From: Octopus bimaculoides
Lineage: Eukaryota
Assembly (NCBI RefSeq): GCF_001194135.2
Contig: NC_068987.1
Span: forward strand, 1,792,301-1,844,724
Direction of reading: 5' to 3'
DNA length: 52,424 nucleotides
Part shown: piece by piece, positions 1 through 52,424 of the stretch
Layout: every line of letters starts with the position of its first letter
Position numbering within the stretch: the first letter of the stretch is position 1
The notes under the pieces: model-generated
The model's input: only the letters and a program-made list of their open reading frames with translations
The model's database searches: none
Told to the model about the DNA's origin: nothing
Translations under genes and position numbers: made by a program

Positions 1-1059
1 TATATATATATATATGCACGGTGCGTACGTGTGTATGTTTGGTTGTCCAATCATATCTCTTCACATGTTTTGAATTCACTGTTTATACTCTGTCAGTGTT
101 TTTGCCACTGATGACATTTCGGAATTGATGTGTGTCCGTCTGTCTGTCTTTATGCATGCATGTATGTGGATGTATGTGTGTATGTGTCTCTTTGTTTGTT
201 TGTATTCGTATATGTCTGTATTTATTATATAAATAGATGTATATATATAGTTATCAGTGCTTCTACATATAAATTTTGTCACTTGTATAATTTATAGGCG
301 TATAAGTGTGGATAGATGGCGGGGAGGAGTGTGTTATTGTTAGCAGTGAGAGCGTGAAACGGTAGAACCAAAAGATGAATGAGTAACAATAGAGAGACGA
401 GGGTTTCAAATTTTAGTACCGGCAGGAATTCGTCTCTATTATAACATCGTAATGTAGCATTGTATGATATTGAAATTCTTAACACGGTTTACGTGGCTGT
501 AGAATACGTTCAACTCTGTCGATACGATAACCATCACGCTTGATATTCAACATTATTGCCCCAGGGGGCAACACTAGATACCACATTGAAGCATGGTACA
601 ATATAATGGGGTATATCAAACTATAGACAGTGTACTCTGTACTCGGAGTATGTACTCGGAGAAATACAGTTAATTATCAATAGTCCACTTGGCTGTAAAT
701 ATTTGTGTCAATGACCAAGGAACATAACTGTCAACGGCTCAGTCTATGTAACGGTAGAAAGGTACCACACTTTATTACTATCAATACCGACTCTATAGCC
801 GAGTCTAAAGCACCAAATTGGTCAAGCCCTAGTCGTTTAATATAAGCTTGACTTTTGATTGTGAGGTCCTCATTTCGATCTCACGACTTGGTATTTTAGG
901 CGAAGTTTCTTTTAATATAATCTCAGGTCAATCAAATTTGGGGAAGGGGAATTGTCTTGGCGGAAACTGGTGGGAAGCCTGACGGATGATTTCCAGTCGC
1001 GATTTTGTTACAAATTCTGTTTTACATAAACTCTATCTGAGAATCATTTTAAAGAATAC

Positions 1060-1276
1060 ACAAACACACACACACATACACACACACACCAAACATACAC
1101 ACACGGACGCGTGCGCGCGGGCACACACACGCTAACACACACGCATACTCATGCACGCACGATTATACACACATACATGCATGCACACGCATACACACGT
1201 ATACACAGTTGCATATACATATGCACGCACGCACACACACACACACACCACACATACACACACGTACACGTGCGCG

Positions 1277-1319
<43 letters not shown>

Positions 1320-1360
1320 TAACACACACACATTTTCATACACGTGCGAGTACACACACA
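1060..1360. repeat. Interrupted (CA)n/(CG) alternating purine-pyrimidine tract
   Basis: Direct reading; source of the His/Thr and Cys/Val ORFs. Confidence 0.95.
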
Positions 1361-1859
1361 TTACGATGCAACGTCTTCTGCGCTTAGCTAACACCAGACA
1401 TGTTGCATTTGGAACTTAGTAACAGCTGAAAGTGGGTATGAATGTTGCTGCTGATACGAGTCCCGTGGCCGTTGGAGCTTTTATTCTTATCCGCCTTCAC
1501 AGAGTTAACTTCACTACGAAGTACTCAGGTTTCGAACTCGTATCCGATCCTTCAAAGACGTCTTTTTGGATGCATATCAATATAAACCAATCAAATCAAT
1601 TCCAGACGTAGGTCAGCATTGGTGTTATTCTATTGGTCACCGACATACGAAAGTTTGACACAATATTAATCTCTATGCATTCATTCAAAAAGTTGAGAAA
1701 CAGAACAACGAACATTTACGCGATTTAAGTTTGAAATATATTTGCAAGGGGAATAACTCTATTCTTCTAATTCAGAGTTGTCTTTCTTGAATATATTTTT
1801 CGGGTTTTAAACTTTAAATTTCACTTACACCGTTGAGGAAAATAGCTGCACAATTAAAT

Positions 1860-1873
1860 AAATAAATAAATAA

Positions 1874-1907
<34 letters not shown>

Positions 1908-1931
1908 TGACAGACAGACAAGCAGACAGAC

Positions 1932-1977
<46 letters not shown>

Positions 1978-2032
1978 TAGACAGACAGATAGGCAGACAC
2001 CAGATAGATAGATAGATAGATATATAGATAGA
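1860..2032. repeat. (GACA)n/(GATA)n tetranucleotide array; a similar array lies at 9240-9350
   Basis: Direct reading. Confidence 0.95.
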
Positions 2033-2420
2033 TCTGTGGTGAGACGTGTAAGGGGATGGAGCCCTCCAGGTCTGAAAATATCTCAGACTCCCTGTTTATA
2101 ACAAACATTGCTTTTAAGTCATTAAAAAGATGAGGGAACAAAGTGATATATTTACGTTCTTGTGCATATATGTGTATATGTGCGTACCTATCTGTGTGTG
2201 TGTGTGTGTGCCAGTATGTTTGAATAGTTGTATTCGTATCAGCTGCCTCTTTCTCTGTGCGTTTCTGTGCGTGTGTGTGTATGTGTAAATATATATATGT
2301 ATGTGTGTGTCTATTATGTATGTGTATGCTCGTGTCTATCAGTGGCCGTGTTAACATGGAACTCTTTCCCATCCTGGAGTGTTAGGTCTCCCTTCACAAT
2401 TCACTTTTGATCGTCAACAG

Positions 2421-2537
2421 ATCCGTGGAATTGTGAGGACGACCACGAAGAATGTCGAGAAATCATGCGACGTGGCCGTTGTACGAAGGAGGGGGGAAAA
2501 TACTACCTCCATTGTCAACGATCGTGTGGACTTTGCG
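2421..2537 (+). CDS. Coding exon (phase 1-1) encoding a complete ShKT (ShK toxin-like) six-cysteine domain: PWNCEDDHEECREIMRRGRCTKEGGKYYLHCQRSCGLC
   Basis: Acceptor cttttgatcgtcaacAG at 2419-2420, donor G|GTAAGG at 2538. Length 117 nt, open frame. Cys spacing C-x6-C-x8-C-x10-C-x3-C-x2-C with C-x-D start and C-x-R-S-C-x-x-C end is the ShKT signature. This frame is absent from the ORF track. Confidence 0.9.
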
Positions 2538-2849
2538 GTAAGGAAACCTCATCCAATAATTCTTCATTGTGACCCGTTTTTTTTTTATAGGTGGCGGAGT
2601 GGTGCTGGTGGGGAATGCTAGCAATGGTGGACGGACATACAGACTCAGCCGTGGTCACCATCATTCTTACAGACATTCATATACACATACATACGTACAC
2701 ACACACACACACACACATATACATACACATAAACATACACACGCACATGCATATATACATACATACATTCACACACATATACACACATACATACATACAT
2801 ACATACATATATACACACATATATATATGTATGTATGTATGTATATGTG

Positions 2850-2886
<37 letters not shown>

Positions 2887-4975
2887 GCATGTATGTATGT
2901 ATAAGAACGCTGGGTTTGTTTTAGTAAGATCATAGCAGACTGACTCGTCCACCAAATCCATCACTGAACATTGAGCATTTGTAAAACATTCCAGTGATTC
3001 TCCATTTGAGGTTCCTGCTTTGAACAGATACACAGAATCGCATACGTGCATGTAGCACACTTACACACGCACATATTTGTGTATGATATGTGTTTGGGAA
3101 ATATGCATGATACACACAAACACACACGGACACATTCCCGTTCCTTATAATACCTTCACGAATATTCACACACTTAATCACGCAAACGAAATTATGCGCA
3201 CATACCCCTAACCGATCAATAAACAGAGACGCATCTACACATACACATTCATAGACACACGTACAAATATATACAAATGCAAGCGCTTACAACACACGCA
3301 CGCACACACACACACAGAGGCACTGCATGCACACACGATGATTTGCAAGTAGAGAATCTACTATGAAAAAGCATTGATGGACTCGAGCCTTCGACTCGAC
3401 TTTTACCTCTGTCACTTCTGATAATGCAATTTGCTATCGATTAGCCGCTTCGATCTCTATTCCGACCTATAATAAGGCTATTGTTTATCAACAATCTGAC
3501 CTAGGGTCAATATTGATAATATTAGATCACGGGGTGAGGGTAATACAGATTCCTTCTGTAGTACAAACTTTTACGAAGACAAAACCAAATGGAACAAAGC
3601 ATCCAAGAATAAATTCGTCGAAGGAAACATACATACAAGCATACATACACACAAGCGTAAGACCAATTCTTCTAAAACAGACTCAAAGCAGACTTAGAAG
3701 AGAATGGGAAATCATTGAAAAGGTCACGAACAGCGATGAAAGAACTTGGACTAACAAACAACCGATTAGTTGTTTAATCAATACATTAAACAAATGCTTG
3801 ATTAGTAAGCTGGTTAGATATTTAACCGATTGAATAATAATAAAGAAGTAATACTGAACCAGTGCATGTATCATTTTTATTGTCGTAATGGCCCTCCCAA
3901 AACTCAGCAAGATTAAGATATTAAGTTAAGACCAAATACTGCTACGATAAAGTACATATATCTAATAATTAAAGACATGTTCCAGTAAATTTGAAACATA
4001 TTTGAACCTGTAAAGGCTTTTCACTTCAGTTTGTCGTGGAGAAAAATAATTCTTGCCTAAGGCAAAAACGCGGCCTCTATTGGACTCAAACAGATTCGAA
4101 CTGGTCTTAATTTAGTTTACGCATCACCGCTTTGTATACTTACTCAGTAGATTAATAATTTAAATTTTCAAAACGAAAAATTATCGAAGTATTAATGTAA
4201 TTATTATTTAATTTTAGAAATTAGCACTCGATATTATATTACTAAATGCACTAAAACGGTATAACAGATGGGAATGTCATGGACGGAATATCTATGATCA
4301 TCGCTTCTACAACTGGCCGAGGGTTAAACACCTCCAACATCAACAGCTACAAACAACTCCCTACAACAACAAAAAAACAACAACTGAAACATCAATAAAA
4401 ACACAAAACATTTTGTCAATATTTCATTTGAGATTTTTACAAAAAAAAAAATATTTTGTAAATATTAATGTTTTTTATCGATTTATTTGTTGAAAATATT
4501 TGTAATTGAATTCATCAACAATTGTTCATTAGTCATTTGAAATTTTTAAAAGTAATTACCAATAATGTTGTTGTTGTTGTTGTTGCTGTTGTGCTGACAA
4601 TGACAGTGTTGCTTTTTTTATTTTCTGTTATCGTTGTTTTTGTTAAAGTTTTTTTTTTTAAGTGCTGGAGACTGCACCGCTATTTGTGACTTTGAAAGCG
4701 CTTTCAAAGTGCTTCCATTATTTCACCATTAATCTCTGTTATCGTAATTCATGAGCTTTATATTGTAGTTGTCGCTATTGTAGTGGCTGTCTTTGTTATA
4801 TTTATCATCCATAGTTTAAGAAATACAACAAAAGTTTCTATTCTTGGACTAATAATTTGGTTCATCTTGAATAACCTCCAGAGCAGTGTTCACCGTTAAC
4901 AAGGATGTTCATCGCCAAAGTGAACATAGATATTCAATATGTGTATAAATGTGTACTCATAAAACTACTACATAC

Positions 4976-5046
4976 GAGTAGGAGTGGCTGTGTGGTAAGA
5001 AGCTCGCTTACCAACCACATGGTTCCGGGTTCAGTCCCACTGCGTA
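4976..5046 (+). mobile_element. tRNA-derived SINE family A, head only (truncated)
   Basis: GGAGTGGCTGTGTGGTAAG (A-box-like) ... GGTTCAGTCCCACTGCG (B-box-like); the same head recurs at 6113, 25717, 33200 and 38490. Confidence 0.8.
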
Positions 5047-5161
5047 TTCATGTTGTAGATGTTCTTGTTGTTGTTCTTATGGAATTTTACTCATATTATT
5101 TTAAGTGCAAATTTCGACTTCTACTTTTATATCTCCCCACCCTGCTCTTACACAAACTCAG

Positions 5162-5447
5162 CCCCTCTCAAAGAAACTAAATGTAAAACCTCCGAAGGTT
5201 GTACGTTCGAATCTGATGGTTTGCATTCAAATGGAATCTTTCCAGGTGTCCGCGAAGAGAGTAAACAACGGTGCGAATTTGCTGACAAATATGTCGGCAA
5301 ATGGATGTTGTATGAAGAAGAATACAATGAACAGGTCGTCATTAACAAAACACACATCAGTTTCTCCAAGCTAGGATCTTTCCGATGTGAAGAATTAAAC
5401 CCATATAAGGAGAAATATAAAGTATCATCAGTGTTTCCTAATGGATG
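5162..5447 (+). CDS. Coding exon (phase 1-2): PLKETKCKTSEGCTFESDGLHSNGIFPGVREESKQRCEFADKYVGKWMLYEEEYNEQVVINKTHISFSKLGSFRCEELNPYKEKYKVSSVFPNG; the alternative in-frame start is 5246
   Basis: Donor TG|GTAAGT at 5448. Acceptor either ...ctcttacacaaactcAG (5160-5161) or atctttccAG (5244-5245). Lies in ORF 5059..5451. The split codon TG+T gives Cys with the next exon. The 3' boundary is firm and the 5' boundary is ambiguous. Confidence 0.85.
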
Positions 5448-5567
5448 GTAAGTAGGGCTCCTGGCTTTCTTTATTCCGTTTTTCCTTCTTTCAGTTATAT
5501 ATTTTTAAATTACGGAGATGTACTTGCATAGCAAGTCACCTGATATGAGATCGTGTGCTGGAACGAA

Positions 5568-5857
5568 AACAATTGCAGCGTGGAAGGTGTTTATTAGCCA
5601 TTTAAGAAACACGCGAAAACAGTTAAATTCACTTCAACATTTAAATTTAATTTGTCAAAATACTTTCGTCACTTTGAGACTGCGACCTGTTCACTGACAA
5701 ATTTCTAAGATGCAGCACGGAATTTCGTCAATGAACAGGTCGCGGTTTCAAAGCGACGAAAATATTTTGACAAATTAAATTTAAATGTTGAAGTGAATCT
5801 AACTGTGTTTGTGTGTTTCTTAAATGGCTTATAAACACCTTCCACGCTGCAATTGTT
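5568..5857. repeat. Long fold-back inverted repeat (MITE/foldback-like), arms of about 134 bp and a loop of about 21 nt
   Basis: 5568-5701 is the reverse complement of 5723-5857 with 11 mismatches by manual alignment. Confidence 0.92.
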
Positions 5858-5921
5858 GCTAAAATTAGTTTTATTTAAAATTCTTTCACTTACAAAGTTT
5901 TCAACCAACATAAAAATTTCT

Positions 5922-5987
<66 letters not shown>

Positions 5988-6112
5988 CAACAGATGAGAT
6001 CCAGAGATGCTCAACGTAGGAAACAGTAGCGTTCAAATGATTTAAACTCAGCGATAATGATGCAACTGAACGAATAAAACCGATCGGGTTTCATTTATAA
6101 AATATACATACA

Positions 6113-6274
6113 TAGGCGCAGCAGTGGTTGTGTGGTAAGTAGCTTGTTTACTAACCACATGGTTACGGGTTCAGTCCCACTGCGTGGCACCTTGGGCAAG
6201 TGTATTTTACTATAGCCTCGGGCCGATCAAAGTTTGTGAGTGGATTTGGTAGAAGGAACTGAAAGAAGCATGTC

Positions 6275-6310
<36 letters not shown>

Positions 6311-6490
6311 CAACCGATGCTGTTGTGTTTACGTCCCCGTAACATAGCGGTTCGGCAAAACGGACCGATAGAATAAGTACTAGGCTTTACAAAGAATAAA
6401 TCCTGGGGTCAATTTGTTCGACTAAAGGTGGTGCTCCAGCATGGTCACAGTCAAATGTCTGAAACAAGCAAAAGAGTTAAAGAGAATATA
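6113..6490 (+). mobile_element. SINE family A, full length with internal (TA)n
   Basis: tRNA-like head, body ...GGAACTGAAAGAAGC, (TA)n, then 3' module CAACCGATGCT...CGATAGAATAAGTACT...CCAGCATGG..CAGTC..TGAAACAAG. Confidence 0.85.
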
Positions 6491-6866
6491 CATGTAAATG
6501 AAGAGAAACCAAAAGACTCTATGTATTACTGATGATGAACATTCATGGATGTATATATAGATATCCGTATAGTAATGGAGCAGATTAGCACAGAGTACAA
6601 AATACGTTTTGTAAAATACATCTGCCAACATTATAGCGTAATTCTGAACTCCCAGAAACAGCTGTTGGAAATGATATATCGTACCTTCTTCCCTTAGCAC
6701 CGTGTATATAGGTGTACACATTCATATGTATATATGTATATATGTGTGTGTGTGTGTGTGTGTGTATACATACATATATGTGTGCGTGTATGTATGTGTA
6801 TTTTATATGCATGTTATTGTTAATGCTATCTCTATTATTTAACTAACAAGATTATGAAACAGCTGT

Positions 6867-6953
<87 letters not shown>

Positions 6954-7056
6954 TATGTACGTGTTTGTATGTACATATGTATGTACGTATGTATGTATGT
7001 ATGTATGTATGTATGTATGTGTGTATGTATGGATAGATAGATAGATAGATAGATAG
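6867..7056. repeat. (TA)n of about 80 bp, then (TATG)n and (GATA)n, immediately upstream of the 7105 exon
   Basis: Direct reading. Confidence 0.95.
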
Positions 7057-7104
7057 AACATCTGCTATCAATTTAATGCATCGTTTCTCTTTTTGTCATT
7101 TCAG

Positions 7105-7169
7105 TTCTCAACGCTATACTTGCATAGAATTCAATCGCAGAAACAATAACCTACTGCAGTATAGAATAG
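7105..7169 (+). CDS. Coding exon (phase 2-1): (C)SQRYTCIEFNRRNNNLLQYRI(G)
   Basis: Acceptor tttctctttttgtcatttcAG, donor G|GTGAGT at 7170. Length 65 nt, continues the frame of the previous exon without stops. Confidence 0.9.
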
Positions 7170-7323
7170 GTGAGTAATGGTTAAACTCTGCGTCACTGTT
7201 GTTACTCCGAGTATCGTTGTTTGTTAAAAAGTATAATACTTCCTCACTTACCTTGAAAAATCTGCTAAGATGTTCGTTTTCTAGTAAAACACTTACTGAG
7301 TTTCATTGCATGAAATATCTCCA

Positions 7324-7355
<32 letters not shown>

Positions 7356-7419
7356 CTCTGTCGTGATTTCTAAGATTCACAAAAATGTGCTAAATTAAGC
7401 GAGAGATGAATGTTGATTT

Positions 7420-7630
7420 AAAATTTTGGTACAAGGCCAACAATTACGGTAGAAAGGGTAAGTCGATTATTACATCGATCCTACCGTCCTCAACTCATTC
7501 TTATTTGCTCGACCTCGAAAGAATGAAAGGCAAGTTCGACCTCGGCAGAATTTGAACTTGGAATTAGTTCCGAAATGCCACTAAGCAGTCTGCTCGGTGT
7601 GCCAGCCGTTCTGCCAACGCACCGCCTTAA
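7420..7630 (-). mobile_element. SINE family B
   Basis: Reverse complement of AAGGCGG..GGCAGAA..GGC..TTCTGAGTTCAAATTCCGCCGAGGTCGA..TCATCCTTTCGGGGTCGA consensus, degenerate. Confidence 0.8.
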
Positions 7631-8487
7631 GCTAAAGATAAATGTTTTCATTTAATAACGTTGTTGCCACCAAAACGATTTATAAACTTTGGAAAGATCG
7701 GGGAATAGTTTTTGAAGGTATGGGTTGGAGTGAATCTCGAAGCACATATAATCTATAAATAAAAAAAAAGTCGAGGAGAAAACGAACCCACATCGCCTAT
7801 AGACAGAGCAGACACTCTACCATTGGATCGAAGCAATCCTTCGAATTTCTATGATTTAGAAACTGTATTCTTACTCGCAAACGCCTGTTGTACCTACAGA
7901 AGATGTGAGTTCGATACCCACGGCTGGCCTTCATTTTTTCCCATCCAAATATTTACATTCTATTATTTCTAGATTTGTGCTTTGAGACTCAGTTCTACAA
8001 AAGAGTTCTTTAATAAATACAGAATTTATATGCGAGCTAATATAAACATCATAAGCAGGCAGTACTGCAATTGGACGGATCCTGTGTTTATCAAATGGTG
8101 CGCGCGCGCGCGTATGTGTGTGCGTGCGTGTGTGTGAAATGAAGCTGTGGCACAAGGGACGATATGAATTTACAAAAAGATGAGAAAAAATATCGGATGC
8201 AGACAAGCTATATCCCTCGTCATTTATTGACCAAATATCATCACGGTCTCGACAACTTCGGACAATTGTGTCCACTTGAACGGTATAAGCAACATAAGCT
8301 GATGAGGTGTAAACTTGTGGACATGAAAGACGAAGAGGGACAAGAATGGAGAAAAATAAGGAGAAATGATGAGGTCCGTCGACCCAATGGTAAATATGTA
8401 CATGTAGGTATTTGTATATATGCATACGTGAGTCTATATTTATAATAATTGATATGCATCGTTCATAGGCGAGTGCGCTTATGTATT

Positions 8488-8706
8488 ACTCTTTTCTACT
8501 CTGGGCACAAGGCCCGAAATCTTTGGGGGAGGGGGCCAGTCGATTAGATCGACTCCAGTACGCAACTGGTACTTAATTTATCGACCCCGAAAGGATGAAA
8601 GGCAAAGTCAACCTCGGCGGAATTTGAACCCAGAACGTAAAGACAGACGAACTACCGCTAACCATTTCGCCCGGCGTGCTAACGTTTCTGCCAAGCTCCT
8701 CGCCGT
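8488..8706 (-). mobile_element. SINE family B
   Basis: Close reverse-complement match to 9351-9520, roughly 90% by eye. Confidence 0.88.
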
Positions 8707-8847
8707 CTTATCTATATGTATTATTGAAAATGCAATGCATTTACAGCGTATTACTCTCAGTTTAAAGTTACATCAGACTTGTACAATATGAAAGGAATAT
8801 TAGCATCTTTAGATTCTGCTCAAGAAATACCATGGAAAATGTTTTTC

Positions 8848-8878
<31 letters not shown>

Positions 8879-9350
8879 ATTTATTTATTTACAGATAGTT
8901 TATGTCATCTAGAATTATTTCAATCAGCAAAAGGAGATCTGGTTTCAAAACACGTGAAAAGATAATATTAAAAAACGGATAATTATCTATTTGAAAATAA
9001 ACAATTCGAGCGTTTTGTATATCAGGTCATACGGAGAAAATGGAAAGTAAGAAAGCAGAAGATTTAGCAAAAGTTGTAGAAATAAATAGGAATAAATAGT
9101 TCTGGATTAGTTTTCAAATCTATTTCCAATAAAACCATCTAGCAAAAACAATTGTAGAAATTGAGTAGAAGAATGATTAGGTAAACTATCAAAATTTATC
9201 TTGTATCATCTGAACAATATCTTTTATTTGATACTGTATATAGATAGATAGACAGACAGACAGTTAGATGGATAGACAGATAGACAGACAGACAGACAGA
9301 CAGGTACATAGACAGACAGGTACATAGACAGACAGACAAATAGATAGATT

Positions 9351-9768
9351 ATGCGGCGAGCTGGCAGAAATGTTAGCACACCGGGCGAACTGCTTAGCAG
9401 TATTTCGTCTGCCACTGCGTTCTGAGTTCAAATTCCGCCGAGGTCGACTTTGCCTTTCATCCTTTCGGGGTCGATAAATTAAGTACCAGTTACGCACTGG
9501 GGTCGATATAATCGACTTAATCCGTTTGTCTGTTCTTGTTTGTCCCCTCTGTGTATAACCCCTTGTGGGCAGTAAAGAAATAGGTATTTCGTCTGCCACT
9601 ATGATCTGAGTTCAAATTCCGCCGAGGTCGATTTTGCCTTTCATCCTTTCGGGGGTCGATTAAATAAGTACCAGTTACGCACTGGGGTCGATATAATCGA
9701 CTTAATCCGTTTGTCTGTCCTTCTTTGTCCCCTCTGTGTGTAGCCCCTTGTGGGCAGTAAAGAAATAA
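9351..9768 (+). mobile_element. SINE family B with head-to-tail duplication of a unit of about 184 bp
   Basis: 9400-9583 is repeated at 9584-9768 (GTATTTCGTCTGCCACT...GTGGGCAGTAAAGAAATA); B-box-like GAGTTCAAATTCC in both units. Confidence 0.9.
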
Positions 9769-10417
9769 GATAGATAGATTATGCGTGTATGTAGAGGTGC
9801 GTGTGGGCGTGGGTAGGGGCGCACTGCACATTTAGCAATCAGATAAAATAATGCAGACGATATTGTTACATAACTTTATTATAGGTTTCGATCGTTTTGA
9901 ATAGCTAGAGTAATTATTTCGTCAGTATAGACATCGGTCTGCGGAAATAGAATTGTTGTCAATCCATACAATAACTAATTCATTAACTTGAAAATTAATG
10001 AAATATATGCCTTCTGCTATTCTGATCAGTTATTCTGAAAGTTATTATGGTAGCTTTTGAGAATTTCCAACAAACATATTCTGTGATGGGTTTCTGCTTG
10101 CAGAATATCGGAGCAATAAGCATTAAATGTTTCCCTATCTGACATAATTCAGTTGATGGACATTATAGATGACTGCCACATTAGATTACCTCTTTTGATT
10201 TCATATAAACTCGCCACTGTCACAGTCCTGACAGGTCAAGAAGTTACCAAATTTTATTGTATGTCTGAATCGAAGAAAGGAAGCTTTTGGAAGAAGAATT
10301 GCCAAGATGTTGGAGTTTAGTACTATAATCCCCAAACGACTGCAATGTAAAGGGTAGTACGAAGATAGGTTAATGCAGAGAAGAGCTTTTAAATTAAGGA
10401 AAAACGTAGAGGTCGTT

Positions 10418-10620
10418 CTAATGTATCTTGTACTTGTTTCAGTCATTAGACTGCGGCCATTTTGGGGCAGCACCGTGAATTTTTAGTTGAATGAATTGGC
10501 TCCAGTATTTACATTTTTAAAGCTTCATACATAGTCTATTTCTCTGTTATACCGAACTGCTAAGTTAGGAGAATGTAAACACACCAACACCGGTTGTCAG
10601 GTGGTGGTGCAGGACAAACA
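10418..10620 (-). mobile_element. SINE family A 3' module
   Basis: TCTTGTACTTGTTTCAGTCATTAGACTGCGGCCAT...CCGAACTGCTAAGTTA..GTAAACACACCAACACCGGTTG is the reverse complement of 6310-6490; it abuts a (CA)/(TA) run. Confidence 0.8.
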
Positions 10621-10633
10621 CAGGTTCCAAAAT

Positions 10634-10713
<80 letters not shown>

Positions 10714-10773
10714 TAACAGAATGAGATAAAAATCCAAGGTTGTGAAAGATTTCAGAACATTTATAAATAAAAG

Positions 10774-10821
10774 GTCTTACAGCTGTTTCCGGGATATTTT
10801 ATATATCACTTCATCGGAGAC
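10774..10821 (-). ncRNA. Degenerate minimal type I hammerhead-ribozyme motif (Penelope-terminal type)
   Basis: Minus strand: GTCT-CCGATGA-AG-TGATAT-ATAAA-ATATCC-CG-GAAAC-AGCT-GTA-AGAC. Stem I GTCT/AGAC, palindromic stem III ACAGCTGT, GUA triplet; the core has a U4C change. Confidence 0.55.
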
Positions 10822-10908
10822 GGTGTGAGAAAATGGTCAAGCAATAGTTATTCTAGCTATGAAATAGAGAGTGAAGTGGGGGAATGAAAATAGATGTGAG
10901 ATATGCAG

Positions 10909-10955
<47 letters not shown>

Positions 10956-11853
10956 TGTATGCCACACCGGTTTAGCAAACAGAGGTATATTTCGGACTGA
11001 GTTGTCGTAAATACCATGAAACAGGTATGATGGCCACAACTTGTCTTTAGCTCTAGATTGAACTGGATATAAAAAACAATAGGGACAATGTAATCAAATG
11101 AATTATGATACATTTTTAGAAATATTTGCTTAATCATCCCTGGAAGAATGGAGACTAACATCTACATAGCTTAGTATCGAACGCAGAACATAAAGTTATT
11201 TAACGTGATATTTTAGTGTTTCAACATTGCAGCGCCCGTTGGTGACGTATTGTTATGTGATATACCGGGTACGCCAACACAACAGGACTATATACGGGTC
11301 ACGTGGAGAGGAGGGGAAGCAATCCTTGATTGAATGACGAATTGAGAATATTAACGAGGGTCAAACCCTACCCAACCCGCACACCTTATGTAATTAAACC
11401 ATAATTACACAATTAATTAGACCACACAGGTACATTTACTAACATATAAACATTTACAAAGACATACACAGATACACAGATATATAAGCATTCACAATAC
11501 ACAATATACAAACACAGACGTACGCACACAGATATACATACAAATGCGCGCATACACGCGGGCGTTCATGCAGGTTCGTATAAATAAATATATACATGTA
11601 TACGCTCACGTATTCATACATGTAGGAAGATATACACATATACACCTTTTAGAAATACTTTATTTTCGTTAAATATTTATATCACAATATACATAATAAA
11701 AACCAGCCGCCATGTTTACAGGAGCTGATACACTTTTATAATGGAGTGTATTCAGAATGGGTGTAGAATAAGGTCAACTGGTCTACCACAAATATGGCGT
11801 GTATATGAGTGGATGTGTGAATATAGATATACATATGTATCTATATATATGCA

Positions 11854-11893
<40 letters not shown>

Positions 11894-12713
11894 GATATAT
11901 ATATATATATATATTTGTGTGTGTGTGTATGTATATATAAATTGATATATATAAATAGATATATGTATNNNNNNNNNNNNNNNNNNNNNNNNNNNNNNNN
12001 NNNNNNNNNNNNNNNNNNNNNNNNNNNNNNNNNNNNNNNNNNNNNNNNNNNNNNNNNNNNNNNNNNNNNNNNNNNNNNNNNNNNNNNNNNNNNNNNNNNN
12101 NNNNNNNNNNNNNNNNNNNNNNNNNNNNNNNNNNNNNNNNNNNNNNNNNNNNNNNNNNNNNNNNNNNNNNNNNNNNNNNNNNNNNNNNNNNNNNNNNNNN
12201 NNNNNNNNNNNNNNNNNNNNNNNNNNNNNNNNNNNNNNNNNNNNNNNNNNNNNNNNNNNNNNNNNNNNNNNNNNNNNNNNNNNNNNNNNNNNNNNNNNNN
12301 NNNNNNNNNNNNNNNNNNNNNNNNNNNNNNNNNNNNNNNNNNNNNNNNNNNNNNNNNNNNNNNNNNNNNNNNNNNNNNNNNNNNNNNNNNNNNNNNNNNN
12401 NNNNNNNNNNNNNNNNNNNNNNNNNNNNNNNNNNNNNNNNNNNNNNNNNNNNNNNNNNNNNNNNNNNNNNNNNNNNNNNNNNNNNNNNNNNNNNNNNNNN
12501 NNNNNNNNNNNNNNNNNNNNNNNNNNNNNNNNNNNNNNNNNNNNNNNNNNNNNNNNNNNNNNNNNNNNNNNNNNNNNNNNNNNNNNNNNNNNNNNNNNNN
12601 NNNNNNNNNNNNNNNNNNNNNNNNNNNNNNNNNNNNNNNNNNNNNNNNNNNNNNNNNNNNNNNNNNNNNNNNNNNNNNNNNNNNNNNNNNNNNNNNNNNN
12701 NNNNNNNNNNNNN

Positions 12714-12756
<43 letters not shown>

Positions 12757-13128
12757 GTATGTAAACCGCAAGAGCCTGAAATATTTATGAGATGTATATA
12801 AACACAAGCCGAACATATGTTTGGGATTGCATGGATATATAATAATTTATTATTCCAAACACAAGTACCCAAGTGTGTTGCTTCGTTCTCCTTACATTCA
12901 ACAAACAACACACTCACACATATATATATATATACAAATATCTATTTATATACTGTCATATATGCATATATACACATATGTATATATACACGCACATAAT
13001 AAATATGTTGTTGTACACGCTGATTTATTGTAGCTTGTGTTTTACAAGTACAAAACCATGTTTTGCTCGTATATAATACATTAAATACTGGAGAGAACAA
13101 ACACTAAAAGGCCACTAAGTGACTTGGA

Positions 13129-13170
<42 letters not shown>

Positions 13171-13495
13171 ACACACATGTTCATGGGTATATGTTTGTGA
13201 GTATGTATGGATATATATATATATGTGTATACACATGTATATGTGTCTGTGTACATATATATGTATATTTGTGTGTGCGTGTATATAGATAACAAATAGA
13301 TAAATAGATAGAGAGAGAGCGAGAGAGATGGATTGATAGTCTGAGAGTTAGGTAAGTGAGTAGATATAATGAATATATGTTTATATATACATACATACAT
13401 ACATACATCAAAATGTAATAATTCAAAATGTGTGTATAAATACACACATACACACACATATATATATATATATGCAAACACATCAAACACATGTT

Positions 13496-13535
<40 letters not shown>

Positions 13536-14902
13536 GAAACGTGTGTGTGTGTGTGTGTTTGAATGTTGTGTGTGTTTGCAACAATGAGTACAAGAGAAGA
13601 AAGATAAATATATATATATATATGGAAGAGTAAAAGTTGAGATGTTTACGAGATGTGGCGCCAATTTAGCGAAATATAGAGAAACAGTTTATTGATTTGT
13701 CCCAATAACTCCTTAATTTTCTTTTATGGACCCCCTGAATATGGACCCCCGCCTATGAAAGGCGAACTNNNNNNNNNNNNNNNNNNNNNNNNNNNNNNNN
13801 NNNNNNNNNNNNNNNNNNNNNNNNNNNNNNNNNNNNNNNNNNNNNNNNNNNNNNNNNNNNNNNNNNNNNNNNNNNNNNNNNNNNNNNNNNNNNNNNNNNN
13901 NNNNNNNNNNNNNNNNNNNNNNNNNNNNNNNNNNNNNNNNNNNNNNNNNNNNNNNNNNNNNNNNNNNNNNNNNNNNNNNNNNNNNNNNNNNNNNNNNNNN
14001 NNNNNNNNNNNNNNNNNNNNNNNNNNNNNNNNNNNNNNNNNNNNNNNNNNNNNNNNNNNNNNNNNNNNNNNNNNNNNNNNNNNNNNNNNNNNNNNNNNNN
14101 NNNNNNNNNNNNNNNNNNNNNNNNNNNNNNNNNNNNNNNNNNNNNNNNNNNNNNNNNNNNNNNNNNNNNNNNNNNNNNNNNNNNNNNNNNNNNNNNNTCC
14201 ATATATATGTGTATATATATATATATTCGAAATACGAGGCTAGAAAAAACAGCCAACAGCTGATGAAGGGTCGTTCTTTATCTTGTTTGTTTTGTTTTCG
14301 TTGTTCGAAAGAATAGTTCATATTCCATGTACAAGTACCTCGTACCTTTTTGGTGTACACGTTTCGTGACGTCCTGTGCCTACATATGCATATATATAAA
14401 CATATACATATACATAATCGTCAACCATCCGATGTGTATAGTATCTTAGTATACCCTCCTGTTATATGAAACTGTAAGTTCAAATCCAGCTACATTTAAT
14501 TTTGATTTCCTTCCTTGTGAATTCTATAAATAAAGTATCGGTTTAAACGACGTGATAGCGCGTCAAACAAATTGACCTGTGGTAACTGTCTTTGATCATT
14601 GCGCTCTGACGTCACCATCTGTAACACGAAGCCTTGTCATCAAAGATGAAAAATCAATGGAAGAAGCAGACGGAGTAGGAATAAATGGGGAATCAGAGAT
14701 GTCTTCGGGAAGCGATATGGTTCAAGATTTATATACGTGACATCAAGGCTTGGGGGTTATAAATGAGCCCTAAGCCGTTCACTGGTTAGTGTTGCAGGCT
14801 GAGTCAAAGTGAGACGATTAATGGCACCAACCATATTTTCAGTTTGTTAGTTTCCGCTGATTGCAAGAGATATTGACAATGTATTATTTCTCGTCGTTGC
14901 AG

Positions 14903-15010
14903 GTAAATTTAGACGAATGAACTTACCACTGGATCAGCTGTGTGTATTTAACGATGATACATACCCTTGGATGGAAAGTGGGTGGAGTTACCATATGAAA
15001 AATCTCATCC
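14903..15010 (+). CDS. Coding exon (phase 1-1): (G)KFRRMNLPLDQLCVFNDDTYPWMESGWSYHMKNLI(Q)
   Basis: Acceptor ttatttctcgtcgttgcAG, donor C|GTAAGT at 15011. Length 108 nt, open frame, phase-compatible on both sides. Confidence 0.88.
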
Positions 15011-16797
15011 GTAAGTAATTCTCGCCTTTCAAGTCGCTGCTGTTTACTTTGTTTATTTGGAATCTTAGTATTTATTTTGTGGTCTGAATTGTTGATCTTT
15101 AACTCCTTATCAAGTTTGATTGAGCAGATGTTTGAGCAATGATAACCCAATACCAGAGTGGTTTCAGTGGTTATATGATCAGAAATGTTAGACCTACGTC
15201 AGACCAGGTCAAACGGAAATAACATTAAGGATGTTAGCCCAGTTTCAGGTCTAATCTAGCAGAAATATTATCAAAGATGCCCGGGAAGAGGTTACATTAT
15301 CAAAGATATTAGTCTTATGTCAGGTTTGATTCATTTTGTTAACAACAATTCGTCACCACTGTATTTAGTATTTTTTCAAGGCCTATCAAGTCTAAGATTA
15401 CATTATTCATTAGAATCCTACTTCGTTTTAGAGATTTTACTGATTTTTCTAGCAAGTCGACCGGCTGCCTACTGGCACCGTTTCCTAACTCCAATCTATG
15501 AGAATGAATTAACGTTTTGGAACGTAACTGTTTACTTGAGTAGAGAAATGGTGGGTATTCAACATTTAGTAACAAAATGTTCACCGCCACGTGACTGTGA
15601 ACCCCCAGTATTGCCCTTTTAGTAGCGTGTTACTCGTGGGACCCACAGAATAATAACCTTTCCTAACATGTAGGTGTGTCTTTCCAATAAAAGAAAGGTA
15701 TCTACGGATTGATTTTCTTTGGAATTTGATTGCCAATCTGGTTTTAAGTGTAGTCAATATCTGGATTAGAATTATAGCGTATTTAATAATCTGTATACAT
15801 ATTTAAATGCTGAATATATTGAAAGCCTTACTAAACAGCGGAATTTCTCTTGAAAAAGTATCTCTGATAGGGTGTTTTTAACTATATGTCTGTAACAGAT
15901 ACTTTCTCAAGATCGCTAATACTGAACTAATATTACTTCCATTGCTAATATTAAGTAACAACATATTTGGTTTCTTAGATCAGTGGATTTTACAGAATTC
16001 CTATAAATGAGCCATGAGAGTGAGGAGACCGACATGTTCGTTCTTTTGCGTAAATTACGCGGTGTCCGTAAAATGTAGGGTAACCTCATTTACACTAAAT
16101 ATAACATGCTGAATTCAACATTGTTTTTAGTTTTCACCGTAAATTCTGACTCTTACGCCCCAAGTATATCAGGGTTGACTTTTAACTTGATTCTGGTTTT
16201 TACAGACATTTTATTTTAATGTCAAACCTTTACAAACTATATTCTTGAAATATTCTGAGGTCACGTTTCAAATCATATTAATTCCTGGAAATAATGCCAC
16301 AGACAAAATGGATTTTATTTCCTCCTGAAAAACTACCGAAAGGAATTGTGAGATAGTTTTAGAAACTCAATTTATTTTCATTTCAAATGTAAATTTAAAC
16401 TTTAAGATTATTTATTAAACCAAACTGCATTTACATAAAAGAATAAGTATGAAGACAGCTTGTATTATATTACTTCTTGTTGGTAAAAATACTTGGCCCA
16501 CTTCACAAAATAAAATCAAAATATCTCAGCTACGACATGAAGTCGAGATCTGAAAGGATCTGTAAAATCGTGGTTTACATCATAAAATATCTTACTAATT
16601 AAATTCAGATCCGAATACAACATTAGCAGCATTATATCGGAACATTTTTTTGTGTAACATTCACCTTGTTATTAAAATATCTTCCCAGCATTATCAGACT
16701 TGCCATAATTCAATCATATTGACAGTACGCTAATGTTTGGCTATCAGTTTCACACTTTACCGATGAATATCATTCCAGGCAACATTCTGTGAGACGT

Positions 16798-16851
<54 letters not shown>

Positions 16852-17175
16852 ATGTGTGTGTAAGGAGACCGACAGACAGAGATAGAAAGAAAGAGCACCG
16901 AACTAAATGCCAAGAGATTTAGTTTCCATCTCCTATGTTCTGTCTGCTTTTGATTTTCGCTATTGGTTTCCATTTTGTGTCGTTCGTAAAATGTTTGGGT
17001 GAAATAAGGTTGCTGGAAACGGCTTTCTTTGTAGCCTAGCACCATTGTTAAGGCATAACATATCATATCATATCGTATATATATGCAGGTAGATAGATAG
17101 AGAGAGAGAAAGAAATATATATATATATATATATATATATACATGCATACATTTCTTTTTGTTTTTGTTTGGCAG

Positions 17176-17352
17176 AAATGGAGAATCTGTGGCCGTCGTA
17201 TTGTGGTCTGGAAAGCAGCATTCCCTTCAGTGGAACCTACGATGGACAGTACTGTGAAGGGACGATAGGAGATTGGAACGAGAATACGTGTCTTACCGAA
17301 AGCTCTCTTATTTTGAGGTCAGATACCTGTTCAGCTCTTTTGATCCCTCAAG
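17176..17352 (+). CDS. Coding exon (phase 1-1): (Q)MENLWPSYCGLESSIPFSGTYDGQYCEGTIGDWNENTCLTESSLILRSDTCSALLIPQ(E)
   Basis: Acceptor tttctttttgtttttgtttggcAG, donor G|GTAAGA at 17353. Length 177 nt, lies in ORF 17169..17363, Cys/Trp-rich. Confidence 0.9.
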
Positions 17353-17543
17353 GTAAGATGTGATTCCTCGTTTTTGAAATTTCTTCCTATTGTTAAATTC
17401 ACTCACAAAGCATCGGATGTCACGAGACTATAGTAGAAGACATTGCTGGGGAGTGAGACAGATTCCGATACCTCGTAGTTGCCAAGCTGCGAAGAAAAAT
17501 GATTAGTAATAGTCATGCCTGCTCAATATATAAATACCCCCGT

Positions 17544-17852
17544 TCTGAGTTCAAATTCCGCCGAGGTCGACTTTGCCTTTCATTATTTCGCGATCGATAA
17601 ATTAAGTACCAGTTGTGTACTGGGGTCGACCTAATCGACTGCCCCCCTCCCTCCCCCAAAATTTCGGGCCTTGTGCCTAGAATAGAAAAAAATATATAAA
17701 TACCCCGAAGGTGGCGATCAGGCAGAATTGGTGCCGCACCGGAAAAAATGCTGAGCGGCGTTTATCCCAACTTAACGTTCTAAGTTCAAATGCCACCGGG
17801 GTTGAGCTAAGCTTTAATCCACTTTGCTGGCCTTGTGTCAAAATTTTAAAAC
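17544..17852 (+). mobile_element. Two SINE family B copies (5'-truncated 17544-17690; internally deleted 17709-17852)
   Basis: GTTCTGAGTTCAAATTCCGCCGAGGTCGACTTTGCC...ACTGGGGTCGACCTAATCGACT; the second copy starts AAGGTGGCGATCAGGCAGAA. Confidence 0.8.
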
Positions 17853-18076
17853 CAATATAGCTTCGTGATCCATCTCAATCTTTATCCAATCGACATTCTG
17901 ATAACAACAGACTCATGGCCTTTAATTCATGCTTAGTCTCTCCTAAATACCACCACCCGGTCATACCCAGTCCTAGTGTCTCCATTGCACATATTTCCTC
18001 AGTCAACATTTAACTTTAATCAACTCTGTATACTTCATTCTCGCATCTATTCTTTATTCTTTATTCTCTGTTTCAG

Positions 18077-18174
18077 AATTTGAGTGCCTTGCCTTCTTAA
18101 ACGAGCAAAATGGATTGATTGATAATCTGGTTATAACTCGTAGCAAAGATGGAAAAAATGAATTTAACTGTTGG
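18077..18174 (+). CDS. Coding exon (phase 1-0): (E)FECLAFLNEQNGLIDNLVITRSKDGKNEFNCW
   Basis: Acceptor ttctttattctctgtttcAG, donor TGG|GTAAGT at 18175. Length 98 nt, open frame. Confidence 0.9.
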
Positions 18175-18388
18175 GTAAGTCGTCTTCGGGATACTCTTTT
18201 AGTTCGTCATTCACAGAATTTCAGCCGACCCTACCCCTACTACCTCTCTCACTTATCATTCAGTGCTTTTGTTCAATATTTCATTTCCAGTGGAAATATT
18301 TAGGGACCGTTTCAAGTGTGCGTTTGAGGGTCTTTGAGTATCTATATGTTTGTATGTGGGTAGTGTGTGTATAGACATACTACATAGT

Positions 18389-18421
<33 letters not shown>

Positions 18422-19099
18422 NNNNNNNNNNNNNNNNNNNNNNNNNNNNNNNNNNNNNNNNNNNNNNNNNNNNNNNNNNNNNNNNNNNNNNNNNNNNNNN
18501 NNNNNNNNNNNNNNNNNNNNNNNNNNNNNNNNNNNNNNNNNNNNNNNNNNNNNNNNNNNNNNNNNNNNNNNNNNNNNNNNNNNNNNNNNNNNNNNNNNNN
18601 NNNNNNNNNNNNNNNNNNNNNNNNNNNNNNNNNNNNNNNNNNNNNNNNNNNNNNNNNNNNNNNNNNNNNNNNNNNNNNNNNNNNNNNNNNNNNNNNNNNN
18701 NNNNNNNNNNNNNNNNNNNNNNNNNNNNNNNNNNNNNNNNNNNNNNNNNNNNNNNNNNNNNNNNNNNNNNNNNNNNNNNNNNNNNNNNNNNNNNNNNNNN
18801 NNNNNNNNNNNNNNNNNNNNNNNNNNNNNNNNNNNNNNNNNNNNNNNNNNNNNNNNNNNNNNNNNNNNNNNNNNNNNNNNNNNNNNNNNNNNNNNNNNNN
18901 NNNNNNNNNNNNNNNNNNNNNNNNNNNNNNNNNNNNNNNNNNNNNNNNNNNNNNNNNNNNNNNNNNNNNNNNNNNNNNNNNNNNNNNNNNNNNNNNNNNN
19001 NNNNNNNNNNNNNNNNNNNNNNNNNNNNNNNNNNNNNNNNNNNNNNNNNNNNNNNNNNNNNNNNNNNNNNNNNNNNNNNNATATATATATAAAGTGTGT

Positions 19100-19145
<46 letters not shown>

Positions 19146-21455
19146 GCTGTAACTTGTCAGCAACATGACCTGGTGGAGTGCAGTCTAAATTCGCTAATAG
19201 TGTTATGTGTCTCTTTTGCCGAGAGCAGACATTGAAAATGAGTCGACTGGATCAGAGCTGATCCAGGCTTAAACAACAAGGAAGAATGACACATTAGTTA
19301 ATGTAACACTAGATACACAATGCGTGTAGAAAAGACGGTATTTTTTCGTTTGAAAATTTCTGATCATAGGTCTACTGGATAATGTCTGTCCTGGGGCTAA
19401 ACTACAACAGCAACAACAACAACATCAGGGGCATTAGTAGCAACATCAAAGTCAATGAAAATAGCATTACAGGAACAATAATGAGATACAGCAACGTTGC
19501 GATCGGATCCCACTTACATTACCATAAGGAATGCTAGGAGGAGGAGAAGAAGGAGGCGGAAGAGAAAGAAGTAGGAGGAGGAGGAGGAGGAGGAGGAGGG
19601 GAGGAAATAAGAGATCAGGTGACAGTAGGTTAACAAGAAATATGTCGATGATATTAAGTCATTCAATTAAAGAAGCGGACGAAAATCGCGGATGTTTAAA
19701 ATGTTTGAGTAATCATATTATGGGTTGTTTGGTTGCAATAAAGATTCTGCGACTAACAAGACAACAGCTTGAATTCTAGAGTTTACAGACGACGAAGAAG
19801 AAGAAGGAGAAGAAGAAGAAGAAGANNNNNNNNNNACGTGTGTGAGTGTGTGTGTAATCCTGTGTATCATACTTTACGTAGATGTGTTCTAGACAACCTG
19901 TAAACTGCGGTATTCGTTTCGAGATAGCATCTCTTCTAAACGTATAGTGTTAAAAAACACGGAAATATATCAGTGGCAGTCAAAAAGAATTTCTAAATCC
20001 GTTTATCTGCTTCTTTGAAAGACCCAGTAGTAAGTAAACACCGAATGTTTTTCAGCTGCTTAATGCTGTTGAAACCGGACATAGCGAATGGTCCCACGGA
20101 ATTATTGTGGTAGAGGAAAAAGGAATTCTTGCAGAAAATTTCATATATTTCGATAACATATAAATAAGTGATTTTTAAGAGAAAGACGATTACTTTTGAC
20201 CAGAAACATATTGGGCGAAGGGAAAGAAATGTCCCTAACTCTTGAGAAATTGTCATGCAGAAGACAGAAGGAAGTTTCTATTTAAGATTCCTGACATCAT
20301 AATGAATCCCATGCTTGTCATTTACTTCTTGGCACATTATTCTCAGCTTTAATGTCTGCTGCTGTTGTTGCTGCTGGTGCATTCTCCCAATAAACACAAA
20401 ATCCTCCATTGTCCTACTTTTACCAGCGAACAATTATCCGCCACCCCTGTAAACCCAACAGATAAACTCGCATTCAACAGCGTGAAGTTAATGTAGTTTA
20501 TGTGCAGATTTCGGTACACACAATGCAAGCAGCTTCAACAGTATNNNNNNNNNNNNNNNNNNNNNNNNNNNNNNNNNNNNNNNNNNNNNNNNNNNNNNNN
20601 NNNNNNNNNNNNNNNNNNNNNNNNNNNNNNNNNNNNNNNNNNNNNNNNNNNNNNNNNNNNNNNNNNNNNNNNNNNNNNNNNNNNNNNNNNNNNNNNNNNN
20701 NNNNNNNNNNNNNNNNNNNNNNNNNNNNNNNNNNNNNNNNNNNNNNNNNNNNNNNNNNNNNNNNNNNNNNNNNNNNNNNNNNNNNNNNNNNNNNNNNNNN
20801 NNNNNNNNNNNNNNNNNNNNNNNNNNNNNNNNNNNNNNNNNNNNNNNNNNNNNNNNNNNNNNNNNNNNNNNNNNNNNNNNNNNNNNNNNNNNNNNNNNNN
20901 NNNNNNNNNNNNNNNNNNNNNNNNNNNNNNNNNNNNNNNNNNNNNNNNNNNNNNNNNNNNNNNNNNNNNNNNNNNNNNNNNNNNNNNNNNNNNNNNNNNN
21001 NNNNNNNNNNNNNNNNNNNNNNNNNNNNNNNNNNNNNNNNNNNNNNNNNNNNNNNNNNNNNNNNNNNNNNNNNNNNNNNNNNNATATATATATCTATTTG
21101 TGTGTGTATCTATATGTATATGTATGTATATATCTATGTTCAAAACACGAACTCGCGCATATGCAATCACATATACGCGTACGTACACATATATATATAT
21201 ATCTTAAATCAAACTTTCATATATAAGAAAAATGTTCATATACACACATATAATCGTACATATACATATTAAATATATATGACCATAAATATTTGTACAT
21301 ATTCAAACACACGCATATAGAAATTTATTTATATATGAGTACGTGTGTGTGTTTGTGTGTGTGTATCATATTTATATAATATATTTCAATATACACCTAT
21401 ACATATAATACACGCTTATAATATATATATATATATATATATATACATGATATAC

Positions 21456-21508
21456 ATGTGCGTACGCGTATGTGCGTACGCGTATGTGCGTACGCGTATG
21501 TGCGTATG
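21456..21508. repeat. 14-bp tandem repeat (ATGTGCGTACGCGT) x about 3.7
   Basis: Direct reading; the unit contains the palindrome GCGTACGC. Confidence 0.85.
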
Positions 21509-21895
21509 TGCATGTGTTGGTGTGTATATGTGTGTGTTTAATACGCATACTGAAAAGGGATAGAAATTCTAATAGTCAAGATTTATTAAATATAAAGAAC
21601 AAAATGCTCCGAAATTTCTGTGCTAAAACCTTTATCAAACAAAATTAACGTCCATATATCCAGCATTAAATTCTCGACATCATTCTCACTGGTTTCACTT
21701 GTTCAATTAATACGTTATTTTCTAACTTACGACCAGGTATCAAAGCTTATAATGTGCACAAAGAGACCCTGTGAGACGTCTGACTTCAGGTTGCGGTCCG
21801 CTTTCACAGGATCGACCAGAGCAAACAAGACCGAGCTCTGAGAAGTAAAACAATAATAATACTACAACTACTACAACTAATAATAATAATAATAA

Positions 21896-21922
21896 CTAGC
21901 TGGACCCGTGAAAACTTCACGG
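21896..21922 (-). mobile_element. Helitron 3' terminus
   Basis: Minus strand: perfect hairpin CCGTGAA-GTT-TTCACGG, 6-nt spacer GTCCAG, then CTAG followed by T. Confidence 0.6.
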
Positions 21923-22162
21923 AGAACATATAAAAATGTAAGCATCTGTAAATTGTGTGCGGGTGCCATGAGAAATGTTTCTGTATTGTAACAGTTACAG
22001 AATATAGAAAGAAGTGTAAAACAGATAACTATATAATCCAACCAAAATATCTCAGTTACACAAACATAAACAGAATTACTATTTAACCTTAAAATACTTT
22101 GTGCATATTCAGAGAACCCTCTTGGTTTAGTGGTACGGAATGTTCTTCTGGTATTCTTTTAT

Positions 22163-22560
22163 TCTTTTAATTGTTTCGGTCATTTGACGGTGGCCATGCC
22201 GGAGCATTGACCTTTAGCCGAAGAAATTGATCCCTGGACTTATTTCCTGTAAGCCTCGTGCTTATTCTATCAGTCTCTTCTGCCGAACAGTTAAGGCTCC
22301 TGTGCAGGTGGCACGTAGAAAACACCATTTTGAGCGTGAGCGTGACCGTTGCCAGTACCGCTTGACTGGCCCTCGTGCCGGTAGCACGTAAAAGCACCCA
22401 CTACACTCTCGGAGTGGTTGGCGTTAGGAAGGGCATCCAGCTGTAGAAACTCTGCCGGATCAGATCGGAGCCTCTTGCAGCCATCTGGTTCGCCAGTCCT
22501 CAGTCAAATCGTCCAACCCATGCTAGCATGGAAGGCGGACGTTAAACAATGATGATATAT
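22163..22560. mobile_element. Composite: SINE A 3' module on - (22163-22283) joined to repeat family C on + (about 22290-22560)
   Basis: Family C: GCACGTAAAAGCACCCACTACACTCTCGGAGTGGTTGGCGTTAGGAAGGGCATCCAGCTGTAGAAAC...CCATGCTAGCATGGAAGGCGGACGTTAAAC-(GAT)n; a homologue lies at 39820-40098. Confidence 0.8.
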
Positions 22561-22664
22561 ATATTGTTGTATCTGGGGATGGTCATGTTACCAGTTTAGC
22601 CAACAAAAACACACGCACTATATATTTGGTGTTAATTTGCTTCAGCTTTATTTTACATTACATT

Positions 22665-22725
22665 ACATTAATCGTATTTCGGCCAGAGTTCTTTCGTCAC
22701 ACTTCTGTGGCCTCATCATTAGTGT
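22665..22725 (-). ncRNA. Degenerate hammerhead-like motif
   Basis: Minus strand: ACACTA-ATGATGA-GGCCA-(loop)-TGGCC-GAAA-TACGAT-TAATGT. Stem II is perfect and stem I pairs 5 of 6; core C3 and stem III are mutated. Confidence 0.4.
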
Positions 22726-22880
22726 TCCTTAGCTTTCTTCTTACTTATTTGTGTGTCTTTCCTATTATGTGTGTCTTTATTTGTATGTGTCTTTATCATA
22801 TATATATATATATATATGCGTAAGTTGAATCATATCAGATAAATGGAAAAGGAGTGCTCAATAGATGTAGAGTATACAAT

Positions 22881-22954
22881 TTATTGAAACTGAATTTTTA
22901 TCTCGTGGCGCAGTCTGAAACTCGAGACACGAGATAAAAATTCACTTTCGATAA
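22881..22954. repeat. Short palindromic foldback, 27-bp arms and 20-nt loop
   Basis: TTATTGAAACTGAATTTTTATCTCGTG / CACGAGATAAAAATTCACTTTCGATAA, 2 mismatches. Confidence 0.88.
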
Positions 22955-23164
22955 CCCTGACACTCACATACGCACACAAATACTCAAACAATTACGCACA
23001 CACACATATATATATATATGTATGCATCTTATAGCATAATGCTTATATATACATTATATACACATACACACAGTTATGCATATAGTATGAAAACAGATGA
23101 ATAGAGAAGTCAAAATGAACATAGAGCTCAGTATGTGTGCTTATATATATGTGTGTATGTACAT

Positions 23165-23200
<36 letters not shown>

Positions 23201-23472
23201 NNNNNNNNNNNNNNNNNNNNNNNNNNNNNNNNNNNNNNNNNNNNNNNNNNNNNNNNNNNNNNNNNNNNNNNNNNNNNNNNNNNNNNNNNNNNNNNNNNNN
23301 NNNNNNNNNNNNNNNNNNNNNNNNNNNNNNNNNNNNNNNNNNNNNNNNNNNNNNNNNNNNNNNNNNNNNNNNNNNNNNNNNNNNNNNNNNNNNNNNNNNN
23401 NNNNNNNNNNNNNNNNNNNNNNNNNNNNNNNNNNNNNNNNNNNNNNNNNNNNNNNNNNNNNNNNNNNNNNNN

Positions 23473-23521
<49 letters not shown>

Positions 23522-24503
23522 TTATTTTCATATATATATAAGTGTGTGTCTTTTAAATATATACATACACATACGCATATATATATATGCGTGTATATGT
23601 GTGCGTATATATTTGTATGTATATACAATACGTGTGTATGAAGAGTTTGATAGGATGGAGATATTAAGTAAGCCATAATGGGAGCCAGTTAGTAGAAGGT
23701 GGGGGTGAGAATAGTGTTAATGAAGCTATCTCGTGTGTGCACTTGATAGCAACATGGTGTTTGGAACCACCCGGGTGCCGGCTGCAGCCAAATCTTGCGA
23801 CATTAGTGGTATGGGAAAGCACCAAATAACCAGGTATCATGTGACACGAGGTTCTGCTCAGCTCCATTATGGAACTATTAAGTGTGTTAACCAAATATAC
23901 TCGCGTCGAAATATGAAATATGTCTTCATCTCTCATACACACGCACACACACATCACACACGCACGCACATCACACAGACATGCTTGCAAATGTATGTAT
24001 GTACATGTACCGATACATCTGTGCGTATGCGTGTGTGCGCTTGTATGTATGTATGTATGTATGTATGTATGTGTTTATAGCTATATATATCTCTAACACT
24101 CTCTTTCTCTCTCACTCTCTCTTTCTCTCTCACTCTCTCTGTATATTTGTGTATATATATATATATGTGCGTATATATTTAAATATATACGTACATATAT
24201 ACATAAACATATGTGTGTGTCTGTGTGTTTTCTGCGTGTTTATGTTTGTGCGGGTATGTGTGTGTGTCTGTATGTGCATATCTGTACTGTTGTGTGTATT
24301 TTGTTTGTCTATCATTTCTGGTGAAAAACACGCAAATATTTATAAGCATAAAAGCTCATACACACACATATATATATACATGTAGGTATATGTACACATA
24401 CACAGATGTGCGTGTGTGTATACTTATGTGTATGCATGCGTATATATGTATATAAACATTTACATTTATGCATGTATCCATAGTTGCATAAGCACTGATA
24501 TAT

Positions 24504-24559
<56 letters not shown>

Positions 24560-25716
24560 CATGAAAGCATTCTTGTATATATTTTAATGTATACGTCTGA
24601 TTATATGTATATTAAGCACACACACACACACACACACACATATATAGATAGATAGATATATATGATAACGCTGAAGTTACTGTTAAATGTGTGCGTATAT
24701 ATGTATGTACGTATCTATGTATGTGTGTGTCTAGTACAAGTGAGTGAGTACAGAAGATGGCAATAGAGCTATTTACTATGTAATTAACTCTCTTGGTAAT
24801 GGTGGTGAGATAGAAACACACATTATATATCAATTATAGCTCTATATACATTAACGACACAAACGCTCTCATTAAATATATGTAAACGTATATAAAGTAC
24901 ACATATTACCTATACAAATATATATAATCACACACACTCGTACACACACACTCGTACACACACACACATATATTTGTAAAGGTTATTTTCGGTAAATCAG
25001 ATATCGACTCGAGTAACGAACTCAATACCAAATTATAACATGTAGCGCTTGTGTCGTGTATGGCTGAACAATATCTGTTTATTTTAGGTAATTGTAAATG
25101 TAAGCCTATCATACTTTATAGTTGTTTATTCTAGAAGTATATTTCGGCTGAATTATCAATGAAATGCTAATGGAAAGAAGGTAGGGTTATATAGTTCAGT
25201 TATTTTAGAAATGTTTTAAGAATTTCTAGAAAGTGGAAACCCTCGACCCATAGCACATGCTCAGTACCGAGTACCATTGGATAAACCTCCTTAAGACCTT
25301 TGGATAAACCACTTAAGACGATTTTCACTCCCTTTTAGTTTTGTAATATCTACTAACGTGATACCCGTCGTATAACAAGTAACTTTCGAAGTATACTTTT
25401 GCCACTCTGGGGAAATATCAGAAAATATGGCTTATATACAATAATCATAATTTAGCTTACATCAAATTTCTTGGTGCTTATACGAAGAAGTTTGAAAATG
25501 ATAATTGTTCTACGCCTTAAGCACACTTTAAATTAGTAACTTATAAATTTTCGCAAACGTTATGTAAAAACGTACTGGTATGTTTGAGTTAGATTTTATA
25601 AGAATAGACTAACCACATCATTTCAATTGTCAAAGCATAAAATAAGTAATTTTCATAGGTGTATAATTATCATATATAGACATAAGTATACAAATAACCA
25701 TTATAATATAAAATTT

Positions 25717-25880
25717 ATAGGCGCAGGTGTAGTTGTGTGGTAAGTAGCTTGCTTAACAACCACATGGTTCCGGGTTCAGTCCCACTGCGTGGTACCTTGG
25801 GCAAGTGATTTCTACTATAGCCTTGAGCCGACCAGAGTCTTGTGAGTGAATTTGGTAGACAGAAACTGAAAGAAGCCTGT
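25717..25880 (+). mobile_element. SINE family A head and body
   Basis: AGGCGCAGGTGTAGTTGTGTGGTAAGTAGCTTGC...GGTTCAGTCCCACTGCG...GAAACTGAAAGAAGCC. Confidence 0.85.
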
Positions 25881-26999
25881 TTATAATAAGGAAGTTGACT
25901 CCACAGATAAGGTAGAATCGATTTCCTTTTATTTATAGAAAAAAAATCGTTCTGCAAATAAACAAATGCAAAATAAAAAAAAGATATACAATGTATAAAA
26001 TACGATGTTACGTAAAATGAAATAAAATTACGTAATTGCAGCAATAAATATGTAAAATAATGGTTTTAATATTAGAATTTGAGACAATTCAATGACAATG
26101 TAACATGGCGCTTTACTGCGAATGAATCAATGATATCGATGACAATCACAAGGGTGGAAGGAGATATTTTATCGATGAGGAGACAATAGATTTGATTATT
26201 TTAATTAGCGGACTTATACTAGATTAAGTTAATGTTGGAAATAAAATTTTAGATTTTAAGGAATAACACACAAAGTAATTTAGATAGAGATAAACGTTTT
26301 AAAAGGTATTAAATCGTAAGTTTTCACGAAATACATTTTATTTTGGGAGACTGTACGTTTTGATTTATAATAGTCTTGTTCTAATTATAAAGAAGAGAGG
26401 CTTAACAAGTTTGTGCTTAAAGTATTAATTAATCTACAAAATATATAGGCGAAATATAAATATAAGCGACTGTTCTGTATATCGAGTTATATTTGGTTTG
26501 TGAAGAGAGAGGTAACAGGAATAGAAATATTATGAGACAATGGATGATAAAGTTGGTTCACTCACACACACACGGATATATATCAGTTGCAATCACGACT
26601 TCTGGGGTTCGATCACGCTGCATGGCAAATCGGTCTTTTACTGTAGCCTCAGTTTGACCAAAGCCAAGTCAGGGAACTTGAAAGTCAGGACCATACCTGA
26701 AATTGAAATGACCAGCCTTAGCACACTGTGTCATGGGGTTTATGCCATGCCAAAGATTTATATAACGTGTATACACATCTGCGGAATATTCAGTCACTTG
26801 CATGAATAACGAAATACTCATCGCCCATAACGGCGGGGAACCATTATATATAAATATATACATATGTAGGAACAAATAGATGACCCCGGAAAGAAAAAAA
26901 AAGACAGCTTACAGCTGTTTCTATGGTGGACTTTTAGTTGAGTCTGTGAGTGACAACCTATAACTTCAACAGAAATATAGTCTCGCTATACCTAAACGA

Positions 27000-27030
<31 letters not shown>

Positions 27031-28243
27031 NNNNNNNNNNNNNNNNNNNNNNNNNNNNNNNNNNNNNNNNNNNNNNNNNNNNNNNNNNNNNNNNNNNNNN
27101 NNNNNNNNNNNNNNNNNNNNNNNNNNNNNNNNNNNNNNNNNNNNNNNNNNNNNNNNNNNNNNNNNNNNNNNNNNNNNNNNNNNNNNNNNNNNNNNNNNNN
27201 NNNNNNNNNNNNNNNNNNNNNNNNNNNNNNNNNNNNNNNNNNNNNNNNNNNNNNNNNNNNNNNNNNNNNNNNNNNNNNNNNNNNNNNNNNNNNNNNNNNN
27301 NNNNNNNNNNNNNNNNNNNNNNNNNNNNNNNNNNNNNNNNNNNNNNNNNNNNNNNNNNNNNNNNNNNNNNNNNNNNNNNNNNNNNNNNNNNNNNNNNNNN
27401 NNNNNNNNNNNNNNNNNNNNNNNNNNNNNNNNNNNNNNNNNNNNNNNNNNNNNNNNNNNNNNNNNNNNNNNNNNNNNNNNNNNNNNNNNNNNNNNNNNNN
27501 NNNNNNNNNNNNNNNNNNNNNNNNNNNNNNNNNNNNNNNNNNNNNNNNNNNNNNNNNNNNNNNNNNNNNNNNNNNNNNNNNNNNNNNNNNNNNNNTATAT
27601 ATATATATATATGCATGTGTGTATGTGTATATATATATATATGTATATATATATACACATATGTACATCCATACATACTCATATGCACGTATGTAAATGT
27701 ATGCGCATGTCTGTGTGTATATGTTTGTGTCTATATACACTTCAAACGCACATGACTTTGAGACAGTTGCATCTATGTTTATATAGACACATTCTTGGGT
27801 GTATAATTTTGTATATATAATAATGAAACTATTTATTTTTACTGACACAAGATTTAAAAAAATAATATTTATCTATTCTGCTATAAAAATACACATTTTT
27901 TTCTGTATAGAGGTAATAGCGTTTACTTGACTTCCCATTATACATACATTACATACACACACATATATATATACACACACACACACACGTGTTCCTTTTA
28001 TGTACACATAAGCCTGGTATAACCACTGGGTGTATAAAATTCTGAAGTTGATGGGAAAATATTTTCCCTGCTTTTAACTGATTGCTCTCTGTCAAGTGGT
28101 CACAAATGATGGCGCAGTGCCCTGCACGGTTTTGTATCTCGTGTGACTGGTAGCGGTGATGATGTTATAATGAAATTCAACACGAACATCTTGGTTTTGA
28201 AGATTGTAAACTTAATTTCAACTTCTATCGTTTATCTTTTAGT

Positions 28244-28620
28244 AGTTTCAGTTACTGGACTACGGCCATGCTGGGGCACTGCCTTGAAAGGGTTTAGGGA
28301 AACAAGTCGACCCCAGTATTCATGTTGCCTTTTTCTTTTTTTTTTGTTTAGTCTGGTACTCATTCTTTCAGTCACTTTTGTCGAACCACTAGGTTACAGG
28401 GACGTGAACAAACCAACAGCTGTTGTCAAGCGGTACTTAGGGAACGCAAACACATGTACGATGTGCTTCCACTCAGTTTCCATGTACTCAATTCACTAAC
28501 GAGGCATCGATCGACCTGAAGCTTTTGTAGAAGAAACCCAAGGCGCCGTGCCGTGGGACCGAACCCAAAATCATATAGTCGCAAGGCGAGCTTCTTAACC
28601 ACAATCATGCCAGTGCCTGT
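28244..28620 (-). mobile_element. SINE family A, diverged full-length copy
   Basis: 3' module (GTTTCAGTTACTGGACTACGGCCATGCTGGGGCAC) and reverse-complement head (GGGACCGAACCC...CTTAACCACA). Confidence 0.7.
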
Positions 28621-28899
28621 TGCTAGGGGACAGCAATGTACCCCCAGGGCGCTGGCCTATCTTTGTGGTTCAGATTTACTTTCCTATCAATTTTTTCCCA
28701 CTCTGGTGTTAGTTTGGTTAATGACTTCTATGATAGCCTCAACTTTATAAGTTCTTATGAACGAAATTCGGTAAACGTAGACAGGTCAATTGACCCTGTC
28801 GAGTCAACCGTACCTGCTCTTCGTGGGTAGACTTAATCCATCGGCTGGTTTACTTCTACCAGCTGGCCATTAGCGTTGCCCATTCTACAGCAAACATCC

Positions 28900-29260
28900 G
28901 TACTCAATTTCCGGTTTCAATTTGTCTCCCCTTACCAATTTCTGATATCCTGTAAAATGTTATAAGAACAGCCATAATTCCTTTGATGAAGTCATAAACT
29001 ATAGACTCTAGCTTTTGCCATGAAACCATTCCTCTTGATAGAATGAATTTACCAAAAGTTGTTTTCGTTTGATTTTGATGCTATTTGCCGACGATGTAAG
29101 GCATTAATTGCTGAGGGAACTGGGAGACCTAGAGCAAGATCTGACATTACTTGTTCGTGTATTGTTCCCTTCTCAGGATTATGGCCGTGGTCAATGTATT
29201 TCTCAACGGTGGTATTCACCTGATTGTCAATAAGAAGAAAAAAAATTTACCTTTCTGGTA
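28900..29260 (+). mobile_element. Decayed non-LTR (LINE) reverse-transcriptase fragment
   Basis: Frame reading ILMLFADDV at 29072-29098, followed after frameshifts by LIAEG..DLEQDL and GIHLIVNKKKK (29211), in the order expected after the RT catalytic motif. Boundaries are approximate. Confidence 0.45.
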
Positions 29261-29346
29261 TTATATTGCGCCTGGCTGTTTATATTAATTTTTGATATAC
29301 GCATTAGCATTTCGCTGAATCAGCCATAAATTTTTATAGTAAAAGT

Positions 29347-29480
29347 ATATATGCTGACAGCTGGATTTGGCCAGACTAGCGAGCGCTTGAGAAGTCATCA
29401 CTGATGAGCTTACGACTGATAGGTGAAACTAGTCTATTGATCCTAGAGGTTCTCATGGGGCGGTTATCTCCTCCGTCAGC

Positions 29481-29486
<6 letters not shown>
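29347..29486 (+). mobile_element. 140-bp element with 12-bp terminal inverted repeats that carries a hammerhead core
   Basis: ATATATGCTGAC ... GTCAGCATATAT termini; internal CTGATGA (29401) / GAAAC-TA-GTC (29425-29434). Confidence 0.5.
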
Positions 29487-29512
<26 letters not shown>

Positions 29513-29655
29513 ATGCGAAAACTAATTTTGTGTGTCAGTGTATCACACCTTTTCAACTTTACTCCATTTTGGCATCAGGCTGACTCCGTGAGTAAATTAA
29601 AAATTAAAAACATTCTGGATCGAATCTTGAAATTTTGAATTCCTATATTTTTGTC

Positions 29656-29692
<37 letters not shown>

Positions 29693-29867
29693 GATTTTTT
29701 TGTGATGAATCTGATTATGATTAGGGTATGACTCTGGCGGGAAGCAATTGCAACAAATTCTCCGAGACAAGTCAGAGATCTCTTTGCAGATCTTCCCATT
29801 CAAGTTCAGTTGCTTAAAAGCTATATACTATCCTAAAAGCCGTCCTATAGGGCGGCTTTTAAGCTAG
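29487..29867 (+). mobile_element. Non-autonomous, internally deleted Helitron with a Rep/helicase coding scar
   Basis: 29705-29790 translates, with one stop and one frameshift, as DESDYD*GMTLA/EAIATNSPRQVRDLFA, matching the Helitron motif TL-x-EA-x4-SP-x-QLR-x-LFA. 3' hairpin AAAAGCCGTCC-TATA-GGGCGGCTTTT (29835-29860) is followed by CTAG|T (29864-29868). The 5' end is obscured by (TA)n. Confidence 0.7.
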
Positions 29868-30387
29868 TATATATATATATAGTGAGAGAGAGAGAGGGGG
29901 AGAGAGAGAGAGGCAGGTATACATACAAACATACATATGTGTGTATGTGTGTATACACAAACATACATGCATGCTTACATTCAGCCATACATAAATACAT
30001 ACATTCATGTATATACTCATGCATGTAGCATGAATTTTTTGTATAATTATTTTTGTTGAATTTGTCAAATAGCAGCTAAATGCTGTGCTCCGATCTTGTA
30101 GTCAAACAGGGCAGCGAATGTAACAGAAAACGAGGAATACAAGCAAATTAAGCAAGAGAGAATCGTTAGTTTTGTAACTGGGTACCGATTTCAATTATCT
30201 TCATAGGTATTAAAAAAACAGAAAATTCTCATAATGTTCGTTTAAATGTAAACAGCTTTTGGGCTAACAAAACAGAACATGTAGATATCCGTATACATAG
30301 AGGAAAGAAAAAAAAGGAGTGAGTGCAGTATATGCTGTATGTACGATCTAGGTTCTTGCATGTGTTTTATGTATGCGTCAACGTATG

Positions 30388-30423
<36 letters not shown>

Positions 30424-30637
30424 GACGAACTCGCGAAACGCGTGCGCACTCACACGCACATGCATAGAAACACACACACACACACAGACAACACAGACAA
30501 CACACACACACTCACACATATACTAGTATCATGTATGTATATATATACACATATGTGTGTTTGTCAGAATGTATACCTGTTTGTGTATATGCGTATATTT
30601 GCATGTACATATCTATCTATCCATCTATCTGCATATA

Positions 30638-30670
<33 letters not shown>

Positions 30671-31424
30671 ATAGATAGATAGATATGTTTATAAAACACA
30701 AATACATATACATACTTATAGGCATATGTATACATTATATAATATATATACACATACATATTTCTCTGCGTATACATACATGCTAACATTTATAAACTGC
30801 CAAAGACATAGATACAAACATACACACCATGGATGGATGGGTGGAGGGGGTTCTTGGTCGGGGTTTTACCCCCCCCCATCCACACCCACTCGACCCCCCC
30901 CACACACACACACATGTATATTCATACCCGTATTTTCAGCCCATCTGCTGCATTATGCCTTCGTTTTCTGGAATGCAGGGACGATATAGAAACGCAGTCT
31001 ATGAGAAATGATGTTTACTCATTCCACATCTAAACTAATTGCCTTTAACACTCAACTGCAAATTTCTTTCTGTCCTCAACATTAAAAAAAAAAATAAATA
31101 AATAAAAAAATAAAAAAATCTCAAGATATCTCTACATCACAATTCATAACACTTAAGATGTTTGAAGATCACAACTCGGAACTCTGAGTACCGCCCCATT
31201 TATTCGATGAGACTCGGTTCTCTTTTTGTTTATGTCAACATTACGTGTTTCGGGTTTAATTTGTTTTTTAATTCAAAATTGTATGGCACTAACTAGAATA
31301 GATGCGTACTTTTATGTCTATCTCGTGACCAACCATACGTGGATTTTCAGGGATCGTATCAAACTCTTTCACAATTTGATTGTTGTCTCTTGTCCTGGGT
31401 GCATCATTATTTATGCTTTCGTGT

Positions 31425-31630
31425 AGGTATTTATTTATTTCCCACAGGGGGCTAAACATAGAGGGGACAAACAGGGACAAAGTGCATAACTGGTATTTAT
31501 TTAATCGACCCCCGAAAGAATGAAAGGCAAAGTCAACTTTGGTGGAATTTGAACTCAGAACGTGACGGCAGACGAAATGCCGATAAGCATTTCGCCCGGC
31601 GTGCTAACCATTCTGCCATCCCGCCGCCCA
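31425..31630 (-). mobile_element. SINE family B
   Basis: Reverse complement of the family B consensus, including the CCCACAGGGGGCTAAAC tail. Confidence 0.85.
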
Positions 31631-32222
31631 TTTTTGTGGGGGGGGGGGGGGGTGCGTGTGTGTGTGTGTAGATTCTGGTGCTACTCCTGATATAAAGTAC
31701 GGATCAGTCCTTCCCATAATCCTGTTGCAACAACGGGAAAAGCTTCCATAAAGTTTTATTTCCAATTTTAAAATGGAATTTCATATAAATACGTTGTTAT
31801 TCCAAATCCCAAGTTATTCAACTTGCAACAACTTAGCGACCGCATTAAACACATGTTGACTCTGTTCAATGTGAATCCATGATTAACTGGCGTAGCGCAA
31901 TATGCTTGTTTGTCAAAGCGTCTATGGGCAGCTATTAACCGAAGGTTAGAAATGTCATCTCAATGCTTCCACCAGAAGCTCTTCATCTGGGACAGCTTCC
32001 AAAATGAATCGCCTCTTTCCATAGCCATGGATATCCAAGGTTTACTGAGACAAAATCCACTGCCACTTATGAGTATCACGGCATGGTTACTCCTAGCTGA
32101 ACATAGGCCAGGATTCTTTGGAAAAGAAAGAAAGGGAAATTAACTCAAAATCGCATTGTTCAAAGTGTCCTGCAGTTGTTGTCCTCGCTGTCCGTTTTGG
32201 TGTAAATATTGTTCCTGTTGTT

Positions 32223-32910
32223 TACATTCTGAGTTCAAATTCCGCCGAAGTCGACTTTGTCTTTCATCCTTTCGGGGTCGATAGATTAAGTAGCAGTTGC
32301 GTACTGGGGTCGATCTAATCGACTGGGCCTCCCCACCTCCCTAAAAATTTCGGGCCTTTTGCCAAGAGTGGAAAAGGATATTGTTCTTGTTGTTATTGCT
32401 TTTGTTATTCTCGTTGTGATGCTATTGTTGTTTTTATATTTGTTGTTATTTATTGTTACTGTGGTTGTATAAAGAAATCAAACTGGCAGAATCGTTAGTG
32501 CGCCGGATAAAATATTTTGCGGCATTTAGTCCGTCTTCACGTTCTGGGTTGAAACTCTGCCGAGGTCGATTTTGGATTTCAACCTCATGGGATCGATAAA
32601 ATGAGTACCAGTTGCACACTGGGGTCGATTCAATCGACTAGCGCCCCCCCCCCCAAAAAAAAAAATTTCACGCCTTGTACCTTTAGTAGAGAGGATTATT
32701 AACTTTTGCTGTGAAGGCGGCGTTTTGGCAGAATCGTTACGAAACCGGACAAAATGCCGAACGACATTTCTGAGTTCAAATTGCCCCTAGGTTGACTATG
32801 TCTGTCATCCTTTCAGGGTGGATAAAATAAGTACCAGTTGCGTACTGGGGTCGATATAATCGACTCCCCCTCACTTCAAGAATGCTGGTCTCGTGCCAAA
32901 ATTGGAAAGA
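32223..32910 (+). mobile_element. Cluster of three same-strand SINE family B copies (32223-32380, 32483-32698, 32714-32910)
   Basis: Each has TTCTGRGTT(C/G)AAA..., CATCCTTTC/CAACCTC, AGTACCAGTTGC..ACTGGGGTCGAT..ATCGACT. Confidence 0.85.
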
Positions 32911-33199
32911 ATCATCGCTTTTGTTGTTGTTACTGCTGTTATTGTAGCAGCTTGTGCTGTTGCTATCCAACTACTCACGTTGCCATAGATACGTTACCGG
33001 GGGTGGGGGGGGGGAGCAGACACATCATGTACCCAGTGAGCAGAAAATTATAATGTCAAAATTGTCGTCTCTCTCCACTTGGTTACCAACGAACTTGTCT
33101 TCGTTTTTTTCATGCTTTACATGCTTGTTATGACTTGTCATAGATGTTATGTCAGTTTTCACATTTCTAAACATAATTTAACCATTTATTACATACATA

Positions 33200-33362
33200 G
33201 ACGCAGGTGTGGCTGTGCGGTAACAAGCTTGCTTCCCAACCACATGATTCCGGGTTCAATTCCACTACGTGTCACTCTGGACAAGTGTCTTTTACTGAAG
33301 GCACGGGTTGACCAAAGCCATCTGAGTGGATTCGTAAGATGAAATCTGAAAGAAGCTTGTCG
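33200..33362 (+). mobile_element. SINE family A head and body
   Basis: GACGCAGGTGTGGCTGTGCGGTAACAAGCTTGCTTCCCAACCACATGATTCCGGGTTCAATTCC. Confidence 0.82.
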
Positions 33363-33830
33363 TGCGTGTGCGCGCGTGTGTAGTTCCTTGGATCTGTCTA
33401 TTTCCTACGATATGTGTGCGTGTTTAAGTCTTTAGATATTTATGTTTCTGGTGTGTATGTATGTATCTTTGTGTAGTTATATATGTAGGTATGAGTGTGT
33501 GTTTATGTTAATGTTTAGAAATGTAAGGTAACCTTACGAGCGTGTGTTAAACAACTTCGGCAATTTTCTTCAGTTTGTTTTAGTGTAAAATATAAAGAGA
33601 TATAAACAACACTTCTCTCGGTGATCAGGAGGAGTAACATATATCTGATGAGAGAGAGGGGAGAGATAGAGACAGGAGAGAGAAGCAGAGAGAGATGGAG
33701 ACAGAGAGACAAACAGGAAATAGGGGAAGAGAGAAGGACAAGGAATAAGAGATACGGAGAGAGATGGGGAGAGTGTACTCTTTGCAGGTATTGATAGAAG
33801 CAAAATGAGAATTTAATATACGTACAGAAC

Positions 33831-33868
<38 letters not shown>

Positions 33869-34226
33869 ACACACACATATATATATGTACACACACACAG
33901 AGGTAGATAGATGCCTAAAGCTGTTTAATTTTTTTAACAACTTCAAGTATTATAGCGAAATGGCGTTCTTCAGATACCATTATTACAACGAAGAAAGATT
34001 TTGATAATGGTAACGGAATTGTTGTTGGCCTTCAATATTCTTAAATAGCAGTAAACAAACGCAGATACATTCACTTGCACACATTCACCTCCACAAACAC
34101 ACACGCACGCGCACAAATACACACACACATGCACACATGCACATGTGCACACACACACACACATACATACATACATACATACATGGCATCTAATATAACC
34201 AAGAACACATTATAACAAGACAATAA

Positions 34227-34720
34227 TTTCCACCTACGCACAAATATAACAAAATCTTCAACACCGATAACGTTAAGGTCAGCTATTCCTACCTGGATAA
34301 CATTGCTTCCTAGATAACATTCCTGGATAACAGTGCTTTACACACTACAACTAAAAATATTCAGCCAGACAACCTCACCACCAAAAGCCAGCTTGTAACT
34401 TCAGAAATTCATCAATCTCTTTGCTTAGATAATGTTACCTCTTCAAAATGGTGATACATACAACATTTATATCACACCCGGATGATATTGAAAGAATTTT
34501 CATGTAACCCACCTTTAATATATCCAAGATTCTATATTATCAGCATCTTCATTTACTTAGATCGAGAGACTAAGATAATTCCACTTCCTTATTCCAATTC
34601 GACTGGCATCTGAAAGATCAAGGTTCCAAACGTATCCTAAAAACGCAGAACTTGGACGACAAAGTCTCTCCATATTTCAACAGTGTATTGTGGACTTTAA
34701 TAAAAGCAGCGATATCACTT
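34227..34720 (+). mobile_element. Penelope-like retroelement remnant (linker plus GIY-YIG endonuclease region), pseudogenised
   Basis: FPPTHKYNKIFNTDNVKVSYSYLDNIAS* matches the FPxxHxxxKIFNxxxVKxSYSCxxN motif. It is followed by ACNFRNSS (CNCR zinc knuckle), ERIFM*PTFNISKILYYQH (YIG-x5-FKxRxxxH degenerate) and NSTSLFQFDWHLKD (TxLSxxIWxLK). Confidence 0.75.
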
Positions 34721-35029
34721 AAAATGTGATAGACGTCATGGGAGACAACAGATACTCAAAAGTGTTGCAAGATAAGTGATGTTAGCAATAGCCTGTCTGA
34801 GCCTAGAGTTCTCTCGGACTACAATAGTCAAGTCTACATGAAAAGATGATATCGAAACTAAATCTATTTCATATTTAGCTCCTACTTGGATGCCCTTCAC
34901 CAATAAGGATTATGTTAATGGGTGCTCATTATATACACCATTTCATTCATTAGGCATCCGTATTTGTGAGTGAAACTCTGAGTAGCAACAGCATGACCAT
35001 CAATAAATCCACCAAATCTCTCTCTCCCT

Positions 35030-35062
<33 letters not shown>

Positions 35063-35669
35063 ACGTATACACATACATTTATTAAACCATTACAAGAAGA
35101 GAGGTGACAGTGGCTTCAAAGTTTCGTCTTCGACAGACTCTACAAGGCTTATTAAGTGATTCTTCAGTAAAATGTTATAATGACATAAAATCAAACAGTG
35201 ATATACATTTACACACACACACACACCTACACACACACACACACATGTTCACACACCTACACACACACGCACATACACATATGTAAAAAGAACACAAATG
35301 AATATCCTACTAACACATATGTTCATGGTTATTTTACGACACTGTGTAACCCATGTTATTGTACCTAGCCAATTCTGGAGTCCTACGGGCTTATGGGCCT
35401 AGATTCTAATGATTTCTTTACTAATCTATATACAAACGTACATACTTACATACATATATAAATACGTGTGTGTCTGCTTGTATATATATGTATATGTATG
35501 TATATATACATGCTAAAAATCACACAGATTTCCAGTGCATTTCATATTTAATAAATTTTAATTAATTAAAATTTTCTAAAATATCTTAGTACCAACTTTA
35601 GTTTACTTACATATAATAGCATGTATACGTTTATGGATGTGAAAATTATATGTGTGTATGTGTATGTGT

Positions 35670-35708
<39 letters not shown>

Positions 35709-35774
35709 CGCGTGCACATATGTACTTGTATGGGTGTACAAAAGTATATAGACATCATGATGCATGAATGTATA

Positions 35775-35821
<47 letters not shown>

Positions 35822-35828
35822 TTATACC

Positions 35829-35865
<37 letters not shown>

Positions 35866-36053
35866 NNNNNNNNNNNNNNNNNNNNNNNNNNNNNNNNNNN
35901 NNNNNNNNNNNNNNNNNNNNNNNNNNNNNNNNNNNNNNNNNNNNNNNNNNNNNNNNNNNNNNNNNNNNNNNNNNNNNNNNNNNNNNNNNNNNNNNNNNNN
36001 NNNNNNNNNNNNNNNNNNNNNNNNNNNNNNNNNNNNNNNNNNNNNNNNNNNNN

Positions 36054-36104
<51 letters not shown>

Positions 36105-36588
36105 ATGTATGTATTATGTATGTATGTATTATGTATGTATGCTTGTATATGTATAAGTTTATGTGTACAAACAAACTGAAAGAGCACTCCGTACACTGCA
36201 TAGAATTTGTAGACCGTATATATGAACATCTGTTGACTTCGACGACCATTACTGGGGATTTTTTAGGGGATCTGTTACAATAACACAATCGTAGAACTCA
36301 ATAGGTAGTTTACTGAAATATATGAGATAATATAGTCCGATAGTAATAATACATCCTGGCTGATTTTCATATTCAAAGGATACTGAATATCATCAGGCGT
36401 TCAAAAAACACTGAATCCACTTCTTTAACATCATATATGATGCGTTTTCGTCTTGCTATTGAGCTTTTGGTAGTGCACAACAGGTCTTGATATCCACTGA
36501 CGGACACAACTAAATACATGTATTGTTGGTAGTGAGTTTTTCGTCTCGTTTTAGGGAAGATAAAATTGAGTGTTATTGTATGAACTGT

Positions 36589-36862
36589 GGAGGCACATGG
36601 CCTTGTGGTTAGAGCAGCGAAGTCGTAGTCGAGGGATCGTGGGTTCGAATCTCAGACCGGGCGATGTGTGTTTATGAGTGAAACAACTAAAGCCCCCTGC
36701 GGCCCTGGCAGAAGGTAATGGCGAACCTCTGCTAACTCTCTCGCCACAACTTTCCCTCACTCTTTCCTCCGGCGTCCCGTCCAGGTGGGGTACCTATACG
36801 CCAATGAAACCGAGAAACCGGCTCTTGTGAACCAGGCATGTTTCAAGAAGGAACAAACAACT
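36589..36862 (+). mobile_element. tRNA-derived SINE family D
   Basis: A-box TGGCCTTGTGG (36598), B-box GGTTCGAATC (36642), body ending GGCGTCCCGTCCAGG...GAAACCGAGAAACCGG and a (CAA)-like tail. Confidence 0.75.
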
Positions 36863-37436
36863 ACAATGCATGAACTGTTGTAAGTTATAGGAGTTAATGG
36901 CAAAGATTGACAATATAAATGGCAGAGACAATAATAGATAAACATTTATTCGTGAAGTCAACAGCTTTACCTACGCACTCATACCTAACAAAACTTAATA
37001 AATACCAGGAAATGATTGCTTTTCAAACAATCTATCTTTGATGAACAACTGAAAGTAACAATCGAATCTACCGACATTTCTAAAGAGGCCTTCTTAGGTC
37101 ACTGTTCCTTGTACTGGTAGTCGTGGTGGTGGTGGTGGTGGTGGTGGTGGTGGTGTTAGCGTTGGCGCTAGTTTCGGTATCTGCGCAGTCACTCGGTGCA
37201 TTTGTATTTACATCGCATCTAACCTCGCTTAACTGGGATTTAGTTAGTAAATTGCACTGCAGCACATTCTCATAATAATCTCCTGTTCTCCTCTTCCTTC
37301 CTTGTTAATAAAAATACACACACACACACACCCGTTCCTTCCGTCCCCCTCCTCATCAGATATTTAGTTCGCTTTCATTGGAGCGATGAACGCTAGGTTA
37401 AAAGGCTGAAAACATTTCTCAAGCCCCTAAAAGCTT

Positions 37437-37549
37437 TATTATTATTGCTATTAATATGATCATCATCATCATCATCATCATCATCATAATCATCATAATC
37501 ATTATTGCTGTTGTTATTGTTATTGTTATGTAAAAAGAAATCATCATCA

Positions 37550-37592
<43 letters not shown>

Positions 37593-37673
37593 CATTATTA
37601 TTATTATTACCATCATTATCATCAGCGTTATTATTATTATTACCATCATCATTGTTATTGTTATTACTTCCAC

Positions 37674-37718
<45 letters not shown>

Positions 37719-37735
37719 TATTATTATTTATTTTT
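37437..37735. repeat. Compound (ATC)n/(ATT)n trinucleotide microsatellite
   Basis: Direct reading; it explains the poly-M/I/L/S ORFs. Confidence 0.95.
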
Positions 37736-38214
37736 ACTGTTTATTTATATTTCCCTTCCCGGTCTGCAATTAACACCAACTCTTTGTCTCTTAAAACTAT
37801 CTTTATCGCCAATCTTCTCCTCATTGTCTACTGAATGTCAACCCTTAGCGCCAACACCCCACCATTCGGCACCCCACTCCAAACACACACACACACATGC
37901 TCACCACACTGAATCATGGCCCCACCCTGCACCCCTCATCAGTAATATATGTCTATGGCCGGCCAATAAACATTTCAGCCATCGCTTCCACTCGGCTCCA
38001 CACCTATTGCCAAGGGGAAGGCGCCCTTATTAAAACTACTTCCTAACGTCGACAGCGCCGTCGTTATCGTCATCATCATCATCATCGTAATCAGCATTAT
38101 CATCAATATCACCATCATCATACCACCACCGCCACCACCATCACTATCATCATCGTCGTCGTCGTCGACACCATCATCATCACCAATGCCGTCGCAGCCG
38201 CCATCATCAACGCT

Positions 38215-38245
<31 letters not shown>

Positions 38246-38489
38246 TCCATTACCACCATCACCGTCGTCATCATCATCAACGACAACAACAACAAGCAAC
38301 AGCACCCACATGGGTCACACCGCATCCTATATCATCGCTACACCAATAGCTATGTACCCACAATGCAATAGAAACACCCGCATCAAACGTATCTCGAAAA
38401 TCAACTTCGAAAACCACAGAAACAAAAAAAAATTAAAATATCCGAGCACAAAAAAAAAAATTATTCTCCCCGAATCAACTTGATTAGGA

Positions 38490-38870
38490 CATGTTAGGTG
38501 CAGGTTTGGCTGTGCCGGAAGAAGTTTGCTTTCCAATCACATGGTTCCGGATTCAGTCTCACAGCGTGGCACCTTAGACATGTCTTTTACTATAGCCTCG
38601 GGTCAACCAAAGCCTTGTGAGTGGATTTGGCGGACCGAAACTGAAAAAACCCGTCGCATATATACGTGTATGTGTGTATGTGTGTGTACATAGATACATA
38701 CATACAAACATACATATATGCATACATACATAAATATACATGTATATACATGTGTGTGTGCCTGTGTTTATCACCACCCACCCACCGCTTGGCAACCGGT
38801 TTTGGTGTGTTTTTGTCCATTTAATCTAGCGGTTCGGCAATAAAACACCGACAGAACAAGTACCACCAGG
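38490..38870 (+). mobile_element. SINE family A, full length with internal (TG/TA)n
   Basis: Head at 38490-38655, microsatellite at 38657-38760, 3' module GCAACCGGTTTTGGTGTGTTT...GCGGTTCGGCAA..CCGACAGAACAAGTACC. Confidence 0.8.
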
Positions 38871-39819
38871 CTGTGAATATATATTGCAGAGTGGAAAGAA
38901 TAGGTGTCCTAATTGTTGTCCTATTGTGCAATCATACGATTCGTGGTTGCACGTTAGAGTTGGAAAGGTGGTCCTAATGGAGACGGAATTTAAGGGAGAG
39001 GCTGGTTCTGAGGTGCATCTCGATGTTCAGGCTGATACAGGCGTTAAAGAGGAATGTTCGATTAAGGGTGACCTTGAGCGGGCGTCATCATCATCATCAC
39101 CACCAAACCACCACCATCCCCCCCACACACACACACACCACCACTACATTCATCTCCCTACTGTGCTTTGAAATAGAAAAACTATTACGTAATCCAATGG
39201 AAAAAGAAATAAATTGCACTTGGTCACCAATTATTAAAATGAAATCTTAAAAGCATACAGATTAATTAAGCATTTATGAGATTAATTATATTTATGTATT
39301 AATTAAATATATTTATGTAGAAAGTTTTCTAAACATAAATCTCAACATGAAAATAAAATAGGCGTGGTTGTTTTTTATTTTTTTTTAATGTTGCTGTAGC
39401 TGCTGGTCTTTAACCCTGGGTTGGGTATTCGATCAGCAGCCCTAAGATCAAGCACTTTTCCACACACTTTTCATCAAAAGTGTACCTGAAACTGCATTAA
39501 AGGGGCTATTTCTTATTTACTATGATAGTGTGAGTGATATGAGGCAGATATTACTGTTGTTTCTAGCATATCAAGCAGTTACATAGAGGCACTTCCATTG
39601 GTTAATCATTTTGATATAGACTGCAACGGTCTATTCTTAGACTTGTTAGAATAATTTTCAATATGGCATCTCCCCGCATATGTTTCACACGTGACCACTA
39701 CTAACAAAACGCGGTATATGAGTTAAAGGGTAAACCTCTGGGTAGTAGCTATTCCTGCTAGAAATAACAGCCAGATATCTCTCAAATTACGGAATGAAAC
39801 GATTTATTGCAGCACTGAT

Positions 39820-40098
39820 GCTGGCACCACACGAACAGCACCTGTTCTAGTGCCACGTATAAAGCACTCGTGATGGCGCCACGTATAAAACACTGGTGTT
39901 CGTGCCACGTAAAAATCATCCGGCGTACTCTTTAAAGTGGTTGGTGTTAGGAAGGGCATCCGGCCCTAGAAACCATGCCAGAACAGACGATTGGAGTGTG
40001 GCGCGTCTCCTGGCCTTGATAGCTCCTCTCAAACCGTCCACCCATGCCAACATGGACAACGGACGTTAAATGGTGATGATGATGATGATGATGATGAT
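39820..40098 (+). mobile_element. Repeat family C with a 26-bp periodic GTGCCACGTA-A-rich-GCAC head and (GAT)n tail
   Basis: CACGTA at 39854, 39880 and 39906, degenerate at 39828; body AGTGGTTGGTGTTAGGAAGGGCATCC...GGACGTTAAA-(GAT)n. Confidence 0.82.
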
Positions 40099-40777
40099 TA
40101 TGGGGCACTGAACCTGTTTTGGCGACAGTACTTTTTGGCACTGAAGATAAAGACAAAAGCACACAGCATATAGAAAAAGTAAGTGACAACAACAGAGAGA
40201 AAGAGAGAACCGCTAGTTCTATATTCGTGATGCCAGAGAGAAGGATGAGAATGGTTGGAACGGCTGTGATCATAAGTTTGATTGATAGTGACTGACGTGA
40301 GTTTAAAGAATTAAACGACTGAAACATTTTCAAAAGCTTACTCCATTTAAAACTATCTGAAACCTCGATTCTGAGACACGACCAGTGTTTCACGCAGAAA
40401 TGTCATCATGTGTTGTAATGGATGTGGTATTTGCTGGAAAAGAGACGGCGGAGAGGTCCAATCGGATCAGGACGAATGAATGGTTCAGCTGGAAGGTCAT
40501 TAAGTGTAGGTGAATGACGGAGAGAGAGGTTTCAGGTTACGTTATTGTAGAGTACTGAGTGGAAATTTCGTATTTGTACAAGAACACAGCATGACAATTG
40601 CGCATAAACATATATCAGTCATTCTAACTGTTCGATATAAATGTGTGTGTGTGTGTGTGTGTGTGTGTACGTGTATTATGTATTACATATACAGAGACAG
40701 AGAAAGGAGAGATTATGTATAACTGAAGAGGAAATATGAACCGTTCGAAAATTAATTTTTAATTAAAATAATTAAAT

Positions 40778-40811
<34 letters not shown>

Positions 40812-40920
40812 TTGTTATTGTTTGTTTTTATGTTTAGTTATAATAAAAACAATTTTACATTAATCTGGTGCGTTACTCTATACTTTCGTAGAGTACAGAT
40901 TTAATATTCTTAAACAAGAA

Positions 40921-41000
40921 TATTATTGACAGTGACTTCGAAGTTTCGGCCGCTTCAGCAATCTAGTGATGGCTTAACTTCGAGGTCACAGTCAACAATA
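40921..41000. repeat. 80-nt hairpin made of inverted copies of a hammerhead 3' half
   Basis: 25-bp arms TATTATTGACAGTGACTTCGAAGTT / AACTTCGAGGTCACAGTCAACAATA, 3 mismatches; related to 35106-35140. Confidence 0.75.
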
Positions 41001-41569
41001 TTCTTGTTTAAGAATTATGTGTGTTTGTGTGTGCGTGTGTGTCTGTGTATCGTTTTGTATTTGGTTTGCAAGATTCTTTATGTGAATTCGTGTGTTGAAG
41101 CATATTTCATTGTGTCTGGGGAAAGTCATTCTCTTTTAGGGCCCTATGATTTAACATTTAACAGACACACTCTACCTTGTGCCTAGAGTAGAAAAGATTA
41201 TTGATTGTTTCTCATAGGAATCTGTGGTAGATTCGACGCAGCTTGAGAGTAAAAACCAAAACAACGAACCAATTCCACTAAGAATGAATATTCGAGTAAA
41301 GTACCCAGTCTATATGTATCTGGTAGCTGTGGAAAATGTTTAGGAAGGTAAAATAAACTCTAATCTAACAGATACCAGACTTCAAAGCACATTAACGTAC
41401 AGAAAATATATATCCATGTTTATAGGATAAACTAAACCGGAAATATAGTATAACGCTGAGTGAGATGAAAGGATTGCCTATGATTGCAGTCTTAACATTA
41501 CAGACCCGTTAATAGAGATTCGAGTAATTACAATAGAGAAAGAGAAACAGTTGCACCGCTTTCATCTTT

Positions 41570-41904
41570 TATTTGTTTCAGTTGTTAGACTGCGGCCCTG
41601 CTGGGGCACCGCCTTGAGGAATTTTTAATTGAATGAACCGACCCCAGTATATACTTTTTTAAGCTCGGTAGTTATTCTATCGGACGTTTTTGCTGAATAG
41701 CTAAGTCGCAGGGACGTAAACACACTGCCACTAGTTGTCAAGTGGTGTGGTGAGATAAAGACGGATGCAAAGACGACGAAGACCAGTGTAGGAACAACAA
41801 ACAAGTGTATTAGTTTGTCGCTCTTTGACAGAAAGAAATAAGGGGAAATAAATAGAGAGAAAATGGGGGGAAAAAGGGTTGAGCTCAGAGGTGCAACATG
41901 GCGA

Positions 41905-41936
<32 letters not shown>

Positions 41937-42092
41937 ATACATATCAGTTTCCGTAGACCAAACCCACTCACGAGGCATTGATCGCTCCGAGGCTATAGTA
42001 GAAGACATTTACCTAAAGTGCCATGCAATAGACTTGAACCCGGAACAATGTGGTTGGGAAGCGAGCTTCTTAACACACAGCTACGCCTGCAC
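41570..42092 (-). mobile_element. SINE family A, full length with internal purine-rich and (TG)n segment
   Basis: 3' module at 41570-41770 and reverse-complement head at 41940-42092 (GAACCCGGAACAATGTGGTTGGGAAGCGAGCTTCTTAACACACAGCTACGCCTGC). Confidence 0.8.
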
Positions 42093-42639
42093 CAGTCTGT
42101 GTGTGTCTAACAAAGAAAGAAAAATATATGAAAAGGATAAAAATGAAGGTAGTTGAGATTTGTATTTTAGAGAAGTAATAATATGCAGGAAATTACGAAG
42201 AAAACTAAAGGAATATAAAAAAAAATTGTATGAATAGAGATTGTTGCATTCAAGTAATTCTGACTAATTTATGAGAAGTTCTCAAAGAGGTTACAGACGA
42301 CTTATGTTGAACGTAAAACCAGAAGCACAAATATAAACAAACCAGGAAACGAACGGACTTTGTTTGTGTGTGTGTCTGTCTGTGCTCGCGTGTGTGTATG
42401 AATGTATGTATATAGTTGCGTATACAGGCAATTTAGTAAGCTCCAGATTCGAAGAAGCGAAGCGATAACACATTAGTCGATGATACCTTACTCAATAAGG
42501 GCAGAGGTACCATCCTGATGGAGAGGTACGATAGGATATGAATCTGTTAGAAACAGCAACAACAAAACGCTGATGTTGATGATGATGATGAGAAGAAGCA
42601 GAAGAAGATGAAGAAGAAGAAGAAGAAGAAGAAGAAGCA

Positions 42640-42757
42640 CAATGCCTCAAATTTCGGGGACGGAATTAAGTCGATTACGTCGACCCCAGTGCATAACTAG
42701 TACTTATTTAATCGATCCCGAAAGGATGAAAGGCGAAGTCGACCTCGGCGGAATTTG
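42640..42757 (-). mobile_element. SINE family B, partial
   Basis: CGACCCCAGTGCATAACTAGTACTTATTTAATCGATCCCGAAAGGATGAAAGGCGAAGTCGACCTCGGCGGAATTTG. Confidence 0.85.
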
Positions 42758-43441
42758 CATTCCATGCAAAGAAATTTAACAGCCTACATATCGAGGCTCA
42801 TCTGAAAACCCGACACAAAAGGACAGGTTAATAATTACGGAGTTTGGACGGAGACAGCGACAGCATTGGAAGCCAGTGAATACAGAAATGATTCAAAAAT
42901 AGAATTCTCGGAAAAAATAGATTCCAAAATTTTAAAAAACCGCTCGAACTTAGTTGCCAACCCAATACTTTTGATTATTCTGTCATAAATATAAATGATA
43001 ATTAAAAAGTGAGCTAGATGTAACGTGTCTGTACGTCTTCATTGCTAGAATGGATCTCTCGAAGTTTAAACGTTTAGATCGGAAGAGGAATACAAAACAC
43101 TGCGCGCGCGCGCGTGTGTGTGTGTACCCTTGATATGTGTGCGTAATGTATGTATGTATGTATGTATGTATGTATGTATGTATGTATGTGTATGCCTTCT
43201 GAAGGCCTAATGTGTATATGCAGCGGTCAATTATATACTTATCTACGTAGTTATCTATCTACCATATAAATACATATATACGCACACACATACACGCATG
43301 TACACATACACACACATATATATAGAGAGAGAGACAGAGAGAGAGAGAAGGAGAGAAGGACGCACACACACACACACATACATACATACATGCACACGCA
43401 CACATACATAGTTAGGTCTATCTCTGATCGTGCCTTTCTTA

Positions 43442-43472
<31 letters not shown>

Positions 43473-44063
43473 GATATTAAACATGGCTCTGTAACAGGAA
43501 GTGCAGCAGACAAATTCACACGTCGTTTACACGGTTCATTGATAAAGTTTATAAAACAGGAACAAACCACAACAAAAAACGGCGACCAGCAACAATACGC
43601 GGCTCTATTTAAAATCACCCTCATCATCATCATCATCAACAACAACAACAACAACGATACTGCTAGACCCACAAAAACAAATAAAAAATCCTATAATATT
43701 CCAAAAGAAATCCTGAATATTTTGTATATTAATTAATATATGGCAGGTTTGAAAGTTTGGTAAGTGTGGCTGTGTTCATTAATTGTAGACACTCTATCTT
43801 CGTTGAAATGGTTTGTTATCGGCAGTAATTAACATATGGGTGATGACGTCAATACCATGAAATGAAATAAACAAAAAGAAAGAATGAAATGGACAGAAAA
43901 CGGCTGTTGATTGGAGCGTTAATGATTGGAGAGCAGTTTCAATCACAGACTATAGAATAGGCACACTAACTATACTACAACACCACCACTACTACTATTA
44001 CCACTAATAATAATAATAATGATGATGATAATAATAATGATAATAATGATAATAATAATAATG

Positions 44064-44532
44064 ATTCCAAATTTTGCCACAAGGGCAGAAATTCTGGGGT
44101 GAGGGGATGAGTCAATTACATCGACCCCAGTACGCAACTGGTTCTTATTTTATCGACCTCGAAAGGATGAAAGGTACAGTCGACCTCGGCGGAATTTGAA
44201 CTCAGAACATAGAGACGGGCGAAATGCCGCTAAGCATTTCGTCCAGCGGGCTAACCATTCTGCCAGCTCGCCGCCTTAATAATAATAATAATGATAAAGA
44301 AATAATACGAATAATAATCCTTTCTACTAAAGGCACAAGACCTGAAATTTAGGGGAGAGGGCCAGTCGATAAGATCGACCCTTGTACGCAACTGATACTA
44401 AATTTATCAACCACGAATAGATGAAAGCCAAAGTCGACGTCAGCGGAATTTGAACTCAGAACGTAAGGACGGACGAAATGTCGCTAAGCATTTTGTCCGG
44501 CGTGCTAACGACTCTGCCAGCTCGCTGCCTTA
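44064..44532 (-). mobile_element. Two tandem SINE family B copies (44064-44279, 44318-44532) embedded in (AAT)n
   Basis: Both end on + with CTGCCAGCTCGC(C/T)GCCTTAA, the reverse complement of the element start. Confidence 0.88.
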
Positions 44533-44947
44533 ACAATCATAATAACCATAGTCCTTTCTAGTCAAGCAGTGGTTCTCACTGCCAGAGTCCATGTGGCCGT
44601 TGCGATGTCCAGATTGGATTTTGCTGCAACAAATTGGTTATACTTCTACAAGGCACAAAATATTGGCGAGGCTAACAACAAGTGTAGAATGAAAGGTTTT
44701 TATCGCTATTTCTTAATTCTTCCTAAAGCACCCATTATTATAAGAATTGTTTCCCGATTCAATCTTCCTATTCCGTTATCATTTTTTGTTTCTCTATATT
44801 TGGTAAGATTTTTTATTTCTTTGGGGGAGACACTTTCATTTGGGGGTTCCGATTCTTGGATTAGGAGGCAAATATATTTACATACCTTTATGTCAAAAGG
44901 GCACCTGCAGCCCAATCTGCCGTGGTTTAAACTACCACCACCACCAT

Positions 44948-44995
<48 letters not shown>

Positions 44996-45284
44996 ATTGC
45001 TAAATTGGGAGTGGTTGGTGATAACAGTGTTTTAATAGAAATGTTTCTGAGTTGATGTCTATATTTAATTTGCCTTTCCTTTCCCTTACATGCATGGTTC
45101 AAGCACCCATACATTGTGAAATACACGTATGCATACATATGTATATACTTATACACAAAACATGTACATATTTGTGTGTGTGTGTGTGTGCGTGCGAGCG
45201 TGCTTGTGTGTGTCTACATGCATACACAAACGGAAAATTATATGTATGTATAAAGTTATAAATGATAGAGAAATATTTGGATGA

Positions 45285-45352
<68 letters not shown>

Positions 45353-47371
45353 TATATGTATGTATTTATGTATACATATATACGTATATTAACACACACG
45401 TACACGCACACACGCATATATATATAAATATATATATATAAATGTATGAATATATGTGTGCGTGAAGATATACATATATACATGTATAATATACACAAAG
45501 ACACCCACCCATCCACTTATATTTTTCTATGAAACAATGTAAATATGCATATATAACGCCGATGCTGGCAAGATAGGTTGTGATAAAACTGGCAGTCGCT
45601 ATTAGTTAAATGTCGATCACTGCAAGACAAACGGGAATAGAATTACAATGGTTAACGCAAGAATGTGACAATGCTCTTTCTGAGACATTACCAAAAACAT
45701 CTGCCTTTCTTTGGCAAACCGCTGCGTACCTCTGTCTAGCTGTTTGTCTGTCTGTTTGACTTACCCTCTATCATTTTTCCTTACACATACACACAGACTC
45801 CCCATTCCCTTCCCTCTCGTGGATTCCTTTCTCTCCCTTGCCATTTTACTTGGTCTCTAAGCTCCACCCCAAACACTCCACCCGGCGAGCGAATAACGGT
45901 TTTGTCCTATCTTTTGTAAAGCGCTACCAGGAAGATATCAAAAGGCTGAATTAGAGACTATCACTTTGCTTCCTTACAGCACCACCACCACCACCACCAC
46001 CACCACCAGCATCAACAACACAACCACCATCATCACCATTAACAACAGGAATATAAACATCTACAACAAACAGCTAATCAAAGATGACTTTTACGAGGTC
46101 GCTGTGCTCGCTAGAAATAGCAGCAAATTGATCTTCCTTCAATCAGACAATATGGTCGTTCTTTCACAGAAATGGAAATCTTCGATAATGTAGTCCAGAG
46201 AATTCATAGCTGGATAAATAATGGGGTGGTCGAGGATGGATTGCCATTGTTCAATCACAATTGACCTGAAGTGGAATAGCAACAACAACAACAATTGCAA
46301 TAATAATAACAATAACAATAACAAGAATTTTGTTTTTAACTTGCTTTCGTTGAAATGCGACGAAGTTAGCAACCCAAGTGGTTAGAGATGTGAAGGGAGA
46401 GATAGAGAGATATGAGATATGCACTGTGATGGTGTTATCTGTTTATTTCGAGAAGAAATGGAAGAAATGCAGGAATGATATGTGAGATAGTGGGAGCAGT
46501 GCTACCAATGTGTGTTGTGTGTGTGTGTGTGTGTGTACAAGCTTAGAATACATCCATATAAATCTTTGTGTATGTATGCAAGTGTATATGTATACATATA
46601 TGTATGTATACATGTAAATAAGCATGCATATATATGTGCGTGTGTGTGTATGTCTGTGTATGTATGCGTGTGTGTTTGTATGTGTGTGTGTGTGTGTGTG
46701 TCTGTGTGTGCGTGTGTGAATGTGCAAAAGAAACTTAACGTGGCTGGCACGAGGAAAGGCAAAGCAATCATATTTTCAACAGGTAGACACTTCTGTAGAG
46801 AAATAAATATAGAAATGGATGCGCATGTGTGTGTTTGTCTGTGTGTGTGTTTGTGTGTGTGTGTGTAAACGAGACGTGTGTTCCCTTGATTCTGTCTTGT
46901 CCTCTTTTATTGTCTCATTTGAGTCAGAAAAAAAAAAGTTTTTCAAAGAACAATTCAATTTGTTTTTTACAACAGAATGATTGTTATATATCAATTTATT
47001 TATTTCTGGGAATATTCACCAAACCAAAAGGTATAAACTGTGAAAAAGGACTATTAATGTGGGCACAAGGGGAGGAAAAAAACATTTCTATAAGAGAAAG
47101 CGACGTGAATTCAAATGATATTGCAATGGGAGGGTTAAATATAGAAACGGGATAGTGTTGAGTGATTGCAAAGGGAAATAATGAGTGAGCGAGTGGTATA
47201 GTGTAATGATATGCGCGGGAAGGCTGTGCGTGTGCGTATATTTGAATTTTTGAATCATTGTATATGTTTTGCCAACATAATTGTGAAGTATGACACAAGC
47301 ACATTCTCACACACAAAGCTCATTATATACCAGCTTATATATTATATATACTGAGTTCGGATATACATACA

Positions 47372-47405
<34 letters not shown>

Positions 47406-50400
47406 NNNNNNNNNNNNNNNNNNNNNNNNNNNNNNNNNNNNNNNNNNNNNNNNNNNNNNNNNNNNNNNNNNNNNNNNNNNNNNNNNNNNNNNNNNNNNNN
47501 NNNNNNNNNNNNNNNNNNNNNNNNNNNNNNACACTCACATATATACATATGTATATACATGACAATATATATTATTGAAAAAATTTCAGTCTAAATTGTT
47601 ACATGGGCAACACCGGGTATCTCGGTTGATATGTGCACACACACACACACACACACACATACACACATTAATGTTTGTGTTTATCAGTGTTTTTTGTGTT
47701 TGACAAGGCATGTGTATGTGTCTGTAAGCCTGAATGTACATTTTGTGTAAATATATATGTTCATGGTGTATACACACACATGTAATTATATGTGATGTGT
47801 ATGCATATATCACGATATGTATGTATGTATGTATGTATGTATGCAGATACATTGCTTTGTTATCATGGTGAGAGAGGAGGTGCGAAATAAAGGGTTGAGG
47901 ATTGGGGGTGGAAGAACGACAGAGAAGAACAGCGAGATAGGTAGATAGAGAGATAAAGAGAGAGAGAAAGAGAGAGAGAGAAGGGGTAAGAAAGAGTGTG
48001 AGTAGAGATAAGAAGTGCAATGAATGCGGTAAAGTAAGAATGTGGAATTGGTAAGTCTGAATATTTTGGGTATCTTACCAATATTTTATCAGCATTTCCG
48101 TTGTACCTAGGTCTACTCCAGACGTTCACACTTTGCATTTTCTTTCAACGCTTAACCTTTACACATTTTACATTTCGCATTTCTATACCTTTTCAGCCCC
48201 TTTTAATGACATAGAGGAAAGAGAAGAGTAATGCTCATGACCCCTTATTAGGGAGTCCGGGACCGATAGCAAGAATAGATGAAGCGATTCAAAGACAAGA
48301 GATTTAACACAAATATTTACAATTGTCTAAACTCTAGAAAACACTCTGAAATAGCAGGTGGAGCTGTTAATCCAGAGATCGATTAAATCTATCACAATGT
48401 TTCCGTCTGCCAAATTAATTATGAAGAAGCTAGCTTCTTCACCGCACAGCTAAGCCTTATCTAGTCTCACCCTCTTATAACTTCACTCTTTTCTGTCTTT
48501 TTTCTTTCTCCTTTTACATATGTCACTTCCACACTCCTTCACGCTCTCTGTCTATTCTTTTCCATTTGTCCCTGTATGAATACATCATATATATTACGTG
48601 ATTGATAGATAATTTATTTGAAATCGTGTCCTAGCTTGTTGTGAGACTAGCTCCATTACCTACGAATCTCCTAACCGGAAGTTTTCATTCCTTCCTTCTC
48701 TTTCTCCTTCCTGTATCTCTTCTCTCCTCACTTTCCTTCGTCCCCTCCTCTGCCACATTTTCTCTCTTCTATCTCTCTCTCTCTCCTTTTATACCCCTCT
48801 CTCCTTCTAACCCCACTCCATTCCTCTCTCATTCACTATTTCCACTTCCGTTTTTGTCTTGGTATGTAAACCCAAAGTTGGAATTGATCAAACAAACCTA
48901 TAATCAAAGACGTTCCAGTTGGCCGTCCCACCTACGTAAGTTAAATCTAGAATTTTATGAGCCGATGTGACCTTTTCGTCTATAAAACGGTAGGGTACAA
49001 TTTGAGGGAGATTTGACTACTTCTTGTAGCAGATCGGCCAACCAGGTAGAGTTACCCACTTCAGATCCCCTGGCATTATCATAGGAGCGCTGTCATATTT
49101 ACTATAAATCATTCTTTACCGTTTTCTAATTAACCACGACCACCTAGTCGAACGTTGCTCCACCCCCATCTCACACTCTCCCAGAGATTCAGGTGTTGTT
49201 GTTCGTTAATCGTCTGTAAAGAATGGTTAATGAACAAAACATAGCATCGTTCTACAGAATTCTTCCGTTCCTCATTAGTGTCATAGTTAAAGTGATGCCA
49301 CATCATATCTGCTCATCAATTTGTTACATCTTTGTTGTTCTTGTTATTGTTGTTGCTGCTGTTTTTAATATTGTAGTAGTAGTAGTAGTAGTAGTAGTTG
49401 CTCTTGCCGTTGTTTTCGCTGCAGTAGTAGTTGCTATGGTTGTTGCAGGTGTTGATGTTGTTATTCTTGATTTTAATATTTTTGTTACTCTTGTTGTCGT
49501 ACTTCTTCTCACCAACTTACTGGAAATAGACTTTTGTCTGCTTCCATTATTTATTTATTTATTTAGTCCCCGAGTTATACGTCATTTTATTTTGTGGTGT
49601 TTGTGTGTAGGGGGTGGGGTGGGATTCTTGATTCTAGTTTTTGTTTCATGAGGGTCCTTCTTTCATTTTCGCCCAGTTAATTACGGTAACATTAACAACA
49701 ACAGTAATTAGGCGCTACTAGATTCTAGCATAAAAAGCGTAGATATAAATAACATAAATAAATGGATGGAAGGATGTGGAACAATGATGTAGTGGTGTTC
49801 ATGGTTTTCCTGAAGTGAAAAGAATGAAATTATTTCAACCGCAGCAACAAGGACGGCGTTATAATTGGTCAGATTAGCTGGGAGGAAAACTCAAACAAGG
49901 ATACACACGCGCGCGCGCGCAAGTGAACGAGATATAAAAGACAGAAGTCCCTGGCTCTTTGCCCAGGTTATTTGTCAAGGACAGGACAAATGGAAAAAGA
50001 GAACAGTGAAAACAGAGAAGGAAAGAAGAAAAGAAAACTGGAAAATTAATCTGAGTTTCAAGATGTCTCTGATACGAAGATTTGAAGAAGCCTGTGCGAG
50101 ATCGATGTGTGGTAGGGAAAGTTAGTTACGTCGGTTGGGGCCAGAATGTCGACACAATAAGCCTCTTGCATTAGGGAACAAAGAAACATCATGAAACCAA
50201 AATATAGAATGGAAGCAGAGCATTCGTCAGATGAAAACCGCCCAAGTCTACAGAATGCTCTAATCAGCCGAAATCAGAGATGGGTGGTTAGAATTAATCG
50301 ACCAGATACTGTTGTTTAAAACCTCTCGAAAAGAAGCTCCTCCAAATGGAAGGATCACCAAACAAGTAACAGCAGAACATAGCCCCACCTGGTGGTGATG

Positions 50401-51787
50401 ATTAGAAGGCAGCTTTCTTTTTTTCTAATATCTCAAACCGTTCTCGTAAAGAAGATCGGCTGCTCTTTAACAGCAGCAGCAGCAGTCTTGCTTTGTATCT
50501 CTGTTGGTCGAGTCTCAGGAACTAATTGCTGTTTGCAGATGTTCCACAATTCTTTCTCAAGGCAGTAAAGAAGCTGTGAGCTGATTTCCCCGATCTCACA
50601 TGCAACACTTAGCCAGGAGTTTGTGTTCTTCGTCCATGTCTTAATTGTGACACATGGGAGCGAACCTATGGTTCGGCGTGTATTGAATGAGCGTCGGTTG
50701 TCTCTGATTTTTCTTTGTTCCCATTCACATTATATTTTGTGAAACTGATATCTCTCTCTCTCTCTCTCTGGTACTGCATCAGGACAATTATTATTATTAT
50801 TATTATTATTATTATAACTATATTTGGTAGATTGAGGCAAATTTCTATTGCATCACTTGCTATACCTCCATGTTGCTGGGGAGTGTGCAGCATTGTGTGT
50901 CTTTTATGCTTTTGGAGAGTGTGCAAACGCTTCCCGGTTTAGTATTCTGTTTTTAATTATTGATAGAAAAAATGTTATATACTGATCTTTACACAGTTGA
51001 ATTTTTTCTTTTGTTTTTCTTTTTAATTTTCCTTTTCTTTTTATAGGTTTTGCTGTGATTTACAGTTTCCGTAATTGTGCAGTTTGTATATTGGCAGGAG
51101 TTTATCACCTTAATTGTTATCGTCCGTTTTATTTGTTGCGTCAATAAAAGGTGTTTACATACTCGAGTAGTCAGGGAGAAGATGGTTGTAGATATTAAAG
51201 TTTCTAAATTTTCTAAAGACGATCGTTTGTATGTCTGATCAGAGAAAACTGTAGTGTTCTTGTGATAAAAAGGGGGTCTACATTTTCGAATATTCAGGGA
51301 GAAAGGAACGCCTTATTATTGTTGATGATGATGCTGTTGTTATTTACTTTTCATCTGCATGTTTGTTACAATCACTTGCCGAGACATACCCAACTTGCTT
51401 TGGGCGAGTGAAGGATAAGAAATGTTACAGTATGACTGGAAGCTTGAGGTGGGGAGTGGCAGTAGCAAAATATGTTCATGTAAAGCAACACAGACAATTA
51501 ATTTGATAGGGTTTTTCTAAGGATGTAGTCAGTACTTGTCTGAACAATCTTTTGGATTTTTTGACACATGATTGTCCTGGGGTCTTATCTACATGTTTCT
51601 AACATTGTTTTCCTTTCTTTTTTTATCACACTCAGGGCACCAACAATAACATTTCTCGCTTTAAGATGCCACATCTTCTGTATTTCAATTTCCAGGTCCT
51701 TATATTTACTTAATTTGTCAAATTTCTTTAAAATTATTATTATTATTATTACTATTAAAGTTTTTCTACAATTTCTCTCTTAACCAG

Positions 51788-51929
51788 GTAATTACATCTT
51801 CTAGGAGAATCAACTCAACTTGGTTAAACAATGATATCTATCGAATGAAAAGCGTACAGTGTTCTTCGATGCCAGATATTGAAGTTTTGTCATCGAGAAA
51901 GCCAAAAGCTTCTCTCTATTTACAAGACA
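51788..51929 (+). CDS. Probable next coding exon (phase 0-1): VITSSRRINSTWLNNDIYRMKSVQCSSMPDIEVLSSRKPKASLYLQD
   Basis: Acceptor tttttctacaatttctctcttaaccAG, donor A|GTGAGT at 51930. Length 142 nt, open frame, phase 0 matches the 18174 donor. It is the best phase-0 candidate I found downstream of 18174 but implies a 33.6-kb intron. Confidence 0.65.
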
Positions 51930-52282
51930 GTGAGTAGATTTCAGTTCACCTTCTTTTCGTGTCTTAGAAAATCATGTCGGTTCAAATACATCACTCACAA
52001 AACAAACACACGCACACATATATATATATATATATGCAACAATATATATAAGTGTGTTTACCTAAATATATGAATTTGTATATGCACACATTAATATGTG
52101 TATACGCAAACCTGGATATATAATATGGAGTTTTTAAATCAAAGCTGGACCTCTTCCTATCGAGAGTCCCAGATGAACCTACCTCGCGTCAGGAGGTGCA
52201 AATGAGGGTTGCTAAATCAAACTCCATTCTTCACCAAGTGCCACATATTGTAAGAGGCTCCCTGTAATAACAGTGTAGCAAC

Positions 52283-52330
52283 ACGGTGGTGCATCAGCAT
52301 GGCCGCAGCTCTAAGCTGAAACTAAAAAAA
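52283..52330 (+). mobile_element. SINE family A extreme 3' end
   Basis: CGGTGGTGCATCAGCATGGCCGCAGCTCTAAGCTGAAACTAAAAAA. Confidence 0.6.
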
Positions 52331-52424
52331 AATAAATAAATAAATAAATATATATATATATATATTTATATAACCTAGCTAAAACCAAAATCCTAATAAG
52401 TAGGAAGGTAGATAAAACACAAAC

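What the first reader, a model, noticed from the sequence alone, without database searches (positions are those of the whole stretch)
2421..2537. ShKT domain with a Lys-Tyr dyad placed as in the sea-anemone Kv blocker BgK
Seen: the exon encodes CEDDHEEC-REIMRRGR-C-TKEGGKYYLH-C-QRS-C-GL-C. Established: ShK and BgK block Kv1 channels through a Lys-Tyr dyad between Cys3 and Cys4 (BgK ...KYRANC, ShK ...KYRLSFC), and the fold is stabilised by an Asp two residues after Cys1 paired with a basic residue two after Cys4. Here the Lys sits five residues before Cys4 as in BgK, and both Asp and the basic residue (Arg) are kept. Most ShKT domains in multidomain proteins lack the dyad. Inference: this may be a tethered or cleavable K+ channel modulator in a cephalopod-like animal.
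Basis: partly seen in the sequence, partly recalled or inferred. Interest (0 to 1): 0.85.

Follow-up and report, generated by a model that had tools for sequence, protein, structure and literature searches.

The report
Optional ShKT exon in octopus surface protein
The exon really encodes a ShK-toxin-like domain with a Lys-Tyr pair placed as in BgK, but it is a conserved, optionally spliced internal module of a large uncharacterised mollusc surface protein, and nothing here shows it blocks K+ channels.

Summary
Window 2421-2537 (+) is a 117-bp exon with AG/GT splice sites, in phase 1 at both ends. It encodes PWNCEDDHEECREIMRRGRCTKEGGKYYLHCQRSCGLC and scores 29 bits against Pfam ShK (cut-off 20.9).

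It is exon 1 of 7 in the window. The gene is octopus 'uncharacterized protein LOC115213946 / LOC106872790', already in RefSeq; UniProt labels the O. vulgaris copy 'ShKT domain-containing protein'.

The protein has 632-776 aa in the annotated models that include the exon. It has a signal peptide, all-beta DUF7042/7043/7044 domains and a hydrophobic C-terminal tail that looks like a GPI-anchor signal. The ShKT domain sits in the middle with no flanking dibasic cleavage sites.

Orthologues in chiton, gastropods, bivalves and a nemertean carry a ShKT domain at the same place. In chiton it is the same 117-bp exon.

Annotated isoforms skip the exon, so it appears to be a cassette exon.

The Lys is kept in cephalopods, chiton and three other lineages. 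It is replaced in 12 of 20 orthologues and is Arg in one. The following aromatic residue is nearly constant. Net charge is 0, against +5 to +7 for BgK and ShK.

Structure modelling of the domain failed (pLDDT 44-57).

Verdict: a real, ordinary ShKT module in a new architecture. The channel-modulator idea is untested and unlikely.

The parts
2421..2537 (+). ShKT-domain exon (117 bp, phase 1 at both ends). It encodes (D)PWNCEDDHEECREIMRRGRCTKEGGKYYLHCQRSCGLC(G). Annotated isoforms skip it, so it is a cassette exon.
   Evidence: Pfam ShK 29 bits. Identical in P0002, P0045, P0049 and P0053. Absent from P0048, P0046, P0060 and P0001.
2419..2420 (+). Splice acceptor AG of the ShKT exon
2538..2543 (+). 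Splice donor GTAAGG of the ShKT exon
2498..2503 (+). Codons AAA TAC for Lys26-Tyr27, the 'dyad', at positions -5 and -4 from Cys4
   Evidence: These columns align to BgK K25-Y26.
5246..5447 (+). Next exon, (G)VREESKQRCEFADKYVGKW...SSVFPNG(C), the start of the DUF7043 domain. The acceptor is ttccAG|GT.
   Evidence: Pfam DUF7043.
7105..7169 (+). Exon (C)SQRYTCIEFNRRNNNLLQYRI(G), continuing DUF7043
14903..15010 (+). Exon (G)KFRRMNLPLDQLCVFNDDTYPWMESGWSYHMKNLI(Q)
17176..17352 (+). Exon (Q)MENLWPSYCGLESSIPFSGTYDG...LLIPQ(E), in the DUF7042 region
18077..18174 (+). Exon (E)FECLAFLNEQNGLIDNLVITRSKDGKNEFNCW
51788..51929 (+). Exon VITSSRRINSTWLNNDIYRMKSVQCSSMPDIEVLSSRKPKASLYLQD(N), reached after a 33.6-kb intron. 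The last coding exon or exons lie beyond the window.

Best explanation
The interval is a genuine coding exon of a very large octopus gene, about 792 kb in O. sinensis. The gene encodes an uncharacterised extracellular protein that is probably GPI-anchored.

The architecture is: signal peptide, Cys-containing all-beta domains, one ShKT domain, DUF7043/7044, DUF7042, a Ser/Thr/Pro-rich stalk, and a C-terminal hydrophobic tail.

The ShKT domain is an ancient single-exon module. It is in phase 1 at both ends, is 117 bp in both octopus and chiton, and is present at the same place in orthologues from molluscs and a nemertean.

Because the exon is phase-symmetric it can be skipped without breaking the frame. 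Annotated isoforms in two octopus species do skip it.

Most likely mechanism (inferred): the domain is a small disulfide-locked interaction or spacer module. It stays covalently embedded between two beta domains on the cell surface. Splicing decides whether the protein carries it.

The Lys-Tyr pair is best read as a conserved structural or family aromatic residue preceded by a position that varies between lineages and happens to be Lys in cephalopods. It is not a signature of a K+ channel toxin.

Shown here: the exon, the gene, the domain, conservation, the splice-compatible phase, isoforms in annotation, and variability of the Lys.

Inferred: the GPI anchor, regulated alternative splicing, and the interaction-module role.
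For: Exon, frame and splice sites.

Pfam ShK above cut-off: and within the full protein.

Gene identity and isoforms with and without the exon.

Seven phase-compatible exons, giving 303 codons identical to the annotated proteins.

Transcript contig containing the exon in a related cephalopod.

Purifying selection, with dN 0.044 in the exon against 0.068 elsewhere and saturated dS.

ShKT at the same position in 20 orthologues.

The same 117-bp phase 1-1 exon in the chiton genome.

Column statistics:
- Asp 20/20
- aromatic 17/20
- His 19/20
- K/R at Cys3+2 18/20
- 'dyad' Lys only 7/20
- net charge 0

No dibasic site flanks the domain, and the protein ends in a hydrophobic tail. The model shows helix 739-757 at the extreme C-terminus and beta-rich domains at pLDDT 85-93.
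Against: Lys at -5 is commoner than background, at 35% of sequences against 11.7% Lys overall. It is found in chiton, cephalopods, a protobranch, a scallop and a sea slug, and Mytilus has Arg. It may therefore be ancestral in molluscs and could have a role.

The family profile aligns best to ShKT domains that do block Kv1.3 weakly, namely BmK1, AcK1/Acan1, BgK and MMP23.

No RNA-seq junction counts were examined, so exon skipping rests on annotated isoforms only.

The ShKT part of the model was low-confidence (pLDDT 44-50), so its packing and the exposure of K-Y are unknown.

GPI anchoring is judged from sequence features only.
Confidence: 0.62

Rival explanations
1. Tethered K+ channel modulator. 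The membrane-anchored protein presents its ShKT domain to the outer vestibule of a Kv channel in cis or in trans, with Lys26 entering the pore and Tyr27 alongside. This would resemble the MMP23 toxin domain, or the GPI-anchored Ly6 'prototoxins'. Splicing would switch the activity on or off.
For: The K-Y pair sits on the BgK dyad columns. Asp and the basic residue are present. The closest solved relatives include weak Kv1.3 blockers: BmK1, AcK1/Acan1 and MMP23. Acan1 has an IC50 of 829 nM (PMC8239465), and the MMP-23 ShKT domain blocks Kv1.3 (PMC10496531). K-Y is kept across deep cephalopod divergence and in chiton. The protein is probably surface-anchored.
Against: The Lys is replaced by G, V, I, N, A or E in 12 of 20 orthologues, while the domain and the whole protein stay conserved. 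Net charge is 0, against +5 for BgK and +7 for ShK, and the Cys1-Cys2 segment EDDHEE is acidic. Gly replaces the Ser two residues before the Lys, which is a binding hot-spot in BgK and ShK (my recollection of Dauplais et al. 1997 and Pennington et al. 1996). A dyad alone does not predict block: an Oulactis ShKT peptide with a dyad is inactive (PMC6409789).
Confidence: 0.1
2. Released venom or secretory peptide. The domain would be excised from the precursor and act as a free ShK-like toxin, for example in posterior salivary gland secretion.
For: Octopods are venomous, and ShKT-containing proteins occur in mollusc secretory glands (PMC6409789). A polybasic RRRRKKR site exists about 100 residues upstream in the cephalopod protein.
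Against: No dibasic or furin site borders the domain on either side. The domain lies between two well-folded beta domains in a 632-776 aa protein conserved in non-venomous chitons, bivalves and grazing snails. The gene has a housekeeping-like, deeply conserved exon structure. It shows no tandem toxin-gene expansion; the window holds only one ShKT-like exon.
Confidence: 0.02
3. Redox-sensitive or purely structural disulfide module with no binding partner, comparable to the roles proposed for some nematode ShKT-only proteins.
For: C. elegans MUL-1-type ShKT proteins are reported to buffer oxidative stress (PMC13273113). Most of the more than 20,000 ShKT domains occur in enzymes and matrix proteins with no link to channels (PMC10496531). 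In this family the invariant residues are the six Cys, the Asp and a His.
Against: A purely passive spacer would not need 92-97% identity across cephalopods, conserved surface charges (K/R at Cys3+2 in 18/20) or a regulated cassette exon. No redox evidence exists for this protein.
Confidence: 0.2
4. Not a functional exon: a chance ORF or an annotation artefact.
For: The oldest gene model of this locus (P0001) omits it. The word-index protein search found nothing with the peptide.
Against: Pfam score above cut-off. The exon is present in a spliced transcript contig. dN/dS is far below 1. The orthologous exon has identical boundaries in chiton.
Confidence: 0.01

Closest known systems
BgK and ShK (sea anemone type 1 K+ channel toxins, ShKT fold; PDB 1BGK, 1ROO)
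   Same: Six-Cys ShKT pattern. Asp at Cys1+2 and a basic residue at Cys4+2. Lys-Tyr at -5/-4 from Cys4, exactly as BgK K25-Y26; the family profile aligns to BgK without gaps from Cys2 to Cys6, E 0.021.
   Different: This is not a free 35-37 aa secreted peptide. It is an internal domain of a 632-776 aa protein with no flanking cleavage sites. Net charge is 0, against +5 and +7. Gly replaces the hot-spot Ser two residues before the Lys. Relative to ShK the pair is shifted by one position. The Lys is not conserved among orthologues. Activity is unknown.
ShKT domains of helminth proteins (BmK1 from a Brugia astacin, PDB 2MCR; AcK1 and Acan1, PDB 2MD0 and 6DRI)
   Same: These are the best sequence matches among solved structures (E 0.0014-0.003). 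BmK1 is also a domain of a larger protein and has K-Y. They are weak (nM-uM) Kv1.3 blockers (PMC8239465).
   Different: Those domains are C-terminal appendages of secreted parasite proteins. This one is internal, in a conserved host-cell surface protein, and is optional through splicing.
MMP23 toxin domain (ShKT domain of a membrane-anchored metalloprotease; PDB 2K72)
   Same: A ShKT domain that stays part of a membrane-tethered multidomain protein. It is the precedent for a tethered domain modulating Kv1 channels (PMC10496531). It is matched by the family profile at E 0.025.
   Different: MMP23 lacks the K-Y dyad, with Arg and Leu instead (PMC6409789). Its partner domains (protease, Ig-CAM) are unrelated. 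The present protein has no recognisable catalytic domain.
Molluscan multidomain ShKT proteins (CAP-ShKT, astacin M12-ShKT; Gerdol et al. 2019, PMC6409789)
   Same: Mollusc proteins in which ShKT domains are modules of larger secreted proteins. The dyad is usually absent.
   Different: The architecture differs: here a single internal ShKT lies between DUF704x beta domains, with an anchor-like tail. Those proteins carry 1-9 C-terminal ShKT repeats on an enzyme or CAP domain.
DUF7042/DUF7043/DUF7044/DUF7045 proteins (Pfam PF23069-PF23073)
   Same: The host protein is a member: DUF7043 scores 65 bits and DUF7044 27.9 bits in P0002, and DUF7042 is above cut-off in P0001 and in the chiton orthologue P0006.
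   Different: Nothing is known about the function of these domains, and no paper in the searchable library mentions them. The model has no significant structural neighbour in the PDB.

Membership tests
ShKT domain (Pfam PF01549 ShK) | HMM score at or above the curated gathering threshold | tested here: met
   29 bits against 20.9 for the exon peptide. 22.6 bits within full-length P0002.
ShKT domain (Pfam PF01549 ShK) | Six cysteines with C-x(n)-C-x(n)-C-x(n)-C-x3-C-x2-C spacing | tested here: met
   C4, C11, C20, C31, C35, C38. All six are invariant in 20 orthologues.
ShKT domain (Pfam PF01549 ShK) | Asp at Cys1+2 and basic residue at Cys4+2 (the ShK D5-K30 pair) | tested here: met
   D6 and R33. 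Asp is 20/20 and K/R is 16/20 among orthologues.
ShKT domain (Pfam PF01549 ShK) | ShK three-dimensional fold and I-VI, II-IV, III-V disulfides | tested here: inconclusive
   The single-sequence AF2 model had pLDDT 57. The ShKT part of the full-length model had pLDDT 44-50. Foldseek on the small model returned nothing meaningful.
Sea anemone type 1 K+ channel toxins (ShK/BgK) | Lys-aromatic functional dyad in the Cys3-Cys4 helix | tested here: met
   K26-Y27. These columns align to BgK K25-Y26.
Sea anemone type 1 K+ channel toxins (ShK/BgK) | Short secreted peptide released from a small precursor | tested here: not met
   The domain is internal to 632-776 aa proteins, with flanks QQSD...CGVREE and no dibasic sites.
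Sea anemone type 1 K+ channel toxins (ShK/BgK) | Strongly basic binding surface | tested here: not met
   Net charge is 0, against +7 for ShK and +5 for BgK. The toxin sequences were taken from memory.
Sea anemone type 1 K+ channel toxins (ShK/BgK) | Block of Kv1/KCa3.1 currents | not testable with these tools
   Needs electrophysiology.
DUF7043-family surface proteins (host gene) | Pfam DUF7043, DUF7044 and DUF7042 above cut-off | tested here: met
   DUF7043 scores 33 bits from the window exons alone and 65 bits in P0002. DUF7044 scores 27.9 bits. DUF7042 scores 27.6 to 40 bits in P0001 and P0006.
GPI-anchored proteins | N-terminal signal peptide plus a C-terminal hydrophobic tail with no cytoplasmic extension, preceded by small residues | tested here: inconclusive
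   The sequence starts MCTPSYLFLVLFIAF... and ends ...GHASISISSISILMSICWTAVLLLFSLS. The model shows helix 739-757 at the very end. The tail is conserved in chiton and oyster. No dedicated predictor or experiment was available.
Alternatively spliced cassette exon | Phase-symmetric exon, and isoforms with and without it | tested here: met
   The exon is phase 1-1. It is present in O. sinensis isoforms X1-X3 and skipped in X4. It is present in O. vulgaris CAI9725180 and skipped in CAI9725182.
Alternatively spliced cassette exon | Splice-junction reads for both forms | not tested
   No RNA-seq read data were available. One transcript contig supports inclusion.

The most novel reading that the evidence does not exclude
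A lophotrochozoan, probably GPI-anchored surface protein uses an alternatively spliced ShKT exon as a switchable, membrane-tethered pore blocker or gating modifier of endogenous Kv channels. It would be an endogenous 'prototoxin', analogous to MMP23-TxD or the Ly6 proteins lynx1 and Sleepless. The K-Y dyad would be ancestral in molluscs and retained in cephalopods.
Probability: 0.07. Interest if true: 0.75.

Novelty: new member of a known kind. Interest (0 to 1): 0.3.

Why it matters
As it stands, the finding adds one more ShKT domain to the more than 20,000 already known. Public annotation already records it: RefSeq models include it, and UniProt names the O. vulgaris protein 'ShKT domain-containing protein'.

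Four things here go a little beyond that.
- The domain sits inside an uncharacterised protein family (DUF7042-7045) found in molluscs and a nemertean, with no literature and no structural neighbour in the PDB.
- It is an ancient single-exon module with identical boundaries in chiton and octopus.
- It appears to be a cassette exon.
- A BgK-like Lys-aromatic pair may be ancestral in molluscs.

If the tethered domain did modulate K+ channels, it would be a second example, independent of MMP23, of an endogenous ShKT 'prototoxin', and it would be switchable by splicing. That would interest channel and cephalopod neurobiologists. The present evidence makes it a long shot.

Tried and rejected
1. My first splice model joined the ShKT exon to an acceptor at 5160-5161, starting the next exon at 5162 and adding APLKETKCK...GIFP. 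It is phase-compatible, but all annotated proteins and the transcript contig use the acceptor at 5244-5245, with the exon starting at 5246. I rejected my model.

2. Word-index homology searches with the 40-aa peptide and with my mis-spliced 134-aa protein found nothing. The exhaustive HMMER search with the contiguous translation 5161-5448 found the gene.

4. The single-sequence AF2 model of the domain had pLDDT 57 and not the ShK topology. Foldseek on it was meaningless.

5. The full-length model built with 18 sequences gave good beta domains but only pLDDT 44-50 for the ShKT. Foldseek against the PDB gave no hit at E<=0.001, only faint lipocalin-like similarity.

6. Pfam scans of the remaining complex ORFs found nothing else on the + strand (ORFs of 30 aa or more) or on the - strand (ORFs of 45 aa or more). 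About four of the pasted + strand pseudo-protein chunks were left out, and shorter or lower-complexity ORFs were not scanned. Rfam and tRNA scans were empty.

7. Literature searches for DUF7042-45, the locus and accession names, and the SRA run found nothing. The MMP23 primary paper was not held.

8. Fetching the O. sinensis or O. vulgaris locus, to compare intron conservation around the cassette exon, failed. The gene range is about 792 kb, and the other isoforms are not on record.

Full report
**Observation**

Frame 3 of the stated interval (2423-2537, + strand) reads PWNCEDDHEECREIMRRGRCTKEGGKYYLHCQRSCGLC. The other frame of that strand that I translated and the reverse strand give nothing comparable.

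The interval is bounded by cAG| at 2419-2420 and |GTAAGG at 2538-2543. The exon is 117 bp and in phase 1 at both ends.

Pfam ShK (PF01549) matches end to end at 29 bits, against a cut-off of 20.9, with E 1.6e-6. A loose six-Cys regular expression also matches two TG-microsatellite ORFs. The HMM score therefore carries the weight, not the Cys pattern.

The window is a draft animal assembly with nine N gaps and many microsatellites.

**The gene**

The word-index searches failed. An exhaustive HMMER search with the next downstream ORF then returned two near-identical proteins. Cluster look-up names them:
- Octopus sinensis 'uncharacterized protein LOC115213946', isoforms X1-X4
- O. bimaculoides LOC106872790
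- two O. vulgaris models, one of which UniProt calls 'ShKT domain-containing protein'
- Argonauta hians fragments

tblastn and exact peptide look-up place seven exons of this gene in the window: 2421-2537, 5246-5447, 7105-7169, 14903-15010, 17176-17352, 18077-18174 and 51788-51929. All have canonical splice sites and compatible phases. Together they give 303 codons matching the annotated proteins.

The upstream exons and the last exon lie outside the window. In O. sinensis the gene spans about 792 kb.

An older 406-aa model (P0001) matches this locus, including an odd terminal exon at 19371-19537. This suggests the window is O. bimaculoides, and that model skips the ShKT exon.

No other Pfam domain was found among the complex ORFs scanned on either strand, though the + strand scan omitted part of the prepared set. 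No Rfam family or tRNA was found.

**The protein**

Isoform X1 has 776 aa. Its parts, in order, are:
- a hydrophobic N-terminal signal sequence
- Cys-containing beta-rich regions
- a cephalopod-only disordered insert containing RRRRKKR
- a further beta domain
- the ShKT domain (residues 390-424)
- DUF7043/7044 and DUF7042
- a Ser/Thr/Pro-rich segment
- a roughly 20-residue hydrophobic tail that ends the protein

A full-length AlphaFold model built with 18 homologues has mean pLDDT 68. The beta domains reach 85-93, and there is a terminal helix at 739-757. The ShKT stretch reaches only 44-50.

Foldseek against the PDB gives no hit at E<=0.001, only faint resemblance to small lipocalin-like barrels.

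A profile of the family against PDB sequences matches only through the ShKT region.

I read the termini as a secreted, probably GPI-anchored glycoprotein. This is inference from sequence features.

**Conservation**

Orthologues were recovered from a chiton, an abalone, several caenogastropods and heterobranchs, four bivalve lineages and the nemertean Tubulanus. Every one of the 20 sequences examined has a single ShKT domain at the same place.

In the chiton genome the domain is again a separate 117-bp exon in phase 1 at both ends, with the same boundaries. The neighbouring exon boundaries are conserved too.

A 2964-nt transcript contig from run SRR29271460, of an unknown cephalopod, encodes a protein 80% identical. 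It carries the domain within a continuous 775-aa ORF. This is mRNA-level evidence for inclusion of the exon.

Against that transcript the ShKT exon has 36/39 identical residues and dN 0.044, with saturated synonymous sites. The remaining six exons have dN 0.068.

**Alternative splicing**

O. sinensis X4, two O. vulgaris models and P0001 read ...YELKAQQS-G-VREESK..., which is the exact phase-preserving skip of this exon. X1-X3, O. bimaculoides XP_014775386 and O. vulgaris CAI9725180 include it.

I could not inspect reads. 'Cassette exon' therefore rests on the annotation plus the phase symmetry.

**The dyad**

Lys26 is 5 residues before Cys4, as in BgK, and 6 residues after Cys3. In ShK the Lys is at +5/-6 and in BgK at +5/-5.

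A profile of the 20 orthologous domains aligns to BgK without gaps from Cys2 to Cys6. It puts the family's -5/-4 columns on BgK K25-Y26 (E 0.021). It aligns the same columns to the K-Y of BmK1 and the K-L of AcK1/Acan1.

Column statistics show which residues are actually conserved:
- Asp at Cys1+2: 20/20
- acidic residue at Cys1+3: 20/20
- K/R at Cys3+2: 18/20
- aromatic residue at -4: 17/20
- His at -1: 19/20
- K/R at Cys4+2: 16/20
- position -5: Lys in 7/20 (three cephalopod sequences, chiton, scallop, Solemya, Plakobranchus), Arg in Mytilus, and G, V, I, N, A or E in the other 12

Lys makes up 11.7% of non-Cys residues in these domains. A Lys before the conserved aromatic is therefore enriched but clearly dispensable for whatever the family does.

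The octopus domain has net charge 0 and an acidic Cys1-Cys2 segment, against +7 for ShK and +5 for BgK (toxin sequences from memory). It has Gly where BgK Ser23 and ShK Ser20, both binding hot-spots, lie (my recollection of the primary literature).

The literature also shows that the dyad is a poor predictor.
- An Oulactis ShKT peptide with the dyad is inactive, and MMP23 without the dyad is active (PMC6409789).
- Acan1, which has K-L, blocks Kv1.3 only at 829 nM (PMC8239465).

**Processing**

Nothing resembling a dibasic or furin site borders the domain. The only polybasic site is about 100 residues upstream, in a disordered cephalopod-specific insert. The domain is therefore expected to remain part of the anchored ectodomain.

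**Conclusion**

The inference of K+ channel modulation is not supported by the context.

The domain is an old, conserved, optionally spliced module of a surface protein shared with non-venomous molluscs. The critical Lys is not conserved, and the electrostatics are unlike the toxins.

The channel hypothesis is not excluded. MMP23 is a precedent (PMC10496531), and I give it about 0.1.

The exposure of the dyad could not be assessed because modelling of the domain failed.

The exon and its ShKT label are already in public annotation. The family itself is entirely uncharacterised.

Noticed in passing
Outside the window; P0045 (O. sinensis isoform X1) residues ~271-277: A polybasic RRRRKKR motif, a furin-type site. 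It lies in a disordered insert (pLDDT ~30) that only the cephalopod proteins have, about 100 residues upstream of the ShKT domain. Cleavage there would split the ectodomain into a free N-terminal part and an anchored part carrying the ShKT.
   Followed up: partly
Outside the window; P0045 residues ~313-330: A second optional 18-aa segment, DILKVNDLQESGLPASDE. It is present in isoforms X1, X2 and X4 and absent in X3, in P0060 and in the transcript contig. The gene therefore seems to have two cassette exons in its middle region.
   Followed up: no
window 19371-19537 (+): An in-frame alternative terminal exon, VYWIMSVLGLNYNSNNNN...HKEC*, used only by the old 406-aa model P0001. It has a tAG acceptor and a TAG stop. 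It is probably a prediction artefact forced by the 33.6-kb gapped intron. If real, it would give a form lacking the stalk and anchor.
   Followed up: partly
window 8555-8574, 9481-9500, 9666-9685, 17604-17623, 32288-32307, 32603-32622, 32829-32848, 42686-42705, 44127-44146: A dispersed SINE-like repeat on both strands, with at least 9 copies against 0.1 expected. Its translation reads ...STPVRNWYLIYRPRKDERQS.PRRNLN... A copy was mistakenly incorporated as the N-terminus of the old gene model P0001.
   Followed up: partly
window 18175-51787: A 33.6-kb intron with several assembly gaps and dense microsatellites. The whole gene spans about 792 kb in O. sinensis for a coding sequence of about 2.3 kb.
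   Followed up: no
window 5162-5245 (+): The reading frame of the DUF7043 exon stays open for 28 codons upstream of the annotated acceptor, back to another phase-compatible AG at 5160-5161. No annotated protein or transcript uses it.
   Followed up: yes
Host protein (model of P0002), beta domains ~30-160, 294-366, 420-510, 524-626: The DUF7042/7043/7044 regions are confidently modelled all-beta domains (pLDDT 85-93). They have no significant structural neighbour in the PDB, only faint lipocalin-like similarity. Several begin with a C-x-F-P or G-x-W type motif.
   Followed up: partly
ShKT domain columns in alignment A3: A His immediately before Cys4 (19/20) and a K/R two residues after Cys3 (18/20) are more conserved in this family than the 'dyad' Lys. 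They may mark the functionally important surface.
   Followed up: no

Follow-up and report, generated by a model that had tools for sequence, protein, structure and literature searches.

Seven internal exons of a large octopus gene encode part of a conserved protein with an ShKT module between two homologous Cys-rich units

Analysis of a 52,424-nucleotide stretch of Octopus bimaculoides DNA (hereafter, the window) revealed seven coding exons from the interior of a single, very large octopus gene, LOC115213946 / LOC106872790. The entries for O. sinensis (LOC115213946, isoforms X1-X4), O. bimaculoides (LOC106872790) and O. vulgaris (CAI9725179-82) represent the same gene, and nothing differs among them in this respect. 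Taken as a whole, the data are probably best explained by an ancient, anchored surface protein built of tandem β units with an optional ShKT hinge.

Exon structure and identity of the gene

The seven exons, all on the + strand, have AG/GT borders and matching phases, and their joined sequence of 909 nt comprises 302 whole codons (Table 1), with the coding sequence running on past the window after E7. The 302-residue product was identical (100%, uninterrupted) to residues 369-670 of XP_036360362.1 (O. sinensis), residues 243-544 of XP_014775386.1 (O. bimaculoides) and residues 289-590 of CAI9725180.1 (O. vulgaris). In the 776-residue isoform X1 it corresponds to residues 387-688, the first 386 and the last 88 residues lying outside the window. 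This exact match to three Octopus proteins bears out the seven-exon in-frame splice model of an earlier note on this DNA; all of the peptide strings quoted there are present, and its joined length of about 330 residues was a slight overestimate.

Table 1. Coding exons identified in the window, with the domain segment encoded by each
Exon	Positions	Strand	Phase and product	Evidence
E1	2421-2537	+	117-nt phase 1-1 cassette exon, whole ShKT domain, DPWNCEDDHEECREIMRRGRCTKEGGKYYLHCQRSCGLCG	AG/GT
E2	5246-5447	+	phase 1-2, first part of C-terminal DUF7043, VREESKQRCEFADKYVGKW...FPNG	AG/GT, Pfam
E3	7105-7169	+	phase 2-1, DUF7043 continuation, CSQRYTCIEFNRRNNNLLQYRI	AG/GT, within exact RefSeq match
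E4	14903-15010	+	phase 1-1, DUF7043 end and linker, GKFRRMNLPLDQLCVFNDDTYPWMESGWSYHMKNLI	AG/GT, conserved block in L001
E5	17176-17352	+	phase 1-1, DUF7042 start, MENLWPSYCGLESSIPFSGTY...	AG/GT, L001 identity
E6	18077-18174	+	phase 1-0, DUF7042 continuation, EFECLAFLNEQNG...NEFNCW	AG/GT, conserved in L001
E7	51788-51929	+	phase 0-1, DUF7042 end, VITSSRRINSTWLNNDIYRMKSVQCSS...LYLQD	AG/GT, tblastn

Single exons were also matched individually. The E2 product was 100% identical to proteins P0002 and P0003, and the E7 product to residues 642-688 of P0031 (tblastn). In a related octopod genomic locus (L001), E5 showed 83% DNA identity and a block conserved with E4 was found at 5866-5986. The only match of the first protein homology search was P0001, a prokaryote-style ORF call of E5 in a related contig. 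The gene spans approximately 792 kb in O. sinensis.

All nine assembly gaps are intronic and none touches an exon: the gaps at 11969-12713 and 13769-14197 are located in the E3-E4 intron, and the remaining ones, among them 27031-27595, 35866-36053 and 47406-47530, all lie in the 33.6-kb E6-E7 intron. In an intron-free mRNA contig of another octopod (L002), the blocks of E1 and E2 adjoin directly, as do those of E5, E6 and E7, and E2 and E5 are separated by 173 nt, the sum of E3 (65 nt) and E4 (108 nt). Since the spacing of the blocks matches the exon lengths, the gaps conceal no coding exon.

Domain architecture, predicted fold and putative surface anchoring

The full-length protein consists, in this order, of a signal peptide, a DUF7043/DUF7042-like unit, the ShKT module, a second DUF7043/DUF7042 unit, a Ser/Thr-rich stalk and a hydrophobic C-terminal tail. 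A BLASTP match between the N- and C-terminal halves (268 alignment columns, 24% identity, E = 3e-5) revealed that the two units are homologous; their domains are Cys-rich and predicted to be all-β. The ShKT module, of 39 residues, is positioned exactly at the hinge between these two units of the 776-residue protein, and is not an N-terminal add-on.

Against the Pfam gathering cut-off of 20.9 bits for the ShK/ShKT family (PF01549), the spliced fragment scored 24.5 bits and the full protein 22.6 bits, and the window contains a single six-cysteine ShKT pattern in its six reading frames. Its spacing (C-x6-C-x8-C-x11-C-x3-C-x2-C) is that of the ShK/ShKT family (BmK1 of a Brugia astacin, AcK1, BgK, and the modules of astacin and CAP proteins), and all six cysteines align with those of BmK1. 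A search of PDB sequences with the family profile (E up to 10) retrieved only the ShK-type peptides AcK1, Acan1, BmK1 and BgK, of which AcK1 was the best match (E = 0.0025), confirming together with the Pfam score the earlier ShKT call; with the spliced fragment as query, all PDB matches were chance ones, to antibodies and portal proteins. The symmetric phase 1-1 claimed for this exon was likewise seen at the borders of E1. ShKT modules are usually treated as toxins or as appendages of astacin and CAP proteins. In the multidomain ShKT proteins of a gastropod the reported partners are astacin (M12) or CAP domains (PMC6409789). The octopus module differs in lying inside the protein, where it forms an alternatively spliced hinge that links DUF domains, and not a C-terminal tail on an astacin or CAP protein.

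DUF7043 (PF23070; cut-off 27) matched the window product with 55 bits, having risen from 48 bits once E4 was added, and the full protein with 65 bits; a match was obtained in 20 of 20 orthologues. Of four N-terminal halves tested for the second DUF7043 copy, three scored 27.3-34.8 bits and that of the scallop (22.9 bits) remained under the cut-off. For DUF7042 (PF23069; cut-off 27), the octopus full-length protein remained under the cut-off (20.1 bits), the old model P0002 and the chiton orthologue reached 27.6 and 40.4 bits, respectively, and 12 of the 20 orthologues matched at E <= 0.05. This amounts to predicted DUF7042 membership at the family level, with an octopus copy that appears divergent. 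The identity that had been proposed for the Cys-rich modules thus stands for DUF7043 in Pfam, and for DUF7042 at the family level only.

In 12 of 13 full-length models, inspection with Kyte-Doolittle windows showed a signal peptide together with a hydrophobic stretch lying within 0-7 residues of the C-terminus. The tail, whose signal lies outside the window, was judged by inspection (no cytoplasmic segment, small residues before it), and from these features we infer a putative GPI-anchored cell-surface glycoprotein; a short C-terminal transmembrane anchor may be the alternative. Extending the model beyond the window, as had been proposed, thus yielded both a signal peptide and a GPI-like hydrophobic tail, in accordance with the earlier guess of a secreted or cell-surface protein.

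The two AF2 models, both moderate overall (mean pLDDT 67-71), showed antiparallel domains of seven to eight strands with domain pLDDT of 80-90, and confidence was low across the ShKT segment (pLDDT 48-56, residues 371-410), for which the ShK/ShKT family would predict C1-C6, C2-C4 and C3-C5 disulfides. Foldseek comparison of the two models with the PDB gave no match at E <= 1e-3. The top-probability matches were lipocalin- or avidin-like barrels (4gzv, probability 0.94; Tp0751, probability 0.98 and target TM 0.59); bradavidin was matched with a probability of 0.28-0.38, and the tandem-barrel lipoproteins fHbp and TbpB were also among the matches. The barrel matches had target TM values of 0.31-0.59 and E values of at least 0.05, on models of moderate confidence, and are weak evidence that the β-domains resemble small lipocalin/avidin-type barrels. 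Since no match reached E <= 1e-3 and the models are of moderate confidence, the barrel and ligand reading is a fold-level resemblance only.

These resemblances bear on whether the protein could be an APCDD1-like, membrane-anchored tandem-barrel lipid binder, sequestering, for example, lipidated ligands such as WNT. Such a protein would follow the overall plan of APCDD1 (PMC10193966), in which two homologous Cys-rich β units stand between a signal peptide and a C-terminal anchor, lipocalin-type barrels were the best-probability Foldseek matches, and mouse APCDD1 (8e0w) was among the weak matches of the first model (rank 15, E = 0.085, probability 0.07). However, APCDD1 was not recovered with the second model, the family profile gave no sequence match to 8e0w, no APCDDC (PF14921) match was reported by the Pfam scans, and APCDD1 orthologues proper exist separately in invertebrates (PMC10193966), so that this reading is improbable. 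APCDD1 (8e0w), TbpB and fHbp are likewise membrane-anchored extracellular proteins of repeated small β-barrel units, but neither sequence nor structure comparison with the octopus protein gave a significant score, and the relation is one of analogy, not membership.

Conservation and age of the ShKT module

Orthologues were found in cephalopods, a chiton, gastropods, bivalves and a nemertean; named taxa include Liolophura, Haliotis, Mizuhopecten, Crassostrea, Mytilus, Solemya, Pomacea, Biomphalaria and Tubulanus. Each of the 20 orthologues examined has ShKT at the same position, with its six cysteines invariant; a further search with the 20-sequence profile added no new taxa. The molluscan and nemertean orthologues, such as those of Liolophura (LOC135473592), Crassostrea virginica (LOC111122881), Mizuhopecten (OWF46629.1) and Tubulanus (LOC141905324), showed 29-51% identity and share the order DUF7043, DUF7042-like, ShKT, DUF7043, DUF7042 and hydrophobic tail, as well as invariant cysteines. 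In contrast to the other orthologues, those of cephalopods carry an insert of approximately 70 residues with a polybasic RRRRKKR motif and an 18-residue micro-exon in the first unit. Between the window and L002, pN/pS was 0.064 for the ShKT exon and 0.072 for the other exons, given as pN/pS only, because synonymous sites are saturated (pS 0.87) and Jukes-Cantor dS is not usable. The ShKT exon is thus under purifying selection as strong as that on the neighbouring exons.

In octopus and chiton, the ShKT has a Lys-Tyr pair located five and four residues ahead of Cys4, a position that we take to be the register of the channel-blocking dyad of BgK; in the scallop, K-F stands in place of this K-Y pair. 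By analogy, the ShKT may have a channel-directed role. The protein could then be an endogenous, membrane-tethered ShK-like modulator, whose tandem β-barrels would sense a lipid or protein ligand and whose K-Y-bearing ShKT would dock onto a receptor, such as a K+ channel, whether in cis or in trans, with cassette splicing toggling the docking. Such a modulator would be comparable to the GPI-anchored Lynx/Ly6 'prototoxins', from which it would differ by the tandem β-barrels, and we give it about as little weight as the APCDD1-like lipid binder. Clearly less probable is a precursor of a venom or salivary K+-channel-blocking toxin, with the ShKT as its active warhead. The Lys-Tyr pair is compatible with this proposal, as is the fact that the best solved relatives of the module are the channel blockers AcK1 and BmK1, but the dyad is absent in most gastropods, the oyster and the nemertean, the protein is large and has a membrane-anchor signal, the ShKT is optional, being spliced out in some transcripts, and the orthologue group is conserved in non-venomous bivalves and chitons.

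The earlier note had also seen an unannotated-looking architecture in a lineage-specific secreted or cell-surface protein with an acquired toxin-like module, a view taken here as a recent capture of ShKT in cephalopods through exon shuffling. A symmetric phase 1-1 exon, as seen in E1, is a classic signature of exon shuffling, and no description of ShKT paired with DUF7043 was found in the literature. Against a recent capture, however, the ShKT occupies the same place in 20/20 orthologues, from four molluscan classes and a nemertean, and the chiton ShKT exon matches that of the octopus in length and phase (117 nt, AG/GT, phase 1-1). The gain is therefore ancient and common to the molluscs and the nemertean, and any shuffling event predates the mollusc/nemertean split; a lineage-specific capture is accordingly very hard to credit, slightly more so than the toxin precursor. 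Judged from the sequences compared, ShKT is not a cephalopod innovation. Nor is the architecture unannotated: it is widespread, and RefSeq and UniProt already list the gene with its isoforms and the two domain labels for many spiralians, a state of affairs that the earlier note had itself named as refuting its view, with RefSeq models in many species and UniProt names such as 'ShKT domain-containing protein' and 'DUF7043 domain-containing protein'. Literature searches by DUF70xx names and by locus and accession identifiers returned nothing on the protein family.

Alternative splicing of the ShKT cassette and significance of the family

The ShKT exon is a true cassette, and its skipping is seen both among annotated isoforms and among assembled transcripts. 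The annotated isoforms that lack ShKT are X4 of O. sinensis and CAI9725182.1 and CAI9725179.1 of O. vulgaris, E1 is absent from transcripts P0062 and P0063, and de novo transcript ORFs of another octopod encode 775 aa with and 754 aa without ShKT. For O. bimaculoides, cassette use rests on the RefSeq/GenBank isoforms of its congeners and on the transcripts of this other octopod. That the ShKT exon is part of another gene or merely an artefact of annotation, the true protein having no ShKT, is the least credible of all readings: ShKT-minus models do exist (the old 406-residue model P0002 and isoform X4) and the locus is surrounded by assembly gaps, but a 2964-nt intron-free transcript contig has one 775-codon ORF in which ShKT follows the upstream unit and precedes DUF7043 without a break in frame, E2 occurs in many RNA runs and the same runs contain both E1 and E2, and the exon is under strong purifying selection.

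Under the preferred reading of an anchored surface protein, four small meander β-barrel or sandwich domains would bind a ligand outside the cell, which could be a small hydrophobic molecule or a partner protein. The ShKT knot would provide an optional protein-interaction surface, or set the spacing of the units, and splicing would switch it on or off. The protein would be an ancient spiralian housekeeping or developmental surface protein, and neither a venom component nor the result of a recent domain capture.

As a claim of discovery the finding matters little, and as a lead it is of modest value. The phase 1-1 exon tells how the module was once acquired, not when. The protein apparently represents a deeply conserved, unstudied and single-copy family of mollusc and nemertean surface proteins, in which ShKT has persisted as an internal hinge over hundreds of millions of years, encoded by a symmetric exon of its own that is still alternatively spliced. 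The family thus provides a clean natural setting in which to study the role of a non-toxin ShKT.

Exon model and identity of the gene

Seven coding exons (E1 to E7, E1 being the ShKT exon) were located on the + strand of the window, which is AT-rich, filled with microsatellites and interrupted by nine N gaps. Their phases form an unbroken chain, and the joined exons give a 909-nt CDS fragment of 302 complete codons. The earlier note had proposed the same in-frame join, and all peptides it quoted were found on the + strand, although its product of about 330 residues was slightly too long. A six-frame regular-expression scan found one ShKT-type six-cysteine pattern in the window, in E1.

Coordinates of features in the window (the chiton exon is numbered on its own locus)
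Feature	Position	Strand	Remarks
E1	2421-2537	+	AG...GT borders; phase 1-1
E2	5246-5447	+	AG...GT borders; phase 1-2
E3	7105-7169	+	AG...GT borders; phase 2-1
E4	14903-15010	+	AG...GT borders; phase 1-1
E5	17176-17352	+	AG...GT borders; phase 1-1
E6	18077-18174	+	AG...GT borders; phase 1-0
E7	51788-51929	+	AG...GT borders; phase 0-1
Possible alternative terminal exon	19370-19536	+	AG acceptor, phase 0, TAG stop
Assembly gap	18422-19080		shortly before 19370-19536
Assembly gaps	27031-27595, 35866-36053, 47406-47530		all within E6-E7 intron
Interspersed repeat, reference copy	8401-8800
Interspersed repeat, copies	7469-7557, 9344-9517, 9583-9702, 17541-17702, 31488-31618, 32221-32376, 32484-32701, 32768-32908, 42637-42757, 44078-44275, 44312-44523
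Microsatellites, dense	1030-1416, 2560-2932, 6847-7041, 37455-38480, many others		(CA)n, (TA)n, (CAT)n, (CAC)n
Chiton ShKT exon (Liolophura locus L003)	10901-11017		117 nt; AG/GT; phase 1-1

None of the nine gaps overlaps any of the exons; two lie in the E3-E4 intron and the rest in the 33.6-kb E6-E7 intron. Two independent tests showed that no coding exon is concealed in a gap. In the first, the 302-residue product aligned without a break and with 100% identity to three Octopus proteins, all placed on contigs of 110-129 Mb: O. sinensis XP_036360362.1 (residues 369-670), O. bimaculoides XP_014775386.1 (243-544) and O. vulgaris CAI9725180.1 (289-590). The second test used L002, a contig of 2964 nt that comes from another octopod's public run and is spliced mRNA, since it holds a single uninterrupted 775-codon ORF; in it, the blocks matching E1 and E2, and likewise E5, E6 and E7, adjoin directly, and E3 plus E4 account exactly for the 173 nt that separate E2 from E5. 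In L001, a gap-free genomic contig from a related octopod, E4 also stands out as a conserved island.

The possible terminal exon, whose product would be a low-complexity peptide rich in Asn (VYWIMSVLGLNYNSNNNN...HKEC), is used only by P0002, an old 406-residue octopus gene model; it is probably no real isoform but an artefact of ab initio prediction on the gapped assembly. The introns contain at least 12 copies of an interspersed repeat (about 90-220 bp, 75-87% identical, both orientations) that looks SINE-like, and ARAGORN found no tRNA-like structure in the window. The repeat's translation (…ITSTPV.N.YL.Y.PRKDE…) was taken into the N-terminus of P0002. The microsatellites yield long spurious ORFs, rich in His, Thr, Tyr and Cys, on both strands; these are non-coding.

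A search with E2 against 1.84 billion representative proteins, with names taken from cluster look-ups, recovered the gene's own annotated products and their relatives. These are 'uncharacterized protein LOC115213946' (isoforms X1-X4) in O. sinensis, LOC106872790 in O. bimaculoides, four O. vulgaris models auto-named by UniProt 'ShKT domain-containing protein' or 'DUF7043 domain-containing protein', and models from Argonauta hians. The architecture, earlier described as unannotated-looking, thus already has RefSeq and UniProt entries. Orthologues were found in a chiton (Liolophura), gastropods (Haliotis, Gigantopelta, Batillaria, Babylonia, Nucella, Pomacea, Physella, Biomphalaria, Bulinus, Lymnaea, Candidula, Plakobranchus), bivalves (Crassostrea, Mizuhopecten, Pecten, Argopecten, Mytilus, Solemya) and a nemertean (Tubulanus). 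According to tblastn, only residues 387-688 of X1 (776 residues in all) are encoded in the window, with the 386 residues before and the 88 after them falling outside it. The annotated gene range on the O. sinensis chromosome record is approximately 792 kb for a 776-codon CDS, and the 52-kb window is a small slice of this extremely intron-rich locus.

Two-unit architecture and predicted fold

The window product matched Pfam ShK (24.5 bits, cut-off 20.9) and DUF7043 (55 bits, cut-off 27), the latter overlapped by a sub-threshold DUF7044 match. The second 'Cys-rich module' of the earlier note (CGLESS...FNCWV...) belongs to DUF7042 at family level: the chiton domain scored 40.4 bits, that of P0002 27.6 and the divergent copy in X1 20.1, below the cut-off of 27, and 12 of 20 orthologues were matched at E <= 0.05. 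The DUF7042/DUF7043-type identity proposed in the earlier note was correct.

The full-length models carry a hydrophobic signal peptide at the N-terminus. Their other end, 0-7 residues from the C-terminus, is hydrophobic over about 15-20 residues, a stretch preceded by small residues and, before these, a Ser/Thr/Pro-rich segment, which on inspection and hydropathy is the layout of a putative GPI-attachment signal. DUF7043 also matched the N-terminal halves, with 27.3-34.8 bits in three of four tested (scallop, 22.9), DUF7042 matched weakly there, and BLASTP aligned the N-terminal with the C-terminal half (E = 3e-5). Because of these matches, the signal peptide and the tail, the order is signal peptide, [DUF7043, DUF7042-like], ShKT, [DUF7043, DUF7042], stalk and anchor signal. 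Outside the window, the first DUF7042-like domain carries a cephalopod-specific insert of approximately 70 residues (about 243-315 of P0031, XP_036360360.1) with a polybasic, furin-site-like RYSRRRRKKRS motif, followed by an alternatively spliced 18-residue micro-exon, DILKVNDLQESGLPASDE; both are absent in other molluscs and the nemertean.

AlphaFold2 models from an 18-sequence alignment were of moderate quality, with a mean pLDDT of 66.9 (octopus protein) and 70.6 (a gastropod fragment of 443 residues). Within them, the regions of DUF7043 and of DUF7042 reached pLDDT 80-90 and were each predicted to form seven or eight antiparallel strands. Foldseek returned no PDB match at E <= 1e-3 for either model. 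The highest-probability matches, all above that threshold, were small meander barrels, including Bacteroides lipocalin-like 4gzv (probability 0.94), Treponema Tp0751 (0.98, target TM 0.59) and bradavidin; fHbp and TbpB, surface lipoproteins with tandem barrels, were also matched. Mouse APCDD1, which has a signal peptide, two homologous lipocalin-like barrels, a membrane anchor and bound lipid (PMC10193966), gave one weak match with the first model (E = 0.085). It resembles the octopus protein in its logic of signal peptide, paired homologous units and anchor. No Pfam APCDDC match was reported, the family profile did not match APCDD1 among PDB sequences, and Foldseek with the second model did not recover it; the likeness is best regarded as an analogy only.

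Age, constraint and splicing of the ShKT exon

Across the 20 aligned orthologues, all six cysteines of ShKT and the Asp after Cys1 are kept at the same position, which falls after '...YYEL.M....' and ahead of the DUF7043 domain's first Cys, and the His before Cys4 is kept in at least 90%. The chiton ShKT is likewise a single exon, matching E1 in length, borders and phase and sharing the start ATCCGTGG; the symmetric 1-1 exon is real. As judged from these sequences, the ShKT capture is older than the mollusc-nemertean common ancestor, and the common position and equivalent chiton exon overturn the lineage-specific reading; the manual gene modelling of the earlier note held, but its evolutionary inference did not. 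Comparison of the window with the other octopod's mRNA gave a pN of 0.06 and a pS of 0.87, synonymous sites being saturated. The pN/pS was 0.064 for the ShKT exon versus 0.072 for the remaining exons, and therefore the former is as strongly constrained as constitutive exons.

The ShKT exon is a cassette, as indicated by O. sinensis and O. vulgaris models and by another octopod's transcripts. Exactly the 39 ShKT residues are missing from X4 of O. sinensis (737 aa) and from CAI9725182.1 and CAI9725179.1 of O. vulgaris, where ...AQQS joins GVREESKQ..., and P0002 also lacks them. Transcript-length contigs from single public runs of the other octopod, independent of genome annotation, gave ShKT-plus ORFs of 775 aa (P0043, P0060) and ShKT-minus ORFs of 754 aa (P0062, P0063), the latter with an 18-residue micro-exon in place of ShKT. 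In the window's own organism, E1 and E2 were present in the same RNA runs.

The only PDB sequence matches of the family profile were ShK-type peptides, namely AcK1 (E = 0.0025), Acan1, BmK1 and BgK, and all six cysteines of the octopus ShKT align with BmK1. Octopus and chiton share a Lys-Tyr pair before Cys4, so that channel blocking is possible in some members; since the pair is not conserved family-wide, channel blocking is unlikely to be the family's conserved function.

Proposed role and significance

The protein may be a GPI-anchored extracellular binding protein whose β-domains would bind a ligand or partner. At the hinge, the ShKT knot could serve as an optional interaction surface or set the geometry between the units, under the control of splicing. 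One study (PMC6409789) reports gastropod ShKT proteins as short secretory peptides or as fusions with a CAP or an astacin (M12) domain, and remarks that very few of the M12-ShK proteins of molluscs have a characterised function; in the octopus protein, in contrast, the partners are DUF7043 and DUF7042. The literature search found no mention of DUF7042-7045 or of these loci. The pairing is a catalogued but unstudied sequence feature. The new elements are the two-unit architecture and the finding that the ShKT exon is a conserved cassette that is still active.
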